From IMG/VR virus record IMGVR_UViG_3300046665_000548, positions 372,001 to 436,000 of that record: a stretch of DNA of 64,000 nt. One strand, given 5' to 3'. Shown piece by piece: positions 1 to 64,000 of the stretch. How positions within the stretch are numbered: position 1 is the stretch's first letter; the number at the start of each line of letters is the position of its first letter. The position numbers were made by a program, and so were the translations under genes. The notes under the pieces were generated by a model. It saw only the letters and a list, made by a program, of their open reading frames with translations, did not search any database and had not been told where the DNA came from.

Positions 1-257
1 ACGAGCGACACGCCAGTATAAGTGACGCCTTCGCCTTGTTGCCTTAGCCAGCCATATTCCCCGAATTGCTTAAAGCCGTCCGACAGGCAATTTTGCAGCG
101 CCGGATAATCAATCCAGCCTCCGTCAAATTCGATGATGTCTGGATACTTGCGGCCCGGAACGCACGAATCCATGCGTTCAACGAAATCAGTATTGGCTTT
201 GAGATAGTCTGCTACGGTGTACTTGTCTGGAATGTCTTTGGTGTAGACCTTGAACAT
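1..257 (-). CDS. Hypothetical protein, runs off the window edge (MFKVYTKDIPDKYTVADYLK...)
   Basis: Manually translated open frame from ATG at 257 to the window edge, 9 nt downstream of the 267..515 gene. Not in the ORF track. Confidence 0.6.
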   Translation of the reverse strand, partial: MFKVYTKDIPDKYTVADYLKANTDFVERMDSCVPGRKYPDIIEFDGGWIDYPALQNCLSDGFKQFGEYGWLRQQGEGVTYTGVSL

Positions 258-266
258 TATGGTTCC

Positions 267-515
267 TTAGAAGGGCATGCCGCCAGGAGGAGCCCCGCCC
301 TCGCCCTCAGGGGCACCGTACATAACGGCAAGTAAATCCTGCCGCTTTAGGTTCTCAAGCGTATCGAGCGCTCGCATCTTTTTAAGACGATTCACTTTGC
401 GCAGCGTAAGTTTTGGCTTACGGGTGTCGCCAAGCGTGCGAGAGGAGATACGATCCCTGGAGGGATCGTAATAAGCGGTGACGAGATCGTCTTGTGCTAG
501 CTCGAAGAGTTTCAT
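267..515 (-). CDS. Small conserved protein downstream of portal (possible head/prohead-associated protein)
   Basis: 82 aa with DTRKPKLTLRKVNRLKKMR motif; directly follows the portal gene; TAAATA lies 7 nt upstream of the ATG. Confidence 0.6.
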   Translation of the reverse strand: MKLFELAQDDLVTAYYDPSRDRISSRTLGDTRKPKLTLRKVNRLKKMRALDTLENLKRQDLLAVMYGAPEGEGGAPPGGMPF

Positions 516-528
516 GATGAACTATTTA

Positions 529-2334
529 TTAGCCCATCGCCGGTCCGCCGCCCGGTGGGGGCGGAGGAGCGGGAGCGCCGCCCGGAGCAGGAGGAGGAGC
601 ACCACCGGCAGCGGCAGGATCGCCACCCGGATCAGGCATTGCGGTTTCATCCGGCATTCCGAAATCATCCATTCCGCCGCCAGAGCGCATACCAATGGCA
701 CCCAGATCGGCTGCATTGTCGCTCTCGGCCGGGGTTGTGCCGGACACCTTCTTAAGCTTGGATGCGTTTTCTTCCTTCCATAGCGTTTCGTTCTCAAGCA
801 ATTCTTCCTCAGTGAGGTTCAAGAAACGCTTGAGTTTGAAGCGCTCGGCCAGCTTCTTGTTCTCCGCGACCATCTGATAAACCGAAGCCTGAGCGGCATC
901 GAGTTCGATCTGACGATACTTGGTGAAGTTCTGAGGAGGATTGAACTGAAGCTCGTACAGGTTGGAATCAACACTCACGCCGTTTTCACGTACGAAGCGT
1001 TTGAATTCCGCGTCGAATACTGGAGCCAACAGGGACTGCATTCGCATGCAATACTTGTTGAAACGGAACTCCTGGATCAGCGCAGCGCCGAGCTTGCCGT
1101 CGCTATATGCAACGTTGTTGCCGTCATCCTCACCGAGGGACAGATAGCTGGACGGAATACGAAGGCCGCGAGCCATCTTCTTAGTGAAGAAACTCAGATC
1201 GCCAATCTCTCCCAGATTGTCACCGCCAGCAAGCGTCTCAACCTTGGAGCCGCGACCTTCGGCTGATTGCGCGAAGAAATAGTCTTCCATGATGCTGAGC
1301 GGATTGTAGGCCGCGTCGAGAATGGAAGAACCACCACCGGTACGGTTTGGAATGCGGCGCTGATGAATTTCGTTCTTGATCGCCTGGATGTGAGCCTTGG
1401 CGCGAACGGGAGGCATATTTCCGACATCGATGTAGAAAATTCGGCGTTCAGGAGCGCGCTGAACTCGGTAGATGATAATAGCGTCTTCGAGCAATTCTTT
1501 CTGCTTGTACGTCTTGAAGATAGGCTCAAGGATCGAGGCACCGAATGGCCAGTTGATGTCCATGCCGACTGAAAGAGACAAATGCACCATGTGGTCGGCA
1601 TTCACGATCTGAACATCATCGACGCTCTGAGTTTGTCCAGGACGGTTTTGACGCTGATCGATGTGGGCTCCAGCCATCTGGAAGGAACCGCCCGTCACGC
1701 CCGCGCCGGAACGTGAGCCATAGGCATTGCTGCTACCAAGCGGAGTGAGACCGAACTGTGATGTATCGACCTTGTTCGTTGCGAACTTTGCTTGACGGTT
1801 CAGATCGAGACCACGAAGTAGATATTCGTCAGCTACCTTGCCGCGCTCTTCGTCTACTTTCACCATGAGAACAGAGTAGTGATCCACCCATAGCCATTCA
1901 AATGTCTCGGGGTCACGTAAGAAGAAGGCATCTCCGTTCTTGATGCAGGACCTGAACATGTACCAGAGACGTGACTTGAAATCGTTCAAGCGAACCCACT
2001 TTTCCATACAGGTCTTCAGCAACTTGACCTCAGTCTCGTTGGCTGTTTCGTCATAGTTGATCTGGAACGGGTTTTCGTTCTGCTCCTCCGACTGGGTGCA
2101 GAAGTCAGCGATAGTATCGAGCGCTGCGTTGATATCGGAGTCTCTATCCATATCGTCGTACTGATAGTAGCGCTGAATACGATTCGGATGACCAGCGTAT
2201 ACCTCGGGAAGATAGCTTGAATACTTGGAAGCAGTTCCTGCTCCGCCACCTTCGTCATTACCTTGGGACGAAACAGACGGTCCCTGGGATGACGATTGGT
2301 TGGGAACTACTCGAAAATGCTTCTTCCAAGACAT
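529..2334 (-). CDS. Portal protein (T4 gp20-like)
   Basis: Motifs YDDMDRDSDINAALD, LEDAIIIYRVQRAPERRIFYIDVGNMP, EDYFFAQSAEGRGSKVETLAGG and a Pro/Gly-rich tail; AGGAG SD upstream. Confidence 0.93.
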   Translation of the reverse strand: MSWKKHFRVVPNQSSSQGPSVSSQGNDEGGGAGTASKYSSYLPEVYAGHPNRIQRYYQYDDMDRDSDINAALDTIADFCTQSEEQNENPFQINYDETANETEVKLLKTCMEKWVRLNDFKSRLWYMFRSCIKNGDAFFLRDPETFEWLWVDHYSVLMVKVDEERGKVADEYLLRGLDLNRQAKFATNKVDTSQFGLTPLGSSNAYGSRSGAGVTGGSFQMAGAHIDQRQNRPGQTQSVDDVQIVNADHMVHLSLSVGMDINWPFGASILEPIFKTYKQKELLEDAIIIYRVQRAPERRIFYIDVGNMPPVRAKAHIQAIKNEIHQRRIPNRTGGGSSILDAAYNPLSIMEDYFFAQSAEGRGSKVETLAGGDNLGEIGDLSFFTKKMARGLRIPSSYLSLGEDDGNNVAYSDGKLGAALIQEFRFNKYCMRMQSLLAPVFDAEFKRFVRENGVSVDSNLYELQFNPPQNFTKYRQIELDAAQASVYQMVAENKKLAERFKLKRFLNLTEEELLENETLWKEENASKLKKVSGTTPAESDNAADLGAIGMRSGGGMDDFGMPDETAMPDPGGDPAAAGGAPPPAPGGAPAPPPPPGGGPAMG

Positions 2335-2429
2335 ACAATACTCCTAAAATACTCAACTTTTTCGAGTATACTTACAATACATTAGTAAAAACGAGACAAG
2401 ACTTCAATTTAAGTATGCCGAAGATAGTA

Positions 2430-5255
2430 TTACTCGCCACCAGACTGCGCTGTTCGCACTCCAGCGTCTCTGACTTCTTTTTTGAGACCAATGATAGCCG
2501 CCATCTGACCGTCGAATTGACTACGTGCGTCGCTGCGGCGGTTTTCCATCGATTGTGCTAATGATCCAATATTCTGGGCAAGCACACTCCTCGTGGCATT
2601 GATTTCGTCTGCTACTCCGTCGATCCGGCTTCCAACGTCGCCAACAGCTTGAGTCACTGGAGTAGCAGCACTGACGCGTTCCACCGCTCCGGCTACTTGC
2701 TGCCCAATGTCGCCGCCAATAGCGTTCGTGCGGCTTTCCTGCTGTGTTGCCGAGGTGTTACGTTCAACCGCGCCGCCTAGATAACGAAGTACGTTGCTGA
2801 CGCTCTCCATTTCTCTCGTGAGAGCGGGATCAACGGGCGCTCCGCCGCCCGCGTCACGTCTCTTTGTGAGATTAACAAGCTCTTTTTGCAGGATGAACAC
2901 CTGTTCTTCGGTCGATAATCCTCGAAGCACTCCGCCCATCACTGTATTCAACGCAGCAAGTTGATTACCCAACATTTGGTTCGAACCAACGATGGCAGAT
3001 GCCCCGGTATCACGGGGCAATCCGGCCTCATATGATTCTACCTGTCTAATTGTTCGTTGCTGTTGTGCTCGGCCCATTGCCTCATTGGTTGCTTGCTGTG
3101 CAGCATCGGCTCGCTTGTTGGCAATATCCAATGCATCGTTCACGTTTCTCAGAGCGTTTTTCTGCGCGTCGATGGCGTTTTGATTGCGGAGATTTTCACT
3201 CACACTTTCGAGACGAACGATGTCCTGTTGAATACTCTGGCGCTGACTGGCGAGACTAGCCGCCTGTTTGTCGGCCAAAATCTTTTCCAGATAAGCGTTT
3301 TCGGCTGCTCTCTCTTGCTTGAGTGCTTCGATTCTGCCTTGAAGTTCGTTGATCTTGCTCTGGTTGCCTGCTCCCTGCGCTCGGGACAATTCGCCTTCAA
3401 GCATGTTCATTTGCTGGCGAATTTGATCTAGCTTTGCGCGATGTGGGCCTTCGTCTTCATTGAGCCCGCTTCTTGCCACAAGCGTCATTGCACCAATGCC
3501 AGCCGCGATAGCCGCAAGTGCTGGTGCTCCTAAGATTCCGACAAGACTGCTGAGCGCGGATGCAAGTATCCCGAAGACGCCCGAACCTCCGCCGATCAGT
3601 CCAAGTGCTCCGAAGGCTAGCTTTAGTCCCATAAGGCCGCCGACAACGGCTAGAATGGTCCCGCCGTGTGACTCCAGCTTGTCCGCAAGCCATCCGATAC
3701 CATTGGCGGCTTTTGTTATTCCCTTGAGTAAAGATTCGGTCGCTGTAGCAACGTCCTGTGCAAAGTTTCCGGAGAATGTTGCGCCGAAAAGTTTGAAAAT
3801 AGACGAAGCCGCTCCACTGAGAGCCTGCTCAAGTTTCTGAAGACCGCCGCTACCTCTGAAGCTCTCGAAGCCTTTCATGACTGCGGTCATACCGCTTTCC
3901 ATCATGCCGTACATCTTCAGACGAATATCACCGGTCGCCCTGAGCCAAAGGTCTTCGAAACTTGCCGCCGCCGCAGTGAGCTTGGCCCGCGAATCTGCCA
4001 TCAGCGCGATATTCCTGGCATCTTCCTGCTGCTTGGCCGTGATCACCCTCTCCATTGCGGGTCCCATAGAGGCCAATTGTTGCCCAGTAGAATCCATTAG
4101 TCGCAACGCGGGTGCAAGCTGGGACATGGTATTGCCGAGAAGAACTCGATAATCCGCGAGGGCTTTTTTGTTCGATTCCGTGGGTGACTTCATGGCTTGT
4201 TCCATCAAATCGCGAAGATGGAAAACCATGTCAGTCATACCGTGATCCATCATGTCCTTGGCCGGACCCGATTGGATCATGCCCGGATTGTCCATGTGCC
4301 CGGCTACCTGAGTAGTCAACTTGGTGAGGAATTGTCCTGCCTCTCCTCCCAGGGCCGCAAACTGTGGAGTAACGTAGTTCATCATTTCATCGAACTTACG
4401 TTTCATATCGTCCGATAGAGTTTCCCTATACGAAACAACTCCAGCATCTCGCTGAGAAGCAGCCGTTTGCTTTAGAATCTCTTCACGGCTAGTGCCAAAC
4501 GCTTGTGACAGGATTGATGCGTTAGTGGCCAGCTTAGAAATCTGCTCAGCCGCCGCTACGCGGCTCGTCATTTCGAGTCGGCCCTGCACCCGCATGGTTT
4601 CAGTATAGTCACCGATATAGTCATTGATTTGCGAGACGGTCATGCCGAGCATATTGAAATCTTGCAAATTTCTTCGTACGCCCGTGGCAAGACCGAGGAA
4701 ACCGCTAGGACCTCCAAGTTGCGACATTGCGGCCGAATTTTTCTGAGTAACGCGTACCAGTTCTCCCATGGTAACGCCGCCAGCCGCTGCTGCTTTGCCC
4801 ATGTCCTGCATGCCGCCAACGAAACCTTGACCGGCGTCGTTCATCTTTCGATAGTTGTCCAGCATCGACGTGCCGTAATCAACTAATTGGCCAACGATAG
4901 AACCGAGGAACGATCCCTTAGCGAGACCCTTTAAGGCGTTAAGAGCGCCGTCTGATCCTTCGCCAAGCAGCTTCAACTTTCCAGAAACGGTATCAACGCT
5001 TCGGTTGAAACCCGAACGGGCGTCATCCAACATACTGTTGACAGTACGACGTTGCTGATTTGCCGCCATGTCTTGTTTGTCGTTGTATTCCTTCAGCCCC
5101 TTCATGAAGCTGTCGAAGCTGCCGCCGCCTAGGCCACCTCCGCCGCCTCCATTAGCGATAGAGCGCGCGACGCCGCCCCATATCTGGTTGCCGCGCTGCA
5201 TTTCGGCTAGGAGCCGAGACCATTGATGTTCCGAAGGTGTGTTGTCGTCAGACAT
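2430..5255 (-). CDS. Tail tape measure-like protein
   Basis: 941 aa, Ala/Gly/Gln-rich and helical, with a hydrophobic central segment and coiled coil; lies divergent to the gp26-like chaperone gene. Confidence 0.75.
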   Translation of the reverse strand: MSDDNTPSEHQWSRLLAEMQRGNQIWGGVARSIANGGGGGGLGGGSFDSFMKGLKEYNDKQDMAANQQRRTVNSMLDDARSGFNRSVDTVSGKLKLLGEGSDGALNALKGLAKGSFLGSIVGQLVDYGTSMLDNYRKMNDAGQGFVGGMQDMGKAAAAGGVTMGELVRVTQKNSAAMSQLGGPSGFLGLATGVRRNLQDFNMLGMTVSQINDYIGDYTETMRVQGRLEMTSRVAAAEQISKLATNASILSQAFGTSREEILKQTAASQRDAGVVSYRETLSDDMKRKFDEMMNYVTPQFAALGGEAGQFLTKLTTQVAGHMDNPGMIQSGPAKDMMDHGMTDMVFHLRDLMEQAMKSPTESNKKALADYRVLLGNTMSQLAPALRLMDSTGQQLASMGPAMERVITAKQQEDARNIALMADSRAKLTAAAASFEDLWLRATGDIRLKMYGMMESGMTAVMKGFESFRGSGGLQKLEQALSGAASSIFKLFGATFSGNFAQDVATATESLLKGITKAANGIGWLADKLESHGGTILAVVGGLMGLKLAFGALGLIGGGSGVFGILASALSSLVGILGAPALAAIAAGIGAMTLVARSGLNEDEGPHRAKLDQIRQQMNMLEGELSRAQGAGNQSKINELQGRIEALKQERAAENAYLEKILADKQAASLASQRQSIQQDIVRLESVSENLRNQNAIDAQKNALRNVNDALDIANKRADAAQQATNEAMGRAQQQRTIRQVESYEAGLPRDTGASAIVGSNQMLGNQLAALNTVMGGVLRGLSTEEQVFILQKELVNLTKRRDAGGGAPVDPALTREMESVSNVLRYLGGAVERNTSATQQESRTNAIGGDIGQQVAGAVERVSAATPVTQAVGDVGSRIDGVADEINATRSVLAQNIGSLAQSMENRRSDARSQFDGQMAAIIGLKKEVRDAGVRTAQSGGE

Positions 5256-5275
5256 TATTTTCTCTTGTTTCGGAA

Positions 5276-5319
5276 TATTTATGCCTCCGATAAGATGGGC
5301 GTTTATTCGACAATAAATA
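5276..5319. promoter_or_regulatory. Divergent T4-type late promoter pair (TAAATA at 5276-5281 minus, 5314-5319 plus)
   Basis: One TAAATA on each strand, between the tape measure gene and the gp26-like gene. Confidence 0.6.
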
Positions 5320-5351
5320 ACCGACTATTACTCACCACCAAAGGGTGCCGA

Positions 5352-6284
5352 ATGACTAAGAGAGTTGATGATCTCGAAGACGAATTTTCAGAAGACGAGC
5401 TTTTTACGCCACAGCCGCCACGTCGTGCTGCTGCTCCGCAGGGAGGCGGAAATCCACTCGCCAAGTATTTCAGAATGCCTGGAGTACATATTGCGCTGCC
5501 GACAAAGGGAGCGTTCTATCCGCCGGGGATGATTGAGTTCACCGACTCGCACGAACTGCCCGTGCTACCAATGCGCGCCGCTGACGAAATTCTAATGAAA
5601 TCCCCTGATGCTCTTATGAGCGGATACGCGTTGGAAAAGCTTATCGAAAGCTGTGTTCCGTCGATCAAGAACCCAAAGCTGGTATCTACCCCAGACCTTG
5701 ACGTTCTGCTGCTCGCGATCCGAGTTGCTTCTTACGGCAACAAGATGGGCGTGGAAACTACTTGCCCAAAATGCAAGACCGAGAATTCTTTCGATTGCGA
5801 TCTTCCTAGCATCATTGCTTCTATGACCGATGTGCCTAGCGAAATTTCAGTCCGTCTCACGTCTGAAATCGTCGCTTACCTACGTCCGTTCAATCTGAAA
5901 AATGCTACGAAGATGTCTCTTATAGCTTTCGAGCAGACTAGGAAGCTTCAATCACTCGACCTTGGAGCAGAAGAAGCCACGCGTATTCGCTCCATCAATG
6001 AAAGCTACGACACTTTGACCAAAGAGAATGTCGCGGCTGCGGCTGATTGTGTGATCAAGGTCGTAGTTCCAGAAGGCGCAGTTACTGATAAGAAATCCAT
6101 TTCAGAGTTCATTATGGGAGCGCCATCAGATTTCATTAACAAGATCGATGATAAGCTGAGGGAGATCAACGCACTCGGTATCGATAGACGCATCAAGGTT
6201 AAGTGCCCGAACGAGGAATGTGGACACGATTGGGAAAGCGAAATTCAGTTCGATCCGACAACTTTTTTCGCTCGCGGCTCCTGA
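5352..6284 (+). CDS. Baseplate hub / tail assembly chaperone (T4 gp26-like)
   Basis: NPLAKYFR..HIALPTKG, ADEILMKSPDALMSG, DLDVLLLAIRVASYG, two CxxC-type motifs (CPKC, CPNEEC). Likely start MTKR at 5352. Confidence 0.75.
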   Translation: MTKRVDDLEDEFSEDELFTPQPPRRAAAPQGGGNPLAKYFRMPGVHIALPTKGAFYPPGMIEFTDSHELPVLPMRAADEILMKSPDALMSGYALEKLIESCVPSIKNPKLVSTPDLDVLLLAIRVASYGNKMGVETTCPKCKTENSFDCDLPSIIASMTDVPSEISVRLTSEIVAYLRPFNLKNATKMSLIAFEQTRKLQSLDLGAEEATRIRSINESYDTLTKENVAAAADCVIKVVVPEGAVTDKKSISEFIMGAPSDFINKIDDKLREINALGIDRRIKVKCPNEECGHDWESEIQFDPTTFFARGS

Positions 6285-6314
6285 GGTGTGAAACACCAGA
6301 AGCCGTTCAGGAGC
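6263..6314 (+). promoter_or_regulatory. Programmed -1 ribosomal frameshift element
   Basis: In-frame heptamer T TTT TTC (6263-6269), 7-nt spacer, stem GCTCCTGA (6277-6284)/TCAGGAGC (6307-6314) enclosing hairpin GGTGT-GAA-ACACC. Confidence 0.75.
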
Positions 6315-6502
6315 TTCTACACGACTATCGGTACGAATCTAGGGAACTAACCAAGCACATCACGCAACTGATGTGGTATATGCGGGGAAGCTTGACCCGC
6401 GAGGAGGCTTGGACTCTGAGCGTTGAAGAACGTAAAGAGATTATGAAATTGGTAGATGAACGAATCAAGCTCGTTGAAAAAACCGGTTTACCTTTACTTT
6501 AA
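6263..6502 (+). CDS. gp51-like / GT-like extension reached by -1 frameshift from the gp26-like gene
   Basis: The -1 frame is open from the slippery site to TAA at 6502 (FFRSRLLRCETPE...LMWYMRGSLTREEAWTLSVEER); no good independent start. Confidence 0.65.
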   Translation, partial: FFRSRLLRCETPEAVQELLHDYRYESRELTKHITQLMWYMRGSLTREEAWTLSVEERKEIMKLVDERIKLVEKTGLPLL

Positions 6503-6506
6503 CAAA

Positions 6507-6530
6507 AAACGGAGCCGAAAGGCTCCGTTT
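6507..6530. terminator. Intrinsic terminator hairpin between convergent genes
   Basis: AAACGGAGCC-GAAA-GGCTCCGTTT perfect hairpin; A-tract on the left gives a U-tail on the minus strand. Confidence 0.8.
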
Positions 6531-6533
6531 ATG

Positions 6534-6755
6534 TTAGAACTTACTGTCGCGGGTCTGTCCGCATCCGCCGAGACAACACCACTTTCCGTTGTTCATCCCG
6601 TAGTGTTCTTCTAGCAGCCACGACCCCTGATCGTGTTTACAACAGAGATCGCAAATCGTTGCGTGATTTTCATCGTAAAAATAGATGCCATCTCCCTTGC
6701 ACTTGGGACAATCTGCTTTTGCGTTCTCTTTAGCGTGGTCTAACTGATTACTCAC
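6534..6755 (-). CDS. Small Cys-rich, probably zinc-binding protein
   Basis: CPKCKGDG, CDLCC and WCCLGGCG motifs; probable GTG start at 6755 overlapping the upstream stop. Confidence 0.55.
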   Translation of the reverse strand: MSNQLDHAKENAKADCPKCKGDGIYFYDENHATICDLCCKHDQGSWLLEEHYGMNNGKWCCLGGCGQTRDSKF

Positions 6756-6912
6756 TATTTTTGAAATATCCGAGAGCTTGGACCGCGACAACGTTAATCG
6801 TCGCGAGACAAGCGAAGGCAATGATAAAAACCCATGACCCCGTAATCACAAAACCCGTGAGAATAGCGACCAGCAGGGTAATCCAAGCGGCTGAAAAGTT
6901 TGTCAAACGCAT
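6748..6912 (-). CDS. Small membrane protein (54 aa, MRLTNFSAAWITLLVAILTG...)
   Basis: Manually translated; long hydrophobic stretch; TAATG overlap with the stop of 6912..7715. Confidence 0.6.
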   Translation of the reverse strand: MRLTNFSAAWITLLVAILTGFVITGSWVFIIAFACLATINVVAVQALGYFKNSE

Positions 6913-7715
6913 TATTTCACTCGGTAAGTACGATTGTCGGTTCCTGCGCGAGCCATTTTCGTATCAGTGCCGATACGCTTCTTTGGCTTACGATGGCTGC
7001 TATCAATCTTTCGAAGCAGATACATTGATGTTTCCTGGCTCAGTTCGATTGTCCACTGACCTGGGTTGGTGCCGTCATCGTCATCCCGCAACGTAACGTA
7101 ATTCCAACTGGTTGTTGGAGCCGAAATGTGAAGAGGGGTTCGAATGTAAGGCAGTCCAATCGCCATCCGCCCATCCTTAGTAGCTGTAACCAGAGCAGAC
7201 TTTGGAAGCTGGAGATGGCGCTTGTTTCGCGGCTCAAGCTGCGTGACCGTCTCCAAGGCAAACTTGTAGACCTGATCTTCTCGGTTTTGAGGATTTGCGA
7301 TATGAGCCGACTGCTCGCGCGCGTGACGTAGCATTTCAACTGCTAGTCCACGCCGTACCGATGGATCGATGCTCGATACCGAACGAGCGATATCGAATAG
7401 AAGCATCGTTCTCGTATCGATGGCAGACTTGCCGTCCTTGAAAAGAAGATCGGCATAAGGCTTGAACCGAGCAGGAAGATCGTCTTCCTTCAATGAACGC
7501 ACATCCGCGTAACTCTGCGCGACCTCACCAAACAGGCTTTCAAGCCGGTTGGTCATGGCGGCAAAGGTTTCAGGCATGGTTCTCATCGGTCCACCGAACC
7601 CGGCAACCAAAGCATTAAAGTAATGCATCTCCTGGGAGATGTATTGACGGAGACGAAGCGTGTCGGCGGCGGGCAATGTGACGCGCGCTGTCCAACTAGA
7701 AGATCGAAGGGACAT
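6912..7715 (-). CDS. Hypothetical protein with weak resemblance to the TnpB/Cas12f N-terminal lobe
   Basis: 267-aa ORF; the resemblance is a by-eye pattern only. Confidence 0.5.
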   Translation of the reverse strand: MSLRSSSWTARVTLPAADTLRLRQYISQEMHYFNALVAGFGGPMRTMPETFAAMTNRLESLFGEVAQSYADVRSLKEDDLPARFKPYADLLFKDGKSAIDTRTMLLFDIARSVSSIDPSVRRGLAVEMLRHAREQSAHIANPQNREDQVYKFALETVTQLEPRNKRHLQLPKSALVTATKDGRMAIGLPYIRTPLHISAPTTSWNYVTLRDDDDGTNPGQWTIELSQETSMYLLRKIDSSHRKPKKRIGTDTKMARAGTDNRTYRVK

Positions 7716-7755
7716 AAAGTATTCCTCGAAATAAAAAAGGTGTTAATTCCGCCAA

Positions 7756-7763
7756 TATAAATA
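7756..7763 (+). promoter_or_regulatory. T4-type late promoter TATAAATA
   Basis: Exact T4 late consensus, 5 nt upstream of ATG 7769; no SD. Confidence 0.7.
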
Positions 7764-7768
7764 GAAAC

Positions 7769-8500
7769 ATGTACTACGTCTACATATTACGCGATCCACG
7801 CGACGGAAGCCCTTTCTATGTTGGTAAAGGAAAAGGTCACCGATATTCAAACCATTGGCGATGGAACTCTTCTCGTGGCGGAAACGAGTTCAAAGATCGG
7901 GTGATCGCAAAAATTTTGGAAGCCGGTCTAGAGCCAGTATGCGAACTGCATGTGAATGAGATCACGTCTGAGGAAGAAGCGTATCGCATCGAAGAAGAAC
8001 TCATCAAGAGTATCGGACGGCGCGGAAAAGAGCCAGAAGGTTGTCTTACAAACATCTGTTTAGAAACGGGCAAACCGCCTTCTCGATTTGGCTCGGAAAA
8101 CGGCTTTTTCGGCCACCATCATTCCGAGGATAACAAAAAGCTGTTTTCGTCCAATGCGAAGAAGCAGTTTCTAGGCAAACGACAAACTCCTGAGCACATT
8201 GCCAAGAGAGTGGCGAACTTCGACAGAGAAGCAGCCCGCCAACGTCGCGTCAGGTTCAATCAAAGCGAGAAAATGAGGGCGGTGACCGCGAAGACAAATG
8301 TACAAAAGGGTCGAGCGAAAACGCTGAGAAATGTCATGCGTAAATTGGAAGATCACAAGGCTGTACTACACAGCAAAGAAGTTGGGTTCTCTGTAAGCGA
8401 AACCAGAAAACAGCTAAACTTGCCTTACATGTTTGTATGGCAGATTTTTCAGCGACCTGACTACTATTTTGAACTCATCAAGGAGGCAGATGCCAAGTAA
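7769..8500 (+). mobile_element. GIY-YIG (LEM-3-like) homing endonuclease with NUMOD3-like repeats
   Basis: YYVYILRDPRDGSPFYVGKGKGHR, EEEAYRIEEELI, LTN motif, and GSENGFFGHHHSEDNKK / GKRQTPEHIAKR repeats. Confidence 0.85.
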
Positions 8501-9005
8501 AAGTAAAAGTAAAGGTAATGGAGCAGAACGAGAGTTATGTAAGTATCTTGGTGAAGTATTCGATGGGTCGTTCACCCGAGTGCCCAACTCAGGGAGTTTT
8601 GTTGGAGGAAAGAACGCGTTTCGTAGCGGATTTCTGAGCACCACCCAGTCGAAAATATACAAAGGGGATATCATCGCGCCAGACCACATGCCGAAACTCG
8701 TGCTTGAATCCAAGTTCTATAAAGATTTCAGGTTTCATCAATTTCTTCAGCCCGGCCCGGTACCGCAGCTAGAAGAATGGATTAAGCAGTGCCTTGACGC
8801 AGGAGAGGACGGTGATCTCTGGTTGATCTGTTTCAAAATCAACCTACGCGGCTGGTTCGTTGTTGTCCCTGAGGAACAAGCGAATGATTTCGTCTTCACG
8901 AACTATTCAGTCTATGTTGGTGGCCAGTACGGAAAATATCGGATCACCGATCTGAAAGAGTTCTGTTCAAACAACAAGGATGCTGTCCTTCGACTGTCAG
9001 CATGA
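8490..9005 (+). CDS. Holliday junction resolvase (Hjc-like PD-(D/E)xK nuclease)
   Basis: SKGNGAERE..RVPNSG..KGDII..VLESKFYK; AGGAGG SD before ATG 8490. Confidence 0.8.
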   Translation: MPSKSKSKGNGAERELCKYLGEVFDGSFTRVPNSGSFVGGKNAFRSGFLSTTQSKIYKGDIIAPDHMPKLVLESKFYKDFRFHQFLQPGPVPQLEEWIKQCLDAGEDGDLWLICFKINLRGWFVVVPEEQANDFVFTNYSVYVGGQYGKYRITDLKEFCSNNKDAVLRLSA

Positions 9006-9011
9006 AGTCTA

Positions 9012-9341
9012 ATGGGTTTCCAAACCAGGAACATCGGTTGGTCTAGAAGAGTGCGCGCGAAGGTTTCTCCGCGCGCCGCCGAGGGCTATAAGTTCGAGGT
9101 ACGATTTAGAACCACCTATAAGTGGCGAAAGAATAAGACCGAGGTGATGCAGGAAATTCTGGATATAGTCCGATCCAGTTTCGGCAAATACAAAATCACC
9201 AAAAATGGCAAGAAAGTGCATCGTACACATTACACCGTGTACCTCGGGTCAGAGTCCGACCTGTTGATGCTGCGCATGGCTGATCGAGAAAACCTCGTTT
9301 TCCGGGTTTATAGCCTTTCTGAAAAACGCTTGACGGATTGA
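9012..9341 (+). CDS. Hypothetical basic protein, divergent member of the small C-terminal-motif family
   Basis: VYLGSESDLLMLRMA near the C-terminus. Confidence 0.55.
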   Translation: MGFQTRNIGWSRRVRAKVSPRAAEGYKFEVRFRTTYKWRKNKTEVMQEILDIVRSSFGKYKITKNGKKVHRTHYTVYLGSESDLLMLRMADRENLVFRVYSLSEKRLTD

Positions 9342-9357
9342 TAATCTCTGGTAGGAT
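9330..9357 (+). promoter_or_regulatory. Sigma70-like early promoter (TTGACG-N13-TGGTAGGAT)
   Basis: -35 TTGACG and extended -10 TGnTAGGAT upstream of 9379; the same TTGACG-N13-TGGTA arrangement occurs at 36383. Confidence 0.5.
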
Positions 9358-9378
9358 ACTTCTTAACAGGAGTGATCT

Positions 9379-9912
9379 ATGTCGGAGACTGACAAGCTAA
9401 TTCGGGCCATCGAGACCGGGGCGGTCATCACCTTGGGGTGGATGTCCATCAAGGTTATCGTCAGTTGGGTATTCCAGAACTGGATTCTTCTCGCTGTTCT
9501 TTTCGCTCTCGTCTGGGTTCATGACGCCGGGACCGGTCGCCGCTCTCGCGTGGAAAAGATCAACAATTTCCCGACCTCCAGCGTTACCGTTAGCGACGTG
9601 GCTTATCAGAAGCCATCGGGGGTTCCGGATTATTTTACCGCAACTGTGAAGAACGATGGTCCGGCCCGTATCTACGACTTGACCATCTCCTGCAATATGC
9701 AGTACCGGACTACCGCTTCCGCCGACGATAGCAGTTCCAAGGTGAAGACCACGGTGAACCTGGGTTACATCAATCCGGGAGAGACCGCCCGGCTGCGGTT
9801 AAACGCTGATGGTTCGGGCCTGCGTCTGATGGAAAACATCCGCCTAGGGGACTGTTCCCCGAACTTTACCCCCGAAATCAACGATATGCTTAAGCTTGGA
9901 AAGGTACAGTGA
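9379..9912 (+). CDS. Membrane-anchored protein with FxLYD/Ig-like domain
   Basis: N-terminal hydrophobic segments; ATVKNDGPARIYDLTISC..LGYINPGETAR; AGGAG SD. Confidence 0.55.
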   Translation: MSETDKLIRAIETGAVITLGWMSIKVIVSWVFQNWILLAVLFALVWVHDAGTGRRSRVEKINNFPTSSVTVSDVAYQKPSGVPDYFTATVKNDGPARIYDLTISCNMQYRTTASADDSSSKVKTTVNLGYINPGETARLRLNADGSGLRLMENIRLGDCSPNFTPEINDMLKLGKVQ

Positions 9913-10400
9913 TGTTGGCGATTGCTTCGATCTTCGGTCTGTTCGTCCTCTATCAGGATCAGATCAAGAAGGCTGCCACCTTCGGTATGATCGGATACGG
10001 CATCTATATCGCATACCTGACCGTTCTGCTGCCCTTCGCGGGCTTCCAGGCGAAGCCTGAGATCGATGAATACGTTCTCAACGAACGCGTCTCGGGGCAG
10101 GTTACGAGCGTTGCCATTTCCGGCACGAGCTACGGTAAGATCAAGATCACCGGAACGGTAGAGAACCGCACCGATTGGACGCTTGGATCGTACGTGGTAA
10201 CCTGCCGCGTTCAGGAGACGTTTGATGGCAATACCGCGATCATGGTGACGACTGGCTTCGCGAATATCGCGCCGAATTCAAAGGGGACCTTTGAGGCCGT
10301 GGTTGATGGCGTGAAGCAGGACAATCCGCGCGGCTTGCTCGGTGGAGACCGGACCATGCTGAACCACTTTTGCCGGTTCGATCACGCTGACCGGGCCTAA
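9909..10400 (+). CDS. Membrane-anchored FxLYD/Ig-like protein, paralogous to 9379..9912
   Basis: TM segments; ITGTVENRTDWTLGSYVVTC..NIAPNSKGTFE; GTGA overlap with the upstream gene. Confidence 0.55.
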   Translation: MMLAIASIFGLFVLYQDQIKKAATFGMIGYGIYIAYLTVLLPFAGFQAKPEIDEYVLNERVSGQVTSVAISGTSYGKIKITGTVENRTDWTLGSYVVTCRVQETFDGNTAIMVTTGFANIAPNSKGTFEAVVDGVKQDNPRGLLGGDRTMLNHFCRFDHADRA

Positions 10401-10403
10401 CAC

Positions 10404-10643
10404 ATGATCGACTACGCAGAAGTTGCCCGAAAGGCCGCTCACCGGATCGCAGGAACCTGTGATTCTTTGGATGGCGTGTTGGAGAACATGGGCCATGATG
10501 GGGCGGATAACCTGATGGAGTTCTGCAAGGAATTCGACCGGCTGGTGTTCTGCTGTACCTCCTGTGATTGGTGGCACGAGCAGAGCCAGAACGCCGATAG
10601 GGAAGGCAATTGGATTTGCCGGGAATGTGCTGCTGAAAAGTAA
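10404..10643 (+). CDS. Small zinc-ribbon-like protein
   Basis: CCTSCDWW...CREC motif pair. Confidence 0.55.
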   Translation: MIDYAEVARKAAHRIAGTCDSLDGVLENMGHDGADNLMEFCKEFDRLVFCCTSCDWWHEQSQNADREGNWICRECAAEK

Positions 10644-10649
10644 TGGGGT

Positions 10650-11264
10650 CTAGTCGGCCCCATTAGTCGAAACAGTGTCGGGAGCGCTCTCGTCCGGGTG
10701 TAGGTTGACCCATTCTTGTGGGTTATTCTGTCCTTCTTGGCGTAGGTAAACGTAAGTGGTTTCCTCCCAAGAGAGAACTTTATGTGTCAGGTTATCGAGA
10801 ATAAAGTCCCCGCGATCCGTCTTGATCATAAGAACGGCATGGCCCCGCTGCTCGCTGTCGAGGACGACTGTGATCCTCATAGCCCGGCGAGGAATACCCA
10901 AGTCAGCGAGCAGACTACGCTTTAGAAGCTGATGATCTTCGCAGTCGCCGTATCCGTCCTCGGCCAAGTCCCAACGATCTTCCACACCCCAATGAAGCGG
11001 GTCTGTTATCGAGGTTGTGGTGTCGTTGACGTTCGAGTTGATGACCGCGATTGCCGACCATATCTCCTCAGTCAGGACGATGCGCTTGGGCTCGTCCTGA
11101 CCGAATGTGCATTCTTTTTTGTACTTGTCGGCCTTGCAGAATTCAACCCACGCGTCTAGCGGAATACCCGCACCATTCGCGATGATCGGTCGATGCTTGG
11201 TTGGTAGAGCCAAGCATTGTGTTGTGAAAAGACACGCAAAAAATAAAGTAAGAACGTATTTCAC
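10650..11264 (-). CDS. Transglutaminase-like cysteine proteinase (BTLCP/LapG-like), secreted
   Basis: Signal peptide; GDCEDHQLLKR, GHAVL and ILDNL carry the Cys-His-Asp triad pattern. Confidence 0.88.
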   Translation of the reverse strand: MKYVLTLFFACLFTTQCLALPTKHRPIIANGAGIPLDAWVEFCKADKYKKECTFGQDEPKRIVLTEEIWSAIAVINSNVNDTTTSITDPLHWGVEDRWDLAEDGYGDCEDHQLLKRSLLADLGIPRRAMRITVVLDSEQRGHAVLMIKTDRGDFILDNLTHKVLSWEETTYVYLRQEGQNNPQEWVNLHPDESAPDTVSTNGAD

Positions 11265-11267
11265 TAT

Positions 11268-11285
11268 AGCCTCCTAAAGGAGGCT
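11268..11285 (-). promoter_or_regulatory. Hairpin sequestering the SD of the BTLCP gene
   Basis: Minus strand AGCCTCC-TTTA-GGAGGCT, 3 nt before the GTG start. Confidence 0.6.
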
Positions 11286-11365
11286 CACGGACCAAACTCA
11301 GGGTTGCCGATTGAGGCCGTAAACCATCTGGCTATTTACTGATTAGCAATGGGTGAAAGTATTGA

Positions 11366-11575
11366 TTAAGCGCGCGCAATGCTCTCGATATTTTCCGAGA
11401 AACGCAGCTTAAGCTTAAGAGCTTCGTTCATGCAGGTGGAGATAATCTGCCTGCCAACCAGGGTAGAGCCGGGAAGACTCTTGAGTTCTTCGTCAAGAAG
11501 TTCTTTGACGGCTCCGGCTTCGTAATCCGGATCGGCGTCGTAGTTGAGTTCCACAATCCAATAGGTCTTAGCCAT
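11366..11575 (-). CDS. Small motif-family protein (MAKTYWIVEL...EALKLKLRFS)
   Basis: GGAGA SD before ATG 11575; C-terminal A-x2-LKLRF. Confidence 0.6.
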   Translation of the reverse strand: MAKTYWIVELNYDADPDYEAGAVKELLDEELKSLPGSTLVGRQIISTCMNEALKLKLRFSENIESIARA

Positions 11576-11663
11576 TTTATCTCTCCGCAATGAGTTGGTA
11601 GTAAACAATAAGCCGAACGTAACGTCTGAATTTCTAACAGTCAAAAGGTCTTTTTGGTCAACT

Positions 11664-12215
11664 TCATACGTCGGATTCCAACCCATAAAAAATGAAATGG
11701 TAACGACGGTTTAGAGTTCGACGCCTCTGATTGGCGTCGATCCCATTATCCCAATCCGTGAGTGCGGATAGAAGCTTTCCTTCACGGCCAAGGAGACGAT
11801 CTGCGATCTCCGTGACGTGTAGGTTAGGAACGGCCTCTGGACGCTGCTCCAAGAGGCTCTTAAGGGCTTCCTGTTCACGTCCTGGCCCGAGATGCTGAGC
11901 CCACAATGCGAGCCCTATAGCGCCTGAGCGCCCGACACCAGCCTGACAATGGACAAGGATATTCGTTTTGTCCCTTCCGAAGTCGAGGGCTCGTTGAACT
12001 TGATCTTCGGTAGCCTGTTTGAAGACTGGCCAATCCGTATAGGGCGACGGCGCTGGCCTGTCGAGGTCAACGAACGGGAGAACAAGATGCTGCGGATGAG
12101 GCTTCTTAGTGAACCGTAGACGATTTTTCGCGTCCGGGTCTTCAAGCGAGATGACTGCTTCGAAGTCTCGCTTGTGGCGCTTTGCCCAACCAAATGCTGA
12201 AACTGTGATTTGCAT
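11664..12215 (-). CDS. Protein-tyrosine / dual-specificity phosphatase
   Basis: CX5R active-site motif VHCQAGVGRS; FVDLD acid loop. Confidence 0.85.
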   Translation of the reverse strand: MQITVSAFGWAKRHKRDFEAVISLEDPDAKNRLRFTKKPHPQHLVLPFVDLDRPAPSPYTDWPVFKQATEDQVQRALDFGRDKTNILVHCQAGVGRSGAIGLALWAQHLGPGREQEALKSLLEQRPEAVPNLHVTEIADRLLGREGKLLSALTDWDNGIDANQRRRTLNRRYHFIFYGLESDV

Positions 12216-12217
12216 CT

Positions 12218-13012
12218 TCAGCTTCTCTGCTTGGCAATCCGTTTGGCCATCCGCTTTTCCAGGCCGTCGTCTTTTGGTTTGGCCGAACGAGGTTGATCCT
12301 CGACTAGCTCGTGCTCGGCCTCAGTTGTTGAGGTCTTCTTGTATTTGTCCTTGTTGGCCTTTGTCGGGGGCTTTTTCTTAGGAGCTTTCGTCGGGCGCTC
12401 TTCTGGTTCTGGGAACGCCATAACCGGGAGTTCAAAGTTGTACCAAGCTGAGATCGCCGCGACCGTCTTGGTGTGATACTCGGCGCTCGTGCTCCATGAG
12501 GCAGCGCCATCCGAGTAGAATTTGTCGAGCACATCCGCGTAAGCCGGATCATCAAGCTTCCATCGCCGTAGGAAAAAGAAGTAACGGATCGTACCAAGCA
12601 CGAACCATCCGGCCGATGTATCGCCCGGCTCAATGTCCATCATAGCTTCGAGAGCGGGCTCCAGGGATACTTCGTCGGGCGTTCCCATATGCGCGAGGAC
12701 GGTCTTCCTGATAGCATCCAAGTTACGGAAACCATCCAGTAGGTTTCCCATTGGGTCATCGGGCAGTTCTTGTGCCATGAAGGCGTGAGCCCAGCCTTGA
12801 GTGTATCCGCAACCCGGCACCGGGCAGCGCCAACCGTCGTTGCCAGCTACAAGCAGACCGGTATCGTGCTCGTTGTGCTCTTCAGCGTATCTCTTGTGAG
12901 CTTCGTCGCTACGGTCGTTTCCGCACGTGAAAGGATGAAACGTGCCTTTGCGCTGAAATGCATTCAGATTCTTGACTTGATCATCCGACCAAGGTGTTTC
13001 AATTTTTTCCAA
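12218..13012 (-). CDS. Hypothetical protein with N-terminal zinc-binding domain and Lys-rich tail
   Basis: HPFTCG...WRCPVPGCGYTQGWAH motif. Confidence 0.55.
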   Translation of the reverse strand: MEKIETPWSDDQVKNLNAFQRKGTFHPFTCGNDRSDEAHKRYAEEHNEHDTGLLVAGNDGWRCPVPGCGYTQGWAHAFMAQELPDDPMGNLLDGFRNLDAIRKTVLAHMGTPDEVSLEPALEAMMDIEPGDTSAGWFVLGTIRYFFFLRRWKLDDPAYADVLDKFYSDGAASWSTSAEYHTKTVAAISAWYNFELPVMAFPEPEERPTKAPKKKPPTKANKDKYKKTSTTEAEHELVEDQPRSAKPKDDGLEKRMAKRIAKQRS

Positions 13013-13019
13013 ATTATCC

Positions 13020-13238
13020 TCACACGAAAACGATTTTGAATTCTACAGCTAAACGATGATCGGCAAAGAAGAAAGAAGTATATCCAAGCCGTCCTCCGTG
13101 CATGTCAATACTCCAATCTTTATCGTTCACCAGCTTTCGATCATTGAGCCATGCTAGTGCGGCGTACGTAGGAGCAAGGTAAATGTCGGTGTCAACAACG
13201 CGAACCTCGTTAGTGAGATTCCGAAGCTTCCGTGTCAT
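13020..13238 (-). CDS. Small motif-family protein
   Basis: Ends FFFADHRLAVEFKIVFV. Confidence 0.6.
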   Translation of the reverse strand: MTRKLRNLTNEVRVVDTDIYLAPTYAALAWLNDRKLVNDKDWSIDMHGGRLGYTSFFFADHRLAVEFKIVFV

Positions 13239-13459
13239 TTCATCCGCTCCAGGAGTTGATGAGCATACACGCCGGGCACCTCTTGATCACTCCACTGGCC
13301 CTGGGTGGCGTCGGCCCATGCCAATATAATTACCCAGTAGCGGATTCGATATGGAATACGCCGTACGCAAGCAATAAGCACATTTGAAAAGACTCGTCGG
13401 GATTTTCCGCTGATCCGATCAAAAGAACTGATAATTTTATTTTGAAGATAATCTGTCAT
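13235..13459 (-). CDS. Hypothetical protein
   Basis: 74-aa ORF with ATGA overlap to the next gene. Confidence 0.5.
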   Translation of the reverse strand: MTDYLQNKIISSFDRISGKSRRVFSNVLIACVRRIPYRIRYWVIILAWADATQGQWSDQEVPGVYAHQLLERMK

Positions 13460-13472
13460 TTTTCAACATGGG

Positions 13473-13620
13473 TGCGATTGACATTGGCTACCGAGTCCGT
13501 CCCGTTCGGCCTACTTGCAGTCCAACCCCGGCTCAGTACCGGGTGACTCGTTCGGCATCCCCACGCGTGACCGCGTGTTGGATTTCTACTTGCGTTCTAC
13601 CCGCTGGACGAACAATCGCA
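13473..13620 (-). ncRNA. Candidate structured non-coding RNA with pseudoknot (strand inferred from neighbouring genes)
   Basis: 8-bp closing stem TGCGATTG/CAATCGCA, two internal hairpins and two crossing 5-6 bp helices in a ~215-nt gap with no credible minus-strand ORF. Confidence 0.45.
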
Positions 13621-13675
13621 ATTACTCCTGTGCCTACTCCAGGCCCATGGTTCGCCCACTATACCATCAGCATCG

Positions 13676-13987
13676 TTATTCGCCATCATCTTTTGCGCCG
13701 TCCCAATTCAGTTTGAACCAAATTGCATGCTTTTCGTCACGAAAGAACAAAGTAGGTAGACCAGTACCTCTCAGCATCCATCGCGCGTAATCGGCATCCT
13801 TGCGTAATTCATAGAGAATTGAATTGTCTGACGCGTAGGTGAACCTTTCAACCAAGCTCACCCAAGTGGTTTCTTTATCGATCCATTCGGATGCATTGAT
13901 ATAGAGGGGGAAGCCAAAGTCAAACCGGAACGGAAAATTTTCCAGGATGTACTGACTTACTTCGCTCCCTGTTTTATACAACAGCAT
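13676..13987 (-). CDS. Small motif-family protein
   Basis: LFFRDEKHAIWFKLNWD near the C-terminus; start overlaps the end of the SbcC gene. Confidence 0.65.
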   Translation of the reverse strand: MLLYKTGSEVSQYILENFPFRFDFGFPLYINASEWIDKETTWVSLVERFTYASDNSILYELRKDADYARWMLRGTGLPTLFFRDEKHAIWFKLNWDGAKDDGE

Positions 13988-16040
13988 CGTCCTCGAACTT
14001 GGTGAACGAGTCTTCTTTGTGGACCATCAGAATACGGGACACACGGCTTCTCAAGTTGTCTTTATGACTAATCAGGAACACGTTCTTTCCGCGATCTCGC
14101 GCCAATCCCTTCAGAATCTCAAGGGCCGCTTCTGCGCCCTGATCGTCCAACCCATTATCGATCAATTCGTCTACCCAAAGCAAGTTGACCGAATTATTCA
14201 GACTTTCCCAAACATCGCGGAACGACAGTGAGGTGGCCATGATGACGCGGTTCATCTCGCCGCGCGATAGCTGCTCGAAATCGAAATCGCGTCCGAGCAG
14301 TGTGATTTCTACTGACAGGTCAGATACGAAGCGAACTTCGTGCGGCAGTCCGAGCTTATCCAAATACTGGTTCAGGCGAGAATTCAAGTAGGCGAGATTT
14401 TGATCGATGATCCGCTTGCGAATAAACGAGTCTTTGGACGTGAGCAGCTTGAGCAGGAAGTCTTGATGCTTCATCAGGACGGTGAGATCATTGAGAGGAG
14501 CCATGTCGATCTTCTGGAGAGTTTCCTTTAGACTATCGATCTGCTGCGTGTACGGGTTCACCTTCTCGTTCTCTTTTTCAAGATCGCGAACAAGCATCTC
14601 GTACAACTGTTTGGCCTTGTAGACCTCATCACGACTTTTAAAGGTAGTGACTGGTCGTGCGCCAAGAGCCTTGATCGCATCCTTCGCGGCTTTCCACCTA
14701 CTATCTTGTTCAGTTACGTCGGCTTGCACCTCGGTGCACCGAACCTGTTGCTCTTCTGCACGCGCAATCAGTTCAGTAACGCGTTGTTCAGAGTCGCTAC
14801 GGACTTTGTTCATCTCGACCTTGAGGACGTTTTCGATCTCGTTGGTCAAACTATCGAGGCTTGCAAGTTCACGGGTGATCTTGGCTTCTAGAGTTTCCTT
14901 CTGCTTCTCCAGGTTCGCCTGTACCGTCTTCAGGTGATCTGTTCCTGAAAGGCCCTGGCCGCAGGTCCTGCACGAGTGCTCATCGGAGTGCTCAATCTCA
15001 TGCATTATTACGGTGAGTTCTTCTGTCAAGCGCGCGGCCTGAGAAGAATGACGTTCGGCGTCTTTCTCTTTCCGAGAAATCTCTGTCCTTAGTCGTGCAA
15101 TCTGCACCTCAGGATCAAGAGCGGTTGCTTCTTTGCGATAGCGATCAGCCTGCGAACAAACGCTATCAACCTCACGCTGAAGACGCGCGGCCTCACGCGA
15201 CTCCGCATCCTCGACTACTCGAAGCTCGCGCAGCTTAGTATCGAACGCATCCAACGCATCGAATGCTACAATCTCAGCCTCAAAGTTTATGTCCTGGACG
15301 GCCTGTATTTCCGCTTCGAGTTCAGCAACGGCATGAACATGATGCTTCAGCCAGTTCGAAGAATTCGTCTCGGCTTGCTTGATGGTAACCTCGATGCGGC
15401 TGTTCGCTTCGGTGGTTGCCTTCAGGTCCGCTTCGAGATCGCGAATCTGATCTTTGGTTCCATCAGGACCGTTCATGATCCTCTTCAATTCGTCGGCACG
15501 CTGAGAGATTTGGGTAACACCAAGAAGCTCTTCGATTACTGCTCGCTGTTCGCTTACAGTCATCTTCAGGAAAGGTTCGGTGAAAGTATTGAGTGCCAAC
15601 ACATGCTTGAACATAGTGTGGCTCATACCGATCAGACGCTCGATCTCTTCTTGCGTGTGGCGGTTCTCGCCCTGCGCCTGATCATCGCTGCTCGTTTCAG
15701 TATTGTTCACGTAGAAGCGCATCGTTACAGGCTTCTGTCCGCGCTCAATCCTATAGGATTTACCATCACGCTCGAACTCAATGGTTACGAGCATGGCCTT
15801 GTTGTTGATGTTGTTGACGAGATTTGGAATCTTGATCTTCGTCAGCGGCTTCCCGTATAGGGCATAGCTGATCGCTTGAAGAATAGATGTCTTGCCAGCG
15901 CCATTACGCGTGACTCCTCCGGTGCCATCGGTGTTCTCACCAAGGACGAGGGTCAATCCAGCACTATCAAGATTGATCGCTTGGGTAACGTTGCCAACAG
16001 ATAGGAAGTTCTTGAGTGTAAGCTTTGTAATACGGATCAT
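13974..16040 (-). CDS. SbcC/Rad50-like recombination ATPase (T4 gp46-like)
   Basis: KNFLSVGN, Walker A NGAGKTS, zinc hook CRTC, LSRGE signature, Walker B LWVDE, ISH loop. Confidence 0.93.
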   Translation of the reverse strand: MIRITKLTLKNFLSVGNVTQAINLDSAGLTLVLGENTDGTGGVTRNGAGKTSILQAISYALYGKPLTKIKIPNLVNNINNKAMLVTIEFERDGKSYRIERGQKPVTMRFYVNNTETSSDDQAQGENRHTQEEIERLIGMSHTMFKHVLALNTFTEPFLKMTVSEQRAVIEELLGVTQISQRADELKRIMNGPDGTKDQIRDLEADLKATTEANSRIEVTIKQAETNSSNWLKHHVHAVAELEAEIQAVQDINFEAEIVAFDALDAFDTKLRELRVVEDAESREAARLQREVDSVCSQADRYRKEATALDPEVQIARLRTEISRKEKDAERHSSQAARLTEELTVIMHEIEHSDEHSCRTCGQGLSGTDHLKTVQANLEKQKETLEAKITRELASLDSLTNEIENVLKVEMNKVRSDSEQRVTELIARAEEQQVRCTEVQADVTEQDSRWKAAKDAIKALGARPVTTFKSRDEVYKAKQLYEMLVRDLEKENEKVNPYTQQIDSLKETLQKIDMAPLNDLTVLMKHQDFLLKLLTSKDSFIRKRIIDQNLAYLNSRLNQYLDKLGLPHEVRFVSDLSVEITLLGRDFDFEQLSRGEMNRVIMATSLSFRDVWESLNNSVNLLWVDELIDNGLDDQGAEAALEILKGLARDRGKNVFLISHKDNLRSRVSRILMVHKEDSFTKFEDDAVV

Positions 16041-16095
16041 GATCAACTCTAAATATAAGCTGATCATAGGCCACGGGTCGGAAGGTTAGCAATAA

Positions 16096-16443
16096 ATGCG
16101 ATTTACAGAGGTGTTTGATAATTTCACTGATGGCGACGTTGAGCAACGTCGTACCTCTGGTCGTGGCGCATCTCTTAAAGATAAGGGATACCCGCTGAGC
16201 CGTTGTACTATTTTTCGTGCAATGCTTCCCGGCCAACCGCTACGGCAGATGGACTACGTGACACGATCAGAGAAGTTCGCTCGCGAGCATGCCGATCATA
16301 TGGCGGCAGTTGAAGGCGAAACCTACATCGTGAACCGCTACCGTGCCAGTACGGAGCATGTCTTTGAAGCATTCAATCCCGGAGAGTATTTCTACGACGG
16401 TCCGGCCATTGAAGGGCAGACCATCTATAAAGCAGACTACTGA
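16096..16443 (+). CDS. Small protein resembling ART-fold/polyvalent-protein domains; possibly head-packaged
   Basis: TIFRAM..MDYVTRSEKFAREHA..FNPGEYFY pattern; N-terminus MRFTEVF. Confidence 0.45.
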   Translation: MRFTEVFDNFTDGDVEQRRTSGRGASLKDKGYPLSRCTIFRAMLPGQPLRQMDYVTRSEKFAREHADHMAAVEGETYIVNRYRASTEHVFEAFNPGEYFYDGPAIEGQTIYKADY

Positions 16444-16449
16444 CAAGAT

Positions 16450-16480
16450 AAGGGCTGCCGTCCGTAGAACGACAGCCCTT
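16450..16480. terminator. Hairpin between convergent genes, possible terminator
   Basis: AAGGGCTG...CAGCCCTT 8-bp inverted repeat; weak U-tail. Confidence 0.4.
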
Positions 16481-16513
16481 CGCAGATATCAGCTATAGGT
16501 TGCGGCCCGTGCT

Positions 16514-17023
16514 TCAATCTGCTTTCTTGCGGCCTCGGCCGGTGGTTTTCTTGGCGGTCTTCTTCGCCGCGCCCTGGCGCTTCTGTCCGAGGCCCATCTG
16601 CTTGGCGAGGTCCGACCGAGCCTTCGCGTAGTTCGGAGCTACCATGGGATAGTTCGGCGGGAGACCCCATTTGGCGCGATACTGCTCTGGGGTCAGATCG
16701 CGGCCGGACAGATGTCGCTTCAGCGACTTGTAGGGCTTACCATCTTCGAGCGAGATCAGGTAGTCGGCAGTAATAGATTTCTTGATCGATACAGGGGGCT
16801 CGCCGCGCTGCGGAGAAGCACTCTGCTGCATTTCACGACTGCCACTGCCGCCGCCAGATGAGACGGTAAGCAGAGCGGTGTGAACCGTGTTGATGAGACT
16901 GGCCACGTCGTCCGGACGAACGTTGTTGTGAGTGTTGGCCAGATACGCTGACACGATGTCGCTCGTCATATTGAGGAGACTTGTGTCGTTTCCGGGCTGC
17001 CCGGTCGATTTGTTGCCTTCCAT
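16514..17023 (-). CDS. mucR: Ros/MucR family transcriptional regulator (prokaryotic zinc-finger fold)
   Basis: TSDIVSAY, PPVSIKKSITADYLISLEDGKPYKSLKRHL, LTPEQYRAKWGLPPNYPMVAPNYAKARSDLAKQMGLG. Confidence 0.93.
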   Translation of the reverse strand: MEGNKSTGQPGNDTSLLNMTSDIVSAYLANTHNNVRPDDVASLINTVHTALLTVSSGGGSGSREMQQSASPQRGEPPVSIKKSITADYLISLEDGKPYKSLKRHLSGRDLTPEQYRAKWGLPPNYPMVAPNYAKARSDLAKQMGLGQKRQGAAKKTAKKTTGRGRKKAD

Positions 17024-17121
17024 CTAATGATCCTTCGTTAGAGGTAGCCCCCAAGGTTGGGCGCTACAGTTCACTATAGATAGATGACTTTCGCTTATCT
17101 TGCAAGAGGGCGGCTATTTGG

Positions 17122-18144
17122 TTAGCTATTCAGACCTTTGTAGATGTGAACAAGCGTCTCTGGTTGCATACCAATACTCTGTACTGAAAGCAAACCGTCT
17201 ATCACGATTTGGTCTACAGATTGGAACACAACATCCCCGATAAACTCTTGATCCGCCTCACTTTTTGCCGCGTGGATCAGTTCTACTTTGCGCAACCCAT
17301 ATTGTGCCGCGAATGTATCTTTAACGACTTGAGCTTCCTCGTAAGAGATGTCCTTGTCGATGGTTACTCGGGCGGTAAGTTTTGGACGTAGCAATCTACC
17401 AGGATCGTCAAGCATCTCCGAAAGCTTCATGCTTCTAAACAGAGGCTGATCTGGCCAAGAGGCGAATTCGGGGTCTTTACCCCACTCCAAAAACATAGCG
17501 CCGCGCTCGCTGTCCCAGTTGTCTGAAAAGTCGAACGGCATAACATTTCCAAGATAACAGATGTTACCTTTGGTCTGTCTCTTATGGAAATGCCCAGTAA
17601 ACACGAACTCCTGCTTTGGGAAGGAGTCCGCCTGCACCGCGTGTGGCGAATCCGGCATTTCAACCATCGCGTTCATAAGAAATCCAGGCACCTCAAGATG
17701 AGCAATGACGTACCTGCTGTCCAAGTTCTTCAGTTTCTTGTGTTCGTCACCAATTAACCAAGGCAGGAACGTCACGCCTCCGATAGTCTCGGGGTTGCGT
17801 AGAATTTTGATGTTCGGCAAATAGCGAACGAACTCGATGCTGCTCACATCGCGCTTATCGCGATAGAACAGGTCGTGGTTGCCCGGAATCCAGTAGGTGC
17901 GCTCGAACGCATCATTGATCATCTGGATGCCCTCTAGAGAGGCAGCCATGGTTGAAATATGCAAAGCATGACGGTTGTCGTGCCAATCACCGGCAAAGAG
18001 ACAGGTCTCGCAGCCGCGCGTCTTTGCCTCTTCGATGAACCATCGAAGATAATCCATACTGTCCTGAATCGCGATTGGGTTGTTACCTGAGCGTCCGAAA
18101 TGAATGTCGGTGAAGACCGCAGCCTTCTTAAATAAATTTGTCAA
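17122..18144 (-). CDS. SbcD/Mre11-like nuclease (T4 gp47-like)
   Basis: Metallophosphoesterase motifs TDIHFG, AGDWHD, PGNHD, GHFH. Start (TTG 18144) is uncertain. Confidence 0.92.
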   Translation of the reverse strand: MTNLFKKAAVFTDIHFGRSGNNPIAIQDSMDYLRWFIEEAKTRGCETCLFAGDWHDNRHALHISTMAASLEGIQMINDAFERTYWIPGNHDLFYRDKRDVSSIEFVRYLPNIKILRNPETIGGVTFLPWLIGDEHKKLKNLDSRYVIAHLEVPGFLMNAMVEMPDSPHAVQADSFPKQEFVFTGHFHKRQTKGNICYLGNVMPFDFSDNWDSERGAMFLEWGKDPEFASWPDQPLFRSMKLSEMLDDPGRLLRPKLTARVTIDKDISYEEAQVVKDTFAAQYGLRKVELIHAAKSEADQEFIGDVVFQSVDQIVIDGLLSVQSIGMQPETLVHIYKGLNS

Positions 18145-18754
18145 TTTTGCTGTCCACAAAGACGAATATGTCGTCATGCATATCGCCATCTTCTTTAGAT
18201 GGTTCAGTATTGTCTATTGGAAATTGCTGGATAAGCTCTTTTAGTCTTTCCGGATGGTTCTCAGTAATTTCGATGCTATTGGCTTCGATATACTTTGCCG
18301 GAATATTCGGATCGTTGAGAAGAGCCCCATCCTTCATAAGCTTGGCTGCTCTCTCGATAATAGCTTCATCTACGTTGGCGGCCTGGAGTACCGAAACCAC
18401 ACGATTTGCTACTTCTTTGTCGGCGTCTAACTTGCCGCGTATTTTATCGAACCATCCCTTTAGATGCTGCGGAGCCATAAACCGGAATGACTGCCAAACG
18501 TGGCCTGAATCGTGATTGATGAATCGACCTAGGACCCAGTAACGCTTCGACATACGATCCAGATACGCATATCCGAGGTCGCGAGCAGTGGACACGCTTG
18601 GCTTGGAGTGCGACTTGAACTCTAACTCAATGCCCTCATCGGTATGCGAATCAGCCGCTTCGCGATGCGCATTCCAGTGCGTTCCGAAGATGCGCGCCAT
18701 ATCTTCTTCGCGCTTGTCGTCTTGTACGATCCGAGTGTTTCCGTGACGAGCCAT
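18128..18754 (-). CDS. Hypothetical protein
   Basis: 208-aa ORF overlapping the SbcD start. Confidence 0.55.
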   Translation of the reverse strand: MARHGNTRIVQDDKREEDMARIFGTHWNAHREAADSHTDEGIELEFKSHSKPSVSTARDLGYAYLDRMSKRYWVLGRFINHDSGHVWQSFRFMAPQHLKGWFDKIRGKLDADKEVANRVVSVLQAANVDEAIIERAAKLMKDGALLNDPNIPAKYIEANSIEITENHPERLKELIQQFPIDNTEPSKEDGDMHDDIFVFVDSKIDKFI

Positions 18755-18797
18755 TATAGTGACCCATCCTTAGCAAACGTCAGTAGTCTAAAAGTAA

Positions 18798-18845
18798 AAG
18801 CCATGTAACCAATAGATCAATGAATGATCAGACGTTACATGGCTT
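18798..18845 (-). terminator. Long hairpin/terminator downstream of the late sigma gene
   Basis: 12-bp inverted repeat AAGCCATGTAAC/GTTACATGGCTT with inner GATCA/TGATC stem; TTACTTTT follows on the minus strand. Confidence 0.6.
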
Positions 18846-18862
18846 AGTATCTGAAAGCGAAA

Positions 18863-19693
18863 TTAATCTGGCGTAACAGGAGCAGGCTTTCGCTTTGGTG
18901 GGGGACCGCGACGACGCTTTACGGGCGGTGCCGAAGCATCTGTGCCCATGCGGTACTCCATCTCGTTCTCTATCTGACGAGTGTAGGAAGGCGTGACGCC
19001 TGCCATGATCAAGATATCATCGCGGATGTTCTGATTACGGCGTTCTACGTTCAAAACTCGCGTGAAGCAGTTCTGAATGGTCGTGGTGTAGAACGCGAAA
19101 GGATTGTCTCCCTTGGATTCGTCAAATTGAAGACCAACCTGGGAAAGTTGAAGAAGCGCATGTGAACGCATTTCATCAACATACGTGTAACCTCGCCAGT
19201 TACCGCGACGAGAGTAACGGTCCACCAGCATCATGAACATCATAGCGAGAGCCGAAGAGATCGCGCCCTTGTCGAGACAGAATGCGCCTTCTTCGGTTAT
19301 GCCCTTCCAATGTGATCGTCCAACCTCGATCAGCTTGTCATCGCGAATGATGAAATGCTTGAAGGGAGGAAAATTTGTCCGGGCGTACGACACGTCGGTA
19401 TTGCGCGCTTTGCGCTTTCGATCCGGGTCGAGGGGAATGTGTTCGTGAGTCATCAACCGAATCACCAGATCATCCTTGGTGTAGTCGGTCCTAACAACTT
19501 CGCCTGCTTTCACCTTCGGATTGCACTTCTTGGTGAGGGCTCTTTCGATAAGCTCGGGTGTAATCGCGTCACGTGTGATGGCAATTACGTCAAAGTTCGC
19601 ATACTCGGGCTTTTCGAAATAGCAAAAGGTCGTCTTGCTTTTATGAATTTCACGAAGCAGGTCTTTGTTGGTAATATACTTTGGTTTTTGCAT
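18863..19693 (-). CDS. Late transcription sigma factor (T4 gp55-like)
   Basis: YITNKDLL..., RGNWRGYTYVDEMRSHAL, FDESKGDNPFAFYTT. Confidence 0.85.
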   Translation of the reverse strand: MQKPKYITNKDLLREIHKSKTTFCYFEKPEYANFDVIAITRDAITPELIERALTKKCNPKVKAGEVVRTDYTKDDLVIRLMTHEHIPLDPDRKRKARNTDVSYARTNFPPFKHFIIRDDKLIEVGRSHWKGITEEGAFCLDKGAISSALAMMFMMLVDRYSRRGNWRGYTYVDEMRSHALLQLSQVGLQFDESKGDNPFAFYTTTIQNCFTRVLNVERRNQNIRDDILIMAGVTPSYTRQIENEMEYRMGTDASAPPVKRRRGPPPKRKPAPVTPD

Positions 19694-19824
19694 GACCTCA
19701 GGGGGTTCGAGATTCCTAGTTATAATCTGGAAGTAGTTGTATTCGCAAATTTATTTTTTGGTTTGACTATTTCGTCTAAAGTAATGCCAAGTAAACACCC
19801 AAGTTTAAGGACGGCTAAATATTT

Positions 19825-20358
19825 ATGAGCAAGGAAACCAAACGAGTTGTGTTTGCATGCGGGAGGTTTAACCCTCCTACGGCGGGCCACCGGAAACTCT
19901 TAGAAGAGATGAGGGCGGTTGCTGGAGACGCGGAGATAAGACTCTTCGCTACCCAGACCCACGATCCAGAGAGGAATCCATTGTCTCCTGAGACGAAGCT
20001 CGGTTTTTTACGCCGAGCCTTTCCAGGAACCGACATCCAGCTTGCGACGAATGCGTTCGATGCCGCGAAGATGTTGTCCAAGGAAGGTTTCGCTGAGGCC
20101 ACATTGATTGTGGGTGAAGACCGAGAAGCTTTGGCTCGTAACGTAGTCCGCTATGCGGCTGACCTTGGCTTAGAGAGCGTGCAATTTCACGTAGTCTCAA
20201 GACAAGACGGCGACGCCAGCGCTACTGCGATGCGCCAAGCAGCCGCTTCTGGAGACATCAAGGCATTTGCAGAACTGTGTCCTAGTGAGGATTCTGTTCT
20301 GAAGGACGACATGTACCGGGCCGTTCGGCTTGGGATGGGAGATAGATGGCAGAGCTAA
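19825..20358 (+). CDS. Cytidyltransferase-like (HxGH nucleotidyltransferase fold) protein
   Basis: GRFNPPTAGHRKL, RNPLSPETK, VGEDR, SATAMR; TAAATA 3 nt upstream. Confidence 0.8.
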   Translation: MSKETKRVVFACGRFNPPTAGHRKLLEEMRAVAGDAEIRLFATQTHDPERNPLSPETKLGFLRRAFPGTDIQLATNAFDAAKMLSKEGFAEATLIVGEDREALARNVVRYAADLGLESVQFHVVSRQDGDASATAMRQAAASGDIKAFAELCPSEDSVLKDDMYRAVRLGMGDRWQS

Positions 20359-21098
20359 TCGGGCCGAATACATTTCAGGACACATTTGGCGTTGAAGGGC
20401 AAGGCTATGGCTACGTAGGTTACCAGGATAATGGGACTCAGACGGATGTGGGAGCCCAAGCTAGAACTTATGCTAGCCAGCAGGACACCGCCAAGGAAGA
20501 CTTCCGAGTCAGGCTCGCAGCCCAGACTCGAACTCAATATAATGGCGAGCTTCTGTCCCCGTTGCTAAACACGGGTGGGCTTCTCTTCCCGTATACGCCG
20601 ACGATTACAGTTTCGCAGGAAGTTGATTATGCGAACATGCAAATGGTCCACAGCAACATGGACTATTATTCATACTCGCGTACCCCGAACACGACGATTT
20701 CGCTGGCCGGAAAATTCACAGTTCAGAACCAGAAGGAAGGGCTCTACGCACTCGCCGCGATCCACTTCTTGAAAACAATGTCAAAGATGTACTTTGGTGA
20801 GAAAGATGCAGGCAATAATCTTGCCGGTCTCCCGCCGCCGATCCTTCTACTGAAGGGTTACGGCAAGTACATGTTCAATAACATTCGAGTCATCCTGAAA
20901 TCCCACAACTACACATTTGAAGAGAGCGCGCAGACCGTCGCCGTCAATACGATAAGCGGCGGCATAGTTCGTCTGCCCGCACTGTTTACGCTATCCTGCT
21001 CTCTCGTGTCCCAGCCTACTACAAAGATGATGCGTAAGGATTTTTCGCTCGATAGCTTTCGTTCGGGTGAACTCCTCAAGACCGGAGGTTACATCTAA
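20346..21098 (+). CDS. Baseplate tube-like protein (gp48/gp54-like)
   Basis: FPYTPTI..HSN..SY..ISLAGKFT..HFLKT..PPPILLLKGYG pattern; located ahead of LysM, hub and gp5. Confidence 0.65.
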   Translation: MAELIGPNTFQDTFGVEGQGYGYVGYQDNGTQTDVGAQARTYASQQDTAKEDFRVRLAAQTRTQYNGELLSPLLNTGGLLFPYTPTITVSQEVDYANMQMVHSNMDYYSYSRTPNTTISLAGKFTVQNQKEGLYALAAIHFLKTMSKMYFGEKDAGNNLAGLPPPILLLKGYGKYMFNNIRVILKSHNYTFEESAQTVAVNTISGGIVRLPALFTLSCSLVSQPTTKMMRKDFSLDSFRSGELLKTGGYI

Positions 21099-21403
21099 TG
21101 CAGGTTAAGTACGCTTCTGCGTCCCCGTATGCTGACACTCCACAGTCGCCATGGAGGATCAAGAATTACGTTCACAGAGCAATCCCTGACAGCGCTTCGG
21201 ATAGGCTCATCACGGTCAAAACGAAGCACGAGTATCGCCCCGATCTGCTAAGTTTTGAACTCTACAACACTCCGGAATATTGGTGGGTTTTCATGGTGCG
21301 CAACATGGACATCATTCGTGATCCCATCTGGGACCTCAAGGCTGGAATCACAATCACTGCGCCGTCATTGACGGCAATTCAGGCAGCCAAAGGACAGCCA
21401 TAA
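21098..21403 (+). CDS. Baseplate wedge protein (gp53/LysM-like)
   Basis: EYRPDLLSFELYNTPEYWWVFMVRNMDIIRDPIWDLKAG; TAATG coupling. Confidence 0.8.
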   Translation: MQVKYASASPYADTPQSPWRIKNYVHRAIPDSASDRLITVKTKHEYRPDLLSFELYNTPEYWWVFMVRNMDIIRDPIWDLKAGITITAPSLTAIQAAKGQP

Positions 21404-23487
21404 TGGCAGAAACAGATATCGTCATTGCCAATAATGGGCCAGCGGACATCCCATACAGCAAGTCAACGACTGGCTCCCAATACAATTTCATTGAAAATCC
21501 ACTAAGTCCGTTTGCCCAGGTGGCCTATCACATAACCCTATACGCGATAGGAGATACGGCGACCTATAGCAGTGAGGATGACGGAAAGATCATCATCGCT
21601 GAGAGCGGCGTGACGGGCTATAATATCAAAGATTTGATCATTGACGGGCTTGTTACACCGAACGAGAAATCGCGCGGTACTGTATCCACGAAGATTACGA
21701 TGACCATAACTGAACCGGCCGGGACGAGTTTTCTCGACTCGATGTATGATGCGGTGCTTGCTGTCGGCGGTAGCAACTGGCAAAAGTCCGTTTATCGTCT
21801 TGAGGTCCGATTCAAAGCGTATGACGAGCAGGGAAACATTATCCATTGGCTCGATTCTTCCAATGGCATGCCGAAGGACGGCAAGTGGACGTGGAAGATC
21901 ATGATTGGCGATGTCGAGACGAACCTCGATGCCAGCGGAGCCACGTACAGAATCACTGCCCGACCAATTGAAGAAACGGTGCCGTGGGATGCACCTTCCT
22001 CGACAACTCTTAAGGCTACTACGATTGGCGAATTCTTTACTGCGCTAAAAGACCACTTGAATGGCGCAGATCAGAAGAAGACCAACACCTCTCCGTTGGA
22101 TGAACCGACCATCATCTACGATATCAACGTGCATTCTTTGGCAGATGGTACTGACCCGAAAAGCTGGAGTGTCCTTGGTAAATGGCAAAATCCTGACTTT
22201 CATCCGATTTTCCACAAGGGATTCAAGACTGATGATCGAGACAAAGGAGTGTTCAACCTGACCCGAGGTGAAAAACTTCCTGATATCGTTGATGCCATCT
22301 TTGCCGTTTCTGAAGAAGCTCAGGCGCGCATCAAGAACTCTCAGAAGCCAATCGTTGACCCTAACGACCATGGGGACGGTAATTACCGAGACGCGCTCGT
22401 GTTCCGTATCTATGCGGAAACAGAGATTACCGGATATGACTACGTGAACCAGAATTTGAAGATGAAGGTCACTTATCATATCAAGCCGTTCCAGGCTCAA
22501 AACAATTGGCTTCTCTCTAATGAGACTACCAAACCGGGCAACGGGCAGGCTGCGCTCAATATCGTCAATGGCTACGAGGGTCTGAAGAAACGGTACGAAT
22601 ACCTCTACACGGGCTTGAACACGGAGGTCATCCACCTCGACCTAAAGTTCAATTTCCAGTTTAGCGCTTCAATGCCGCGAGGCAATGGCGACAACTACTA
22701 CAGTGATAACGTTGTGTGGCATGCTCGCATGCCGTCTGATCCCAAGGCAGAAGCCGACAAGCGGAAACAAAAACAAGACGACGAGAACGCCCAAAAGGAC
22801 AGAGACAATCGCGAAAATCTCATCAGGATCAAAAACGGCCTGGAAATGCCGGACCTTACTGCGGAAGAAACGCAGGCTTTGACGAACGAATATCGAACTA
22901 TCGCTACTGCACTACAAGCCGAGTACGAGAACGAAGCCAGAGCCAGACGTGCCCAGTATGCCGGAATCCGTTACGCCGAAGATATCACTGACCGCGCCAC
23001 AAATACGGCCATCGTCAGCACGGGTCAAAGCTCTGGAGAAGGTGCTCGACAGGCGAACCTAAAAGGTCATACAGGCCAGCGGCATCGGGCTAAGTCGGTA
23101 TATGGGGCGTTGCTGGATCAGCTTTACGCGCCAACCAAGGAACTGACGCTGAAGATCAAAGGTGATCCGTTCTGGCTCGGAGACTATCAAACAGTAATGG
23201 TCAACGGAAACCAAGATAAACAACTTGTCGATTGGTCACGTGGGCATGTAGGATTTGTTCTTTACTTTAGATATCCGAAGGGCATGACCGATGAGGGTGT
23301 TCCGATCATTTGGGAAGACAGCCAGGTATTCAATACAGTATATCTACCTTGGTACGTTCAACATTCCTTTGCTAACGGAGCCTTTACTCAAACGTTGAGA
23401 GCACGCCGACTGAGAGCCGTCACAAGAGAAGACGTTGCTCCATTGGCGAGCGTTCAGCCTACTGATAGCCCATTTCCAGGATACTGA
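21403..23487 (+). CDS. Baseplate hub protein (gp27-like)
   Basis: Position between LysM and gp5 genes; LKIKGDPFWLG and VQHSFANGAFTQTLRARR near the C-terminus. Confidence 0.7.
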   Translation: MAETDIVIANNGPADIPYSKSTTGSQYNFIENPLSPFAQVAYHITLYAIGDTATYSSEDDGKIIIAESGVTGYNIKDLIIDGLVTPNEKSRGTVSTKITMTITEPAGTSFLDSMYDAVLAVGGSNWQKSVYRLEVRFKAYDEQGNIIHWLDSSNGMPKDGKWTWKIMIGDVETNLDASGATYRITARPIEETVPWDAPSSTTLKATTIGEFFTALKDHLNGADQKKTNTSPLDEPTIIYDINVHSLADGTDPKSWSVLGKWQNPDFHPIFHKGFKTDDRDKGVFNLTRGEKLPDIVDAIFAVSEEAQARIKNSQKPIVDPNDHGDGNYRDALVFRIYAETEITGYDYVNQNLKMKVTYHIKPFQAQNNWLLSNETTKPGNGQAALNIVNGYEGLKKRYEYLYTGLNTEVIHLDLKFNFQFSASMPRGNGDNYYSDNVVWHARMPSDPKAEADKRKQKQDDENAQKDRDNRENLIRIKNGLEMPDLTAEETQALTNEYRTIATALQAEYENEARARRAQYAGIRYAEDITDRATNTAIVSTGQSSGEGARQANLKGHTGQRHRAKSVYGALLDQLYAPTKELTLKIKGDPFWLGDYQTVMVNGNQDKQLVDWSRGHVGFVLYFRYPKGMTDEGVPIIWEDSQVFNTVYLPWYVQHSFANGAFTQTLRARRLRAVTREDVAPLASVQPTDSPFPGY

Positions 23488-23499
23488 TAAAAGGACGAT

Positions 23500-24579
23500 A
23501 TGCCCGAAATTAATACACAAAATCCCGATTTCGTCACAGAAACATCAGATGGTAGGCCCCGCGAGACTGCCATCTACGTTGGTATTGTTACTGACAACGA
23601 AGATGAACAGCGGATGGGGCGTCTAAAAGTCTACATTCCCGAGCTTGGCGGAAGCCACGGTAACGAGAATACGCATTACATCGTTTCTTATGCTTCTCCG
23701 TTTGCTGGCGCGACTCCGGCAGGTGCCACAAAGAAGCATGAGGACGGCGGTGACGAGATGTCCGGCTCACAGAAGAGCTATGGCTTTTGGATGGTCCCCC
23801 CGGACAAAGACAACGAGGTGCTTGTCTGTTTCGCCAACGGTGACACGCGCCGTGGTTTCTGGTTCGCTTGTCTTTACCAGCAATTCATGAACCACATGGT
23901 GCCGGGTCTCGCGCTCAATAAGGTAACCAATCCGGAGGTCAATCATCTCGCCCCTGTGGTGGAATACAACAAAAAAGATGACGTGCATGCGGCCGACCCA
24001 TGGGACCCGAAGCGTCCTATTTTTGAGCCTTTGCACAACGGCCTTCGTAAGCAGGGCCTCTACACCGATCCGGAACGCGGTCCGTCCACAACGTCTGCCC
24101 GCCGCGAGGCACCATCAAAGGTGTTCGGCTTTATCACGCCGCGCGGTAATACTATGCACATTGATGATAACCCCGAGAACGAATTCGTTCGTTTCCGCAC
24201 CAGGAGCGGTGTGCAGCTTTTGATCCACGAAACCGGTGGCTACATCTACATGATTTCCAAAAACGGAAATTCTTGGCTTCAGGTTTCCGATGAGGGAATC
24301 GATATGTACTCGAAGAAGGGCGTCAACATTCGAGGTGAAGGCGGTCTCAATGTGCACTCTGACAAGAACGTCAATCAGCATTCAGTAGCGGGTCGCCATC
24401 GTCGTTCAGGTAAGGCAACGACCGAGCACAGTGATGGTCAGAAGAGGACGACGGCTGACAAGAAGATCAAAGTCGATTCGGCAGTTAAAAAGGAAGACCA
24501 GAGCAACCCAGCAGGAGGCGGTGGCGGTCAAGATGCTGGCACCCCGGCGAGCGGCGGCTTCGGAAGCAACATCGGCTAA
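23500..24579 (+). CDS. Baseplate spike gp5-like protein (OB fold plus beta-helix; no lysozyme domain seen)
   Basis: YVGIVTDNEDEQRMGRLKVYIPEL, GFWMVPPDKDNEVLVCFANGD, RFRTRSGVQLLIHETGGYIY. Confidence 0.85.
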   Translation: MPEINTQNPDFVTETSDGRPRETAIYVGIVTDNEDEQRMGRLKVYIPELGGSHGNENTHYIVSYASPFAGATPAGATKKHEDGGDEMSGSQKSYGFWMVPPDKDNEVLVCFANGDTRRGFWFACLYQQFMNHMVPGLALNKVTNPEVNHLAPVVEYNKKDDVHAADPWDPKRPIFEPLHNGLRKQGLYTDPERGPSTTSARREAPSKVFGFITPRGNTMHIDDNPENEFVRFRTRSGVQLLIHETGGYIYMISKNGNSWLQVSDEGIDMYSKKGVNIRGEGGLNVHSDKNVNQHSVAGRHRRSGKATTEHSDGQKRTTADKKIKVDSAVKKEDQSNPAGGGGGQDAGTPASGGFGSNIG

Positions 24580-24593
24580 GCCCTAAATAGTCG

Positions 24594-27149
24594 ATGCAGT
24601 ACATTGTCGTCACAGCAAAGGGTGCTGATCAACAGCATGTCCTTGACCTCTTCGCCGCGAATTCAGCGATCATCCTGAATGATTACACTGACTTGTTCCC
24701 GGATCACTGGCACGTGTCAGTGGACGACACAGCGGCTATTGAAGCGGACGCGGATGTGCTTTCTGTTGTGCGTGACGATACTCGGATCACGCTTGCTGCA
24801 AGGCAGTCAATGGTGGGTGCGCTAAATGCTGCCTTTTTCGGAGTCAGTCCCAGTCTGACGATGCATTTCACCCGAGGCAATTGGGGATTGGCGCGCATCT
24901 CGGCTGAGACCAACGCGCTCACCGCATCGCAATACGGGCAAGTCGATCTTAGCTATTCGTACACGCGGGACGGCACAGGAGTAGACATATATGTGATCGA
25001 CGGTGAGACAATGTACCCGTCGTCTCTCGGTGCCAACACGACCGAGGGTGGCCCGGCGTCCCGTATCACGGTCATTTTTGACGATGCCGCAAGTATTAGT
25101 GGCATCAATTACGGCGATGAGTCTCCGCAAGTTCTACACGCGGATACGTGCGCGGGCTTTGCGGCTGGTTACGTTCAAGGTCCAGCAAAAGGGGCCAAGC
25201 TCTACTATTCTCGCGCGTTCCACAACAATAGCGCCAGTGTAAATTCCGTTCTTGCCGCGATGGCAGCGTGTTTGGCTCACCACAATCGTAAGAAGGAACT
25301 TGGGGTGAATCGCCCATCGCTTGTGAACATGAGCTTTGGAGCGCTTAGCGATATGTCTTGGTACATGTCGGCGCTCGATGCGCTTACACAAGCCGGAATG
25401 GTCATGTTCATCGCTGCTGGTAACGAGGGAGCGAACCTGGACATAGTTGACTATGCCCCGGCAGAATACGAACCAGCCATCACAGTTGGTGCGTGCCAGA
25501 TCAACGATTCTATATGGCCGTCATCCAACTATGGATCGATCATCGATGTATTCGCTCCTGGAAATGCACTGGGAACGTTCTACGGCCTAGAGTCGTCAAT
25601 GGGCGGCGTCTCCTCTTCTGGTTCCGGCACGAGCTACGCCACTCCTTTCGTGCTCGGAGTGAGCGCCTTGTACCTTCAGGGTAAGGACATCGGGCGCGGA
25701 CCAGAGCAGCAGCAGGAAGTGCGAGATTTTATCGTAAACAATGCATTCATCGATAAGCTAACGCTCGGCTCGGCGGCTGCCACATCTCCAAATCGGTTGT
25801 TGAACAGTTTCTATACTGCGCCAACGAATGCAAAAATAACCTGGGTTGGTCCGGACATCGATTCGTCTGCCGTCAATGACCTTACGGTTATAACATCGCT
25901 TGCTTCGCCCCTTCAGGCCACATCTAGTGATGGCCGTCCGGTGCGGTTCACCCTTGTTGGCGGTCGCCTTCCGTGGGGCTACAGCATCAATGAAACGACG
26001 GGAAGCTTCGTTGGCAATCCGAATACGTTCTGGGGATCATGGAGCGGTTCGTTTACAGTGCGAGCTTGGGTGCAAACAGATTCCGGAGAGCCGGTCATCG
26101 AACAATACCGGGTCATCCGGTATGACAACATAGCGGGAACGCGAGGCGGGTCTATCACCGGAAATACCGCGCTGTTTCGTTGGCACGTTCCGACGACGAT
26201 GCCGAGCATAATGTTCGGCATTCCTTCGCGACAGCGTTTCTTGACACAGGACAACAGCGGAGGCGAACGGTTTGCTACGTTCGTAAGCGGAACCATTCCT
26301 CCCGGTATGTCATACAACAATTCCACTGGTGTTCTTTCAGGTACTCCGACGAGTTCTGGAATGTATCAGTTTACTCTTGGCGTCGTATATACGACAGGTT
26401 CACCACAGGACACCAGGACATACACGCTGCAAGTCCTCGGCTATCCAAGCATCACGGCCTCACAGACGATCTCTGCCTTTCAGTCCGTTGGTGCTGTTAA
26501 TGAGCTAACAATGGCGACTGGACAGTCAACAATGGCCGCCTATACCCAGGCCGCCAATGCTGTACGGATGATTACCTCACTTGCAACTGGGCAATCAATG
26601 GTGGGTGCATTCACTCAATCTGCGAATGCTGTCAAATCGATCAAATGGGCACTGCCAACAACACGCGGGAAAGTAACTGATGTGCCGGGCTCCCACCGTC
26701 TTGGCGGGCGCACTCACACGGGCTACGATATAGCCGTTGATTCAGGAACATTCGTTTATGCTGCGGGAAACGGTGTAGTTACGCACGCCGTAACAAAGAT
26801 CGACCGTAATCCGGCCGGACGACGTGTCTACATAAAGCACGAAGATGGCTCAACGACTCGATATTTGCATTTGAGCAAAGTAGACACGTTCGCCGGAGTT
26901 GAGGTGAAGGCCGGAGACTATCTAGGTCTCTCTGGTAGCAGCGGTCCGTTTGATGACGGAGACTACGCTCCGCATTTGCACTTTGAACGAAGGGACGCCA
27001 TCACTGACGAGCTACTACCGGCCTTCGGTGATTCGCGGTGGGCTGATAAATTCAAGGTCGGCTTCACGTGGGATATCGGTCTCAACGATGACGAGGCAGA
27101 AGCAATAGCCCAGGCAAAAGCTGACGCTCAAACCAACGACGAATATTAA
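24594..27149 (+). CDS. Multidomain subtilisin-like (S8) protease + putative Ig domains + M23 metallopeptidase
   Basis: S8: YVIDG, HADTCAG, AAGNE, GTSYATP. Ig: PPGMSYNNSTGVLSGTPT. M23: HTGYD, YLHL, PHLHFE. TAAATA 4 nt upstream. Confidence 0.88.
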   Translation: MQYIVVTAKGADQQHVLDLFAANSAIILNDYTDLFPDHWHVSVDDTAAIEADADVLSVVRDDTRITLAARQSMVGALNAAFFGVSPSLTMHFTRGNWGLARISAETNALTASQYGQVDLSYSYTRDGTGVDIYVIDGETMYPSSLGANTTEGGPASRITVIFDDAASISGINYGDESPQVLHADTCAGFAAGYVQGPAKGAKLYYSRAFHNNSASVNSVLAAMAACLAHHNRKKELGVNRPSLVNMSFGALSDMSWYMSALDALTQAGMVMFIAAGNEGANLDIVDYAPAEYEPAITVGACQINDSIWPSSNYGSIIDVFAPGNALGTFYGLESSMGGVSSSGSGTSYATPFVLGVSALYLQGKDIGRGPEQQQEVRDFIVNNAFIDKLTLGSAAATSPNRLLNSFYTAPTNAKITWVGPDIDSSAVNDLTVITSLASPLQATSSDGRPVRFTLVGGRLPWGYSINETTGSFVGNPNTFWGSWSGSFTVRAWVQTDSGEPVIEQYRVIRYDNIAGTRGGSITGNTALFRWHVPTTMPSIMFGIPSRQRFLTQDNSGGERFATFVSGTIPPGMSYNNSTGVLSGTPTSSGMYQFTLGVVYTTGSPQDTRTYTLQVLGYPSITASQTISAFQSVGAVNELTMATGQSTMAAYTQAANAVRMITSLATGQSMVGAFTQSANAVKSIKWALPTTRGKVTDVPGSHRLGGRTHTGYDIAVDSGTFVYAAGNGVVTHAVTKIDRNPAGRRVYIKHEDGSTTRYLHLSKVDTFAGVEVKAGDYLGLSGSSGPFDDGDYAPHLHFERRDAITDELLPAFGDSRWADKFKVGFTWDIGLNDDEAEAIAQAKADAQTNDEY
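26505..26642 (+). repeat. Two tandem 69-bp (23-aa) degenerate repeats in the Ig-M23 linker
   Basis: LTMATGQSTMAAYTQAANAVRMI / TSLATGQSMVGAFTQSANAVKSI; a third weaker copy precedes them. Confidence 0.75.
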
Positions 27150-27160
27150 GGACATTCATC

Positions 27161-27454
27161 ATGGCAGGTAAAAACAAGGTAGAGCCGGACGAAAGCGATC
27201 CGGTCGAGTACACTGGTGCCGAGGCTCAATCCGGTAAGGAAGATGGGCGCAAGGAAGCGGAAGAGCCGCCGAAGCCGGAAGAGCACGCTAACACGGAAGG
27301 CGAGCCCGGTAAATGGAAGCAGAAAAAGAAAAAGTCAATCGTGACGCGATTGCCATGCCATGAACCATTCGCTGGTCATCCCAAGACGAAACTCAAGAAC
27401 CCTCGTGATGGCGGTAATGGTCGCGGCGATGAAGGTCGTAATCAAAAGAAGTAA
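27161..27454 (+). CDS. Small charged protein carrying a gp5-associated SIVTRLPCHEPF motif
   Basis: 97 aa; AAGGA SD. The motif resembles the R-x-P-x-HEP-(W/F) segment I recall from the C-terminal part of gp5 in related jumbo phages. Confidence 0.5.
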   Translation: MAGKNKVEPDESDPVEYTGAEAQSGKEDGRKEAEEPPKPEEHANTEGEPGKWKQKKKKSIVTRLPCHEPFAGHPKTKLKNPRDGGNGRGDEGRNQKK

Positions 27455-27802
27455 TCAATCCGTTCCGTAAAAACGGATGCGAAACATGAGAAGATCGTGT
27501 TCTCGCTTGAAGCTGATCCAGAACGGAACGCTTTCGGCATTAGGATTTCCAGTAAGTATGCGATGCGCGTCAACTTGTTGGATAGGCGGGTACTGCACTC
27601 GGTATTGATCGTCCTCGTCCTGTAGGCCGTCGAGCCATTCGCGGAGTTGCAGGATAGGTTCGAGATTGATCTTCGAAAATGCTCTGCGACTTTCGCCCTC
27701 CCGATACAAGAACAAAAATGGCGGTACGCGAATCGCGAACCGTTCTTTTCGGATGCACCAATCCCAGGCGTTGCAATCTAGTGGTGATTTTTTGAGAGGC
27801 AT
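27455..27802 (-). CDS. Small motif-family protein
   Basis: ISFKREHDLLMFRIRFY at the C-terminus; GGAGG SD. Confidence 0.6.
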   Translation of the reverse strand: MPLKKSPLDCNAWDWCIRKERFAIRVPPFLFLYREGESRRAFSKINLEPILQLREWLDGLQDEDDQYRVQYPPIQQVDAHRILTGNPNAESVPFWISFKREHDLLMFRIRFYGTD

Positions 27803-27813
27803 TGCCTCCCATA

Positions 27814-29271
27814 TCAGAACATTCTTACGCCGTGAAGAGCTTGGAACCGTAGAGCATCATCCCAAGTATTCACCAATGGCTCGCCCTTGATGTTCAAGCT
27901 AGTATTCAACAGCATTGGGCATCCGGTAGCTTTATACCAATCCATCAGAAGGCCATAAAACATTGGGTTCTGATCCTCAGTGAGGGTCTGGACGCGGGCC
28001 GTGTTGTCGTAGTGTGATATGGCGGGAAACAGATCGGGTCTCCTCACGGGGGCTACGAACTGCATGTAAGGGCTCGTCGCGACGGGCATCTCAAAATAAT
28101 CGTTGGCGAACTGCTCTAGGATAATCGGAGCGAACGGCCGGAACGGTTCGCGCTTCTTGATCCGATTCACGCGATCTTTCGTCGCCGGGCCGCGAGGGTC
28201 GGTGAGGAGAGAACGATTCCCTAGCGCCCGAGGGCCGAATTCGGCCCGGCCATTGGCCACGCCTACGACCTCTCCCGCCAAAAGAGCCTCCAGGCAGCCC
28301 TGGCGGTCGAATGGGCGGGCTATGTCGTGGCCCAGGTACGCAGAGCGCCAGTTCAATTGCTGGCGCTGGTAGGCCGCCACAGCGCCAATGCTGGAGCCAG
28401 CGTCGCCAGGGTTTGGCATGATCCAGATATTCTGGAATGCTCCTCCGGTCGCGATGCGAGAATTCGCAACACAATTTAGCGCCACGCCGCCTGCCAGCAC
28501 GAGATTAGGCGAACCGGTTTGCAAGGAAGCCCAGTCGATGAGGCTGATGAGATATTCTTCGGTGACTTCCTGGATAGAGGCGGCGATGTTCGCGTTGTCG
28601 GTGATCTCTGGACGCCAATCCCGTATTCCGCGATGAACGTTTTGCTTCAGACGAAATTCCGGCAGCCGTGCCTTCTGAACGAAATCCTGGCGGATGATGT
28701 CCGCGTAGATGGGTTTGCCAAGTGCGGCCATACCCATCAGAATGTATTCTTCCTCGTTCGGTTTGAAGCCGATCCGTTGAGTAAAGGCGCTGTACAGAAG
28801 ACCGAGACTGTGGGGATAATTCTGAGACCAAAGCTCGGTTAGATCATCGCCCTCGCCGTGCCACATGCTGATGGTGTTCCATTCGCCAATCGCATCAATG
28901 ACGAGAACAATCGCGTCAGAAAATCCACTTGTGAAATAACCAGCCGCAGCATGGCTTTCGTGGTGGCCGACATATTTGACCGGCGCGGTAAGACCATGTT
29001 GCTTGAGATAGCTCGCGCCGTCCGTGCGCATCACGCTGTCATATTGACCCGCGTATAGCTTCCGAGTGCGCTTCAGAAACGGCCTCTCATACCAAACGAT
29101 GAGATCGGGTTCGCCATGGACGCGAGCAGCGCTGATCAGGTCTGGGTGAAGATGGGCATCGTTCTTGACACGACTGTATCGTTCAGAATGGGAAGCGAAC
29201 AGAATTTCCTGATCTTTGATAACGGCTAGGCTTGCGTCGTGCTCGTTAGCGCTTATGCCGTAGATGACCAT
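27814..29271 (-). CDS. O-carbamoyltransferase (NodU/CmcH family)
   Basis: HDAS, SERYSRVKND, HHESHAA, LAGGVALNCVAN, GRAEFGPRALGNRS, RPFAP, LLNTSLN. Confidence 0.93.
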   Translation of the reverse strand: MVIYGISANEHDASLAVIKDQEILFASHSERYSRVKNDAHLHPDLISAARVHGEPDLIVWYERPFLKRTRKLYAGQYDSVMRTDGASYLKQHGLTAPVKYVGHHESHAAAGYFTSGFSDAIVLVIDAIGEWNTISMWHGEGDDLTELWSQNYPHSLGLLYSAFTQRIGFKPNEEEYILMGMAALGKPIYADIIRQDFVQKARLPEFRLKQNVHRGIRDWRPEITDNANIAASIQEVTEEYLISLIDWASLQTGSPNLVLAGGVALNCVANSRIATGGAFQNIWIMPNPGDAGSSIGAVAAYQRQQLNWRSAYLGHDIARPFDRQGCLEALLAGEVVGVANGRAEFGPRALGNRSLLTDPRGPATKDRVNRIKKREPFRPFAPIILEQFANDYFEMPVATSPYMQFVAPVRRPDLFPAISHYDNTARVQTLTEDQNPMFYGLLMDWYKATGCPMLLNTSLNIKGEPLVNTWDDALRFQALHGVRMF

Positions 29272-30095
29272 TTCTTCTCCAGTGCATCCTTCGCCATATC
29301 GAACACAAACTTGGCGTAAGCCGCATGTGCTCTTGGGCCAGGATGCATCATATCTCTCCCATAATCTCCCTGGGCAATGAATGACGGAAAGCGGTCAACG
29401 ACCATGTTATCAGTCCTAACGTAATCATAGAGAAACGGTTCTATCTCGTTAATGGGCTGAAAATCTCCCCAAATCCACGGGATGCCTGCTCCTCGGAGAA
29501 CCAATTCGATGAATTGCCAGTTCATCACCCAATTGTAGAAATCATTAGCATCTGTCTGAAGAGTAATGAGTGCCTTCTGCTCGTTGACAAAGAAATTAGT
29601 TCGAAGGACGTTGGGGATTAAAGCAATTCGATGATGGTAGTTGTTATAGTATTGGCGGCGCTGCATGCCTGGGAACAATACCACGACGAGTTCGGGTTTG
29701 ATAATATCAACGGTTTGATAGACAACCTGTGCCATTGCATCGCTACCATAGCCGGGCAAACCCAAATTGTGTTGTTCAAATTCTACGTTAAAGTGCTTAG
29801 ACAACATATCGGTCACGATAGACGTGTACACGGACTCGTACGGAACACCAATTCCGGTCGTGAACGAACACCCAACAAACATAAGTTTTGGTTTAGAAGA
29901 TTTCGGATCGAATTCCATGGATCGGTAGCCTCGGCTATTCACAGTATAGCCGAAATCGGTTGGCTTATATAAGTTGCCTTTGGCCTTATAGGTCTCTTTG
30001 GCGTCGCTCGGCCACCATGTAATTGTCCTGCCATAATCGCGAACGTTACCGGCCATCGCCTCTGGTATCTGGTCTTTAATCCAGAAGCGGGTCAT
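29253..30095 (-). CDS. SGNH/GDSL-like hydrolase or acyltransferase
   Basis: VGCSFTTG (block I), NLGLPGYG (block II), DMMHPG (block V). Confidence 0.7.
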   Translation of the reverse strand: MTRFWIKDQIPEAMAGNVRDYGRTITWWPSDAKETYKAKGNLYKPTDFGYTVNSRGYRSMEFDPKSSKPKLMFVGCSFTTGIGVPYESVYTSIVTDMLSKHFNVEFEQHNLGLPGYGSDAMAQVVYQTVDIIKPELVVVLFPGMQRRQYYNNYHHRIALIPNVLRTNFFVNEQKALITLQTDANDFYNWVMNWQFIELVLRGAGIPWIWGDFQPINEIEPFLYDYVRTDNMVVDRFPSFIAQGDYGRDMMHPGPRAHAAYAKFVFDMAKDALEKKWSSTA

Positions 30096-30145
30096 ATTCT
30101 TGTTTACCGCAAGGTGATGCATGAGACTTCCGGTTAAGGGCCTAC

Positions 30146-31378
30146 TTATTTATTGCTGTCCAGTATGGCCCAAAATTCAGGAAACACAGCGGCGTAACTT
30201 TCCTTTCGGTATTTGTCATGCCGATCTACGGTCTGGAGAAACGAGTCTAGGAGATTTTTTCCTGGGGCGCGCAGCAGGCTAATAATGCCGTCAAGCGGCT
30301 CGAACAAAATCGAACACTCGTCCACGCTCATTCCAGAAAGCTTTACGGCAATCGCTTCTTTGACTGGTTGTGGTAGGTTCATGGCGGTCATGTTGTCTGG
30401 ATTGTAGAGCATGTTTACCCAAACCCGCACGTTGAGATCACGAAAATACTGGACGTACTCAGGCAGGTAAAAAATGTTCAAGCTCGATACGGTGAGACAC
30501 ACATGGACATCCTTCGGCCCCATGGTTTCCAGGAAACGCTTCATGTTTTGCTCAACTAGCGGCCACTTAGCCGGATATCTCTGGTATTCGAACTGTTCTC
30601 CTGTGCCATCGATAGAGAGCATGATGTCTACGCGCTTGAAATGCGGGAATAGGTTTTCGATGGCGTCTTCCGGATAGATCGTTCCGTTCGTGTTGTAGTG
30701 AACGGTCTGGTTCTTCGACCATCCGTTATCAACCGCGTGTCGTAGAAGCTCAAAATGACGTTGAATGAGAAACGGCTCTCCGCCGTAAATCTCAAAGTGC
30801 TCAATATGCGGAAGCCATTCTTCAAGATCAGTCCAAAATCGCGGATTGTGCTCGTGCCAATTCATGAGCATCTTGCGTTCAAGCGGGAAACTAGCCGTGG
30901 ACAAGTTCTTCGCCGCATTGGTGATCACGTCGCTGCCATAGATGTCGATGGTCTCTTTGATCCATTTCGAGGAAGAGCCAACCGAACAGATACGGCACTT
31001 GAGGTTGCAGAGATTTCCAAGCTTCAGGTCCAGGAAGATCGGCTGAAGCTCGTCCTCTGGGACACTCAGTACGGCTTCCACTTTATTCCACCAACGCTTG
31101 TTCTCTCGAATGCGCTTGGATGTCTTACCAGCGGCTTCTTCGCGCCAGCATGACGAACATGCGGGGTGCTTAGTTCCTGCTACGAGCGCGCCTCGGAGAT
31201 CACGAACTGACTTGGACTTCCATACGTCCGTCATGCTGTCGCGTGCCAGAGTGAACTTGGTGCCGTCTTCCTTCTCGAAGAAATGCGTGCTCATACAGCA
31301 GGGAGCCACAAACCCGTCAGCGCGAGCTTCCAGATGGATGAAAGGCAGGATGCAAAAGGTATCGCTTATAGTAGACAT
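30146..31378 (-). CDS. Radical SAM enzyme 1 (class A, N-terminal twitch/SPASM-like domain)
   Basis: FCILPF..CC..CSSC; CNLKCRIC; GGEP. Confidence 0.92.
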   Translation of the reverse strand: MSTISDTFCILPFIHLEARADGFVAPCCMSTHFFEKEDGTKFTLARDSMTDVWKSKSVRDLRGALVAGTKHPACSSCWREEAAGKTSKRIRENKRWWNKVEAVLSVPEDELQPIFLDLKLGNLCNLKCRICSVGSSSKWIKETIDIYGSDVITNAAKNLSTASFPLERKMLMNWHEHNPRFWTDLEEWLPHIEHFEIYGGEPFLIQRHFELLRHAVDNGWSKNQTVHYNTNGTIYPEDAIENLFPHFKRVDIMLSIDGTGEQFEYQRYPAKWPLVEQNMKRFLETMGPKDVHVCLTVSSLNIFYLPEYVQYFRDLNVRVWVNMLYNPDNMTAMNLPQPVKEAIAVKLSGMSVDECSILFEPLDGIISLLRAPGKNLLDSFLQTVDRHDKYRKESYAAVFPEFWAILDSNK

Positions 31379-32571
31379 GCAAGCTCCGGGAAGGTCGTGG
31401 CAAAATCTTCTCCACGAAGATCGTCCATTTGCTTAAGTTTGTACCGAAGACGACCCAGCCATTGCGGCTCATGGGGCTGGCGAAGGCTAGTGATCGCGCC
31501 CTCCCAGCGACTGAGGGCCATTTGGTTTCCACCAACACTCTTCAGCCAATCCATGTGATCTTCGTATAGCTCGATAGCCTTTTCGCGAAGATTGTCGGGA
31601 GCCACGGATGGACGGAAATATTCAGGATATGTTAGAGGATTGATGTTCCATTCACTCGGCTCTACTAGTCCTTCCTCTACCCACGTGCGGTGGAAGGCTG
31701 GCATGTCGAGAAAATTCAGCACGCTCAAAGTAAAGTTAACGTAGAAATTAACGTTCGGGCATACGCGCATCATCTCTTTGCGATTGGCAACGATCTGATC
31801 CCACTTCATACCTTTGCGAATGTATTCGCCCTTTTCGCCCATGCCGTCCAGTGATGCCCCGACAACCACATACTTGAACTGATTCCAAAGTTCGAACACC
31901 TTGAGGTCTTTGAAGGCGGTCTGCGACATATTAGTATTGTAGCTGAGGTGCACGTCGAAGCGACCTTGCGCGGCGAGCATTTTTAAAATGCGGTAGTGCT
32001 CTTCCATCATCAATGGTTCGCCCCCCGCAAAGTAAATTTTCTCCACGGTCGGCAGAAAGCTTTCAATTTCTCCCCAAAGTTTTTCCGGATCATCCGGCCG
32101 CAGGATACGCTTGCTCGGCTTGCGACCTGACGCCTTTGCGTCATCGAACCAATTAGAGGAAAGCTCTGGTCCGCAGGTGCGGCATCGAAAATTACAGATA
32201 TTACTGAAACGGATATCCAAGTACGGCATGTTGATGCGATCAACGGTGCCATCCTCTTTCGTTTCGGAAACGATCTCCAGGTGATGCTTGAACGATTCGT
32301 TGTGGTCAATGCGCAGAGAACGGAAACCAGATTGCTCCATCTCGTAGCAGCGCGAGCATTCATCGGACGCCTTGTCCGCCAGCATGTTCAAACGAATCTG
32401 CTTCAGCTTCGGACTGTTCCAAACGTCTGCGAGCCCAGTTTCTTTGCCGATCTTTGCTATCGGCTTCTGTGAGTCCTGAACGCAACACAAATACGTGTTG
32501 CCGTTTGGCCAAGCATGCAGATGAGTCCATGGGACGAGACAGAAATGTTTGTTAGATAGTATATCAGTCAT
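31366..32571 (-). CDS. Radical SAM enzyme 2 (class A)
   Basis: FCLVPW..CC..CSRC; CNFRCRTC; GGEP. Confidence 0.92.
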   Translation of the reverse strand: MTDILSNKHFCLVPWTHLHAWPNGNTYLCCVQDSQKPIAKIGKETGLADVWNSPKLKQIRLNMLADKASDECSRCYEMEQSGFRSLRIDHNESFKHHLEIVSETKEDGTVDRINMPYLDIRFSNICNFRCRTCGPELSSNWFDDAKASGRKPSKRILRPDDPEKLWGEIESFLPTVEKIYFAGGEPLMMEEHYRILKMLAAQGRFDVHLSYNTNMSQTAFKDLKVFELWNQFKYVVVGASLDGMGEKGEYIRKGMKWDQIVANRKEMMRVCPNVNFYVNFTLSVLNFLDMPAFHRTWVEEGLVEPSEWNINPLTYPEYFRPSVAPDNLREKAIELYEDHMDWLKSVGGNQMALSRWEGAITSLRQPHEPQWLGRLRYKLKQMDDLRGEDFATTFPELACLL

Positions 32572-33781
32572 TTAGACCCTTCAGAAGAGCATACAATTCT
32601 GGGAAAACATCTTCTGATTTCTCGCTGCGATTGGCATCGAGAGCGCCGTTGTATGTGATGCCACGGCGTAGAAGGTCGGGATTACTGGGGTTATTTAGTA
32701 GCTGGCTTTTGATGCTATTGAAATCATAATCCGCCAGCACTGGCTCCATCTTGGCCAACGCAGCCATTTTGATGCGCTCGGGTAAAATCCATGGAGCCAA
32801 ATATTCTGGATCGTAGATATAGTTGAAATGCACGTGGAGGCCACGACCATGCTTCATATACTGGTAATACTCGGGGACTGTGAGTAGGTTTTGCCATCCA
32901 ATGGTCTGATTGACCGACGTGTTGATCCACGTTTCTTTCTGAAGTCGATCTAGGTTGCGTTCAACGTCCGCCCATTTCGTGCCATATCTGAGAAGCGCGT
33001 TTCGTTCTCCGAGATCGTCAATCGAGCAGGAGATACGAACTTCCTTGAACGAACGCCACACCTCGAAGGCGCTCTCCGGAAGGTTGGTCATGTTGATGTT
33101 GTACCAGAGCACGACATCCTTGGCCTTGCCGGAGGCGCGCAGCCGCTCCAGGAACTCCCAGTGTTTCTTGATCAGCGTCGGCTCGCCACCGTTGATGTAG
33201 ATCAGTTCCAGGTGGGTGGAGTTCTCAAACAGATCATCCCAGAACAGGTCTTTCTCCGGCCAATCGAAACCGGTCAAGCCTTGGTATGATCGAACGAAAT
33301 CAAACTTTTGTTCGAGTTGCGCGTACTCGACCACCCACTTAGACGAAGAGGCGGGATTGCAGGAGCGACATTTGACGTTGCAGATATTACCAAGTCGTAA
33401 TTCCACAAAACGCAGTTTGGGTGCAATCCGTCCGTCGTTGTCCGTCTCTAGCGCAGCAACCTCGCGAGTTAGGTCCGCAAAATTTTCATTCTCGGCAAGC
33501 CTTTTAGATTTCACGCCATTCTCTTCCTCACGGAAGCAACGCATGCAAGCGAGCGGCTTTCGGCCGTCAAGCATCTGCTTTCGAACCTGCCGAAAGTAGT
33601 CGCTATTCATGATCTCATCTGTAGAGTTTTGGTTCAGGTTTAACCACTCAGTGCTTCCATCTTCACGAAAATTGCGAGATCGGTTGACGCCTTTGTCGTG
33701 ATTGCTCACGCAGCACAACGTGACGCCGCCGTGGGGATGACTGGCTAGATGCAACCATGGGAGAACGCAAAACGTGCTCAT
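32564..33781 (-). CDS. Radical SAM enzyme 3 (class A)
   Basis: Start MSTFCVLPW at 33781 (ATGA overlap); CNVKCRSC; GGEP. Confidence 0.92.
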   Translation of the reverse strand: MSTFCVLPWLHLASHPHGGVTLCCVSNHDKGVNRSRNFREDGSTEWLNLNQNSTDEIMNSDYFRQVRKQMLDGRKPLACMRCFREEENGVKSKRLAENENFADLTREVAALETDNDGRIAPKLRFVELRLGNICNVKCRSCNPASSSKWVVEYAQLEQKFDFVRSYQGLTGFDWPEKDLFWDDLFENSTHLELIYINGGEPTLIKKHWEFLERLRASGKAKDVVLWYNINMTNLPESAFEVWRSFKEVRISCSIDDLGERNALLRYGTKWADVERNLDRLQKETWINTSVNQTIGWQNLLTVPEYYQYMKHGRGLHVHFNYIYDPEYLAPWILPERIKMAALAKMEPVLADYDFNSIKSQLLNNPSNPDLLRRGITYNGALDANRSEKSEDVFPELYALLKGLND

Positions 33782-34977
33782 ACCCAATGATCTTCTATTA
33801 GTTTGTACATCTCCGGAAATGTAGCCGCAAAATCCTCTTTGCGATACGCATCGCCCTCTTTGATCTCTTTTACGGCTCGCTTCATGAGATATTCGTCGTA
33901 CTCGGAATTCTCCATATGGTTCATCAGGGGCGTGACCGCAGCTAGCGTTTGCTCTCTCCAAACCTTTGACCGGAGATGATTACAGATCACATCCTTTGCT
34001 GCTCTCGGTAGAATACTCACTTGATACCACGGCGGAAAGTAAACAAGATTGTGCCATACGGTGTCTTCGATACCGAGTGTATCAAGATACTCATGCAGTT
34101 CGTGGATATAGTAAATGTTGTGCAGCGACACGGTATGCGTGATGCCGAAGTCGAACTTCATGCGGTCGTCTAATGAGTTTCGGAGGTTCGTAAAATACTC
34201 CAAATTGGATGCAGCAAGGGACCAGTTGCCTGGATGTCGAAGGTACTCAAACCGCTTGCCGACACCATCAACGCTTAGGCCAATCGCCATCCCTGCGAAA
34301 TTATCGATAATGCGCTCGATCAGCTTTTCGGGGCGTTGAGTGCAATTTGAAGACATCCGGATGCGAACGTTCTTCGCGTATCCCTTGTCGATGAACTCAT
34401 CTAGTACAGTGGCGAACTCCTTCATGAAGAAGGGCTCGCCTCCCATGAACTCCAAAGATCGTACATGCGGCATCCACTCGTCGCGGGTGTTCCAGAAGGC
34501 GCTATCATTCGAGATTATCTTCTGGCTACCGATTGGATCGAAACTGATATTGCGATCAATTGCTTCTTTAATCCACTTAGACGATGCGTGTGGATGGCAT
34601 GTTCGGCACTTTAGATTGCAAGTATTATTCAGTATTAGCTGCCAGTCATCCGGAAGCCCAGGCTCGGCGTCATAGTCGATTACTCGTCCATGATCGTCAG
34701 CCATTTTATTGTAGATCATGCGCTTGGAAGTTTTACCGTTTGCTTCATCCGACCAGCAAATGTTGCACGTCTGTGGCTTCTCACCGTCGCGAAACTGTTT
34801 TCGAAGCTTCTTCATGTATGGGCCATGAAAGATTTCGTTCACAGAACTGGTCTGGAGTTTCAACGGAACGCCGTCATCTCCGGTAATTTTCTCAGACGCG
34901 ATACAGCAAGCCCGCAATATGCCATTCGCTTCATTAGCCAAATGCGTCCAAGGCAGAGAACAATAAGTTTTAGTCAT
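33778..34977 (-). CDS. Radical SAM enzyme 4 (class A)
   Basis: MTKTYCSLPW (TGATG overlap); CNLKCRTC; GGEP. Confidence 0.92.
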   Translation of the reverse strand: MTKTYCSLPWTHLANEANGILRACCIASEKITGDDGVPLKLQTSSVNEIFHGPYMKKLRKQFRDGEKPQTCNICWSDEANGKTSKRMIYNKMADDHGRVIDYDAEPGLPDDWQLILNNTCNLKCRTCHPHASSKWIKEAIDRNISFDPIGSQKIISNDSAFWNTRDEWMPHVRSLEFMGGEPFFMKEFATVLDEFIDKGYAKNVRIRMSSNCTQRPEKLIERIIDNFAGMAIGLSVDGVGKRFEYLRHPGNWSLAASNLEYFTNLRNSLDDRMKFDFGITHTVSLHNIYYIHELHEYLDTLGIEDTVWHNLVYFPPWYQVSILPRAAKDVICNHLRSKVWREQTLAAVTPLMNHMENSEYDEYLMKRAVKEIKEGDAYRKEDFAATFPEMYKLIEDHWV

Positions 34978-36359
34978 CAGTTTTTCATCCACCAGCGGAG
35001 CACATCCGGATAGGGTTCAAATATTTGTTCGATTGTAATGCGACCGTTCTGGCCATCGCCGCGATGCCGGGCGAGACGTTGCAGAAACTCGCGCCCCTTG
35101 TAAAACGCTTCTTCGTATCGATCTGGGAACTGTTCTTCGAACGTTGGGCGAGTGCGCATGTCTTGTAGTGTCGTCACCAAGGTCTGAGTACGGTGGTTGA
35201 CCTTTGGCTCCATGTAACAGAGCAGATCATCAAGAACGTCATCCAGCACTTTACGTGGTAGCGCGAAAGGCGAAACTAGCTTCTCCGGATCGAACGCGTA
35301 AACGATCTTCGTCAAGATATCGACATCTAGTTCGTTGGCTAGATCGAAGAACTCTTTCATGTGGAGGAGGCCCGGAAGGGTCAGCGTCAGATCAAGCTTC
35401 ATGCGATCACGCAACTCTGGGACCTCAAGTCCGGCCTTAAAGTTGACGAGCCATTCGTCCCAGTTCAACCCAGTGCGGATGTACTCACCGACGCGGCCCG
35501 TCGCGTCAATCGAGCAGCACATTAGGTAATTCTTATAGTGCGGAAGGATGTCCTTAAACAGGTTCACGCCCTTCCAATCGATCCTGGACAGGTTCGTGTT
35601 GTAGCGCGCGTAGACGTTCTTGGAGTGGCCGCTTTCTACCATGTGGTGCATAAGCTCCCAGTGCTTTTCCCACATCAGCGGTTCGCCCCCGACCCAGTAA
35701 AGCTCTTCCACGATCCCCTGCTTGCACGCATCCGCGAGTTCCACCTCGACCGTTCCGGTCTGGAACTCTTCAATCTGAGCCTTCATCTCCGGCACCATCC
35801 AGGGGTCATAGATCGGAGACCACTCGTCATGCTTGCGCTTCTCGGCTTCCCAAGAAGACGATAGTTGATGACCGCACATACGGCACTTAAAGTTACAGAG
35901 ATTGTTGATCCGATAGTCGAAGCTGATGACCGGCAAGCTGAGATGTCCGGTGTCATCTGTGGCCGCAAACACCTCATCTACCTTTTCGTGAAACAGGTGA
36001 TTAAACCAGTTACGGTAGACATCAATGTTCAGTATTCGGTCGTTGCAGACCATACACTCAGGAATAACCTCGCCCGCCATATGAGCAAGTCGAACCTTCT
36101 TCAAGGCATCGCTATTCCAATGTTCTTCAAGCGTCTTCGGAGCATACCCGGTTGATGTGTTTTCGCCAGACCCGCTGTCGATATACTGTCGGATGTAGCT
36201 TGCTTCTTCTCTCGACGCACAGCAAAGCCGCCGTTCGCTCTGAGGCGAGATATAAGTGTGGGTAAACGGAGCCATGCAGAACGTTTTGTTCGGAGAATCC
36301 TCCTTGAAACGACCACTGGTTTCAAAGAGGGGTCGGACGCGCTTCGGCTGATGAATCAT
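34977..36359 (-). CDS. Radical SAM enzyme 5 (class A)
   Basis: FCMAPF..CC..CMVC; CNFKCRMC; GGEP. Confidence 0.92.
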   Translation of the reverse strand: MIHQPKRVRPLFETSGRFKEDSPNKTFCMAPFTHTYISPQSERRLCCASREEASYIRQYIDSGSGENTSTGYAPKTLEEHWNSDALKKVRLAHMAGEVIPECMVCNDRILNIDVYRNWFNHLFHEKVDEVFAATDDTGHLSLPVISFDYRINNLCNFKCRMCGHQLSSSWEAEKRKHDEWSPIYDPWMVPEMKAQIEEFQTGTVEVELADACKQGIVEELYWVGGEPLMWEKHWELMHHMVESGHSKNVYARYNTNLSRIDWKGVNLFKDILPHYKNYLMCCSIDATGRVGEYIRTGLNWDEWLVNFKAGLEVPELRDRMKLDLTLTLPGLLHMKEFFDLANELDVDILTKIVYAFDPEKLVSPFALPRKVLDDVLDDLLCYMEPKVNHRTQTLVTTLQDMRTRPTFEEQFPDRYEEAFYKGREFLQRLARHRGDGQNGRITIEQIFEPYPDVLRWWMKN

Positions 36360-36445
36360 GAACTAGAGTTTACGGAAATCCCTTGACGAAAACCATTTGT
36401 TTGGTAACGATCAGGTATAGCGAATCACCTACGAAAAGCGACGCA

Positions 36446-36700
36446 ATGCCCGGTGAACCCCACAATACTAATGCACCGGAACAAGATTGGCAGCGCCCAC
36501 GTAACTGTCATTGCCTAACCACACAGCAACGCGCTTGCTGTTACGAGCAATGCGACCCTGAAGACGTGGGTCGCATCATGCGGAAGGGCGAAGGATTGAT
36601 GGTCTTCGGATATTCGCTCGTGGCTGTAGTCGCCATCACTATCGTGATGTTCGCAGTTAAATGTACGTTTGGATCAGGGTGCTTTGGGCAGTATCAATAG
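36446..36700 (+). CDS. Small Cys-rich membrane protein on the opposite strand within the rSAM array
   Basis: CHC..CC..C followed by a TM helix; TTGACG-N13-TGGTA promoter-like site at 36383. Confidence 0.45.
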   Translation: MPGEPHNTNAPEQDWQRPRNCHCLTTQQRACCYEQCDPEDVGRIMRKGEGLMVFGYSLVAVVAITIVMFAVKCTFGSGCFGQYQ

Positions 36701-36783
36701 ATGAACGGATCGCGCTTGCGTAGTTTACGCAACTTGTTCTTCAATTTGATCCAGTCGATGAAGCGTTGAAAGAGTGTAATCAT
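36694..36783 (-). CDS. 29-aa basic peptide MITLFQRFIDWIKLKNKLRKLRKRDPFIY
   Basis: Manually translated ATG 36783 to TGA 36694; TAAATA at 36789-36794, 5 nt upstream. Below the ORF-track size cutoff. Confidence 0.7.
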   Translation of the reverse strand: MITLFQRFIDWIKLKNKLRKLRKRDPFIY

Positions 36784-36798
36784 ACGACTATTTAGGCG

Positions 36799-38199
36799 TT
36801 AGATTACAGACCCGCTGATCAATTCCTGGCGAAAACCTAGATTGGTCGTCGGGATAGTATTGAGCCAATCCCTCATGGAAGGGAACACGTCGATACTCTT
36901 ACCTCGTCGTACGTCATACTGTGCGTGGAAGCTCTTAAAATCCTGTTGGAGCTTGCCCATTTCGTCCGCACCTGGATGAGGTGTCTTAACCGCGTCGAGA
37001 TAGTCTGCCAGCCGCTGGATATTCTCGATCTCGAAAGACGATACGAGAGGATTGTCCTTAAGCTGGGCGCAGAGCGTCACTAAAGTGTCACGACGTTCCG
37101 CCAGTACGGCTGGCGGAAGGACGAGCGGGCTCATGAAACTCGGAAAACGCACGATATTGGCGCTCCACCGTACGCGTTCGCTGCCAAACTGCCGCTTCCA
37201 CTCAATCATAACGTCCAGGAACTCAGGCAAACTGAACAGGGAGAGATTGTTGATGGTCATCATCATGGTTAGCTGCTTCACGTTGCCATGGGTCATGACC
37301 TTTTCGACGTTGGCCTTCCAGGTGTCGAAAATCATCCCGTCTCGGATGTACTCTGCTTGAGCGCCCATGGCTTCGTTGGACGAGAAGATTTGCAGGTCCG
37401 GGACGGCATGCGATTTTTCAATCAGCCGGTCGATCAGTTCTGGCTTCCCGCCCAGGTTGGTATTGATCGCAAATTGAACCCCATTGGTGCCGTTTTCCTC
37501 AAAGAAATCGAACAGCTTCCAAACGTCCACCGACATCAAAGGCTCACCGCCAGTGATGCGAAGCTGCTTCAGTGTTTTGGATAGTTCTGGCCACCACTTC
37601 CAGAATGCAGCGATATACGGGTTTCCTTCATTGCGTTTTCCGTACGGCTCGGCCCATGCTCCGTTGTGCTGGAACGCACCAGCGCCGTCACTAACGAGGT
37701 TCTGGTACGCGCCATGCGTGTTGATATCCTTGGCCCATGTAGTGGAGAACCCAGCGTTACAATACGAACATGCGAAGTTGCAGGTACGATTGAATGCGAT
37801 CTCAAGCGTCTCCAGATGCACGTCCGCATCCCATGGCATTTTGGCGATTTGGTCGATTGATGTTTGATCGTATCGGGAAGATTTGAAAGCTCGATCAGAA
37901 ACGTTGTTCCGATTAATCCCCTCAATTCGCCAGCAGTAGTCGCACTCAGAAGGCTGATGCCCGTCGAGCATCAGCTTGCGCATCTTTTTCTTGTGCACGG
38001 TGTTGTGAAGCGCTGACGGATTGACGGCGATCTCGTCTAGCTGAATCTTGTGTGCAGGCGGTAGGTGGCATGACGCGGTTGCGCCATGGCCGAGCCAGAT
38101 GGTTGAGTCGAGCCATTTTGTTGCACAGAACGACGGCGATACCGGATCGAGCACGCGAGCCTGATAGTCCTGCCAGGATTCGTCAGCCTTCTTTGTCAT
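36799..38199 (-). CDS. Radical SAM enzyme 6 (class B, FCxxKW N-terminus)
   Basis: FCATKW..SCH..ECDYCW; CNFACSYC; GGEP. Confidence 0.92.
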   Translation of the reverse strand: MTKKADESWQDYQARVLDPVSPSFCATKWLDSTIWLGHGATASCHLPPAHKIQLDEIAVNPSALHNTVHKKKMRKLMLDGHQPSECDYCWRIEGINRNNVSDRAFKSSRYDQTSIDQIAKMPWDADVHLETLEIAFNRTCNFACSYCNAGFSTTWAKDINTHGAYQNLVSDGAGAFQHNGAWAEPYGKRNEGNPYIAAFWKWWPELSKTLKQLRITGGEPLMSVDVWKLFDFFEENGTNGVQFAINTNLGGKPELIDRLIEKSHAVPDLQIFSSNEAMGAQAEYIRDGMIFDTWKANVEKVMTHGNVKQLTMMMTINNLSLFSLPEFLDVMIEWKRQFGSERVRWSANIVRFPSFMSPLVLPPAVLAERRDTLVTLCAQLKDNPLVSSFEIENIQRLADYLDAVKTPHPGADEMGKLQQDFKSFHAQYDVRRGKSIDVFPSMRDWLNTIPTTNLGFRQELISGSVI

Positions 38200-38480
38200 T
38201 GCTGAGCACCATGCCATCTCAGCTTAAACAGTATCGCGTGCTTCGGATTGTCGAACATATACATCACGTTTTCCGGTAGTCCCCCGATATACCCCTCATT
38301 CCAATACGTCCAATTGTCAGTATACATTGAACCGACGTGATCCATACACCAAAAGAGCCGCGCTTCGGCGGTTGGGCCTGTCGGGAGAGTGATGATATGC
38401 GGAAACCGCATCATCTCTGCGCGAACCTCTTCCAGCCTCTTTTGGGCTTGTTCCTCTGGCGTAAGATCGTCAATCATCAT
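38196..38480 (-). CDS. Small motif-family protein coupled to rSAM6
   Basis: MFDNPKHAILFKLRW; ATGA overlap with the rSAM6 start. Confidence 0.65.
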   Translation of the reverse strand: MMIDDLTPEEQAQKRLEEVRAEMMRFPHIITLPTGPTAEARLFWCMDHVGSMYTDNWTYWNEGYIGGLPENVMYMFDNPKHAILFKLRWHGAQQ

Positions 38481-39915
38481 TACCCATGACTGAGTCGAAC
38501 CAACCGTCAATGTCCTCTTGGGGTTCGGCTTCCGCAGACTCGCCACGCAGCCACGAACCAAGCTCGGGTGGGAACGTCGCGTAGATGTCCTTTCCACGTC
38601 GCTTGTCATACTGCTCGTAGAAGTTCTTAAAATCTGCAACCAGCCGTTCCATCGGAGCCGGGTCGGCATGTGGCTCATCCGCGTTGCGCAGATAGTTGAT
38701 CAAGCGCTCGGTGTGTTCCTTCTCGTGGTCCTGAAACAGCGGTCGGTTTGTTTTGCTGCACAGTTCACCGGCCGCCAACGTCTTGCGCAGCCAAGCCTCA
38801 AGCTTGTCAGCGATGGATTGCCGGATAGCAAGCGGCAGCACGAGAGGGCTTTGGAACGTCGGCCAACGCAGGATATTCATGGTGATGGCTGGAAAGTTAT
38901 GGTGATAACTGCGCTTCATTTCCATCACGTCATCCAAGAACTCAGTGATCGAGAACAGGCACAGGCTATTGATCGTCATCATACAGTGCAGGCTCTTAAC
39001 GTTGCCATGCGTTGCGAGATGATGAATATTCGCCTTCCATTGCTTGTAGTCCATTCCGTCACGGATGTACTCGGCTTGTGCACCGAATGCTTCGCACGAC
39101 GTGTAGATGTCGAGGTTATCCACGGCATGGCTCTTCGTAACCAGTCGATCAATGAACTCTTGTTTCGCGCCCAAATTTGAATTGATCGCGAAATGCATTT
39201 TCGTGCCTGGGTTCTTCTCGAACCAGTCAAATAGCCGCCAAACATCGACGCTCATCAACGGCTCGCCGCCAGTGATGCGAATCTGCTGGAGCGTCTGAGT
39301 CAATTCAGGCCACCACTTCCAGAACGCCTCGATATACGGATTTGGCTGAGCGCGCCCGAAAGGCGCTGCGCTAGGATGGGTGTGCGTGTAGTGCTGGCGC
39401 TTATCGGATGATAGCCCGGTGTACGGCCCGTCCGTCTTGATGTCTTTCACCCACGTGGTGGAAAATGACGGATTGCAGTACGAACAAGCAAAGTTGCACG
39501 TCCTGTCGAAAGCAATTTCGAGGGTCTTTAGCGATGCATCATCATCTGGGTCAGCCGCTGCCATGGCTGCGATCTCTTTGTCTGTAGAGATAAGAGTCTT
39601 CCAAACACGGTCCGACACCACCTCAGGACCAAGGTCTTCAAACTTCCAGCAATATTCGCACTCGCTAGGACGCTCGCCTTCGAGCATCAGCTTACGCATC
39701 TTCTTCTTGTGCCGCGTGTTATGAATGGCACTTGGATTGTGCTGGATTTCTTCGACCTCGATCTGATGCGATGGCGGGTGATGACACGAAGCAGTTTGGC
39801 CACCGGCAAGCCAAATAGTGGCGTTGTTCCACTTAGCGGCGCAGAACGACTTAGATACGGGATCGATTACCCGAGCCTTGTAGTCGAGATAGCTTTCGAT
39901 GTTATTCTTAGGCAT
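38470..39915 (-). CDS. Radical SAM enzyme 7 (class B)
   Basis: FCAAKW..SCHHP..ECEYCW; CNFACSYC; GGEP. Confidence 0.92.
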   Translation of the reverse strand: MPKNNIESYLDYKARVIDPVSKSFCAAKWNNATIWLAGGQTASCHHPPSHQIEVEEIQHNPSAIHNTRHKKKMRKLMLEGERPSECEYCWKFEDLGPEVVSDRVWKTLISTDKEIAAMAAADPDDDASLKTLEIAFDRTCNFACSYCNPSFSTTWVKDIKTDGPYTGLSSDKRQHYTHTHPSAAPFGRAQPNPYIEAFWKWWPELTQTLQQIRITGGEPLMSVDVWRLFDWFEKNPGTKMHFAINSNLGAKQEFIDRLVTKSHAVDNLDIYTSCEAFGAQAEYIRDGMDYKQWKANIHHLATHGNVKSLHCMMTINSLCLFSITEFLDDVMEMKRSYHHNFPAITMNILRWPTFQSPLVLPLAIRQSIADKLEAWLRKTLAAGELCSKTNRPLFQDHEKEHTERLINYLRNADEPHADPAPMERLVADFKNFYEQYDKRRGKDIYATFPPELGSWLRGESAEAEPQEDIDGWFDSVMGNDD

Positions 39916-40127
39916 TAAATTTGGTCACTCCAGAACATCTTGTATAGCACGCGGTCTTTCGGATCGGCAAAATGAACGTAATAGTTCCCTACCCCATGTC
40001 CGAAACTAAACGCGCCGTTCGTCTGCTCAAATACCCATTCTGCCGCATCGAGAAAGTGCGTGTTCCATGTACCGTGCCGCCAAGGGTGAGGCATCAGTTC
40101 GCATTCGTACGAAAATATCTTCATCAT
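39915..40127 (-). CDS. Small motif-family protein coupled to rSAM7 (start uncertain)
   Basis: VHFADPKDRVLYKMFW; TAATG overlap with the rSAM7 start. Confidence 0.6.
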   Translation of the reverse strand: MMKIFSYECELMPHPWRHGTWNTHFLDAAEWVFEQTNGAFSFGHGVGNYYVHFADPKDRVLYKMFWSDQI

Positions 40128-40216
40128 TGTTCGGCAGTGACATTTTGCCGTAGCTGAAGTTATGCTCCGTACGATTTTCTCCATACATGGAGTGCACTTC
40201 ATGTCGAGAGGAAAAC

Positions 40217-41620
40217 CTATTGGGCTGCTGTTCGACATAGTTCCCAAAAGTCTTCCATCTCTGGGAAGCTCTCCAAGAATTTCGTACCTCGACGGCGATC
40301 ATGTTCAGTAAAGAAGCGAAAGAAATCGGCGCGATCACGCTTCAGCTTCTCTGGCGGAAGCTGATCACCTGCCCGCATCCATTCGAGATCGCGTTCAAGC
40401 TTGCTGATCTCGTAATCCTTCACACCTCGCAAGAACGTGTCGGACGTTTCGATCTTCGTTTTGAGGTATTCGATATCATCGGCCAGGATGTCTCGATAGC
40501 GCTGCGGAAGAATCTGGATTGACTGCCACGCAGGCGTACTCAACAGGGGAGGATCGAACCAGATCAATTGGCGATCATCATTGAACTCCTGCCGCATCTG
40601 AATGATCTGATCCAACAATGGTCGCAGCGAAGTGATCGACATAACGTTCATCGTGATGATGTACGAGATAGATCGACGCGCCGGTTTTTCGAGATACTTG
40701 CGTGAGTTCTCCAGCATGTAGTCGAAGTTCATGCCGTGACGAATGTACTCGGCCTTCTTGCCGTACGCGTCTACGCTCACGAACGTCATCAAATGCTCAA
40801 CTGCGCACTGATCCGTTATCGTGTTGGCCTGTTCGATAAACTTAGCGAACAGGCGAGGATCGGGACAAAAATTTGAGGTGAGACCAAGCTGAAGGTCCGG
40901 CTTTGGATTCTTGATGATGTAATCGAACACCTTGTAGGTGTTCTTGTCCATCAACGGCTCCCCTCCGGTCATGCGGAAATGCTTCAGGCCCTTGTACATT
41001 TCAGGCCACCATTTCCAGAAAGCGTCCACATAAGGATTGGCATCCTTGTGGGGGATCGGCATAAGCCCTTTCTGCCTTAAGTGCTCGATGCTATTGTGAG
41101 GCAAGGTGGTAGGGTACGGACCAAAGCGCTCAACCTCCTCGCGCCACGTGGTAGACAGATGGGGGCTGCAATAGCTGCATTTGAAATTGCAGGCAGAGTT
41201 GAAATTGACCTCGACATATCGCGGCGACACATCCCAATCCCAAGGATGCTCCATGATCTCATCGAACGTTTCCATGGCCCATTGTTCGCCAGACCGATAG
41301 TGGCGGTCGCTGAGATGGTCTCCAGGCTGATCTTCGATATTCCAGCAATACTGACACTCGGACGGCCGGTCGCCCTCCAGCATCATCTTGCGCATGCGCT
41401 TCTTATGCTGCGTGTTATGGAGCGCGGTCGGGTTAACGGCGAGTTCATCAAGCGGCACCTTGTGCACGCGAGGATGATAACAGCTTTGCGTCAGGCCCGC
41501 AGTGAGATTTATCGATACCTGATGCCACTTTGCGATGCACATACCCGGCCCGACTGAATCCAGCTTGGGCTTCACCTGTTCTGCGTTCGTCAGGTAGACG
41601 CTTTTGATCTTATCGTTCAT
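40217..41620 (-). CDS. Radical SAM enzyme 8 (class B)
   Basis: MCIAKW..SCYHP..ECQYCW; CNFKCSYC; GGEP. Confidence 0.92.
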   Translation of the reverse strand: MNDKIKSVYLTNAEQVKPKLDSVGPGMCIAKWHQVSINLTAGLTQSCYHPRVHKVPLDELAVNPTALHNTQHKKRMRKMMLEGDRPSECQYCWNIEDQPGDHLSDRHYRSGEQWAMETFDEIMEHPWDWDVSPRYVEVNFNSACNFKCSYCSPHLSTTWREEVERFGPYPTTLPHNSIEHLRQKGLMPIPHKDANPYVDAFWKWWPEMYKGLKHFRMTGGEPLMDKNTYKVFDYIIKNPKPDLQLGLTSNFCPDPRLFAKFIEQANTITDQCAVEHLMTFVSVDAYGKKAEYIRHGMNFDYMLENSRKYLEKPARRSISYIITMNVMSITSLRPLLDQIIQMRQEFNDDRQLIWFDPPLLSTPAWQSIQILPQRYRDILADDIEYLKTKIETSDTFLRGVKDYEISKLERDLEWMRAGDQLPPEKLKRDRADFFRFFTEHDRRRGTKFLESFPEMEDFWELCRTAAQ

Positions 41621-41808
41621 GCGAATCTCAGCTTAAAAATCACAGCGTCTCTTTCAGACGAAAACCAATACGTCCACGTGGCAGTGCCATCGTGATGATA
41701 GTGCGCGAAATCATAGGTGACGTTGTTTGATCGATAATCGCGAACCCACCCACTCATCCTATTGATTCGATCAAAAGTCACTTTATTGCGGAACGAAACC
41801 TTAATCAT
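41617..41808 (-). CDS. Small motif-family protein (63 aa) coupled to rSAM8
   Basis: Ends WFSSERDAVIFKLRFA; ATGA overlap. Confidence 0.75.
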   Translation of the reverse strand: MIKVSFRNKVTFDRINRMSGWVRDYRSNNVTYDFAHYHHDGTATWTYWFSSERDAVIFKLRFA

Positions 41809-41996
41809 GCGAATCTCAGCTTGAAGATAACGGCGTCGCGTTCGGAATGAAAATAATACGAGAAAGTGCGCGTACCGTCATCATTCAGGTTTCTAAAACG
41901 GGGTTCTACTTTATCTGTTCGGTAGAATTCTATCCAATTGAGCATCGTATAGATATCCAACCCTGTCATCTTTTTCCTGATCTTAACCTCAGTCAT
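41805..41996 (-). CDS. Small motif-family protein (63 aa), tandem paralog of 41617..41808
   Basis: Ends YFHSERDAVIFKLRFA; the last 18 nt are identical to those of the neighbour. Confidence 0.75.
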   Translation of the reverse strand: MTEVKIRKKMTGLDIYTMLNWIEFYRTDKVEPRFRNLNDDGTRTFSYYFHSERDAVIFKLRFA

Positions 41997-42912
41997 TTCG
42001 CAAGTGAAAGCTCTCACGGAAGAACTCCGACTCATCGGCGCTCAGGATCGGGAGGGCTATCTTTGTCTGTTTGGACACCTCTGCCCCGTACTGGGCCAAC
42101 AGTTCACCCATACGGCCCTGCGGAGGCCCCTGGCGGCTTCCTTCCTTAATGGCGGACTCGCCGCCCAGCATGTCCACAACGCCTCCCCAGAGGCTCTGGA
42201 ACCAGTCGTAATCACGGATCGGGGTGTAATCCCAGTCTAGGTCACACATGTGCGCCCAACCCATACGAGTTCCGAGCATGGCAAACATGCCATTATCGAA
42301 GTCTGCACCGACGCACGCCCAAATACGGACGTTGCGCAGGTTCACCGGGTGAAGCTGCTTCTTCATCCGCTCAGGATCGACGCGCCCTCCCCGATCTAGG
42401 GTCAGCTTGACCGCCTCGCGATAACCGACGCGGAAAGCCTGATAGGCAGAACCGTTGACCCAAACCTCGGAGAACGTCTTGTGGACCTGCTTGTAATCGT
42501 CTTCCCAACAGAAATCGACAGCCTTGCGGGGGTCATCGGCATTTTCGTGTGAATTCATGTTTAGCACGAAGTTTTTTGACCAAAGCTTTAGGCCGCCGTT
42601 GCCGTACATAAGACCATTGATCATGTTTACCCCATTCCAAGAGAAACACCTATTCGGGGTCGCTTTGGGATCGAACTCTACCATTTCATCGAAGAATTCG
42701 GGGCGGACAATATTGTCTGCGTCAACAGTTACGAACCAATCGGTCTCGGACTGCTCGGCACAGGCCCTATGGGCGGCATCAAAGCCTTTAACGCCATGCA
42801 CGCGCTTGGCCCAAGGAGCCTTTTCGCATAGATCGGCGTAATGCTTGTCCGCGTTGGGCTCATCGTAGCTTAAAAAGAAGCTGTCGAATTCAGATACATG
42901 AAAGGATGGCAT
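41989..42912 (-). CDS. GT-A fold glycosyltransferase-like protein (GT2-like)
   Basis: FLSYDEPNA..HGVKG..AH..WFVTVDADN (DxD motif). Confidence 0.7.
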   Translation of the reverse strand: MPSFHVSEFDSFFLSYDEPNADKHYADLCEKAPWAKRVHGVKGFDAAHRACAEQSETDWFVTVDADNIVRPEFFDEMVEFDPKATPNRCFSWNGVNMINGLMYGNGGLKLWSKNFVLNMNSHENADDPRKAVDFCWEDDYKQVHKTFSEVWVNGSAYQAFRVGYREAVKLTLDRGGRVDPERMKKQLHPVNLRNVRIWACVGADFDNGMFAMLGTRMGWAHMCDLDWDYTPIRDYDWFQSLWGGVVDMLGGESAIKEGSRQGPPQGRMGELLAQYGAEVSKQTKIALPILSADESEFFRESFHLRND

Positions 42913-42947
42913 TGCTATTGGTAACTCGTTCTAAACTGAAAGTCGAT

Positions 42948-44408
42948 TTAACGCACTAACCTGCAAGATTTGAATATTCGTTTTGTCCAAAGACCGAAAT
43001 CTAACTTCACATCGGTGCGAACCTGCACCGCTACCCGGCCATCTCGCATTAGCGGTTCAACTGGGACTTGGAAGCGTTCGTAAAACTCGCTGAGATCGCC
43101 GCGTCTGGCCATTACGAATGGTAGATATTCGAAGCCAAAGATTATACCCTCTTGGGCTTCGTGCTCATATTCCACCTCAAACACGATCTCATTTGTGTCT
43201 TCCTTTGGCGTGGCGGTCAATCCGACGCGATCAGGCACCTCAAACGTCAGAGGCACCTCATACCAATTTTCGTCAATAATTTCTTTACCGACGACGAAGC
43301 GATCTTTCATTACCATGTTTTCGAAGACCAACGGCAACATGATGTCGAATCGATCCATGATCAGATGATCCGGAATATCGATGTCAAGATATCCAGTCTG
43401 TACTAGATGGTAGAACGATATACGGGCGGTGTGCAGCAAGTAACCTGGATTGTCGCGGATCGTAAACAATACGGGCATATCGTTCAGGTCTCGGTCGTAT
43501 ACTGCTCCATCTTTCTTGTCGAATTCGAATTGGATTTTGCGCTCATCCCTATAGACGGCAACGACCAGACCCGGCGCGTATTCGGTCTCCCAAGGAACAC
43601 GCACAACGTCGCAAAAATGACCTTCAGGAAGAGGAAGCAGGTTCGAGACAAAGAAGCTCGATTGACGTTGCACGCCATCGAAAATATCCGGAATGTACAC
43701 GTCATACGGTTGAGACGGATCAAGACCCAACGGAAAGATCAAGTCTCCATTCCGAAGGTCGGACATCTTGACCTTCGCGCCCTGATAGATCGTCGCCATG
43801 TCCTCAGGTGCGGTGAATAGTATCGTGAACTCTTCGACCTCAGACGCTAGTTCGACGCCTGGGCTGAGTAACAATCGAAGCATGAATTTGCGCTCATCGA
43901 CGCCGATGCGCAGCAATAGAATTGCCGAACCCTGCGGGCGCTCGTCTGTTATCCTTGCCCAGCCATCGCGTTGAATGAGTTTAACGAGACGATTTTTTGA
44001 ATTACGCGGAAGCAATTTCGGATTCACGCGATCCGTCGTCGTGTAACCAATGATCCAATCGTCTGTTGGAAGCTCGCCAGAACTAAGCTGTTCAGCAATA
44101 TCTCGCGGGATGGTGGCGCAATCGTACTGACGTGCTAATTCGTCAGAGGGATGGAAACAAACCGCTCGAATAGTACCTACTCTGTCGTAATAGACTAAGC
44201 CATTCAACTCTTGCTTTGCTTCTGGAGTGTCGTTCCAGATACTTCGCGTGTATAGACCTTCGTACTCTGGGAGCACGCGCGGCGAAATTGCAATGACGCC
44301 GCCGTCTTCGTCCTCATAAATGTAGACGAAAGTCTGCTCCTCAGCGGCGGAGGCAGCAATGTCAGCTTCGATTTCGTCAAACCATGAATCAAGCTCTTTT
44401 TCTGCCAT
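42948..44408 (-). CDS. Acidic hypothetical protein with three internal ~100-aa repeats
   Basis: 486 aa; repeated pattern of an I-x-F strand, a P-(V/F)-L-F-(T/V) strand and a D-(I/V/F)-x-(L/I) end. Confidence 0.6.
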   Translation of the reverse strand: MAEKELDSWFDEIEADIAASAAEEQTFVYIYEDEDGGVIAISPRVLPEYEGLYTRSIWNDTPEAKQELNGLVYYDRVGTIRAVCFHPSDELARQYDCATIPRDIAEQLSSGELPTDDWIIGYTTTDRVNPKLLPRNSKNRLVKLIQRDGWARITDERPQGSAILLLRIGVDERKFMLRLLLSPGVELASEVEEFTILFTAPEDMATIYQGAKVKMSDLRNGDLIFPLGLDPSQPYDVYIPDIFDGVQRQSSFFVSNLLPLPEGHFCDVVRVPWETEYAPGLVVAVYRDERKIQFEFDKKDGAVYDRDLNDMPVLFTIRDNPGYLLHTARISFYHLVQTGYLDIDIPDHLIMDRFDIMLPLVFENMVMKDRFVVGKEIIDENWYEVPLTFEVPDRVGLTATPKEDTNEIVFEVEYEHEAQEGIIFGFEYLPFVMARRGDLSEFYERFQVPVEPLMRDGRVAVQVRTDVKLDFGLWTKRIFKSCRLVR

Positions 44409-45280
44409 CAGATGCCAAGCGCCTTCTCGAAGGTAGTGATCATTTCGTTAGTCAAGAAACTCTTCCAGTGATAATGCACGGGTAAGTGCTGGCGATAAAG
44501 CCCTAGCTTGAGTTGAAGATCGCTTGTGAGTGAAGGGCGCACATGTTTGATCCACTCTTCTGAAGCGATCCCTTCAGGCCAGTTTTGAACTTGTGAACGC
44601 ATGTGCACGAAGCGAGGTGCTGGTAGAGTAGAGGTGCATTCTCCGGTAATATCAAGGAGCTTCATGGCGAGACCAAACACTACGTCGGTCGAGACAATTT
44701 TTGGACGCGTATCCGGCTCCAGATACTCGTGAAAGAACGTCTGCCAATTGTGAAATATGATCTCGCTTAGATTGAAGAACTCTTCTGCCATCTCGCTGTA
44801 GCGGAAGAATGTGAACGCGCTGTACACGTTAGGCAGGTTGTTTGCCGTAAACGTCTTTCGATAATAATCGCTCGTTACGAGTTCTCCGCGATAGGTTTCG
44901 ACCTGCGTGCAAGCAAAAATATCGTTCTCGAACAAAGACCACCAGTTCGACACGTCGCTGAGAAACAACATGTCGGCATCCAGCTTCACCGTCTCCTTAT
45001 ACGGAGTTACGTGATACGCCTTCCATTCATTCTCAAGCTTCCAGGTGCTATCGCGTGCTTCGTCCACCCAAGGAATATCGATAACGTGGTCAAACACGGC
45101 TCGGTACTTGTCAGGCACAGTCATTCCCGGCGTAATCGCAACTGAGAGATGTGACGCTTCTTCTGGCTGGGTAGCCTTGAGGCTTAGAGCCAAGGCGTAA
45201 GCCATGCGCAAGTAATCCATTTCGCCGCCATTCTGGGCAAACGTGAGATATCCGCGTTCTCGCTTGAAATCTCGGGTCAC
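44408..45280 (-). CDS. Nucleotide-diphospho-sugar transferase (GT-A, GT8-like)
   Basis: RGYLTFAQN, TPYKETVKLDADML; GTG start overlapping the upstream stop. Confidence 0.75.
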   Translation of the reverse strand: MTRDFKRERGYLTFAQNGGEMDYLRMAYALALSLKATQPEEASHLSVAITPGMTVPDKYRAVFDHVIDIPWVDEARDSTWKLENEWKAYHVTPYKETVKLDADMLFLSDVSNWWSLFENDIFACTQVETYRGELVTSDYYRKTFTANNLPNVYSAFTFFRYSEMAEEFFNLSEIIFHNWQTFFHEYLEPDTRPKIVSTDVVFGLAMKLLDITGECTSTLPAPRFVHMRSQVQNWPEGIASEEWIKHVRPSLTSDLQLKLGLYRQHLPVHYHWKSFLTNEMITTFEKALGI

Positions 45281-46167
45281 TGATACACCTCTAATAGCTT
45301 GTCCGCGTGGCGAATAATTGAAAACTTGTTCATGCAATGCACGTTGATGTTTTTGACCTTCGTGAGCCTGAACATCCAACGTTCTTTGGGATCATTTACG
45401 AAGAACAGCAATTCGTTCTTACCCAAAACGCCATACAGTTCGTCACAGTCGAAGCTGGAGAATATAGCGGGCGTTGGAAGCGCGGGTATTCCGTCGCGCT
45501 CGATGAAACCGTTCATCATGTGAATGGCAATAGAGAACGCGTAGTCATTTCTGAACATGCGGCCCTTGAAGCCATACACGAGTTGATAGAATTCGTAATT
45601 CTCTCTCACGGCGGTCACCAGATCGAAGAGAAGTTCCGCTGTTTCTGACTTGCGGAAATAAACGCAGGTTGCCCAATACATCGGAATCGTGAATGGGTCG
45701 AGAAAGCGTTCTTCCGTGCTTGGAAGCTGATGATCAAGCGTCCTTGCTTCTTTGTTGATCATGATAGGGTTGTTCGATCCCCATACGAGATCGAGCGTGG
45801 AATCCAGGACCAGATAGTCGCAATCGATCAACACGGTTTCTTCGTACGGAGTCAACTCATACGCGCTACGGCGACCGCCGTTATGCCATGGCACTGTATG
45901 TGTCGTGCTGAGAGTGTCATGGAAACGTCGCTCGGAAGTACCCTCATGGGCGTCCTTCCAAGACCTGACTACGATATGATCGAATGCCTTGTTGATTACT
46001 TCTTCGGTATGCGCCGCGTTAAGGTAATCAATCGTACCCTGGTCGGTAACCAGCGTAATATTGTTCTCTTTCAGATTGGCCTTGATCATTCGCGCGTTCA
46101 CGAGAGCGATCAGACCGTAATCGATCTTTTCGTTATTGTGCGCGAACATTAGAAAACCGCGTGACAT
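45277..46167 (-). CDS. Nucleotide-diphospho-sugar transferase (GT-A), paralog of 44408..45280
   Basis: RGFLMFAHN, TPYEETVLIDCDYL, RNDYAFSIA. Confidence 0.75.
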   Translation of the reverse strand: MSRGFLMFAHNNEKIDYGLIALVNARMIKANLKENNITLVTDQGTIDYLNAAHTEEVINKAFDHIVVRSWKDAHEGTSERRFHDTLSTTHTVPWHNGGRRSAYELTPYEETVLIDCDYLVLDSTLDLVWGSNNPIMINKEARTLDHQLPSTEERFLDPFTIPMYWATCVYFRKSETAELLFDLVTAVRENYEFYQLVYGFKGRMFRNDYAFSIAIHMMNGFIERDGIPALPTPAIFSSFDCDELYGVLGKNELLFFVNDPKERWMFRLTKVKNINVHCMNKFSIIRHADKLLEVYQ

Positions 46168-46514
46168 CAGACCCCCAGCAGTGACTTGACTGTCCGTGCC
46201 TTGCGAATAGTTTCGTAGTCGTGATGAAACTCGTTGGTCGCCTCTGCATATTTGGCGAGCATTTCGTCCATGACTTCTTCGAGATTTTCAATCATGACGG
46301 GATTGCCGTTGTTGTCGATGATAATCGTCCCGGTATCGCCTCGCTTAACGAGTAGATCGACAAAGGCAATTAGTTGCGGGGTGACAGTAAAAATTCCGCC
46401 ATTTTTCGCGTACAGGCAATTATTGCTGAAACGCAGCTTGGCGTTCTCTTTTTGCTGAACAATACCTAGCTTGTAGTTGGCGTGGCTCAGGGCTTTTTGA
46501 AGCCGATCATCCAT
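46167..46514 (-). CDS. Hypothetical protein, first gene of the modification locus
   Basis: MDDRLQKALSHANY..; GAGGAGG SD; TGATG coupling to the GT gene. Confidence 0.65.
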   Translation of the reverse strand: MDDRLQKALSHANYKLGIVQQKENAKLRFSNNCLYAKNGGIFTVTPQLIAFVDLLVKRGDTGTIIIDNNGNPVMIENLEEVMDEMLAKYAEATNEFHHDYETIRKARTVKSLLGV

Positions 46515-46560
46515 AAAAAAACCTCCTCTAACGTATGGGTTAGCATACATCGAGGAGGTT
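46515..46560 (-). terminator. Terminator-like hairpin that also sequesters the SD of 46167..46514
   Basis: Minus strand AACCTCCTC..ATGTATG-CTAACC-CATACGT..GAGGAGGTT followed by a T-run and ATG. Confidence 0.7.
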
Positions 46561-46585
46561 CAAGAGTCGAAATATTTTGACCGTC

Positions 46586-47476
46586 TTAGTAGACAGTCCA
46601 AGCCTGATTCACCGCGAAAGTGGGTGCGGCAATTCCGGTTAGCGTCGATGTGCAGCGATACACGTCAAACAGAGCGCTTGTGCCGGTACCAACCGTGTCC
46701 GCTCCGCCCGTGTGCTGATCCTGCAAGTTGATCTGAATACGGAAGCCTGAGCCGTTGCCGCCATTCGTTCCAACGTAGTTCAAGCGGTTCACGTAGACCA
46801 GCATGTCGTTCGTTGCGTAAGCGCCGGTACCGACATCTGTGCCATTGACCATGATCGACTGTGCGGAAGGCATCTGGTAATAACCGTACGAGGTCAGAGT
46901 ACCCGCTGTTCCGCTTCTAGAAGAAGTATTGGCACCGATTGTGATCGTTCCAACGCTCGAAAAGATAGTTGACCATACAGTGTCCTGTCCGGTACCGGCA
47001 GGCTGTGACATGCGGATACGAATCTGACCACCAGAGTTGAAGAAGAACCGGGCCGAATCTTCATTCGTCCAGGTCACGTCAACGACGGTCGAAATATTCG
47101 TGCCCCAAGAACCACTGCGAACAGACGATCCCGCGCTAGATGCGAGGGTCATGTCCGAAGTAGCAGCGGTCAGACGGTTGGTATCAATGGCCGTAATATT
47201 CGAAGCCAAGCTAGAAAGAATAGATGCGCGGCCTGTGGTGGCTGGAGCCGTATACGTTGAGCCCGAACCCTGGTGGGTGGCACATGCGTTGTACATGTTA
47301 GTCAATGCTGCCCAATGAGCAGCATTGATTGTTCCACCAGCAGATACTGCGGCCTGTGAATATGTCGTCTGTCCATAGCCACGGTCTCCGGTACCGGTGC
47401 CATAGATCGTGCGGACAGTCGAAAGATAGTTGTTTAGGTCTGCCGCAGTAATAAGAGAACCGGTAGCGTAAGTCAT
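46586..47476 (-). CDS. Virion structural / fibre-like protein
   Basis: Gly/Ser/Thr-rich; YGTGTGDRGYGQ; ARFFFNSGGQIRI; start immediately follows the stop of the upstream fibre gene. Confidence 0.65.
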   Translation of the reverse strand: MTYATGSLITAADLNNYLSTVRTIYGTGTGDRGYGQTTYSQAAVSAGGTINAAHWAALTNMYNACATHQGSGSTYTAPATTGRASILSSLASNITAIDTNRLTAATSDMTLASSAGSSVRSGSWGTNISTVVDVTWTNEDSARFFFNSGGQIRIRMSQPAGTGQDTVWSTIFSSVGTITIGANTSSRSGTAGTLTSYGYYQMPSAQSIMVNGTDVGTGAYATNDMLVYVNRLNYVGTNGGNGSGFRIQINLQDQHTGGADTVGTGTSALFDVYRCTSTLTGIAAPTFAVNQAWTVY

Positions 47477-48427
47477 TTAGCGCACTCCACTCAGTACGAT
47501 TTCCACGAGTCCAACTTCTTCGCTCGTCTTGTCAGCGAGCGCGCGCCCGAGAACCATGTGAGCATTGAAGCCAGGGCGGATCGTGTCGCGAACAACCATC
47601 GCAACGCCTGGGACAGAAGAGCTTACGAGACGGTCGCCCTTCTTTACTGGGCCGATAACCTTACAAGGGACGCGGCCGAGCAGAGCGATATAGGGATGGG
47701 TTTCATCCGTACCGGCCTTGGCATTCAGCTTGAAGGCAGGCTTGGTCGAAACGACGCCGAAGATAGCTCCGGAGAATTCGCCACGGGTAAGCTGAATTTC
47801 CTTGTCGCCGCCGATTTCAACAACGTCGCCCGCAACCATGGGCTCAGAAGCAGCATAACGCTCAGCAACGTCGGCGTATTCGGCGGATGTTGCGCGGCCA
47901 GCCATTTCGTAATCGTTCGGGTCGGTAGCCATGGTCATACCGGTGTCGATACCGCTGGGGAATCGAGCAGCCAGGACGTAGGAAACGCCTTCAACTGTAA
48001 TGTTGGCGGGGAGCTTGTTGTAAGCAATGGCGGAGTGAGACCAGATCGTGATGATGCGGCCTTCCGACAGCATACCAGCGATAGTCCAAGTTTCCGAACC
48101 GTTATTGATGACTACGCCGAAAGCACCGGAAGCGCGAGTGCCGCCAATGTTAACGAGGCCCGATCCGAAGGTGTGCCAAGCAGCACCATCGTAAAACTTC
48201 ATGGTACCGGTAGAGGTGTCGTACCAGATTTGGCCCGGTGTTGGCAGTGCTGGCGCGGAAGCGTTCGCAAAGTTCTCAAGCAGGTAAACAAAGTTCTGGG
48301 CAAAGGCTAGACCGTAGTTGACGGCACCACGACCAACGAGCGACACCGAGGTGGCTGACGTATCGATGGTTTGGTCAGCAACTGTGACCAGTGTAGTTCC
48401 GTTCGACTTTTTAACGGTATAGGACAT
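47477..48427 (-). CDS. Tail fibre-like protein with C-terminal peptidase G2-type autocleaving chaperone domain
   Basis: N-terminal LVGRGAVNYG..QNFVYLLENFA; C-terminal YADVAERY..GVVSTKP..ALLGRVPCKV..KGDRLVSS. Confidence 0.7.
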   Translation of the reverse strand: MSYTVKKSNGTTLVTVADQTIDTSATSVSLVGRGAVNYGLAFAQNFVYLLENFANASAPALPTPGQIWYDTSTGTMKFYDGAAWHTFGSGLVNIGGTRASGAFGVVINNGSETWTIAGMLSEGRIITIWSHSAIAYNKLPANITVEGVSYVLAARFPSGIDTGMTMATDPNDYEMAGRATSAEYADVAERYAASEPMVAGDVVEIGGDKEIQLTRGEFSGAIFGVVSTKPAFKLNAKAGTDETHPYIALLGRVPCKVIGPVKKGDRLVSSSVPGVAMVVRDTIRPGFNAHMVLGRALADKTSEEVGLVEIVLSGVR

Positions 48428-48473
48428 ATGAAAAGTCTCCTATAGCAATAGAGTCGCGTGGCGACGTTTGGTG

Positions 48474-48481
48474 TATTTATA
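48474..48481 (-). promoter_or_regulatory. T4-type late promoter TATAAATA
   Basis: Exact consensus on the minus strand upstream of the 48427 start (GGAGA SD). Confidence 0.7.
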
Positions 48482-48511
48482 TAACCGGCTTTAGACCAGT
48501 TTTTGCGATGA

Positions 48512-49099
48512 TTAGGTCAAGTATATCCGAAGAGTATACACAACTTCAATTGAGCGATTCAGCGATTTCTGCACGGGATGAAAGATCACGTGCGTTAAAA
48601 GCTTTCCTGCGCCCGCAGTAGTGTTAAATGCCTTTAGACCAAGCTCGTCAAAGACGAAATCACTCTCAGTAGAACTTGCGTCGTCAAATAATTCTTGACC
48701 AGATGGCTCGTTGTAATCAAGCAAGCACGTTATGATAACATCGCTATACACGTTGTTTTCAGAGTGTTGCACACGGATAAAGTTGTGCGATCTGTCGTTA
48801 TTAAGGGGACTTTGATCGTTGATGATCTTTGAATACGTCTGGTTATACAGTCGTGCGTCCGACCCTACCACGTTGGGAGGGAAGTACGTGATTGCGCCAA
48901 TACCGGAAACGGTAGATGCGCCATTTCCGAATACCATTTCATGAAGATTGCCAGATGAGCGATTGGCAAGACTGAGCGCCAGAGCCTCGGACATGTTCTC
49001 GAAATGAATAGCATTCTTCTTGTCTACCAGCACCTCATGAGTGTTGGCGTCACGGATTAAGACGTGACCTTCTATCGAGTTATTCACCTTTGTCAGCAT
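48512..49099 (-). CDS. Virion structural protein
   Basis: IEGHVLIRD..LVDKKNAIHFENMS..FDELGL..LLTHVIFHPVQKSLNR; located in the baseplate operon. Confidence 0.65.
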   Translation of the reverse strand: MLTKVNNSIEGHVLIRDANTHEVLVDKKNAIHFENMSEALALSLANRSSGNLHEMVFGNGASTVSGIGAITYFPPNVVGSDARLYNQTYSKIINDQSPLNNDRSHNFIRVQHSENNVYSDVIITCLLDYNEPSGQELFDDASSTESDFVFDELGLKAFNTTAGAGKLLTHVIFHPVQKSLNRSIEVVYTLRIYLT

Positions 49100-49247
49100 G
49101 GCTCGATTCTTCAAGTTGGACCTGTTGAGCCACAGTGCCGCGCTGATTGACTAGTATTTTCCCAGTATCTACATCGCGAATGAGAAGATGGCCAACTACT
49201 GTTGGCCTCGTCTCTTCAAATTCTTCCGGATTAAAGACGTTGTTCAT
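49080..49247 (-). CDS. 55-aa protein sharing a motif with the N-terminus of the downstream gene
   Basis: MNNVFNPEEFEETRPTVVGHLLIRDVDTGKILVNQRG...; two TAAATA sites upstream (49260-49265, 49269-49274). Confidence 0.6.
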   Translation of the reverse strand: MNNVFNPEEFEETRPTVVGHLLIRDVDTGKILVNQRGTVAQQVQLEESSHADKGE

Positions 49248-49286
49248 GTGACCCAATGATATTTAGAGTATTTATTATAAGCGATT

Positions 49287-52200
49287 TTAATCGACCACCT
49301 CTGACCAGAAACCGCCCTCTTCCTTGATCATGAAGGGAGATCGTTCGTAGGCGGACGGAACTGCATGGCGCACTACGGAACCGGCCAAGTGAACGGTGGC
49401 AGGTGCAGATTGTGCCAGCAGGATTTTCGATCCAGCTTCGGGAGCTTCATTCAGGGTAATCAAGAGGTCAGAACCGTTCCGCGAGGCGGAGAAGTGTAGA
49501 CCAAAGTTGAGAGCAGTCGTAGTTCCAGATACATCTACTACTGATACCTCAATGTTGCCATTGATGTCAGCATTTTGTAGCGGATATTCTGTGGTTGTGC
49601 CGTTGGAAGAGTAAACAGAAAGGTTTCGCTGCTCTTCGCCAACACGAGTTGCTAGGGTACCACGGCGCAAGTCTGTCAGCGTCGCAGTATTGTTGTTTTG
49701 GTCGATGTTGTAATACTCGATGCGCTCGCCGTTGATCCAGATTACGCCGGGAGAACCGTCATAAGGCTGAGGCAACGCCTGAGGAGGCATCAGGAAGTTC
49801 GATACCTTGTAGGGGTTCAAATGGACGGTGATCGTGTCCGAATCATCGGTCAGATCGTCCACGAGGGTGCCCGTGCGCTGGTAAGACAACTCGATCACAT
49901 CCCAAGTTCCGTTCATCTTATAAACGCTGCGCATGCCAAACTCGGTCTTTTCGACGGCAGGAACCGTCGATTCGAGCCTGAAGGTGTCGATAGGCGCAAC
50001 GTCCCAGTCTGCCGAGAACGCAAGGTCGCCCATGAGGCCAAGGCCAGACTGCTTCGTCATGGCAACCCATTCGTTAGGCAGGCGAGCCGGATTACCGGTA
50101 AAGGCCATAACAACGATCTTGTCCGAGGCGATCTGGGTGCCTGGGATGTAGACCAGGGTTCCGCCAGAATCCGTGAACATGAACGAGTCATGATCGTACG
50201 AATCCCAACCGCCTGAATCGAAATCGTAGTTCGACAGAATACGGTCATCAATTGGGCTAGCAGAGAATTCTAATCCTGGTGTCAAGAACTTGCCGTTCTT
50301 AGTAACCAGCAGATAGTCGATGCTTGGTACCTTGAATGGGATAAAGTATTCGCTGATGCCAGAACCACGGAAGCTATGGGTCTGGATGCCCATCAGGGCA
50401 GGATTTTCGAAGGTTGTCGAAACAATACGGGTGTTGTCATCTGGTGGGATGACGATATCATACTGATAGGTGTCCCAACCGCTCTGTTTCACATCGTAAT
50501 CTGACTTGGCATACTGCTTCGTAACTGTGAGTACGCCGCCGCTTACGACATAATCGTGATCTTCGAAGATACACACGACTACGCGATTGCTATTGACGGA
50601 CGGACTTGTCTGGACGAGCTTGTCCTGAACAATAACAATTGGAGCAAGATTGTTATTCTGTAGAGCATCGGCAACAGACGTACCGCGAGCGATAGCACCC
50701 GTGTACAATTGGTCATCAATCCAAATCTGAAGGTTGCTGAGATCAGCGACTGGTTTAATGAGCAATTGGCGATGGTTGTTTTCGAAATCGAAACGTCCAT
50801 ATCGGGTAAATGGCGGAGTTAAGCGCACGCCGTTTCCTTCAACAATCGTTCCGATGTGCTCCAATGAGGCTCCTGCTCCGAGAAGAAGTGTACGGTTGGC
50901 GAGGTTCCAGGATTGACCGACGTTGTATGCCAATTCTTCCTGATGAGTACGGGTCATCACAGTAACTTCATTGTCTGACGGCGGACCGTAGACGTTGATG
51001 GTGACCTGCTGACCGACATCCGGAACGGAATCGAGAACGATCTGTGGTCCATTGATGGTGTAGGCATCATCGTCCATAACCACGCCATCGAGAAGAACCT
51101 CGACCGGGCCGACAGGAGCGTCGAAGAGTTCGAACGACGAACCGCCTACACAGTCGAAATAACGCTGTTCGACAATCGCAGAGGTGCCAGCGGACCCAAT
51201 GATGTGAGCCGTGATGACCTTCGGACGAGGAGCGCTCATCTGAACTGTGATTGTGCGAGCAAAGTGGTCGATGGTGTAATCATCGGTCATCTTAAGACGG
51301 ATGCCGTCGCGATAGACAAACACCGACTCTAGGCTCTGGGCTACGTTCTGGTAGCTCAGTTCGATGGTTGCCGAACGGATGTGGGCCGTGCGAACGTACG
51401 CGGTATACTGGTTCGGAGCGCCCTTTACCCACTCAGACTTGACGCGGATCGCTACGTGATCGTTTCCATGTACTGGGACGAACTCTTCCGGGTGCTTGCG
51501 GTCATGGTACGGATCGACCAAGCCGAAGGCCGTGCGGTGGATCGCATACGGGTTATACTGAGTTTCCTCAGCAAGACCGCCGCTGATATCCACATCGCGA
51601 TCAGTGATGATCTCGGTCTCAAGCGGCAGAGTGTCGTACGGTCTGATATCCCAGTCGCGAAGATCGGGTAGATGCGGAACGTAAAGTTCTCCGCCCTCAA
51701 CATCCAAGCCCTTGAAGTTCGTATTGAACAGCGTTTCGACATCCTTCTCGCGCATACCCAGGCGAGGCTCATAGAAAGCGAGCATTCGCGATAGAGCGGA
51801 CGGAGTTTGGAAGCCGCTTACGTTCCAGAGCGTATCGAACGGAATAACGTCCATCGGTGGGTAATCCCAGCCGTAGCCCTGTTCAAGTGGTGTTAGACCC
51901 GGATCAATTCGGTCGAACAGCAGCGAAATGTTAAGGCGACGAACAGGATTGTAGTTCGAATCAGCAGGATCGAAGCTAGCATTGAGATAGTTGTCGTACC
52001 AATTTTTCCACGGCTGCTGATTTTGAAGAACCAGTGCGTCAGCGGCGTTAGAAATCTGAAGCGTGCGATATTCCTGCGTGTCTGGATCGAAGTACAGAGG
52101 CTTGTCAAAATCGGTCACGTGCACCGCTGCAACATCGATATCAGGCGTCAAGATGCGTGAGAAATCACGCGTCTTCAAATGATACGGCTTGACCTCTTCG

Positions 52201-55200
52201 ATGTACGAAAGCAGATTTCCAGTAGGATCGTAGGTCTGAATTGGAGGCTGACCCAGACGCTCGTTGAAATCTCGAACGACGAGGAAGCTGGTCTTGAACG
52301 CCCAATCAACCTGATCCTGCACACTGTGTAGGAAATGGATCATCGAGAAGAACAGTTCATTGATCTCAGCATTCGTCAGAATGAATTGACGAAGAGCATG
52401 AATGATCTGACGCAGTTCCCAGCTTCCATCTCGGTTCACGACATCGGGGAGGTTGATAAATGTCGAACGAGCGAATGGGACACGAGCCGTGTTATTGAAC
52501 TCGTCCGAAAGCCTGATTGTGCCCTTTTCCCGCGCGACTACGACCCAATGATCGCCATCAAAAGCAGTCCACGCCCATCCAGCGCCATCGTTGGCAATGC
52601 GGACGAACACGTTTCTCGGATCGGTGCCTTCGGTGTTATTGCGATCTACCATGGTCGGGTAGGACACAACTGGCGGCTTCGAAGCCGAGTATCCGGTTGC
52701 ATACCAATCGGTGATCGTCCAGAAATCCTGAACGTTGTACGTCTGGGTGTTCTGAATAACGAGGCCCTGAACATCAGAAAGATTGCTAGATGGGCGATAG
52801 AACCATGTAGTCCAGAAGCCACCGGCTGTGGAGTCGTTCTCAATTAGAATTCGGGTACCTTCGGCTGGCGGCTCGAATGTCAAAAGAGTAGCGAGAGCAG
52901 TGCGATCTGCGACCTTGATGTCGAAGTTCGACGCAATTCTCAATAGTTTGTCCGGGTTGAAGCGCTCACCCGGATCAGAGATGGACTGATCAATCTCCCA
53001 AATGCTCCACGTCTTCAACGGCCCGTTGTAGTTTCGCAGAAGCACGCGAGGGCTACGCTTACTGTAATTGAAACGAAGAGTAGTATCGAAATCGAATGCT
53101 ACAGTATCCCAGGTATATCTGTCCCATGGACGGAAGCCGTTGACATAATCTCCATAGAGTTCGAAGAAGTATTCGTGCAGCCCTTCGACCGAATCCGTAG
53201 CAAAGTCATAGCTATTGACGGGCGGCGGCTCGATCAGATCACTTCCCTGCGGCATCGACCAAACCAGCTTCTCGAAAGTCGGCGTCTTGGCCTTCAGGTA
53301 CGACACCGCGCTTGGTCGGTCGAACATGATGTTCGAACGTCCGAGTAGGATGTTCACCATGCCTGTGAACGAAAGGCGGCCTGCGCCGATAGCTCGGGCA
53401 ACCGAGATGTCGAACATGCTCTGGACCGGGCGCATTTCCAATCCAACTCGGTGGCGGGCCGGAACACTTTGATCAGGCGTGCGAACGCGGAACTCGTTGA
53501 AGCCAACAAGACTATCCTGAAGTTTTTTCCAGATAGGAGCAGGCGGAACGGCAGTCTTGTCAGCACGAAGCATGAGTTGCCATTCGTTATGAATGACACC
53601 ATCGTAATCGTCTTTTGCTACCTCGAACTGGAATACCGTTGTCGCATCATTGAGATACTGTTCCAGACCACCCATCAACAGACCGCTGACGGTGATCGGA
53701 GATACCCAAGGAATGTTTTGGCCAATCGGGTCGGTTAGAAGCTGCGAGACCTGACGGGCACTGATCTTGCGGCCAGTAACACCGACTGGCGTTGTAGCGA
53801 CATTGCGCTGCCAGAAATAGTACGCAGTAACCATCTGGTTCGTACGGTTGTCGTACTCCAGCTTCTCCACGTACTGGGCTCCTGGAGCCATGTCTGGGTT
53901 GTCTTCGGCCGGGGCCTCTGTGGTTCGGGTCCACTCATAGATGTCAACCGACGTGTTTGGAGCAAGTTTTGTCCAGTTAGCGACGCGGTAATCAATTTCT
54001 ACCTTGTTGCGAACGATGTCGGTGGAATCCGTGATATCTGTCTGGCATTCGAGATAACGAACTGCCGAGAGGTCCCACCAGAGCATACCAACTTCATTCG
54101 ATCCCCACTGATCGTTCAGACCAATGCTGTAGCGAGCCGGATCATATTCAAGCTTGAAGGTAAGTTCCTTTTCCGCTGCACCAGATATCAAACCAGCAGT
54201 AGGATCAAGTATAGTGATCTTGTCCATCTGCATTGGTTCGGCGGTAAGCGCCATATCGGTTTGCTTCGTAATCAGATCGAAGATCAACGCCGACGACATG
54301 CGGTGAGTTTCAATCTTCCTCGGTTCAGCACGATATACTGCCCAGATATTGCCGTTAAACTTATACGCACCCCAACGCTTCTGTAGTCCGGAGTTGTTCG
54401 GAGTAGCATCGTCCACGTAGACGATCTGGTTAAGCATCGGCGTGAAGCGCGTGAAGAACTGCGTCATCTGGCTAACGGTTGTGAAACGCAGAGAACGGAA
54501 GATAGCCAAAGTCGGCACGGTAACCGAGCCTGGGCTTTCCTCGTAGCTGATACCCTTCTTGCCAGTGCCGTTGATGATGATGCTCGCGGCCGAATCGATC
54601 TCGGCAAGTTCGCAAAATCCTTCAAAGTTAGGCGTCGTGTGGGTATCGCCGCTGATGAGAATGTTCAGACCGAGATCGGCATCCGTGAGATTATGCGGCT
54701 CGGTGAATGTCACACGGAACGTATTCAGCAGAACTGCATCTTCTCGAACGGTATCGATAAAGCGCACTGCGTTGTTCGAAGAGCCGATGGTATAACCCTG
54801 GAGAACGTCCCACGACTTGTCACCACGTCGTTCATACATCCACAGGCGAGAACCGGTGGTGATATCCTTGTTGCCCATGTATAGGGCCGTGAGGTCGGAC
54901 GGACGGAATACGCTGTAATCAACCTCGTCGCGACGAACGTAACCGGCTGTCGGGAGGAATTTCTCAGCGGCCATCGTTGCCGCAGAAACCTTCGGCGTAC
55001 CGTAGGTCGGGAATACCTGCCTTGTGTTAGGAGCCATCTCGACCCAACGAGTGTCAGCCGATCCAAAACCGATAATTCCGTCGTTGCTGTGGGACGAGCC
55101 GAAATCTACATATTGAGGATTGTTGCGGATGTCTGCCGTGATGAGACGGAAGCTAACAAGCGTCTTCTTGTCAATTGCACCATAGCGCCCGACATGCAGA

Positions 55201-58200
55201 CCCCATTCCTCTAAGAAACGAAGATCGCGGTTTTGGTCGATGAAATCAGAACGCGAAAGCTTATTGAAGACGCCAGGAGCGCCCTTCTGCTGGATCATGC
55301 CCTGATAGAATTCGAACTGCGCCGTCTCTGACAATAGCAGATTGTCCAAGTAAGAGCGGTTCTGGTAGCCGACGACGTGACGAGCGTGTTCGCGGAAATC
55401 GCGGTTATCAGCCTTCTCGATTTCGAACATCTCTCGGATATCAGTCGTGGTTTTCTCGAAGTTCGGAACAAGCTCTGCGCCGTTAACGATGTAACCGGGT
55501 GCGTCGCGGCGTCCCTTCCAATCCGACGAGCGCATGCCAAGGAGACGCAGACGTGGTTGTCTAAGATCGAACAAAGGAACGTAAATTACGTCATTGAAGA
55601 TCGTAAGATTGGAGAAGATAATGACATGCTCGGCTTCGCCTACGCGTGCGCGGGCTGCGAACATATTATCAGTTGTAGTGATGATCTTTGTCGTCTCGTC
55701 CAGACGGGAAACGAACGTGGAACGACGCGCAATCGGGCGTCCAGTACGATCTAGAAGACCGTAGACGCCGTTGTGAACATCTTCCAGGCCATAGACGAGG
55801 CCGTGATCGGAAACGAACGTGAGTGAAGATGCGCCAGGGCTGAGGGCGATAAAATTGCCCGGCTGCCACTTCATCTGCGCCCAACTCATGAACGTCTTAG
55901 TTGCAGTGTTCCAGTCCTGAACCTCTGAGGTATCGTCGTCTACTGCATCAAAGACCCATCCGCATTTCTCAAGCCAACGAGAGTAGGAGCGCAAAAACTC
56001 CGCAACATCCTGGATGCTCTCAAACACGGTATCGTACGGAACCATTTCGAGTGTTCCGGTGCCGACATCGGTGACAAATGCTCTTGGAAAGCGCTTGGTA
56101 ACTCCGGGCTCAGCCTTCCAGAATTCTGGTTCGAACTTGCCGCTGGAGGTATGCGAGATGATAGCCTTGTAAGCGGAATCTTCGTGCTCAACAATTCGAT
56201 CAACCGGATAGTAGACGTTCGATTTCCACTCGTAGATTACAGGGTCCTGGCCGATAGAGATCAGAGACTTGGGTCCGTTCTCCTCGCCCGGCTCGACGCA
56301 GAAGTATTCTTTCGAGCCGTCATAACCGACAACCCGATAACCATTTCCTGTCCACTCGATGATCACACCAGAGTAGATCACCTCTCTCAGGGGAGGCGAC
56401 TCGTGGTATAGAACCTCGATATCTTCGTCTGGAATAATACCAAAGTTATCCGCAAACACACGGAGGTTCTTTGGATTGGTGAAGCCAGCCATCTTGTGCG
56501 CAAGACGCACCTCAAGACCGCGCAGAGCTTCGCCAAGTTCTGACGGGGAGCGAGCGTTTGAAATCAGGTATTCCGAAACCCACTGCTGGATACCCGGCAT
56601 GCTTAGCGGTTCGCCGCTGGCTCCGATCTCGCCATGAACGCGGGAAATGTCCGGATTTCGAATTTCTGTTCTATCATAGTTGCGGCTGATGCCGACGCGT
56701 CGGCCATCGCGGGGTAGAATTTGACCGTTGTCGGATACGTCGATCTTTGACCAGCACAGTTCGGTGAACTCAGCCGGACGAATCAGACCAGCGATCATCG
56801 CTTTTGCGAAAGGCCAAGACGATGAATTCAGCCACAGGTTTTCTACAGGACCGTGATCGCCAACTTTCCATGCACGTTTTGCATCGTCGTACGAAGGCGT
56901 ATGTAGGACAATTCCTGCCGCGATGGGGTCGAGCAACGCTCCATCGTCATCGACCGGAAGGATCGAGAGAAGATTAGAACGGACGAAACGGGGGTCAATC
57001 CCTTCACGAGCACCATTGCGGATGATGCCATTTGCGATGTCGCTCCAAAGTCCAGAGTTTCCACGCGTGTATGGAGCGGGGCCGTATTCGGCTTCCCACC
57101 ATGTCGGCTTCGTACTAAAGCCCAGCATCTCCCATGGAACCTGATGAGGACGATCCGTGTCGAAATACCAGCGATAAATCGCTCTCCAGTGGCCCGGCAT
57201 TGAGTTGCCGAACTTGTCGGATACGCCACGATAATTCCAAGTAAAAGGATCGGCTTCCTGATAGCCATCGTTAACGCGGAAATCGAGACCGTTTACCTGC
57301 GCCCAGCGCATGAAAGTAGGCGTGTAGATGTCAACGATTTCATCTCGTGTAAACCGGCGCTTGGCTGCCGAAAATTCTGGGTTTACTGAGGAGTCGGAAT
57401 CTACGGATGCGTTGTTCGGCGGCAGAGAAGCCGAACATGTGCTGGTCTTCTGACGAAGATCACCTCCGTCAGTCAGTGCGGGACGATACGCTCCGTTGAC
57501 ATAATTCCACCAATCGAAAGCGTACTCGAAAGCATCGTCAACCGATTTAAACACGGCTGCGATGTTGTTATAAATGCGCTTCTCAAGCACAAGAATAATA
57601 TCGTCGCGAAGGTCACCGAACGCGGGTGTTCTGCTTCCGTCATGACCACGGATCATTGTCACGTTTGTCGAGAAGCTTGTATCGACCTGAATTTCCGGCT
57701 CGTAACAAGGCAGCAGTCCCATGAAGGCTGCGGTAGGCGGAATGAATGCGCCGGGAATCATCGCAGACAGCGAGAACGGAAAGTCCGGAGTCTTGGCGAG
57801 CGTCATGCGGCTCAGGATGGTGTCAACCCAAAGATCAGCGCCATCCGATACCAGACGATCACCAGTTCTAAGAAGTTCAGAAATCATGCTAACGAATTTG
57901 TTTCGGAACAGGACGTATTCCTTGTCAACGAATCGGATCGAGTCGAACAGATCGAACCGCTTGTCGCTGGCGAGGAGCATAGCCTTGAGCATTGGCGAAC
58001 GATGCTGAACAAGCGTGCGCCCTAGATTGATATCCTTCTTCGAATCGCGGTAGTTGTTAGACGCGTTCGGTGATCCAACAAAATTCTGTTGATTTTGAAT
58101 GATCGTCGTTGTGTGTTCACGCAACTGTGCGCCAGTGATGTAGCTGATGCAGTCATTATCCGCATTGGCACGAAGCTGAGAGGGCACAGAAAATACGCCA

Positions 58201-60299
58201 TTATGAAGCGTCTGTGTCGTGTAGTGGTTGGCCAGTCCGTATGACGTAAAGAATCTGTCGTACTTAGTCGCATCGCGGTTAGTATCGCCATAGTACGTAT
58301 CAGGATCGCCACCTACGCCATTGTATTTCGGCGGATCAATCGTCTCGCCTTCAATTCTGTCGCCAATGATTCTGAAAAAGTCATACGTCGGCTCGCGAGC
58401 CCAGGTCACGAGAGAATTTTCGAATACCAGTTCACCTTTCGCGTCGTGCTCTACGAAACGCTGAATGATCGGGTCCCACGTCGGTCCATCTGTGAACATG
58501 AAAATGGCGCAACCGCCATAGATCAGTCCGGGGTCCTTGACGCGATGCGGATGCACCATTCGACGCATTTGGCAGCAATTGTAAATGCGGAAATGCGGCA
58601 CCTTGTAGTAAACTTGGTCGCGACGGTCTGCGAGTTTCCAGATTGTGCCATCAAAGAAATATTCGATGATACGGTCGGAGTAATCATAAGGAAACGCATC
58701 GAGACCGTAGACGAAGCGACGAGCGGCTTCTATTGGATCGCGTGCGATTTCTCGATTGTCGTTGTATCTCGGCAATTCATCGTAAGGCACATAACCCTGC
58801 GGGTTCAAAGCTACGATATCGCCCTCTTTCGGAACGGTAGTGACTTCCATAACCAGCGTGTTCGTGTCCCTCAAAAGGACAGCGGTCAGGATGCAATTTT
58901 TTAGCGTTCCGTTTGTGTTTTCCAAAACCAAGATGCGGTCGCCAGGGCCGACTGGGTAGTCGGCATCGACAAACACTGTTCCGGTTTCTTTACCACTGGC
59001 ATCAGCGAGTGGGATACGAGTTAACGTCACGCCAGCAGGCGGGCTAGGATCACGCCCAACACGCACCCCGCGTTCGCGATGGAGAACTACCGAGCAGTAA
59101 TTAGGCTCGCCAGACAGCGTGCAACTTACGTCTGGGAGACGATTGATACCGTAACGGAAAAGCTCGATGTTCGGAATGAATTCGATGATAGGACGAGCAC
59201 CGCGACGATCTGGAAACTTTTGATCGGACCACGCAAAACTATCATGGTGCACCCAGTAGTTCAGGCGGCTCCAGTGGTTTCGGTCACGCGAACGGCGATC
59301 AATGAGTGAGTGGATCGGCAGCATTGCATCTACATGCATCGGCACGACTTCGAACTCGACCAGCATGATTTTGGTGCCGACGCCTTCTACCCAGAACTCG
59401 GGGTATTTCTTGTCAGCATCCCATGGCATTTCTCGAATACCAAGGTCCCAGCCGAAACGTTCGAATGCTGGAAGCGAGAAGCGACCAATGAATTCTTTAC
59501 GAAGCTGCTGGTCAAGGGGGTAATGATCATACGAATGGAAATACCAAAGGGCATCATCAAGGAACACACGCATATTGGACGTGAGTGTGGTTACGCCTTG
59601 GTAGTTGAACGCGCTAACGTCGCAATTCTCCATCCCCTCAAGCATGAATTTGAGGTTGCCGTAGCGATAAACTCGGACCTCCGCACCCTCGGGAGGAATA
59701 ACGGAAGCGTTTGCAAAACCGTTTATCACTTCCGCATCAACAAGCAGACCATCAACGAACAGCATGACCGATTCGCGGTCACTCGCGATACCGTCTACCG
59801 CTTCTGGGATCGGAAAAGCTGCCTGATTGCCGTTAGCGAAAGTCGTGGTGTAGCCCGGCGACAGATTCAGGCGCGGAAGGATGTTTGGATTGTCGCCAAA
59901 CCAGTAATATTGACGGAAGTTGTTCAGCTTGTCGAAATCGATTGGAGGCGCATAGCTGTAGATTTCATCCGAGAACAGGCGATTGTGATCGGACACGTTG
60001 CCCGAATTAGACCGCAGATAGTTGATGAAATCCTCGTAGAAGAGAATTCGCTTTTCGCCTTCCGAAGGATTGCTGTACATGATCGGCTCAAGCTGGTGCT
60101 CGCTTCGAATCACGCTGGGTTCAGGAATATAAAACTCCGTCAGCGGATCGTAGTAACTCGGCTTTTGGCCGATGTACCCGCTCAACTGCTCCGGCTTACC
60201 CGGTTGAAACATATGATCGACCGTTGAGCCAAAGAATTTCTTCAGCGGCTCAGTGCGGTTGATTTCCGGGAGTTGATTTATAAACCTGCGCTTATCCAT
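49287..60299 (-). CDS. Giant (3670 aa) baseplate wedge-like virion protein
   Basis: Single uninterrupted ORF coupled (TAATG) to gp6; a YIEEVKPYH..R motif resembles gp7-type wedge proteins. Confidence 0.75.
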   Translation of the reverse strand: MDKRRFINQLPEINRTEPLKKFFGSTVDHMFQPGKPEQLSGYIGQKPSYYDPLTEFYIPEPSVIRSEHQLEPIMYSNPSEGEKRILFYEDFINYLRSNSGNVSDHNRLFSDEIYSYAPPIDFDKLNNFRQYYWFGDNPNILPRLNLSPGYTTTFANGNQAAFPIPEAVDGIASDRESVMLFVDGLLVDAEVINGFANASVIPPEGAEVRVYRYGNLKFMLEGMENCDVSAFNYQGVTTLTSNMRVFLDDALWYFHSYDHYPLDQQLRKEFIGRFSLPAFERFGWDLGIREMPWDADKKYPEFWVEGVGTKIMLVEFEVVPMHVDAMLPIHSLIDRRSRDRNHWSRLNYWVHHDSFAWSDQKFPDRRGARPIIEFIPNIELFRYGINRLPDVSCTLSGEPNYCSVVLHRERGVRVGRDPSPPAGVTLTRIPLADASGKETGTVFVDADYPVGPGDRILVLENTNGTLKNCILTAVLLRDTNTLVMEVTTVPKEGDIVALNPQGYVPYDELPRYNDNREIARDPIEAARRFVYGLDAFPYDYSDRIIEYFFDGTIWKLADRRDQVYYKVPHFRIYNCCQMRRMVHPHRVKDPGLIYGGCAIFMFTDGPTWDPIIQRFVEHDAKGELVFENSLVTWAREPTYDFFRIIGDRIEGETIDPPKYNGVGGDPDTYYGDTNRDATKYDRFFTSYGLANHYTTQTLHNGVFSVPSQLRANADNDCISYITGAQLREHTTTIIQNQQNFVGSPNASNNYRDSKKDINLGRTLVQHRSPMLKAMLLASDKRFDLFDSIRFVDKEYVLFRNKFVSMISELLRTGDRLVSDGADLWVDTILSRMTLAKTPDFPFSLSAMIPGAFIPPTAAFMGLLPCYEPEIQVDTSFSTNVTMIRGHDGSRTPAFGDLRDDIILVLEKRIYNNIAAVFKSVDDAFEYAFDWWNYVNGAYRPALTDGGDLRQKTSTCSASLPPNNASVDSDSSVNPEFSAAKRRFTRDEIVDIYTPTFMRWAQVNGLDFRVNDGYQEADPFTWNYRGVSDKFGNSMPGHWRAIYRWYFDTDRPHQVPWEMLGFSTKPTWWEAEYGPAPYTRGNSGLWSDIANGIIRNGAREGIDPRFVRSNLLSILPVDDDGALLDPIAAGIVLHTPSYDDAKRAWKVGDHGPVENLWLNSSSWPFAKAMIAGLIRPAEFTELCWSKIDVSDNGQILPRDGRRVGISRNYDRTEIRNPDISRVHGEIGASGEPLSMPGIQQWVSEYLISNARSPSELGEALRGLEVRLAHKMAGFTNPKNLRVFADNFGIIPDEDIEVLYHESPPLREVIYSGVIIEWTGNGYRVVGYDGSKEYFCVEPGEENGPKSLISIGQDPVIYEWKSNVYYPVDRIVEHEDSAYKAIISHTSSGKFEPEFWKAEPGVTKRFPRAFVTDVGTGTLEMVPYDTVFESIQDVAEFLRSYSRWLEKCGWVFDAVDDDTSEVQDWNTATKTFMSWAQMKWQPGNFIALSPGASSLTFVSDHGLVYGLEDVHNGVYGLLDRTGRPIARRSTFVSRLDETTKIITTTDNMFAARARVGEAEHVIIFSNLTIFNDVIYVPLFDLRQPRLRLLGMRSSDWKGRRDAPGYIVNGAELVPNFEKTTTDIREMFEIEKADNRDFREHARHVVGYQNRSYLDNLLLSETAQFEFYQGMIQQKGAPGVFNKLSRSDFIDQNRDLRFLEEWGLHVGRYGAIDKKTLVSFRLITADIRNNPQYVDFGSSHSNDGIIGFGSADTRWVEMAPNTRQVFPTYGTPKVSAATMAAEKFLPTAGYVRRDEVDYSVFRPSDLTALYMGNKDITTGSRLWMYERRGDKSWDVLQGYTIGSSNNAVRFIDTVREDAVLLNTFRVTFTEPHNLTDADLGLNILISGDTHTTPNFEGFCELAEIDSAASIIINGTGKKGISYEESPGSVTVPTLAIFRSLRFTTVSQMTQFFTRFTPMLNQIVYVDDATPNNSGLQKRWGAYKFNGNIWAVYRAEPRKIETHRMSSALIFDLITKQTDMALTAEPMQMDKITILDPTAGLISGAAEKELTFKLEYDPARYSIGLNDQWGSNEVGMLWWDLSAVRYLECQTDITDSTDIVRNKVEIDYRVANWTKLAPNTSVDIYEWTRTTEAPAEDNPDMAPGAQYVEKLEYDNRTNQMVTAYYFWQRNVATTPVGVTGRKISARQVSQLLTDPIGQNIPWVSPITVSGLLMGGLEQYLNDATTVFQFEVAKDDYDGVIHNEWQLMLRADKTAVPPAPIWKKLQDSLVGFNEFRVRTPDQSVPARHRVGLEMRPVQSMFDISVARAIGAGRLSFTGMVNILLGRSNIMFDRPSAVSYLKAKTPTFEKLVWSMPQGSDLIEPPPVNSYDFATDSVEGLHEYFFELYGDYVNGFRPWDRYTWDTVAFDFDTTLRFNYSKRSPRVLLRNYNGPLKTWSIWEIDQSISDPGERFNPDKLLRIASNFDIKVADRTALATLLTFEPPAEGTRILIENDSTAGGFWTTWFYRPSSNLSDVQGLVIQNTQTYNVQDFWTITDWYATGYSASKPPVVSYPTMVDRNNTEGTDPRNVFVRIANDGAGWAWTAFDGDHWVVVAREKGTIRLSDEFNNTARVPFARSTFINLPDVVNRDGSWELRQIIHALRQFILTNAEINELFFSMIHFLHSVQDQVDWAFKTSFLVVRDFNERLGQPPIQTYDPTGNLLSYIEEVKPYHLKTRDFSRILTPDIDVAAVHVTDFDKPLYFDPDTQEYRTLQISNAADALVLQNQQPWKNWYDNYLNASFDPADSNYNPVRRLNISLLFDRIDPGLTPLEQGYGWDYPPMDVIPFDTLWNVSGFQTPSALSRMLAFYEPRLGMREKDVETLFNTNFKGLDVEGGELYVPHLPDLRDWDIRPYDTLPLETEIITDRDVDISGGLAEETQYNPYAIHRTAFGLVDPYHDRKHPEEFVPVHGNDHVAIRVKSEWVKGAPNQYTAYVRTAHIRSATIELSYQNVAQSLESVFVYRDGIRLKMTDDYTIDHFARTITVQMSAPRPKVITAHIIGSAGTSAIVEQRYFDCVGGSSFELFDAPVGPVEVLLDGVVMDDDAYTINGPQIVLDSVPDVGQQVTINVYGPPSDNEVTVMTRTHQEELAYNVGQSWNLANRTLLLGAGASLEHIGTIVEGNGVRLTPPFTRYGRFDFENNHRQLLIKPVADLSNLQIWIDDQLYTGAIARGTSVADALQNNNLAPIVIVQDKLVQTSPSVNSNRVVVCIFEDHDYVVSGGVLTVTKQYAKSDYDVKQSGWDTYQYDIVIPPDDNTRIVSTTFENPALMGIQTHSFRGSGISEYFIPFKVPSIDYLLVTKNGKFLTPGLEFSASPIDDRILSNYDFDSGGWDSYDHDSFMFTDSGGTLVYIPGTQIASDKIVVMAFTGNPARLPNEWVAMTKQSGLGLMGDLAFSADWDVAPIDTFRLESTVPAVEKTEFGMRSVYKMNGTWDVIELSYQRTGTLVDDLTDDSDTITVHLNPYKVSNFLMPPQALPQPYDGSPGVIWINGERIEYYNIDQNNNTATLTDLRRGTLATRVGEEQRNLSVYSSNGTTTEYPLQNADINGNIEVSVVDVSGTTTALNFGLHFSASRNGSDLLITLNEAPEAGSKILLAQSAPATVHLAGSVVRHAVPSAYERSPFMIKEEGGFWSEVVD

Positions 60300-63200
60300 T
60301 ATGCCATTCTCAGATTGGTAGGAGTATTAGACTGTATAATAGTTATATCCGTTACTTGAGCGGTAGAAATGAAAAGCTCATCGCTGCGCGATTGTACTTC
60401 AAAACCGTCGCCAAATACTCCGGTATCGGATTCAGGGACAAGGACGAATGACGAGATGGAGATCGCAAGTTGCTGGTGCACATAGGCGGCAAGCTCGGTG
60501 AAATAGAAAGTCTCACCAAAGTCCCATCGCTCGGCCTTGAAGAATTCATCAATGGCCTTGATCACGCGGCTTTTGATTTCGCCATCGCTCATTGAGGAGT
60601 TTGCCAGACGAACGACCTTAAATTTAGCGCGAAGCATCGCGTCAGCGCCGGTTCCGAACAAATACTTGTAGCGGACAGGACGCCAGATGATTTCGTCTGA
60701 AAACATCTTGAAATTTTCGAAGTTTGCAAACGACATACGCAGATCGAGTTCAGTCGGTGCTGTCGGCAGGCTACGCGCCAAAGCTCCGTTTGCAATCCAA
60801 TCCCGCGTGAGGAAATCGTATTCGGATGTCAGGACGAAGATATCAATGATGTTGGTCTTGGCCGGATCGATACGGCGATCAGAAGGAGCAAAATGCTTCC
60901 ACTGGAAATACATTCTAGCGCCAATCGGAACAGGACCAACCGTTCCGCCTTGTTTGATCCATTTCGCTCCGACATTCGGACCATGGCCAACGCCATAGCG
61001 GAAGGCTCTTTGCTGAAATGTCCAGCCAGTATCCGTCTTAAGCCAGAAGCTGAATGGGCGAGCGCCGTTGATTTGGAACGCAACGGTGCCCGTAGCCACC
61101 AAATCATCGACCTGTCGATCTTGATCGCTTTCATAAACGACCATTGAATAGTACGGAGCCCACAGAAGATCGGGCTTGCGATACCAAAACAGATACGAGT
61201 TCTTGGCGTCATCTGGGTTTACGATGTTGTAATAGGTGTTCGGTACATCTGGATAGCCATCCGCGTCTTTGTCGCTGAAACGGATAACGATACGATTCGG
61301 ATCACCGAAACCATCGGCGTAATAGATCATTCGATCCACGGTCAGATCATAGTCTTGGTTCAGCGGCTGACCCGTGTTTGGATCAGGGTTCACCTTCAGC
61401 ACACGGATGTAGTCTTCGTCTTGCTGGCGAAGCAGGGACTCGACCGCTTTTTGACCATCAAAATAGAAGCGGACGTTCTCGATGCTTTCAAATACGTAGC
61501 GAAGACCTTTGGTGCGGAAGCGCCACAATGCGTTACTAACGTAATCCGCACTCATGATTTTGATTGCCGTATCGGAACGATTTGGCAGGTCATCAAGATT
61601 GGCTGGATCGCGCAGGGTCCAGTGGTTCATGCCGTCTGGAGAGTTGTAATCATACCAGAGCGTAAAAGACAGACGATTGACCAGTTTCGCAAGAATCGCC
61701 TGCGTAATTGTGTTCGACAGCGTGGAAGCATAGCGCGGCAGAATTCTTGTTACTATCCAGCCGCTCTCGATGCCCTGGGATAGCATAATAGGGCCTGGGG
61801 AGCCTTCTCCTGGAGGGGAACTAGGCGTACCGGTGCGATCACTTACAGTGACCCACTGCCCATCTCCGCCGCCCGGAGGAGTAATGAAAAGCATCGCTCC
61901 GGGGAGAAGGAGGTCTGAGTTAGCGTTGAACCAGCCCGTGCTGCTGAAACGACCATCGCTTACGCGGTACCAAGTCATCCCACCCGGTACCGGAATCGCT
62001 CCACGGCGCGTGTCCTGAATAAGAAAATCGTGAACGTAGTTGAACGCATCGCTAGATTTTACCGATGGTTGAATGTACGTACCCAGAATGGCATCTGCAC
62101 TGACGTTATCGCTGAGCGGAATTTCAACGAAGGTTGTCTGGGGTTCCTTGTAGAACATACCATCGTCGGAAAACACGTTGGTGTCTTGATAATTTCCGGT
62201 CGGATCGTTCAGATCGATGAAACGCGAATGTCCCGAATAGACTCGATTTACGGCCTTAATCTTGGTCGCAAGGTTGGACTGGAGCGGGAACGCATTGTAG
62301 TCCTCACCAGAGACCATGCGGTTCTGTGTCGAGTATACTTGCGGAGCGCGCAGACGAATCTGTTCTTCTGTCTCTGCCGGAGCAGAGTTCGATACAGGAG
62401 ATTCCAGACCCAAGGTGATGGTTAGCGTGCGCTGAACGCCGCGACGATTGAAGTAAGGAACATCAATCCTGATCTGCGACATTTCGAACGGACGGATTTG
62501 ATACTGCTGGCCATTAGACGAGCGATACCATGCACGAAGACGCCCGACTGGTGCTTCACCGAAACGACCATCACCGAAACGCAGTGTGATCTGATCTTCA
62601 TCACGAGTAGTAACGGAGAAAACCTTGCGAATGTCAGCAGGGATCGAGTTGAACGTGATGTTCTCGTTCAACATCAGGGGGACCTTCTCCCACTGTGCAG
62701 TGACATCACCGTTGTCGTCCAGCGATTGGACCCAAACGTCTGTATCATTGATGTTTGCCACATCGATATCAATCGTCTGGTTTTCGATTGGGTTCAAAAT
62801 GTTATACTGAGCACGCTTCAAGATGCCTTGACGGAAACCCATGAAGAAACCAGTGTCCGCGCTAGCATTGCCGTTTCCGTCAGTGCGATAGAGCATGTGG
62901 AGCGCGGCTTCGGTATTCGGGGTACGCTCGGTGATGCCAAGCGTTTCGTCAAAATCGGTATTGATGACTTCGAAATCCATCGTATCGCCGCCAACCTTTG
63001 CAGCGTAAGAAAGATCGAGGTCGGCAAATCGAGAATTGATGCGGTACTGCTGCGTCTTCACACCAGCCAGTGTTCCATTCTTCAATGGGACGCCGAACGG
63101 GTTGGTGGAAACGAACACGCTGTTCAGAACCAGGACGATACGCTCAAACCAATCCGGATCGTCCGGGTTGTTCCAGTTCAGAATTCGATTCTGTAGATTG

Positions 63201-63604
63201 TTACCAAGAGCATCGTAAACGTCATCGTCTGTTTGGATCGCCTGAACCTTCAGGAGACCGCGAGCAGCTTGATTACGGCGAGGATTGTAGGAGAGAAAGC
63301 GGGCAAGGCGCAAAATGCTCTCGCGAGCCTCTGCCTTCTCAAGAAAGTTTTCACGGGCATTGATGTCGGTCTTGAACGCAAGAATGCCGGAAAGCCACGC
63401 AAGCAGATCGATAATCGCGATGAACTCGGAAGATTCGATCCAGTCGTTGAAATCTTCAGGATAGTTGACGCGGATGTACTCGCGAAGCGCAGCAGAGATC
63501 GTCTGAGGATCGGAAGAGTTGAAATTGATTTGCGTGAAAGCGCGGTATAGAACCTGCCAGTCTTGGGCAGCGAACAACTCGCTCTGGCGTTGAACGGAAG
63601 ACAT
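60299..63604 (-). CDS. Baseplate wedge protein (T4 gp6-like)
   Basis: NYPEDFNDWIESSE, NARENFL..ARESILRLARFLSYNP, FGDGRFGEAP, QNRMVSGEDY. Confidence 0.9.
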   Translation of the reverse strand: MSSVQRQSELFAAQDWQVLYRAFTQINFNSSDPQTISAALREYIRVNYPEDFNDWIESSEFIAIIDLLAWLSGILAFKTDINARENFLEKAEARESILRLARFLSYNPRRNQAARGLLKVQAIQTDDDVYDALGNNLQNRILNWNNPDDPDWFERIVLVLNSVFVSTNPFGVPLKNGTLAGVKTQQYRINSRFADLDLSYAAKVGGDTMDFEVINTDFDETLGITERTPNTEAALHMLYRTDGNGNASADTGFFMGFRQGILKRAQYNILNPIENQTIDIDVANINDTDVWVQSLDDNGDVTAQWEKVPLMLNENITFNSIPADIRKVFSVTTRDEDQITLRFGDGRFGEAPVGRLRAWYRSSNGQQYQIRPFEMSQIRIDVPYFNRRGVQRTLTITLGLESPVSNSAPAETEEQIRLRAPQVYSTQNRMVSGEDYNAFPLQSNLATKIKAVNRVYSGHSRFIDLNDPTGNYQDTNVFSDDGMFYKEPQTTFVEIPLSDNVSADAILGTYIQPSVKSSDAFNYVHDFLIQDTRRGAIPVPGGMTWYRVSDGRFSSTGWFNANSDLLLPGAMLFITPPGGGDGQWVTVSDRTGTPSSPPGEGSPGPIMLSQGIESGWIVTRILPRYASTLSNTITQAILAKLVNRLSFTLWYDYNSPDGMNHWTLRDPANLDDLPNRSDTAIKIMSADYVSNALWRFRTKGLRYVFESIENVRFYFDGQKAVESLLRQQDEDYIRVLKVNPDPNTGQPLNQDYDLTVDRMIYYADGFGDPNRIVIRFSDKDADGYPDVPNTYYNIVNPDDAKNSYLFWYRKPDLLWAPYYSMVVYESDQDRQVDDLVATGTVAFQINGARPFSFWLKTDTGWTFQQRAFRYGVGHGPNVGAKWIKQGGTVGPVPIGARMYFQWKHFAPSDRRIDPAKTNIIDIFVLTSEYDFLTRDWIANGALARSLPTAPTELDLRMSFANFENFKMFSDEIIWRPVRYKYLFGTGADAMLRAKFKVVRLANSSMSDGEIKSRVIKAIDEFFKAERWDFGETFYFTELAAYVHQQLAISISSFVLVPESDTGVFGDGFEVQSRSDELFISTAQVTDITIIQSNTPTNLRMA

Positions 63605-63617
63605 ACGTTAAAACTCC

Positions 63618-64000
63618 TCAGTCGCCTGAATATGCAATGGATTGGTTCTTCTGAAACGTAGCAAACATCGTGTCCACAATACCCCATCCAAGAAACTCAA
63701 GGGTATTTTCAACTCGCACACCCTGGTCAAAATCGACAACAACGGTGCGAACAAGTTTCACACGGGGATCGGACTGACAAATGCGCACGGCATCATCAAT
63801 GATCTCTTGTCGAATGACGGATGTTAGTTGCTCGTCCAGCAAGTCCCAAATGCGCGACCCGAAATTAGGGCGCATCACGCGCTCGCCAATTCTCGTCATA
63901 AAATGATTGAGAAGATCGCGCTTGATGAGATCAATATCCGTCAGCACCCAAGACATGGTGCGTTCGGCGTCAATCGTGCTGAATCCTCGGAAAGATTTCT
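63618..64000 (-). CDS. Baseplate wedge protein (gp25/GPW-like), 5' end outside the window
   Basis: FRGFST.., DLLNHFMTRIGERVMRPNFGSRIWDLL, DPRV. Confidence 0.9.
   Translation of the reverse strand, partial: KSFRGFSTIDAERTMSWVLTDIDLIKRDLLNHFMTRIGERVMRPNFGSRIWDLLDEQLTSVIRQEIIDDAVRICQSDPRVKLVRTVVVDFDQGVRVENTLEFLGWGIVDTMFATFQKNQSIAYSGD

Follow-up and report, generated by a model that had tools for sequence, protein, structure and literature searches.

A giant phage gene module linking short-fibre genes to glycosyltransferase-like, radical SAM and carbamoyltransferase genes, with a possible role in glycan tailoring

Introduction

Why should a giant phage carry, directly behind its short tail-fibre genes, three glycosyltransferase-like genes, eight genes for radical SAM enzymes, one for an SGNH-like protein and one for a carbamoyltransferase? 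We addressed this question for a stretch of 64,000 nucleotides (positions 372,001 to 436,000 of the IMG/VR virus record IMGVR_UViG_3300046665_000548), which is referred to as the window in the following. A sequence-only reading had interpreted this minus-strand block as a dedicated pathway for building and tailoring a complex glycan or other modification, most plausibly on virion surface proteins, with phage DNA or the host envelope as alternatives. No paper in the library searched describes this set of enzymes.

Results

Gene content and boundaries of the block

All the genes listed in the sequence-only reading are present on the minus strand, and that observation is thus confirmed. The features are compiled in Table 1. 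Gene junctions are mostly overlaps of 1-22 nt (4-16 nt among rS5 to rS1), and only two larger gaps exist, i.e., 439 nt between rS6 and rS5 and about 92 nt between rS8 and the next small ORF. Three points of the earlier description require correction. The block had been placed directly downstream of the baseplate and fibre genes, but this holds only for the minus-strand wedge and fibre genes, while the block is convergent with the plus-strand baseplate and lysin genes. Furthermore, it begins at about 48481 and not at 46514. Finally, an internal late promoter had been claimed, but no exact late-promoter motif lies inside 27455-46514. The only exact TATAAATA on this strand is situated in the 84-nt intergenic space upstream of f316. 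It is one of only two exact matches in the window, which is not significant by count, as 15 of 100 shuffled sequences reach two. Nevertheless, its position is suggestive, and the phage encodes a gp55-like late sigma factor. The motif probably marks the start of the module's transcript.

Table 1 Features of the module and of its surroundings in the window.
Position	Strand	Feature	Assignment
48474..48481	-	TATAAATA	T4-type late-promoter-like motif
47477..48427	-	f316	Short fibre protein; conserved fibre N terminus, C-terminal domain of the phi29 gp12 (Peptidase_G2) auto-chaperone type
46586..47476	-	f296	Protein with 27% Ser+Thr and 12% Gly; candidate acceptor or fibre tip
46167..46550	-	u127	Small conserved protein of unknown role; true start probably 46514
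45277..46167	-	GT8a	GT-A glycosyltransferase-like, GT8/glycogenin-like; invariant DxD (D115, D117)
44408..45280	-	GT8b	GT8/glycogenin-like glycosyltransferase; invariant D80 and D82; probable start at the GTG at 45280, in a GTGA overlap with the GT8a stop
42948..44408	-	u486	Acidic protein of unknown function in the variable slot between GT8b and the GT2-like gene
41989..42912	-	GT2-like	GT-A-fold glycosyltransferase-like; invariant D64-x-D66
41617..41969	-	Two small ORFs (41805-41969 and 41617-41808)	Ending in ...ERDAVIFKLRFA; translationally coupled to each other and to rS8
40217..41620	-	rS8	N-terminal-twitch radical SAM enzyme
38196..40124	-	rS7 (38470-39915) and two small ORFs (39915-40124 and 38196-38480)	Radical SAM gene flanked by small ORFs with an FKLR[FW] motif
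36799..38217	-	rS6	N-terminal-twitch radical SAM enzyme
36360..36798		Intergenic stretch	439 nt with no conserved ORF
30146..36359	-	rS5 (34977-36359), rS4 (33778-34992), rS3 (32564-33781), rS2 (31366-32571), rS1 (30146-31378)	Five overlapping N-terminal-twitch radical SAM genes
29253..30122	-	SGNH-like	SGNH/GDSL-like protein related to DUF6071; Ser86 and Asp257/His260 invariant in the family
27814..29271	-	Carbamoyltransferase	NodU/CmcH/TobZ-family O-carbamoyltransferase
27455..27802	-	g115	Last gene of the block; C terminus carries the motif of the small ORFs (FKREHDLLMFRIRF)
19355-27454	+	Baseplate and lysin genes	Convergent with the block
19825-20358		Cytidylyltransferase-like	Weak hit
18863-19693		Late sigma factor	gp55-like
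16514-17023		Regulator	Ros/MucR type

Assignment of the encoded proteins

Each of the eight radical SAM proteins contains the CxxxCxxC motif (CN[FLV][KRA]C[RS]xC) and GGEP. All eight hit Pfam Radical_SAM and five also hit Pfam SPASM at the N terminus. The five proteins scanned against NCBIfam score 289-405 bits on NF033640 (twitch domain-containing radical SAM protein, cut-off 170), with 326 bits for rS8 and 289 bits for rS6, while the other three group inside the same family in a phylogenetic tree. The AF2 model of rS2 (pLDDT 95) shows a twitch domain, a partial barrel and a C-terminal helical bundle, but no RRE-like winged helix. No solved structure is close. The nearest ones, all with TM scores of 0.42 or less, include the peptide-modifying enzymes CteB, SuiB, SkfB and anSME as well as nucleotide and sugar enzymes. 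The comparison with BtrN-type enzymes made in the sequence-only reading is therefore a functional analogy only, all the more so as the twitch domain is N-terminal.

The glycosyltransferase-like proteins differ in the strength of their assignment. The GT8b profile matches glycogenin at E=1e-7, covering the DxD motif. For its paralogue GT8a, the only PDB matches are also glycogenins, but at E=0.075. The Pfam GT2 hit of the GT2-like protein is below threshold (18 bits against 23.3). However, its AF2 model (pLDDT 91) matches GT-A-fold proteins throughout in a Foldseek search, mostly glycosyltransferases plus a few nucleotidyltransferases, and the top match is the PBCV-1 transferase that glycosylates the capsid protein (E=5e-4), followed by peptide and teichoic-acid GT-A enzymes. 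In the SGNH-like protein, GCSxTxG and DxxH are invariant. The only PDB matches are GDSL enzymes (E=0.006), and hhalign to a DUF6071/GDSL cluster gives a probability of 99.1%. The carbamoyltransferase hits Pfam Carbam_trans_N and Carbam_trans_C at 6.5e-50 and 1.1e-53, respectively. Its best solved relatives, NovN (3e-73), GdmN and TobZ, carbamoylate sugar or polyketide hydroxyls. None of the proteins in the block has a transmembrane-like segment, the highest 19-residue hydropathy being 1.43.

For f316, a PHROG annotated as virion structural protein matches the N terminus, and the C terminus is 48-50% identical to Phosso gp292 and to an 865-aa fibre in L006 (L numbers denote fetched viral loci). 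A related protein, L078:3531-5294, hits PF11962. f296 yielded no Pfam, PHROG or PDB match, and its family comprises at least 1379 clusters, all named hypothetical. Likewise, u127 has no PDB or Pfam match and u486 has no Pfam or PHROG match, with homologues of u486 found only in L004 and L012.

A collinear module shared by many phages

At least 595 viral contigs encode a relative of the GT2-like protein, the most conserved enzyme of the module. In 80 of 80 fetched viral loci the order f316-f296-u127-GT8a-GT8b-GT2-like-radical SAM is kept wherever the sequence extends that far. GT8b is present in 79 of these loci, GT8a in 78, u127 (directly upstream of GT8a) in 69, f296 (always between f316 and u127) in 58, f316 in 55 and radical SAM genes in 42. 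The order is also kept in Ralstonia phage RsoM2USA (ORF355 to ORF348), the one cultured phage among the carriers. Note, however, that in RsoM2USA the carbamoyltransferase and a second radical SAM gene lie about 90 kb from the fibre module. The sequence-only reading had named scattered genes that are not co-conserved in relatives as an outcome that would speak against it. This is not what we found, as the genes are co-conserved, and the link to fibres proved much stronger than could be known from the one sequence.

The eight radical SAM genes fall into six old subfamilies, each with orthologues in distant phages, which appear as starred clades in the tree: rS8, rS6 with rS7, rS5, rS2, rS3, and rS1 with rS4. 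The rS8 clade has a support of 99, with orthologues in L006, L009, L012, L110, L130, L171 and L192, and this subfamily directly follows the GT2-like gene in the orthologous arrays examined (window, L004, L006, L009 and RsoM2USA). RsoM2USA ORF349 is 35.5% identical to rS8. The rS6/rS7 clade also has a support of 99. The two proteins are 54% identical, and RsoM2USA ORF202 is 52% identical to rS6. rS1 to rS5 are 24-33% identical to each other. This pattern fits a multi-step pathway better than a recent gene amplification.

Radical SAM arrays, the SGNH gene and the carbamoyltransferase gene recur together. Among 80 loci holding carbamoyltransferase relatives, 36 have N-twitch radical SAM genes and 28 have GT2-like genes on the same strand within 10 kb. 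An SGNH-family ORF lies directly upstream of the carbamoyltransferase gene in 24 of 75 related loci. In the remaining loci the commonest neighbours are NDP-sugar epimerases/dehydratases, UDP-glucose dehydrogenases, GT1 and GT2. In the tree, the carbamoyltransferase from the window resides in a starred clade where 5 of 6 members have a radical SAM or GT2-like gene nearby. L006 has NDP-sugar dehydratase, DegT aminotransferase and GFO genes next to its array, and L009 has ferredoxin and APS kinase genes after the carbamoyltransferase gene. In an Elusimicrobiota MAG, the same radical SAM family is interleaved with GT2s, an NDP-sugar epimerase and a GDSL protein. In the bacterial MAG contigs sampled, on the other hand, the neighbours of this radical SAM family are mostly more paralogues and only rarely recognisable glycan genes (3 GT2 and 3 GDSL among 135 ORFs). 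In the window, no sugar-nucleotide synthesis gene was found apart from the weak cytidylyltransferase-like hit.

L004 is a close relative of the window (79-93% identical). The small ORFs with the shared C-terminal motif were found only in the window and in L004 and are absent from loci with orthologous radical SAM genes. g115 is 86% identical to its L004 counterpart. At the place of the 439-nt stretch between rS6 and rS5, whose flanks align, L004 has a 214-aa ORF without any tblastn match in the window. Reading this ORF as methyltransferase-like rests on inspection of its motif only.

Discussion

The interpretation put forward in the sequence-only reading is partly supported: the enzyme identities hold, and a dedicated pathway for glycan building and tailoring fits the comparative data, but none of our results shows a substrate. 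Our preferred, albeit tentative, explanation is that the region is the variable tailoring end of a conserved phage module for protein-linked glycan synthesis, physically and probably transcriptionally tied to short-fibre genes. In this view, transcription would start from the late-type promoter upstream of f316 and yield f316, f296, u127 and a set of soluble cytoplasmic enzymes. GT8a, GT8b and the GT2-like enzyme, all of GT-A fold with DxD motifs, would transfer sugars from nucleotide sugars onto a fibre-associated acceptor, with f296 as the prime candidate given its Ser+Thr content. The radical SAM enzymes of the six subfamilies would differ in specificity, each cleaving SAM at its CxxxCxxC cluster and abstracting one hydrogen atom from a particular sugar position, with epimerisation, oxidation, deoxygenation or a new bond as likely outcomes by analogy. 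The SGNH enzyme would then remove or move an acyl group and the TobZ/NovN-like enzyme would O-carbamoylate a hydroxyl group. Gain and loss of radical SAM, SGNH and carbamoyltransferase cassettes would diversify the glycan between phages. Gene content, family membership, intact catalytic motifs, strict synteny with fibre genes, co-conservation and the absence of membrane segments are established by our analysis, while the acceptor, the timing and every chemical step are inferred, since no glycan, acceptor or expression timing has been observed. The similarity of GT8b to glycogenin, a protein-priming GT8, and that of the GT2-like model to a capsid-glycosylating transferase are in line with this explanation.

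In principle, the gene set can also be explained by functions directed at other substrates. GT8 is a typical LPS-core family and O-carbamoyl and O-acyl groups occur on bacterial glycans. The enzymes may alter the LPS core or another host surface glycan from the cytoplasmic face, masking receptors and thereby blocking superinfection or the loss of progeny on cell debris. Such a role was proposed for the GT8-rich, radical-SAM-containing fibre hypervariable region of pelagimyophages (PMC7029224), and the phage also encodes a Ros/MucR-type regulator, a family that controls exopolysaccharide genes in rhizobia. However, we consider this unlikely, because no membrane-anchored initiating transferase, flippase, polymerase or acyltransferase-3 partner is present, the block has no hydrophobic segments, the genes sit behind a late-type promoter within the structural module, and strict gene-by-gene collinearity with f316, f296 and u127 is not expected for a host-directed function. 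Equally unlikely is direct maturation of polypeptides by the radical SAM enzymes, which would install cross-links, epimerised residues or oxidised side chains in the fibre proteins or the small FKLRF-motif proteins as SPASM/twitch RiPP maturases do, with glycosylation as a separate step. Most characterised SPASM/twitch enzymes modify peptides, peptide-modifying enzymes are among the best structural matches, and five small ORFs of 54-94 aa sit immediately upstream of, and overlap, rS8, rS7 and rS6. On the other hand, these ORFs have the restricted distribution described above, their conserved part is the C terminus, unlike a leader-core precursor, an RRE-like domain is lacking in the model, and the constant partners, the carbamoyltransferase and the SGNH protein, belong to families whose characterised members act on sugar, polyketide or ester substrates.

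Still less likely is the formation of a diffusible aminoglycoside- or nucleoside-like pseudo-oligosaccharide that is not attached to the virion. The enzyme set does resemble aminoglycoside tailoring, which involves twitch radical SAM enzymes such as BtrN, NeoN and HygY, TobZ-type carbamoyltransferases and glycosyltransferases. One cyanophage study read similar genes as antibiotic synthesis genes (PMC12801897), and viperin, BlsE and MoaA, which act on nucleotides or nucleosides, are weak sequence and structure matches. Yet no scaffold-forming enzyme, exporter or self-resistance gene was recognised in the block, and the invariant synteny with fibre genes would be unexplained. Least likely of all is decoration of 5-hydroxymethylpyrimidines in phage DNA by the carbamoyltransferase and glycosyltransferases, although a phage enzyme of this family makes 5-carbamoyloxymethylcytosine (PMC8670742) and phage glycosyltransferases hypermodify DNA (Pyle et al. 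2024, as cited in PMC12619734). None of the base-modification steps considered here uses an ensemble of six radical SAM subfamilies, and the block lies in the structural module. The DNA-modifying carbamoyltransferases co-occur with thymidylate-synthase homologues within 3 kb, whereas an iterative search found no such ORF within 10 kb in any of the 80 loci with carbamoyltransferase relatives, nor in the 80 GT2-like loci. Pfam scans of the neighbours list sugar-nucleotide enzymes instead.

Gene content of the block

The window derives from a jumbo myophage and encodes a portal protein, SbcCD-like nucleases, a gp55-like late sigma factor and baseplate proteins. Its proteins are found in the protein database on a contig of 607,744 bp. 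The baseplate wedge protein is 42% identical to those of Sinorhizobium phage Phosso and Agrobacterium phage Atu_ph07 and 34-38% identical to those of Rak2-like phages. One minus-strand gene train contains, in this order, the wedge gene, a single 3670-aa ORF, the gene for a 200-aa protein (u200) and the genes described in the following. The product of the 3670-aa ORF is 30-36% identical in segments to the 4555-aa virion structural protein of Phosso and weakly similar to ORF361 of Ralstonia phage RsoM2USA, which was found in virions by mass spectrometry (PMC8504454). The train converges on a plus-strand baseplate-hub and M23-peptidase block. In a megablast search of the 19-kb block against 50,697 phage records no match was obtained, such that protein-level searches were needed.

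Positions of features in the window
Feature	Position	Strand
Exact TATAAATA	7756-7763	+
ORF with homing-endonuclease-like PHROG matches	7769-8500	+
Bacterial transglutaminase-like cysteine proteinase	10650-11264	-
Small ORF with faint similarity to the small-protein family	13676-14026	
Ros/MucR-family transcriptional regulator	16514-17023	-
Baseplate-hub and M23-peptidase block	19355-27454	+
Cytidylyltransferase-like protein	19825-20358	+
851-aa protein with M23 metallopeptidase domain	24594-27149	+
Gene train	about 63956 down to 27455	-
Family of five small proteins, plus g115	41617-41969, 39915-40124, 38196-38480, 27455-27802	
NodU/TobZ-family O-carbamoyltransferase	27814-29271	-
SGNH/GDSL-like protein	29253-30122	-
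One-mismatch site AATAAATA	30147-30154	-
Stretch without a conserved ORF	36360-36798	
GT2-like protein	41989-42912	-
GT8b	44408-45280	-
GT8a	45277-46167	-
u127, small protein	46167-46550	-
f296, fibre gene	46586-47476	-
f316, fibre gene	47477-48427	-
3670-aa ORF	49287-60299	-
Baseplate wedge protein	60299-63604	-

The observation made in the sequence-only reading holds, as every listed element is present. Three points had to be corrected, however. The block is convergent with the plus-strand baseplate genes rather than downstream of them, the internal late promoter is not borne out because no exact late-promoter motif lies between 27455 and 46514, and the functional unit begins further upstream than reported. 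Gene junctions are mostly overlaps of 1-22 nt.

Eight ORFs, here termed rS1 to rS8, encode radical SAM proteins. All eight carry the CxxxCxxC motif that binds the SAM-cleaving [4Fe-4S] cluster (CNLKCRIC, CNFRCRTC, CNVKCRSC, CNLKCRTC, CNFKCRMC, CNFACSYC twice and CNFKCSYC) as well as the SAM-binding motif GGEP. C126, C130 and C133 are invariant in an alignment of 56 family members, and all eight proteins share the Cys pattern of the family. All eight hit Pfam Radical_SAM, although the scores are mostly just below the gathering cut-off (22-43 bits against 29.5). The five proteins scanned against NCBIfam scored well above the curated cut-off of 170 bits on NF033640, 'twitch domain-containing radical SAM protein' (rS1 359, rS2 405, rS5 296, rS6 289 and rS8 326 bits). 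While rS3, rS4 and rS7 were not scanned, they lie inside the family in the tree, and rS3 and rS4 have Pfam SPASM at the N terminus. In total, Pfam SPASM matches residues about 9-80 in five proteins. Within this Cys-rich, twitch/SPASM-like N-terminal domain, C30, C72 and C75 are invariant in the same alignment and C29 is nearly so; binding of an auxiliary cluster was not assayed. The AF2 model of rS2 is very confident (pLDDT 95), and its core, a partial TIM barrel, superposes on viperin, anSME, BlsE, NifB and MoaA with a Foldseek probability of 1.0. Nevertheless, the best solved neighbours, GDGT-MAS, CteB, viperin, anSME, BlsE, SuiB and SkfB, reach a TM of only 0.35-0.42, and no characterized enzyme is close.

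The two genes termed GT8a and GT8b are paralogous and GT8-like. The sequence profile of GT8b matches glycogenin-1 and -2 at E=1e-7 over about 100 residues ending at the DxD metal-binding motif, and D80 and D82 are invariant. The evidence for GT8a is weaker. All 18 PDB matches are glycogenins, but the best E-value is 0.075, D115 and D117 are invariant, and the protein is a weak paralogue of GT8b by tblastn (23-24% identity), which leaves its assignment to GT8 undecided. The GT2-like protein scores below the gathering cut-off of Pfam GT2 (18.0 bits against 23.3, over 39 residues around the DxD), and its profile has no PDB sequence match. Its AF2 model (pLDDT 91), on the other hand, points to a GT-A Rossmann-like fold. 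The leading Foldseek matches are all GT-A-fold proteins, mostly glycosyltransferases (A64R, TarS, SunS/ThuS, RmlT and WrtF) plus a few nucleotidyltransferases such as HddC and IspDF, with a probability of up to 1.0 but a TM of only 0.25-0.40. The top match is A64R, the chlorovirus PBCV-1 enzyme that glycosylates the major capsid protein. D64 and D66 are invariant in 45 sequences.

In the SGNH/GDSL-like protein, the block I motif containing the Ser nucleophile (G84-C85-S86-x-T88-x-G90) and block V (D257-x-x-H260) are invariant in 8 sequences. A clear GxND, the block III motif with the Asn of the oxyanion hole, is not seen in the window protein, though a related cluster (A13) has an invariant Asn. 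There is no Pfam hit, and the NCBIfam match (E=6.6e-4) is far below the cut-off, whereas PDB matches are all GDSL enzymes at E=0.006 and an hhalign comparison with a DUF6071/GDSL cluster found in related loci gave a probability of 99.1%. With respect to block III and family-level score, these observations point in different directions. The O-carbamoyltransferase is a clear member of the NodU/CmcH/TobZ family. Carbam_trans_N and Carbam_trans_C were hit with 171 and 182 bits, respectively (cut-offs of 24 and 27), and NovN matches at 3e-73 over both domains. The match to the N-terminal domain starts at profile position 124, so the N terminus is shorter than usual.

A conserved module that includes the fibre genes

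Three distant phage-like contigs (L004, L006 and L009) carry homologues of the fibre genes f316 and f296, of u127 and of the three glycosyltransferase-like proteins in the same order as the window. A scan of IMG/VR with the GT2-like family confirmed at least 595 viral contigs. In the 80 loci that were fetched, many of which are truncated, the order is invariant: (u200)-f316-f296-u127-GT8a-GT8b-(variable small ORF)-GT2-like-(second GT2-like)-radical SAM. GT8b is present in 79, GT8a in 78, u127 in 69, f296 in 58, f316 in 55 and a radical SAM gene in 42 of them. Scattering of the genes and a lack of co-conservation in relatives had been put forward in advance as an outcome that would speak against a dedicated pathway; instead, the genes proved co-conserved.

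f316 has a fibre-type N terminus and a C-terminal domain of the phi29 gp12 auto-chaperone kind. f296 consists of 27% Ser+Thr, and its family has at least 1379 clusters, all of them unannotated. Many f296 relatives end in a conserved RPSGSNVSV..PT motif that contains an N-x-S sequon, which the window's protein lacks. PDB profile searches with u127, f296 and two recurrent accessory clusters (A14 and A15) gave nothing credible. From their motifs we suspected that A15 is a GT-B fucosyltransferase-like protein and A14 a methyltransferase-like protein, but this is unconfirmed. The only exact TATAAATA on the minus strand lies in the short intergenic space just upstream of f316, while the only other exact match in the window is located 6 nt upstream of the ORF with homing-endonuclease-like matches. 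When one mismatch was allowed, 22 matches were found, fewer than the chance mean of 24, and the only one on the right strand inside the block is AATAAATA, before the SGNH gene. A generic scan of the block for sigma-70 promoters and terminators found no more sites than in shuffled sequence.

Ralstonia phage RsoM2USA is the only cultured phage found to have the GT2-like gene. Its ORF355 to ORF348 reproduce the core, i.e., a fused f316/f296-like protein, u127, GT8a, GT8b, a small ORF, GT2-like, an rS8-type radical SAM enzyme and a second GT2-like protein. All are annotated as 'hypothetical', and the paper describing the phage does not discuss these genes and has no data on them. At the equivalent position right after its fibre genes, Phosso (19866-28015 of the fetched locus L002) has four radical SAM proteins of other families without an N-terminal twitch, a cupin protein and several unknown proteins. 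Radical SAM arrays behind fibre genes therefore recur with non-orthologous enzymes.

The radical SAM array and its associated tailoring enzymes

The array is an ensemble rather than a recent amplification. The eight radical SAM proteins are 21-33% identical to one another, with the exception of rS6 and rS7 (54%) and of rS8, which is 34-37% identical to those two. In a maximum-likelihood tree they fall into six well-supported clades: rS8, rS6 with rS7, rS5, rS2, rS3, and rS1 with rS4. Each clade contains orthologues from distant viral contigs (L006, L009, L012, L110 and L130) and from MAG contigs (L171, L174 and L192). Several of these loci keep the order rS8-type, rS6/7-type, rS2-type, rS1-type, rS5-type, then carbamoyltransferase. 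Contigs binned as bacterial MAGs, namely L192 and L196 (Haliscomenobacter), L174 (Legionellales) and L171 (Bacteriovoracaceae), carry the ordered array rS8-rS7-rS2-rS1-rS5-carbamoyltransferase just as the phage contigs do. They may be mis-binned jumbo-phage contigs or prophages, and the apparent bacterial distribution of the full array is to be viewed with this in mind. A stretch of 439 nt without a conserved ORF interrupts the otherwise overlapping gene train. At this place L004, which is 79-93% identical, has a 214-aa ORF (L004:6705-7349) that looks methyltransferase-like by its motif, and the gene appears to have been lost or replaced in the phage studied here.

A scan with the carbamoyltransferase found at least 574 viral contigs. 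Among the 80 loci fetched, 36 have N-twitch radical SAM genes on the same strand within 10 kb, with up to seven in a row, and 28 have GT2-like genes. An SGNH-family ORF lies directly upstream of the carbamoyltransferase, as in the window, in 24 of 75 loci and somewhere in the locus in 45 of 75. The window's carbamoyltransferase sits in a supported clade where five of six members have this context. In loci without radical SAM or GT2-like genes, the commonest neighbour families are NDP-sugar epimerases/dehydratases, UDP-glucose dehydrogenases, GT1, GT2, nucleotidyltransferases and methyltransferases. L009 adds a ferredoxin and an APS kinase after the carbamoyltransferase, and L006 adds NDP-sugar dehydratase, DegT aminotransferase and GFO oxidoreductase genes. 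Other recurrent members of the arrays are radical SAM proteins without a twitch domain and three unidentified families. In the window, a cytidylyltransferase-like protein (Pfam CTP_transf_like, 23 bits against a cut-off of 21) at the head of the plus-strand baseplate block could activate a sugar or polyol for the glycan pathway or be an NMN adenylyltransferase, the similarity leaving both options.

In bacterial MAG contigs, the radical SAM family is found mainly in Bdellovibrionota, Elusimicrobia, Bacteroidota and Acidobacteriota. We had expected clear bacterial glycan loci around it, but its neighbours are mostly further paralogues, with few glycan genes. One Elusimicrobiota locus does interleave the family with GT2s, an epimerase and a GDSL protein; the argument is weaker than this single example suggested and only weakly supportive, and some 'MAG' contigs may in fact be phage. 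An extreme expansion of the family in a cellular genome is seen in the Elusimicrobia MAG MJ-2014_bin-0981. It holds more than 20 loci (L183-L211, L217, L218 and L225; for example L184:3841-7188) with rS2-type N-twitch radical SAM genes, up to six in a row, including very long ORFs (904-1115 aa) that appear to be fusions.

Possible substrates and mechanism

The interpretation in the sequence-only reading, a dedicated pathway for a complex glycan or other modification acting most plausibly on virion surface proteins, is partly supported. In our tentative view, which we hold to be somewhat less likely than not, soluble enzymes, probably made late together with the fibres, glycosylate a fibre-associated protein, with f296 as the leading candidate, using GT8a, GT8b and the GT2-like enzyme(s). 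The radical SAM subfamilies would each carry out one hydrogen-abstraction-initiated change on the glycan, the SGNH enzyme would edit acyl groups and the carbamoyltransferase would O-carbamoylate a hydroxyl. Gain and loss of cassettes would diversify the product. The recurrent arrangement GT2-like, radical SAM, GT2-like fits tailoring between two transfer steps, but this is an inference. While gene content, conserved order and co-occurrence are observed directly in the sequences, the substrate, the timing and the individual chemical steps are inferred, and nothing here shows the substrate; no glycan has been demonstrated.

Modification of DNA was assessed through the published signature of phage 5-hydroxymethylcytosine carbamoyltransferases (MetaGPA study, PMC8670742), which share the Carbam_trans_N and Carbam_trans_C domains with the window's enzyme and whose genes neighbour thymidylate-synthase, dCMP-deaminase and MazG-like genes, with the thymidylate-synthase homologue within 3 kb. 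An iterative jackhmmer search seeded with a thymidylate synthase found no homologue in the 160 loci of the two viral scans, including 10 kb on each side of the 80 carbamoyltransferases, and the only hit among all loci collected was the seed gene itself, in L006. The single-seed search may miss very divergent hydroxymethylases. None appears among the top Pfam families of neighbours and none was seen in the window, though not every ORF was scanned. Relatives of the window's enzyme neighbour radical SAM, GT2-like, SGNH and sugar-nucleotide genes instead. The residues TobZ W408, G421 and R423, considered as a discriminator, could not be applied because the text does not say which residues mark the DNA-modifying enzymes. 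A role in remodelling the host envelope cannot be excluded because GT8 enzymes also build LPS cores. However, the block has no hydrophobic segments and no recognizable lipid-linked machinery, and its gene-by-gene linkage to three fibre-associated genes is hard to explain that way.

Maturation of peptides rests on five small ORFs (54-94 aa) that end in ...ERDAVIFKLRF-like motifs and overlap the starts of rS8, rS7 and rS6. Together with g115, the last gene of the block, they share a C-terminal [FY]x[SD]ERDAVIFKLRF-like motif and match no Pfam family. Faint matches to other small ORFs in the window and in Phosso suggest a lineage-specific multi-copy small-protein family. As the candidate precursors are confined to this phage and its close relative L004, we rejected them as a general explanation. 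In addition, the rS2 model shows no winged-helix, RRE-like element as expected for RiPP maturases of the CteB, SuiB and SkfB type, and NCBIfam maturase models score far below their cut-offs. Synthesis of a small molecule, finally, fits the enzyme types but not the synteny.

Comparison with known systems

Virus-encoded glycosylation of virion proteins is known from PBCV-1, where A64R acts on Vp54, and from mycobacteriophages, where capsid and tail-tube proteins are O-glycosylated (Freeman et al. 2023, as cited in PMC12619734). These systems likewise use soluble, virus-encoded GT-A glycosyltransferases whose genes lie with the structural genes, and the proposed outcome is the same, a glycan on a surface-exposed virion protein. 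They have no radical SAM enzymes, no carbamoyltransferase and no SGNH partner, and their acceptors are capsid or tail-tube proteins, not fibres. The structural similarity of the GT2-like model to A64R is low (TM 0.25-0.40). The combination of glycosyltransferases, auxiliary-cluster radical SAM enzymes and an ATP/carbamoyl-phosphate-dependent O-carbamoyltransferase is shared with the tailoring of aminoglycoside and aminocoumarin sugars (BtrN, NeoN and HygY; TobZ and NovN), and NovN and TobZ (1e-49) are the closest solved relatives of the carbamoyltransferase. However, the twitch domain is C-terminal in BtrN-type enzymes and N-terminal here, none of these enzymes is among the top 50 Foldseek matches, where the best TM is 0.42, scaffold and export genes are lacking, and the context is a phage fibre module. 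The functional analogy remains possible. In uncultured aquatic myophages, glycosyltransferases, most commonly GT8, and 'radical SAM cassettes' have been noted next to tail-fibre genes, in the fibre hypervariable region of pelagimyophages (PMC7029224) and with the four core glycosyltransferases of 'moraphages' (PMC12619734). Those papers only note gene presence and propose host O-antigen modification or leave the role open. They do not describe the conserved order, the radical SAM subfamilies or the carbamoyltransferase/SGNH link; orthology of their genes to those studied here was not tested.

The enzyme families and the idea of virus-encoded virion glycosylation are known. New are the conserved module and its order, the radical SAM ensemble of six subfamilies and the tight link of that ensemble to the SGNH and carbamoyltransferase genes. 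No characterized glycosylation system uses such an ensemble, and literature searches for the family name and for the enzyme combination in phages found no description in the library searched. NF033640 has so far been a name without a function. The family is large, with 3709 relatives at E of 1e-5 or better, and our findings add its organization in conserved arrays linked to GT-A, SGNH and carbamoyltransferase genes. A function in glycan tailoring would provide a first functional handle on it and would explain the multi-paralogue arrays. There is a substantial chance, although we consider it unlikely on balance, that this is a genuinely new type of protein-glycan modification, i.e., a widespread and so far unnoticed phage pathway in which six subfamilies of N-terminal-twitch radical SAM enzymes tailor a protein-linked glycan on tail fibres, one radical step per enzyme, finished by SGNH-mediated acyl editing and O-carbamoylation. 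If true, this would be a new class of post-translational modification in host recognition and a new substrate class, glycoprotein glycans, for radical SAM enzymology. Tail fibres decide which bacteria a phage can infect, and a conserved, enzyme-rich module that chemically decorates them would add a layer to host recognition that sequence-based host-range prediction and fibre engineering currently ignore. The question is directly accessible to experiment, because RsoM2USA carries the core module and all the enzymes appear to be soluble.

Further genes in the window

A Ros/MucR-family transcriptional regulator (Pfam E=3.5e-43) belongs to a family that is typical of Alphaproteobacteria and regulates exopolysaccharide genes in rhizobia. 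This fits an alphaproteobacterial host and hints that the phage may interfere with the regulation of host surface polysaccharides. A bacterial transglutaminase-like cysteine proteinase (BTLCP, Peptidase_C93, E=4.9e-53) is also encoded among the phage genes. The 851-aa protein of the plus-strand block combines a protease-like middle region with a C-terminal M23 metallopeptidase domain. It is probably a tail-associated cell-wall lysin and ends about 300 nt from the convergent end of the modification block.

What the first reader, a model, noticed from the sequence alone, without database searches (positions are those of the whole stretch)
30146..41620. Two rSAM subfamilies in separate sub-arrays, with an inverted (N-terminal) twitch domain
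Seen: rSAM1-5 share FCx(L/V/A)P(W/F)xH..CC..CxxC at the N-terminus and are directly coupled to each other. rSAM6-8 share (F/M)CxxKW..SC(H/Y)xP..ECxYCW, and each is preceded by a small spacer gene. rSAM6 and 7 are close paralogs (RITGGEPLMSVDVW, CNFACSYC). Established: SPASM/twitch domains are normally C-terminal. Inference: tandem expansion followed by specialisation, with each enzyme acting on a different position or residue in an assembly line rather than being redundant.
Basis: partly seen in the sequence, partly recalled or inferred. Interest (0 to 1): 0.6.

Follow-up and report, generated by a model that had tools for sequence, protein, structure and literature searches.

The report
Phage array of N-twitch radical SAMs
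Eight different radical SAM enzymes of a curated but functionally uncharacterised family, whose extra iron-sulfur domain sits at the front of the protein, lie in a row inside a sugar-modification gene cassette of a 608-kb phage. The same cassette recurs in many environmental jumbo-phage contigs, so it is probably a conserved multi-step glycan-tailoring pathway of unknown chemistry.

Summary
Eight co-directional minus-strand genes (30146-41620) have an N-terminal four-Cys twitch motif, a CX3CX2C radical SAM motif and GGE.

The N-terminal twitch is not new. All eight score 289-405 bits on NCBIfam NF033640 "N_Twi_rSAM" (cut-off 170).

What is new is the context. The array is the middle of a roughly 21.6-kb cassette (27455-49114):
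- fibre-like structural genes
- three GT-A-like glycosyltransferase candidates
- the rSAM array
- an SGNH-like gene
- a carbamoyltransferase

It lies directly downstream of baseplate-wedge and giant-protein genes in a 607,744-bp Rak2/Atu_ph07-like phage. Parts of this cassette occur in 35-51 of 102 fetched loci, with 1-8 rSAMs per locus and recurrent orders.

R2, R3, R4, R5 and R8 each fall in a supported orthogroup shared with other phages. R1 was one clade only in the FastTree. Only R6/R7 is a lineage-specific duplicate. So the paralogy is ancient, not a local expansion.

In a close relative the rSAMs are 79-93% identical with dN/dS about 0.03-0.06. The small "spacer" genes evolve fast and belong to a genome-wide small-protein family.

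Best reading, about 0.5: non-redundant radical enzymes tailoring sugars of a phage-made glycan. The substrate is unproven.

The parts
40217..41620 (-). R8, N_Twi radical SAM (467 aa), R8-type orthogroup; first rSAM of the array
   Evidence: NF033640 325.9 bits. In a clade with 66 other loci, support 91 and 94. 91% identical to the L103 orthologue, dN/dS 0.036.
38470..39915 (-). R7, N_Twi radical SAM (481 aa), R7-type orthogroup
   Evidence: NF033640 321.6 bits. AF2 model pLDDT 92.8. VIA Z 13.8 to BlsE over residues 127-416. 53.8% identical to Ralstonia phage RsoM2USA gp202.
36799..38217 (-). R6, N_Twi radical SAM (472 aa), lineage-specific duplicate of the R7 type
   Evidence: 55% identical to R7. 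Sister of R7 inside the R7 orthogroup, SH-aLRT 93. Also present in L103 at 88% identity.
36360..36798 (.). 439-bp gap between the two sub-arrays; no minus-strand gene
   Evidence: The close relative L103 has a 214-aa methyltransferase-like gene here. No promoter or terminator signal above chance.
34977..36359 (-). R5, N_Twi radical SAM (460 aa), R5 orthogroup
   Evidence: NF033640 296.3 bits. Clade with 44 loci, support 99 and 100. dN/dS 0.028.
33778..34992 (-). R4, N_Twi radical SAM (404 aa; GTG, or an ATG five codons in), R4 orthogroup
   Evidence: NF033640 319.1 bits. Clade with 7 loci, support 100 and 99. Absent from the close relative L103.
32564..33781 (-). R3, N_Twi radical SAM (405 aa from the ATG)
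   Evidence: NF033640 342.3 bits. The L103 orthologue is 405 aa and 90% identical. R3 orthogroup support 86 and 94.
31366..32571 (-). R2, N_Twi radical SAM (401 aa)
   Evidence: NF033640 404.9 bits, the best match to the family model. R2 orthogroup with 38 loci, support 97 and 99.
30146..31378 (-). R1, N_Twi radical SAM (410 aa)
   Evidence: NF033640 358.6 bits. R1 orthogroup with 28 loci, support 96 in FastTree; not strictly one clade in the IQ-TREE subset.
38196..38480 (-). Small spacer protein Sa (94 aa from the ATG that overlaps the R7 stop), C-terminal motif HAILFKLRW
   Evidence: 58% identical to the L103 orthologue, dN/dS 0.23. No Pfam or NCBIfam hit.
39915..40247 (-). Small spacer protein Sb, same small-protein family
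   Evidence: 56-57% identical to the L103 orthologue.
41617..42035 (-). Two small proteins, Sc (41617-41808) and Sd (41805-42035), same family, ending DAVIFKLRFA
   Evidence: L103 has only one gene here, 44-46% identical.
41989..42912 (-). GT2-like glycosyltransferase candidate (DxD motif VDADN)
   Evidence: Weak Pfam Glycos_transf_2 hit, E 0.0029, below the curated cut-off. Homologues directly upstream of the rSAM array in 51 of 102 loci.
42948..44408 (-). 486-aa protein of unknown function, not conserved in other cassettes
   Evidence: No Pfam, PHROG or NCBIfam hit. No homologue in the 102 loci.
44408..46167 (-). Two paralogous GT8-like nucleotide-diphospho-sugar transferases (44408-45379 and 45277-46167)
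   Evidence: Atlas feature hits scoring 0.95-0.98 to nucleotide-diphospho-sugar transferase and GT8 clusters. They fall in one cluster, found in 46 loci.
46167..49114 (-). Four conserved cassette genes: w46167 (127 aa), w46586 (296 aa, S/T/G-rich), w47477 (316 aa, fibre-like N-terminus), w48512 (200 aa)
   Evidence: w47477 hits phrog_14394 'virion structural protein', E 6.8e-12; w48512 hits phrog_11259, E 2.4e-73. Syntenic in 9-44 loci.
29253..30122 (-). SGNH/GDSL-like protein (motif FVGCSFTTG), directly after R1
   Evidence: Weak NCBIfam hit NF047475, E 6.6e-4. Homologues in 14-16 loci.
27814..29271 (-). NodU/CmcH-type carbamoyltransferase, last enzyme gene of the cassette
   Evidence: Pfam Carbam_trans_N and Carbam_trans_C, E 6.5e-50 and 1.1e-53. 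phrog_1601, E 3.8e-103. Found in 40 of 102 loci.
27455..27802 (-). Fifth member of the small-protein family (Se), after the carbamoyltransferase
49287..63604 (-). Upstream context: baseplate wedge subunit (60299-63604) and a 3670-aa protein (49287-60299)
   Evidence: phrog_10646, E 0. Sub-threshold CBM_5_12 hit, 22.2 bits against a cut-off of 26.2. 36-42% identical to wedge proteins of Atu_ph07, Phosso and RaK2-like phages.

Best explanation
The eight genes are members of the curated family N_Twi_rSAM (NF033640). These are radical SAM enzymes whose auxiliary-cluster (twitch) domain precedes the catalytic barrel instead of following it.

They are not a recent local expansion. They are a set of anciently diverged orthogroups (R8, R7/R6, R5, R4, R3, R2, R1) that travel together in a conserved cassette of jumbo myoviruses.

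In this 608-kb Rak2/Atu_ph07-like phage the cassette spans 27455-49114 on the minus strand and lies just downstream of the baseplate-wedge and giant-protein genes. In order it encodes small fibre-like structural proteins, three GT-A-like glycosyltransferase candidates, the rSAM array, an SGNH-like gene and an O-carbamoyltransferase.

Proposed mechanism (inferred, not shown):
1. Each rSAM uses its CX3CX2C [4Fe-4S] cluster and SAM to make a 5'-deoxyadenosyl radical, which abstracts a hydrogen from a sugar carbon.
2. The fully Cys-ligated N-terminal twitch cluster handles the second electron, as in BtrN.
3. Each orthogroup therefore performs one distinct oxidation, epimerisation, dehydration or decarboxylation-type step on a different sugar or position, either on an NDP-sugar or on the growing glycan.
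4. The glycosyltransferases assemble the glycan, and the carbamoyltransferase and SGNH-like enzyme finish it.
5. The most likely acceptor is a virion fibre or baseplate protein made from the same late gene block.

The small spacer genes are unrelated inserts from a genome-wide small-protein family.
For: Family membership:
- All eight score 289-405 bits on NF033640, cut-off 170.
- Invariant in 115 members: four twitch Cys, CX3CX2C, GGE and Arg74/Arg285. Across the six large orthogroups Arg103 and Arg440 are also conserved at 90% or more.
- The N-terminal region is homologous to the C-terminal twitch of BtrN.
- The AF2 model has pLDDT 92.8. Its core superposes best on BlsE, a sugar-nucleoside decarboxylase with a twitch domain: Z 13.8, rmsd 3.2 over 219 residues.

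Ancient orthogroups and conserved order:
-. Recurrent orders are R8-R7-R2-R1-R5 and R8-R7-R5-R3(-R4-R2).
- The same orthogroup is almost never present twice in one array.

Selection:
- Against the relative L103 the rSAMs are 79-93% identical, with dN/dS 0.03-0.06 where computable. The GT2-like gene, the carbamoyltransferase and the baseplate hub give 0.025-0.058.
- Orthogroup-specific conservation.

Link to glycan genes, seen in several independent contexts:
- Type A, as in this window: GT8-like x2, GT2-like, rSAMs, SGNH-like, carbamoyltransferase.
- Type B: methyltransferase, GT2_4, GT7-LamG x2, R8, R7, R2, SGNH, tail sheath.
- Type C: R8, carbamoyltransferase, three NAD-dependent sugar epimerases/dehydratases; also DegT sugar aminotransferases.
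- A Bacteroidota contig with four family-like copies next to a GDSL lipase, a GT2-methyltransferase fusion and a GT22-like transferase.

Structural-module location.
Against: - No member of NF033640 has a known substrate, and I found no paper on the family.
- Most characterised SPASM/twitch enzymes modify peptides or proteins. SkfB, anSME and CteB score nearly as well as BlsE in structure comparison: Z 11.8-13.6 against 13.8.
- One bacterial context has no sugar genes. It has two copies beside five PhyH dioxygenases, a WelO5-like halogenase and a methyltransferase.
- The GT2-like and SGNH-like assignments in the window rest on weak hits.
- Synteny with fibre genes may reflect shared ancestry of these phages rather than function.
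- The acceptor (virion protein, host envelope, DNA or a free metabolite) is not addressed by any result.
- dS is saturated (above 1.3), so the dN/dS values are approximate.
Confidence: 0.5

Rival explanations
1. The rSAMs are protein or peptide maturases, like anSME, sactipeptide/ranthipeptide synthases, epimerases or QhpD. They act directly on the fibre-like structural proteins encoded upstream (w46586, w47477, w48512 or the giant protein), each enzyme installing a crosslink or epimerisation at a different site. The glycosyltransferases act independently.
For: - Most characterised SPASM/twitch enzymes act on peptides or proteins (established knowledge).
- Structural and profile hits to SkfB, CteB, anSME, SuiB, EpeE and TigE.
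- The array is conserved next to fibre-like genes in 35-44 loci.
- Weak lead: the Atlas model of w46586 partly resembles (TM 0.32/0.45) a mostly viral cluster in which 25% of members carry Pfam PF27846 'tSAM_targ_Cxxx_rpt'.
Against: - No RRE or other peptide-binding domain was detected.
- No Cys-repeat protein exists in the genome or in 1.9 Mb of related loci, and the fibre-like proteins have only 1-2 Cys.
- Cassette types B and C lack the fibre-like genes but keep sugar enzymes.
- TM below 0.5 usually means a different fold.
Confidence: 0.2
2. The cassette makes or remodels a glycan or a nucleotide-linked small molecule that is not attached to the virion. Candidate destinations are host envelope polysaccharide (superinfection exclusion or receptor masking), phage DNA hypermodification, or a diffusible metabolite.
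For: - The same sugar-enzyme associations as in the best explanation.
- Conserved arginines would suit a phosphate-bearing substrate such as an NDP-sugar or nucleotide; this is inference.
- Weak profile similarity to viperin and MoaA, which act on nucleotides.
- PHROGs files the carbamoyltransferase under 'moron, auxiliary metabolic gene and host takeover'.
Against: - The cassette sits co-directionally inside the baseplate/fibre block here, and next to tail sheath or fibre-like genes in other loci.
- No DNA-modification genes (for example hydroxymethylases) were seen in the cassette.
- No transporter or flippase gene was seen in the window cassette.
Confidence: 0.15
3. The small spacer genes are RiPP-type precursor peptides, and R6-R8 are their dedicated maturases.
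For: A small ORF directly precedes each of R6, R7 and R8, with translational overlap. The small proteins share a conserved C-terminal motif.
Against: - An HMM of the five spacers hits about 23 further small ORFs at E below 0.01, spread over the whole 608-kb genome and far from any rSAM.
- The family is absent from 102 related loci except two ORFs in one locus, although R8 and R7 orthologues are there.
- The spacers evolve fast: 46-58% identity against 88-91% for the neighbouring enzymes.
- A fifth copy follows the carbamoyltransferase, not an rSAM.
Confidence: 0.03
4. The paralogs are functionally redundant products of tandem amplification, for gene dosage, or are decaying copies.
For: Tandem, co-directional arrangement. 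R6 and R7 are 55% identical and sister to each other.
Against: - Paralogs are only about 17-35% identical, apart from R6-R8 at 34-55%.
- Each has closer orthologues in other phages.
- All catalytic and cluster motifs are intact.
- dN/dS is about 0.03-0.06.
- There are orthogroup-specific conserved positions.
Confidence: 0.03

Closest known systems
NCBIfam NF033640 'N_Twi_rSAM' (twitch domain-containing radical SAM protein)
   Same: All eight proteins match full length (model positions 1-398), well above the curated cut-off. They have the N-terminal twitch, CX3CX2C and GGE.
   Different: The family has a name but no assigned function, and I found no publication on it. The window adds a strongly supported, mostly viral sub-clade (R7/R8 types: one Cys instead of CC, no Pfam SPASM hit, about 60-80 residues longer). 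It also adds the multi-orthogroup array context.
BtrN (2-deoxy-scyllo-inosamine dehydrogenase; the founding twitch-domain rSAM)
   Same: The twitch motif is homologous: family profile positions 33-102 align to BtrN residues about 164-258, including the CxxC. BtrN has a sugar-like substrate, and its auxiliary [4Fe-4S] cluster is fully Cys-ligated (established knowledge).
   Different: In BtrN the twitch domain is C-terminal, here it is N-terminal. The enzymes here are about 150-200 residues longer, with a helical C-terminal extension. The similarity is only at profile level (E 1e-6 to 4e-6).
BlsE (cytosylglucuronate decarboxylase, twitch rSAM acting on a sugar nucleoside)
   Same: Best structural match of the R7 model core (Z 13.8, rmsd 3.2, 219 residues). 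Also a profile hit (E 2.6e-6; 1.7e-5) and a weak TIGR04466 hit for R6.
   Different: 16% identity. Only the barrel aligns. The lead over peptide maturases such as SkfB (Z 13.6) is within noise.
SPASM/twitch peptide and protein maturases (anSME, SkfB, CteB, SuiB, EpeE, TigE)
   Same: Same superfamily core and auxiliary-cluster logic. Foldseek, VIA and profile hits.
   Different: Their SPASM/twitch domain is C-terminal. Many have an RRE or a cognate precursor peptide next door. No such element was found here.
Virus-encoded glycosylation systems (mycobacteriophage virion O-glycosylation; chlorovirus and mimivirus glycan machineries). From general knowledge, not tested here.
   Same: Virus-encoded glycosyltransferases and sugar-tailoring genes placed near structural genes.
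   Different: To my knowledge none of these includes arrays of radical SAM enzymes. Virion glycosylation is not shown for this phage.

Membership tests
NCBIfam NF033640 N_Twi_rSAM | Full-length HMM score above the curated cut-off (170 bits) | tested here: met
   288.8-404.9 bits for all eight, model coverage about 1-397 of 398. A ninth copy elsewhere in the genome scores 249.9 bits.
NCBIfam NF033640 N_Twi_rSAM | Twitch (half-SPASM) domain located N-terminal to the radical SAM core | tested here: met
   Pfam SPASM at residues about 5-106 of R1-R5, ahead of Radical_SAM at about 120-290. Profile alignment to the C-terminal twitch of BtrN. Motif C-x13-G-x4-C...CxxC in all eight.
Radical SAM superfamily | CX3CX2C cluster motif, GGE SAM-binding motif, partial TIM-barrel fold | tested here: met
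   C140/C144/C147 and G216-G217-E218 (R7 numbering) are invariant in 115 sequences. AF2 model pLDDT 92.8, Z 11-14 to many solved rSAM cores.
Radical SAM superfamily | Reductive cleavage of SAM to a 5'-deoxyadenosyl radical | not testable with these tools
   Needs anaerobic biochemistry.
SPASM/twitch auxiliary-cluster domain | Cys ligands that bind an auxiliary [4Fe-4S] cluster | tested here: inconclusive
   Four Cys (C25, C44, C86, C89 in R7) are invariant across 115 members and conserved in six orthogroups. They align with the BtrN twitch motif. Cluster binding itself needs Fe/S analysis and EPR. I could not read model coordinates to measure Cys-Cys distances.
SPASM/twitch auxiliary-cluster domain | Usual position C-terminal to the barrel | tested here: not met
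   The domain is N-terminal in all eight. This is the feature that defines NF033640.
RiPP-type rSAM maturase system | Cognate precursor peptide gene co-conserved with the enzyme, and/or an RRE peptide-binding domain | tested here: not met
   No RRE or peptide-maturase family reaches its cut-off. The adjacent small ORFs belong to a dispersed family not found in orthologous cassettes. No Cys-repeat proteins.
Carbohydrate-acting twitch rSAMs (BtrN/BlsE type) | Specific sequence or structure relationship and a sugar substrate | tested here: inconclusive
   BlsE and BtrN are among the best PDB hits, but the margins over peptide maturases are small. The genomic association with sugar enzymes is strong. 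The substrate is untested.

The most novel reading that the evidence does not exclude
The N_Twi rSAM orthogroups carry out a series of new radical carbohydrate transformations, and jumbo phages use them to build a heavily tailored, carbamoylated glycan on their own tail-fibre or baseplate proteins. That would be a virus-encoded, multi-rSAM glycan pathway with no described counterpart. It would also give the first function to a family with thousands of mostly environmental and viral members.
Probability: 0.3. Interest if true: 0.75.

Novelty: new variant of a known kind. Interest (0 to 1): 0.55.

Why it matters
- NF033640 is a named but functionally uncharacterised radical SAM family. A word search found 3709 relatives at E 1e-10 or better, and the nearest Atlas clusters are almost entirely viral.
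- Up to eight distinct, anciently diverged and strongly constrained orthogroups ride together with glycosyltransferases, sugar-nucleotide enzymes and a carbamoyltransferase in jumbo-phage structural regions. That gives enzymologists a concrete substrate class to test.
- It gives phage biologists a candidate system for virion or surface glycan decoration.
- A cultured phage, Ralstonia phage RsoM2USA, carries a minimal version with one R7-type rSAM and a carbamoyltransferase. This makes the question testable at the bench.

Tried and rejected
Searches that gave nothing:
- Megablast of the array against cultured phages: no match.
- Literature searches found nothing on the family or on such arrays. 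Terms tried: N-terminal twitch/SPASM, NF033640, radical SAM with jumbo phage, carbamoyltransferase with glycosyltransferase, Cxxx repeat, tSAM. The RsoM2USA paper does not mention the gene.
- Foldseek against the PDB gave only generic rSAM cores, TM about 0.3.
- The sigma-70 promoter and terminator scan of 27000-46900 was at or below chance, so operon boundaries stay unknown.

Ideas rejected:
- Spacer genes as RiPP precursors.
- A Cys-repeat target protein, prompted by the Atlas row naming PF27846 'tSAM_targ_Cxxx_rpt'. The Pfam model is not in the library. No (Cxxx)n protein occurs in the cassette or in 102 loci, and the single genome hit is in an Arg/Pro-rich, probably non-coding frame.
- The ninth copy, R9, has no sugar genes nearby.

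Not used: the large representative-protein search, the reads tools and the complex predictor. No claim here rests on absence of relatives, on expression, or on binding.

Full report
WHAT IS THERE

The window is bases 372001-436000 of a 607,744-bp IMG/VR virus record. Between 30146 and 41620 the minus strand carries eight long ORFs:
- R1 30146-31378
- R2 31366-32571
- R3 32564-33781 (ATG start; the ORF extends to 33961, but the 90%-identical orthologue in a close relative is 405 aa)
- R4 33778-34992
- R5 34977-36359
- R6 36799-38217
- R7 38470-39915
- R8 40217-41620

R1-R5 overlap one another by 4-16 nt. R6, R7 and R8 are each preceded by a small ORF. R1-R5 are 21-35% identical to each other, R6-R8 are 34-55%, and the two sets are about 17-24% identical to each other.

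THE N-TERMINAL TWITCH IS REAL BUT ALREADY CURATED

All eight proteins match NCBIfam NF033640, 'N_Twi_rSAM, twitch domain-containing radical SAM protein', over its full length at 289-405 bits against a cut-off of 170.

- Pfam places SPASM at residues about 5-106 of R1-R5, ahead of Radical_SAM. R6-R8 lack the Pfam SPASM hit but keep the motif C-x13-G-x4-C...C-x2-C.
- A profile of 115 family members aligns its positions 33-102 to the C-terminal twitch region of BtrN, residues about 164-258, including the CxxC.
- In that alignment the four twitch Cys, the CX3CX2C triad, GGE and two Arg are invariant. Two further Arg are conserved across the six large orthogroups.
- An AlphaFold2 model of R7 is confident (pLDDT 92.8, pTM 0.89). 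Its barrel, residues about 105-420, superposes on many solved rSAM enzymes. The best are BlsE (Z 13.8), SkfB (13.6), MoaA (12.6) and anSME (12.5). The N-terminal 100 residues stay outside these alignments, as expected for a permuted arrangement.
- I found no paper on this architecture or family.

The architecture is therefore known at the level of database curation, and its function is unknown.

THE PARALOGS ARE ANCIENT ORTHOGROUPS, NOT A LOCAL EXPANSION

- Searching IMG/VR with R7 found 208 related stretches, and R2 found 21 more loci.
- The 102 fetched loci hold 1-8 family members each, most often 3-6, nearly all co-directional and adjacent.
- Most window paralogs have cross-phage relatives at about 35-55% identity. 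That is closer than their own neighbours in the array.
- In a FastTree of 296 sequences, R1, R2, R3, R4, R5 and R8 each sit in their own clade with members from 7-66 other loci (support 86-100). R6 and R7 share one clade. The R6-R8 group is a clade with support 98.
- An IQ-TREE (LG+C20 PMSF) run on 65 sequences confirms R2 (99), R4 (99), R5 (100), R7-type (95), R8 (94) and R3 (94). The R7+R8 group gets 100 on a long stem. It places window R6 and R7 as sisters (93) inside the R7 type.
- R1 needs two changes on that tree, and the 'R1-R5 subfamily' is not supported as a clade (35).
- Among 67 non-redundant arrays that lie away from contig ends, the commonest orders are R8-R7-R2-R1-R5 and R8-R7-R5-R3(-R4-R2). 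An orthogroup is almost never present twice in one array. The window array is close to the union of these orders plus one extra R7-type copy.

SELECTION

A close relative (L103, a 73.8-kb Logan contig) has the same array without R4.

| Gene or set | Amino-acid identity to L103 | dN/dS |
|---|---|---|
| Seven shared rSAMs | 79-93% | 0.028-0.056 (six of seven; R2 not computable) |
| Carbamoyltransferase | 87% | 0.058 |
| GT2-like gene | 93% | 0.027 |
| Baseplate hub | 89% | 0.025 |
| Small spacer genes | 46-58% | 0.23-0.31 (Sa, Sc; Sb not computable) |

dS is saturated (above 1.3), so the ratios are approximate. Each large orthogroup keeps 50-132 columns at 90% or more conservation, and only 18 are shared by all six.

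THE SPACER GENES

Five small ORFs share a C-terminal motif of the type DAxxFKLRF: 38196-38480, 39915-40247, 41617-41808, 41805-42035 and 27455-27802.

- An HMM built from them finds about 23 further small ORFs at E below 0.01, scattered over the whole genome, always matching at the C-terminus.
- The HMM finds only two ORFs, in one locus, in 1.9 Mb of related loci.
- They are therefore a genome-wide, fast-evolving small-protein family that has been inserted into this cassette. They are not cognate partners of the enzymes.

CONTEXT

The array is the middle of a larger conserved cassette. Homologues of its parts occur in the same order in many loci:

| Window gene | Loci with a homologue (of 102) |
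|---|---|
| w48512 | 9 |
| w47477 | 35 |
| w46586 | 40 |
| w46167 | 44 |
| Two GT8-like genes | 46 |
| GT2-like gene | 51 |
| SGNH-like gene | 14-16 |
| Carbamoyltransferase | 40 |

- The GT8-like assignment rests on Atlas feature hits scoring 0.95-0.98 and a DxD motif.
- The GT2-like and SGNH-like assignments rest on weak hits.
- The carbamoyltransferase assignment is solid.
- w47477 has a virion-structural N-terminus.
- Directly upstream lie a 3670-aa protein and a baseplate wedge subunit (phrog_10646, E 0). The wedge protein is 36-42% identical to those of Atu_ph07, Phosso and RaK2-like jumbo phages. A baseplate hub and an S8+M23 protein lie on the other side.

Other cassette types lack the fibre-like genes but still pair the rSAMs with sugar enzymes:
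- GT7-LamG, GT2_4 and methyltransferases next to the tail sheath.
- R8, a carbamoyltransferase and three NAD-dependent epimerases/dehydratases.
- DegT aminotransferases.

Bacterial contexts:
- In a sample of 401 Bacteroidota genomes, 4 exceeded the family cut-off.
- One has four family-like copies beside a GDSL lipase, a GT2-methyltransferase fusion and a GT22-like transferase.
- Another has two copies beside five PhyH dioxygenases, a WelO5-like halogenase and a methyltransferase.
- A contig binned in a Bacteriovoracaceae MAG carries eight copies above the family cut-off.

The cultured Ralstonia phage RsoM2USA has one R7-type gene (53.8% identity) and a carbamoyltransferase nearby, both annotated as hypothetical.

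INTERPRETATION

Shown:
- Family membership and intact motifs.
- Ancient orthogroups in conserved order.
- Purifying selection.
- Repeated association with carbohydrate enzymes.
- Location in the tail/baseplate gene block.

Inferred:
- Each orthogroup performs a different radical step on a sugar.
- The product is a glycan on a virion protein.

I give this reading about 0.5.

The main rival, at about 0.2, is direct modification of the fibre-like proteins. It is favoured by the peptide bias of characterised SPASM/twitch enzymes, and by a weak Atlas lead to a Pfam family named 'tSAM_targ_Cxxx_rpt'. It is weakened by the absence of any Cys-repeat protein or RRE and by cassettes that lack fibre genes.

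A non-virion destination for the product (host envelope, DNA or a free metabolite) stays open at about 0.15.

Redundant copies, and RiPP precursors among the spacers, are each about 0.03.

LIMITS
- No tool here can show cluster binding, substrate or expression.
- I could not read the model coordinates.
- The promoter and terminator scan was uninformative.
- The FastTree and quick-IQ-TREE supports carry the caveats printed by the tool, including long branches in the heterogeneous 'R9' set.
- The reads tools, the complex predictor and the large representative search were not needed.

Noticed in passing
window 27455-27802, 38196-38480, 39915-40247, 41617-42035; genome-wide, for example G000 82075-82326, 291863-292309, 337415-337978: A family of small proteins (about 60-150 aa) ends in a motif of the type (F/Y)xFxxxxDAxx(F/Y)KLR(F/W). 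There are five copies in the cassette and about 23 more at E below 0.01 across the 608-kb genome. They evolve fast, have no Pfam or NCBIfam hit, and are almost absent from related phage loci.
   Followed up: partly
G000:C1:135483-136637 (+), outside the window: A ninth, solitary N_Twi_rSAM gene (249.9 bits), very divergent, sits among small unknown ORFs with no sugar genes nearby. Two further radical-SAM-like frames that do not reach the family cut-off lie at 582581-583096 and 189416-189802.
   Followed up: partly
window 36360-36798 versus L103:6705-7349: The closest relative has a 214-aa class-I methyltransferase-like gene between R6 and R5 and lacks R4. The window has R4 and only a 439-bp gap there, containing an opposite-strand ORF at 36383-36700. 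Genes are gained and lost modularly within the array.
   Followed up: partly
window 24594-27149 (+): An 851-aa protein fuses a subtilase (S8), Ig-like He_PIG repeats and an M23 peptidase, next to the baseplate hub (23500-24579). The close relative L103 has only a 167-aa M23 protein at this position.
   Followed up: no
window 49287-60299 (-): A 3670-aa protein directly downstream of the baseplate wedge gene. It has only a sub-threshold CBM_5_12 hit (residues 1357-1391) and no other family match. It is presumably a giant fibre or baseplate component.
   Followed up: no
L104 (DIVA01000093.1, Bacteriovoracaceae MAG UBA6144, 83.9-kb contig): The contig has eight N_Twi_rSAM genes above the family cut-off, seven of them in a row plus one inverted, up to 56% identical to window orthologues. 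It is either a phage contig binned with a bacterium or a hint to the host range of such phages.
   Followed up: partly
L117 (G081:C2:1208000-1227999, Bacteroidota chromosome): Two N_Twi-type rSAM genes sit beside five PhyH-family dioxygenases, a WelO5-like halogenase, a methyltransferase and a reductive-dehalogenase-like protein. This is a tailoring cluster with no sugar genes in the ten neighbours scanned.
   Followed up: partly
window 46586-47476 (-): The Atlas model of this S/T/G-rich cassette protein weakly resembles (TM 0.32/0.45) a mostly viral cluster in which 25% of members carry Pfam PF27846 'tSAM_targ_Cxxx_rpt'. That Pfam model is not in the local library, and no Cxxx repeats were found here.
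   Followed up: partly
window 13974-18189 (-): SbcC-like (13974-16067) and SbcD-like (17122-18189) nuclease subunits lie upstream of the structural block.
   Followed up: no
L001 (Ralstonia phage RsoM2USA, MG752970, record 126846-128228 and nearby): A cultured 344-kb phage carries an R7-type N_Twi rSAM (gp202) and, three genes downstream, a carbamoyltransferase homologue. All are annotated as hypothetical. This gives an experimentally tractable minimal cassette.
   Followed up: partly

What the first reader, a model, noticed from the sequence alone, without database searches (positions are those of the whole stretch)
36694..36794. Hidden 29-aa peptide gene ending DPFIY, with its own late promoter, in the middle of the rSAM array
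Seen: the minus-strand ORF MITLFQRFIDWIKLKNKLRKLRKRDPFIY, missed by the ORF track. TAAATA lies 5 nt before its ATG in a context (CCTAAATAGTCGtATG) almost identical to that ahead of the S8-M23 gene (CCTAAATAGTCGATG). It is the first minus-strand gene upstream of rSAM5-1, SGNH and the carbamoyltransferase. From memory: small proteins ending in a PFIY-type motif (DUF5989-like) occur beside NodU carbamoyltransferase and SGNH genes in bacteria. Inference: the peptide is a RiPP-like precursor for the SPASM/twitch enzymes, or an obligate partner/anchor of the carbamoyltransferase module. The amphipathic basic helix plus aromatic tail fits either role.
Basis: partly seen in the sequence, partly recalled or inferred. 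Interest (0 to 1): 0.75.

Follow-up and report, generated by a model that had tools for sequence, protein, structure and literature searches.

The report
Carbamoyltransferase partner micro-protein, DPFIY tail
The 29-residue ORF is a real, widely conserved but unnamed micro-protein that travels with a sugar/metabolite O-carbamoyltransferase (not with the radical-SAM enzymes) in phages and bacteria, and its invariant DPFIY tail probably docks into that enzyme.

Summary
The ORF (36694-36783, minus) and its TAAATA-N5-ATG context are exactly as described. ORF length alone is not beyond chance, but conservation settles it. The same basic-helix peptide ending (K/R)(K/R)DPF(I/L)Y occurs in over 100 of the phage, metagenome and bacterial loci fetched, and in 442 protein clusters. 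D, P, F and Y are invariant across 33 nucleotide versions that use synonymous codons freely. It tracks the NodU/TobZ-type carbamoyltransferase (CT), not the rSAM genes. Of 80 viral loci fetched through the CT alone, 71 carry it, always on the CT strand: 46 abut or overlap the CT start (often ATGA), and 46 have no rSAM nearby. Only 12 of 80 loci fetched through an rSAM have it. It also occurs as a C-terminal tail on larger proteins and downstream of the CT, so it acts in trans. Pfam DUF5989 does not recognise it, and it has no membrane helix. True DUF5989 proteins (ending APFIYTLF) flank only the longer ~570-aa CT class and the short peptide only the 485-aa class. A complex prediction gave weak support (0.41 against 0.00 for controls), placing DPFIY in the acceptor pocket. 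In this window the gene sits 7.4 kb upstream of the only CT. Verdict: CT partner supported; RiPP precursor not supported.

The parts
36694..36783 (-). 29-codon micro-protein gene (stop included): N-terminal hydrophobic/aromatic stretch, K/R-rich stretch, invariant C-terminal DPFIY
   Evidence: sequence. Orthologues in the fetched phage, metagenome and bacterial loci. Invariant D/P/F/Y with free synonymous codons. 442 clusters in the profile search.
36789..36794 (-). TAAATA promoter-like element, 5 nt before the ATG. No further typical TAAATA-N3-8-ATG site lies between here and the carbamoyltransferase on this strand.
27814..29271 (-). The genome's only NodU/TobZ-type (class III) O-carbamoyltransferase, 485 aa: the inferred partner of the peptide, 7.4 kb downstream on the same strand
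   Evidence: Pfam Carbam_trans_N/C. NodU model. Single copy. Solved relatives NovN, GdmN and TobZ. Predicted contacts with peptide residues 25-29.
29253..30122 (-). SGNH/GDSL-like gene overlapping the carbamoyltransferase start. In the nearest relatives the peptide gene lies between this gene and the carbamoyltransferase, or just before this gene.
   Evidence: Weak GDSL matches. Order SGNH-peptide-CT in L098 and L102; order peptide-SGNH-like-CT in L085 and L096 (second gene opens with a GDS motif), and peptide-DUF6071 gene-CT in L099.
30146..36359 (-). Five tandem rSAM genes (SPASM-like domain N-terminal to the rSAM core) lying between the peptide gene and SGNH-CT: context, not the peptide's conserved partner
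   Evidence: domains. (no co-occurrence with the peptide independent of the CT).
36360..36693 (.). 334-nt spacer between the peptide gene and the first rSAM gene: unexplained
   Evidence: No Rfam match. Fold z-score 0.46. No homologues by tblastx. No terminator-like site on the minus strand within it.
36799..38217 (-). Upstream rSAM gene (472 aa), used as the first handle to find related loci
24582..24593 (+). The only other CCTAAATAGTCG in the genome, directly before the ATG of the 851-aa S8/M23 peptidase ORF

Best explanation
The ORF encodes a translated micro-protein. It belongs to a large, unnamed family of 29-40-residue peptides (variable hydrophobic/aromatic N-terminus, K/R-rich helix, invariant C-terminal D-P-F-I/L-Y followed by 0-2 residues). 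These peptides act in trans as accessory subunits of the short (about 485 aa) class III O-carbamoyltransferases. Shown: the peptide sequence is under selection; it is linked to the carbamoyltransferase gene and not to rSAM genes; in the ancestral arrangement its stop overlaps the enzyme's start; and the tail is portable, occurring free or fused to other proteins. Inferred: the DPFIY tail docks into the acceptor-substrate pocket of the Kae1-like domain, against the oxyanion-hole loop, helix 2, loop 3 and a shortened loop 4. There it would complete or gate the pocket, much as loop 4' of the partner monomer does in the GdmN dimer. The basic N-terminal part, or in fusions a whole enzyme, would bring a polyanionic surface or a partner activity to the enzyme. 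In this megaphage the gene has been separated from SGNH-CT by a five-gene rSAM block. It now stands first in that same-strand block, behind its own TAAATA promoter, so it is probably still co-transcribed with its partner but no longer translationally coupled to it.
For: Conservation and coding: 12 of 80 rSAM-anchored loci, 18 peptide-anchored loci and 71 of 80 CT-anchored viral loci carry it. D, P, F and Y are invariant in 33 distinct nucleotide versions with all synonymous codons in use. There are 442 clusters at E<=1e-3 among 1.84 billion representatives. Linkage: every occurrence is on the CT strand and none on the opposite strand. 46 of 80 abut or overlap the CT start and 14 more lie within 1.5 kb upstream. 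10 of 14 free peptides overlap the CT start as ATGA. Action in trans: it lies downstream of the CT in 4 loci and 2.4-8 kb upstream in 5. It forms the C-terminal tail of 355-378-aa class-II-aldolase-like proteins and of a 156-aa protein. Class specificity: the short peptide occurs only with close 485-aa CTs (9/17), and DUF5989-like proteins only with ~570-aa CTs (39/63). The genome has one CT and one such peptide. Docking: the complex prediction gave 'weak support', ipSAE 0.41 (runs 0.40-0.47), best of 3 controls 0.00. That mark was reached by 58 of 80 solved complexes and 2 of 110 mismatched pairs, but scores of 0.60 or under came from only 7 of those 80 solved complexes and from both passing mismatches. 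Confident contacts are peptide residues 25-29 with CT 74, 76, 127-128, 158-172 and 212-217. By alignment to GdmN these are the pocket elements defined crystallographically (PMC9633730). It is also present, unannotated, in cultured Ralstonia phage RsoM2USA.
Against: No experiment shows translation or binding. No RNA run holding the region was listed. The complex score is in the range the tool itself calls more often wrong than right unless the prior was high, and the calibration held no chain under 30 residues. The contact residues are equally conserved in CTs with and without a nearby peptide, so there is no covariation support. 9 of 80 viral and about half of the close bacterial CTs have no peptide in the DNA held. 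In this window the peptide is 7.4 kb from the CT. If DUF5989 is homologous, its expected N-in/C-out topology (my inference from the K/R residues before the membrane helix) would put PFIY on the far side of the membrane from a cytoplasmic enzyme, which fits a pocket-docking role poorly.
Confidence: 0.6

Rival explanations
1. The peptide is itself the acceptor or a scaffold. The carbamoyltransferase would O-carbamoylate the invariant C-terminal tyrosine, or build on the tail as amino-group carrier proteins and pearlin scaffolds are built on. The product would be a modified peptide, or a carrier-bound intermediate that other locus enzymes process.
For: The tail is predicted in the acceptor pocket, next to the residues aligned with the GdmN oxyanion hole. 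Tyr is invariant. The peptide and enzyme genes overlap at stop/start, which would suit matched amounts of the two products.
Against: The tail also occurs fused to whole enzymes, which fits docking better than a consumable substrate. The related DUF5989/SxtK proteins accompany enzymes whose acceptor is a small molecule (saxitoxin pathway, PMC2679770). The catalytic base H11 and the metal ligands are not among the confident contacts.
Confidence: 0.12
2. It is a truncated DUF5989/SxtK homologue whose job is localisation. The basic helix replaces the membrane helix and holds the carbamoyltransferase at the anionic membrane surface or on a polyanionic acceptor. The PFIY motif would serve something other than pocket docking.
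For: Both classes share PF(I/L)Y 0-3 residues from the C-terminus, a W/F-rich N-terminus followed by K/R, and a CT neighbour. hhalign aligns the tails at E 2.8e-4. The net charge is +7 to +10.
Against: The hhalign probability is only 41% over 8 columns. Pfam DUF5989 gives no match even at E<=10. The hydrophobic moment is not above shuffles. The only invariant part is the tail, not the helix.
Confidence: 0.15
3. It is a RiPP precursor matured by the adjacent radical-SAM/SPASM enzymes.
For: In this window it sits between two rSAM blocks and heads the five-gene block. The tail is aromatic.
Against: 68 of 80 rSAM-anchored loci lack it, and the 12 that have it also show the CT or end just after the peptide. 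46 of 71 peptide-bearing CT loci have no rSAM homologue within 9 kb. Bacterial carriers such as Streptomyces, Agromyces and Nocardia have no rSAM homologue nearby. The peptide has no Cys and no variable core.
Confidence: 0.05
4. It is a cis-acting leader or upstream ORF (an arrest or coupling peptide) that only regulates translation of the gene behind it.
For: ATGA stop/start overlap with the CT in most loci. The C-terminus is conserved right before the stop and is preceded by a run of basic residues, as in some arrest peptides (general knowledge).
Against: It is found downstream of the CT, several kb away with its own promoter (as in this window), and as the C-terminal tail of full-size proteins. 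In this window a 334-nt spacer without recognisable structure follows it.
Confidence: 0.05

Closest known systems
DUF5989 (Pfam PF19451) / SxtK, the ~50-aa proteins encoded beside NodU/SxtI-type carbamoyltransferases
   Same: A very small protein encoded next to, and on the same strand as, a class III O-carbamoyltransferase. It has a W/F-rich N-terminus followed by K/R, and PF(I/L)Y within three residues of the C-terminus. Its function is unknown in the literature: SxtK is listed as 'Unknown' and is only proposed to act 'in conjunction with' SxtI (PMC2679770).
   Different: The short peptide has no membrane helix and is 29-40 aa rather than about 50. Its tail is (K/R)(K/R)DPFIY(K) rather than AAPFIY(T/S)LF. 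It is not recognised by the Pfam model, and profile-profile similarity is limited to 8 columns. It pairs with a different CT class (485 aa against ~570 aa), with no overlap between the two pairings.
Loop 4' of the partner monomer in the GdmN carbamoyltransferase homodimer
   Same: A short polypeptide segment supplied in trans that forms part of the acceptor pocket of the Kae1-like domain (PMC9633730). The peptide's predicted contacts fall on the same pocket elements.
   Different: In GdmN the segment belongs to a second copy of the enzyme, held in place by a dimerisation domain that the 485-aa enzymes lack. Here the segment would be a separate gene product. This is inference from a weakly supported model only.
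Conserved basic C-terminal tail of Bud32 in the KEOPS complex (Kae1 partner)
   Same: A Kae1-fold catalytic subunit depends on an accessory protein whose conserved, basic C-terminal tail is required for activity (PMC11621456).
   Different: Bud32 is a full-size kinase-fold ATPase, its tail contacts the tRNA substrate, and the system makes t6A. There is no sequence relationship. This is an analogy only.
rSAM/SPASM RiPP precursors (e.g. PqqA, SCIFF-type and mycofactocin precursors; named from general knowledge)
   Same: A short ribosomal peptide with a conserved aromatic C-terminus, encoded among rSAM genes in this window.
   Different: It does not co-occur with rSAM genes across loci. It has no Cys or variable core. 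Its conserved neighbour is a carbamoyltransferase.

Membership tests
DUF5989 (PF19451) / SxtK | Match to the Pfam model at or above its 27-bit cut-off | tested here: not met
   No match at E<=10 for the window peptide, for the whole genome in six frames, or for three orthologues at E<=1. True members from bacterial CT loci score 56-88 bits in the same search.
DUF5989 (PF19451) / SxtK | Central hydrophobic membrane-spanning helix in a protein of about 50 aa | tested here: not met
   The peptide is 29 aa with no hydrophobic run of about 18 residues; compare alignment A4 of DUF5989 proteins.
DUF5989 (PF19451) / SxtK | PF(I/L)Y motif within three residues of the C-terminus | tested here: met
   Alignments A3 and A4. 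hhalign aligns KrDPFIYk with aPFIYs at E 2.8e-4.
DUF5989 (PF19451) / SxtK | Homology over the length of the protein (profile-profile) | tested here: inconclusive
   hhalign probability 41%, with only 8 aligned columns.
DUF5989 (PF19451) / SxtK | Encoded beside a NodU/SxtI-type carbamoyltransferase | tested here: met
   Met at family level: 71 of 80 CT-anchored viral loci, 46 of them abutting the CT. In this window itself the CT is 7.4 kb downstream on the same strand and is the only CT in the genome.
Short basic DPFIY micro-protein family (unnamed; defined here) | 25-45 aa (or a C-terminal tail); at least 4 K/R in the 12 residues before an invariant D-P-F-I/L-Y; 0-4 residues after it | tested here: met
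   The window peptide aligns with 31 others, with D25, P26, F27 and Y29 invariant. The profile built from the family finds 442 clusters.
Short basic DPFIY micro-protein family (unnamed; defined here) | Same strand as, and in the same genome as, a 485-aa-type class III carbamoyltransferase | tested here: met
rSAM/SPASM-matured RiPP precursor | Consistent co-occurrence with its maturase gene across genomes | tested here: not met
   68 of 80 rSAM loci have no peptide, and 46 of 71 peptide loci have no rSAM homologue within 9 kb.
rSAM/SPASM-matured RiPP precursor | Enzyme-dependent modification of the peptide | not testable with these tools
   Needs co-expression and mass spectrometry.
Cis-acting leader peptide / upstream ORF | Always directly upstream of the regulated gene; its function does not require the free peptide | tested here: not met
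   Found downstream of the CT (4 loci), 2.4-8 kb away (5 loci and this window), and fused to larger proteins.

The most novel reading that the evidence does not exclude
The DPFIY peptide is not merely a subunit but the acceptor or a carrier. The carbamoyltransferase would O-carbamoylate its invariant C-terminal tyrosine, or elaborate a group on the tail. That would make this a new class of ribosomal peptide modification or carrier system, widespread in phages and bacteria, and the membrane-bound DUF5989/SxtK proteins would be its membrane-anchored counterpart.
Probability: 0.1. Interest if true: 0.8.

Novelty: new variant of a known kind. Interest (0 to 1): 0.58.

Why it matters
Class III O-carbamoyltransferases (NodU, TobZ, NovN, GdmN, SxtI) tailor antibiotics, toxins, Nod factors and glycans. 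The small genes that accompany many of them (SxtJ/SxtK, DUF5989) have been listed as 'unknown' since 2008-2009. This finding defines a second class of such companions that is soluble and lacks a membrane helix. The class is abundant in phages and present in actinomycete isolates, has a five-residue invariant tail, and includes free, fused and relocated natural variants. That turns the old question of what these mini-proteins do into a directly testable one, using co-expression, tail mutants and a structure. A cultured phage (RsoM2USA) is available as an experimental system. The finding also shows that gene callers and GenBank records routinely miss this gene.

Tried and rejected
- **tblastn against cultured phages:** a 30-aa orthologue found nothing, although RsoM2USA has the gene. 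The likely causes are the short query and the low-complexity filter, so that blank means nothing.
- **Megablast against phages:** the 13-kb region gave no match.
- **First complex job:** My alignments held sequences from a locus fetched with `fetch of an annotated region` and three GTG/TTG-start peptides shown with M. I rebuilt the alignments from the window and `search for related loci` loci only, and that job ran. Its verdict is 'weak support', not a pass to lean on.
- **Covariation between peptide presence and CT contact residues:** no discrimination, because the residues are conserved in both groups. The R/K bias at position 217 (35/81 against 0/16) is not phylogeny-corrected, and I do not rely on it.
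- **Hydrophobic moment of the first 24 residues:** not above shuffles (window 0.16, fraction of shuffles at least as high 0.76; L054 0.35, fraction 0.20). I therefore dropped 'amphipathic helix' as a claim.
- **334-nt spacer:** no Rfam family, no unusual fold, no homologues, and no peptide remnant at the window's SGNH-CT junction.
- **Sequencing runs:** none was listed for 3 kb. Three DNA runs (soil, leaf litter, one coded organism) held about 5% of the sampled words for 1 kb, and no RNA run was listed. `read laying` was therefore not used, and transcription is untested.
- **Chance ORF:** rejected because of the conservation.

Full report
**1. Observation**

The window is bases 372001-436000 of a single 607,744-bp virus record with 51.7% G+C. 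The record encodes a tail sheath and tail-fibre-like proteins, so it is a contractile-tailed megaphage.

The minus-strand ORF 36694..36783 exists exactly as described. It has 29 codons and ends DPFIY. TAAATA lies at 36794-36789, five bases before the ATG, inside the 15-nt gap after the stop of the upstream rSAM gene.

The 12-mer CCTAAATAGTCG occurs only twice in the genome. The second copy lies directly before the ATG of the 851-aa S8/M23 peptidase ORF at 24594.

TAAATA is a real upstream signal:
- It is 18.8-fold enriched in the 50 nt before predicted starts.
- Its spacing peaks 4-5 nt before the ATG, and it also precedes tRNA genes.
- It drives the tail sheath, a tail-fibre-like protein and the peptidase.

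'Late' is therefore plausible, but the timing is untested.

The ORF alone is not beyond chance. By my estimate from base composition, about one random 29-codon frame in four is open, and many other TAAATA-N5-ATG sites are followed by ORFs of only 9-35 codons.

**2. The peptide is conserved and under selection as a peptide**

- The upstream rSAM protein found 434 relatives in viral contigs. Among the 80 loci fetched, 12 carry a same-strand ORF of 29-38 codons with a K/R-rich stretch and a ...DPFIY end.
- In 33 distinct nucleotide versions of the last eleven codons, D, P, F and Y never change, while GAT/GAC, all four CCN, TTT/TTC, ATC/ATT/ATA and TAT/TAC are all used. Selection therefore acts on the translated product, not on an RNA or DNA signal.
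- A profile search of 1.84 billion cluster representatives found 442 clusters at E<=0.001. Most members are 30-50 aa with the match at the C-terminus.
- The only names in public sources are 'hypothetical protein'.
- Pfam, NCBIfam and the DUF5989 model give no match.

**3. What it travels with**

In all 18 peptide-anchored loci, the next or next-but-one gene is a NodU/TobZ-type carbamoyltransferase (CT) that is 39-60% identical to the window's CT at 27814-29271. In 10 of 14 free peptides the stop overlaps the CT start as ATGA.

The unbiased test used 80 viral loci fetched through the CT alone. Of these, 71 carry the peptide, always on the CT strand and never on the other strand:

| Position of the peptide relative to the CT | Loci |
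|---|---|
| Abutting or overlapping the CT start | 46 |
| Within 1.5 kb upstream | 14 |
| Elsewhere (4 just after the CT stop; 5 at 2.4-8 kb upstream, as in this window) | 11 |
| None found | 9 |

The rSAM genes do not show this linkage:
- 68 of 80 rSAM-anchored loci have neither peptide nor CT.
- The 12 rSAM-anchored loci with the peptide also show the CT, or end just after the peptide.
- 46 of the 71 peptide-bearing CT loci have no rSAM homologue within 9 kb.

The peptide therefore tracks the CT, not the rSAM enzymes.

The genome has exactly one CT and one DPFIY ORF. In the nearest large relatives the order is SGNH-peptide-CT (L098, a 457-kb contig with 60% CT identity; L102, a 636-kb contig with 73% identity). 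In L085 and L096 the order is peptide, a gene that opens with a GDS motif (SGNH-like), then the CT. In RsoM2USA (L099) a DUF6071-family gene lies between the peptide and the CT. In this window five rSAM genes lie between the peptide gene and SGNH-CT, and the peptide gene has its own TAAATA site.

No typical TAAATA-N3-8-ATG site and no minus-strand terminator-like site in the spacer separates it from the block. Co-transcription with the CT is therefore likely, although this is an inference.

**4. It acts in trans and the tail is portable**

The same ...KKLEELRKRDPFIYR end forms the C-terminus of 355-378-aa proteins with class-II aldolase/GatZ-like domains directly upstream of the CT (L090, L093, L094, L198). 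It also ends a 156-aa protein and 50-aa acidic proteins. Together with the copies found downstream of the CT and far from it, this argues against a purely cis-acting upstream ORF.

**5. Relation to DUF5989/SxtK**

A scan of bacterial genomes with the CT alignment returned two CT classes.

| CT class | Small-protein companion | Count |
|---|---|---|
| Common ~570-aa type (34-38% identity) | ~50-aa membrane proteins ending AAPFIY(T/S)LF; bona fide DUF5989, 56-88 bits | 39 of 63 loci; none has the short class |
| Close 485-aa type (46-73% identity) | Short basic peptide | 9 of 17 loci; none has a DUF5989-like ORF |

The carriers of the short peptide include isolates of Streptomyces, Agromyces, Nocardia and Geodermatophilus, and MAGs of Haliscomenobacter and Legionellales.

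hhalign aligns only the 8-residue tails (E 2.8e-4, probability 41%).

The two classes share the PFIY tail and the CT neighbour. That combination is unlikely to be coincidence, and a common origin by loss or gain of the membrane helix is plausible but unproven.

The literature lists SxtK as 'Unknown' and only proposes that it acts 'in conjunction with' SxtI (PMC2679770). No paper in the searched library mentions DUF5989.

**6. How it may work**

A complex prediction of the window's CT with the window's peptide, each supplied with its alignment, gave 'weak support'. The score was 0.41 (runs 0.40-0.47), and the best of 3 controls scored 0.00. That mark was reached by 58 of 80 solved complexes and by 2 of 110 mismatched pairs. 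Scores of 0.60 or under came from only 7 of those 80 solved complexes and from both of the mismatches that passed. The calibration held no chain under 30 residues.

The confident contacts are peptide residues 25-29, the DPFIY tail itself, with CT residues 74, 76, 127-128, 158, 161-162, 165, 171-172, 212-215 and 217.

Alignment to GdmN (7vyj) maps these residues as follows:
- Window H11 corresponds to the catalytic base H27.
- H103, H107 and D126 correspond to the iron ligands H133, H137 and D156.
- Contacts 127-128 correspond to G157/R158, the oxyanion hole in loop 2.
- Contacts 158-165 fall in helix 2.
- Contacts 171-172 fall in loop 3.
- Contacts 74 and 76 fall at the end of helix 1.
- Contacts 212-217 fall in the loop-4 region, where the window enzyme is 11 residues shorter.

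These are the elements that form the acceptor pocket in the GdmN crystal structures, where loop 4' of the partner monomer completes the pocket in trans (PMC9633730).

My preferred model, which is inferred and not shown, is that the tail completes or gates the acceptor pocket of the short CTs, which lack a dimerisation domain. The variable N-terminal part would bring a charged surface or a fused enzyme to the CT.

A loose analogy is the conserved basic C-terminal tail of Bud32, which is required for Kae1 activity in KEOPS (PMC11621456).

**7. Caveats**

- No RNA run was listed for the region.
- The contact residues are conserved whether or not a peptide gene is nearby.
- The hydrophobic moment does not support 'amphipathic'.
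- If DUF5989 is homologous, its expected topology would place PFIY across the membrane from the enzyme (my inference).
- The 334-nt spacer after the peptide gene is unexplained.

**8. Verdict**

The peptide is a real gene of a large unnamed family. The 'partner of the carbamoyltransferase' reading is supported by strong comparative evidence and by weak structural prediction. The 'RiPP precursor for the rSAM enzymes' reading is not supported.

It is a new variant, without a membrane helix, of the known but uncharacterised kind of small carbamoyltransferase companions.

Noticed in passing
window 30146-36359 (-), five ORFs: In all five tandem rSAM proteins the SPASM-like Fe-S domain (Pfam PF13186) matches at the N-terminus (about residues 9-140), before the Radical_SAM core (about residues 120-350). 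This is the reverse of the usual order. The three rSAM proteins upstream (36799-41620) show no SPASM match.
   Followed up: no
whole genome (G000), e.g. genome positions 136666(+), 149093(+), 523712(+), 253288(-), 343185(+): Many other intergenic TAAATA-N3-7-ATG sites are followed by ORFs of only 9-35 codons, and TAAATA also precedes tRNA genes. Some may be further hidden micro-genes. Others may simply mark transcript starts, with the ATG forming part of the initiator context.
   Followed up: no
window 36383-36700 (+), especially 36599-36700: A convergent plus-strand ORF fills the spacer. Its last 33 codons, preceded by GAAGGA, encode a hydrophobic, membrane-helix-like peptide with a Cys-rich stretch upstream. 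Its stop overlaps the end of the DPFIY gene. No homologues were found by tblastx among the loci held.
   Followed up: partly
L099:5038-5148 (= MG752970.1 complement 125891..126001): Cultured Ralstonia phage RsoM2USA (344 kb) has an unannotated orthologue ending IRKQDPFIYK in the 109-nt gap between RsoM2USA_201 and _200. Its ATG overlaps the _201 stop (ATGA). It is followed by a DUF6071-family gene and then the CT, RsoM2USA_199, which is annotated only as a hypothetical protein.
   Followed up: yes
L102 (CAWFYW010000001.1, 635,980-bp contig): A contig filed as an 'uncultured Alphaproteobacteria' MAG carries the closest CT (73% identity) with the SGNH-peptide-CT order, and its size is close to that of this 608-kb phage. 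It may be a sister megaphage binned as a bacterium.
   Followed up: no
L090:8993-10057, L093, L094, L198: The DPFIY tail is fused to 355-378-aa proteins with GatZ/KbaZ-like and class-II fructose-bisphosphate-aldolase-like domains directly upstream of the CT. This natural fusion hints at which activity is coupled to carbamoylation.
   Followed up: partly
protein P0001 (75 aa, metagenome): Two DPFIY peptides occur in tandem in one 75-aa predicted protein, with both copies complete. This is either a real duplication or a read-through call.
   Followed up: no
window CT residue 217 (27814-29271, -): Among CTs with a nearby peptide, the residue aligned with R217 (a predicted contact) is R/K in 35 of 81. 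Among CTs without a peptide it is never basic (0 of 16). The comparison is not corrected for phylogeny.
   Followed up: partly
window 49287-60299 (-) and 60299-63604 (-): Two very large ORFs (3670 aa and 1101 aa) lie back to back on the minus strand. They were not examined.
   Followed up: no
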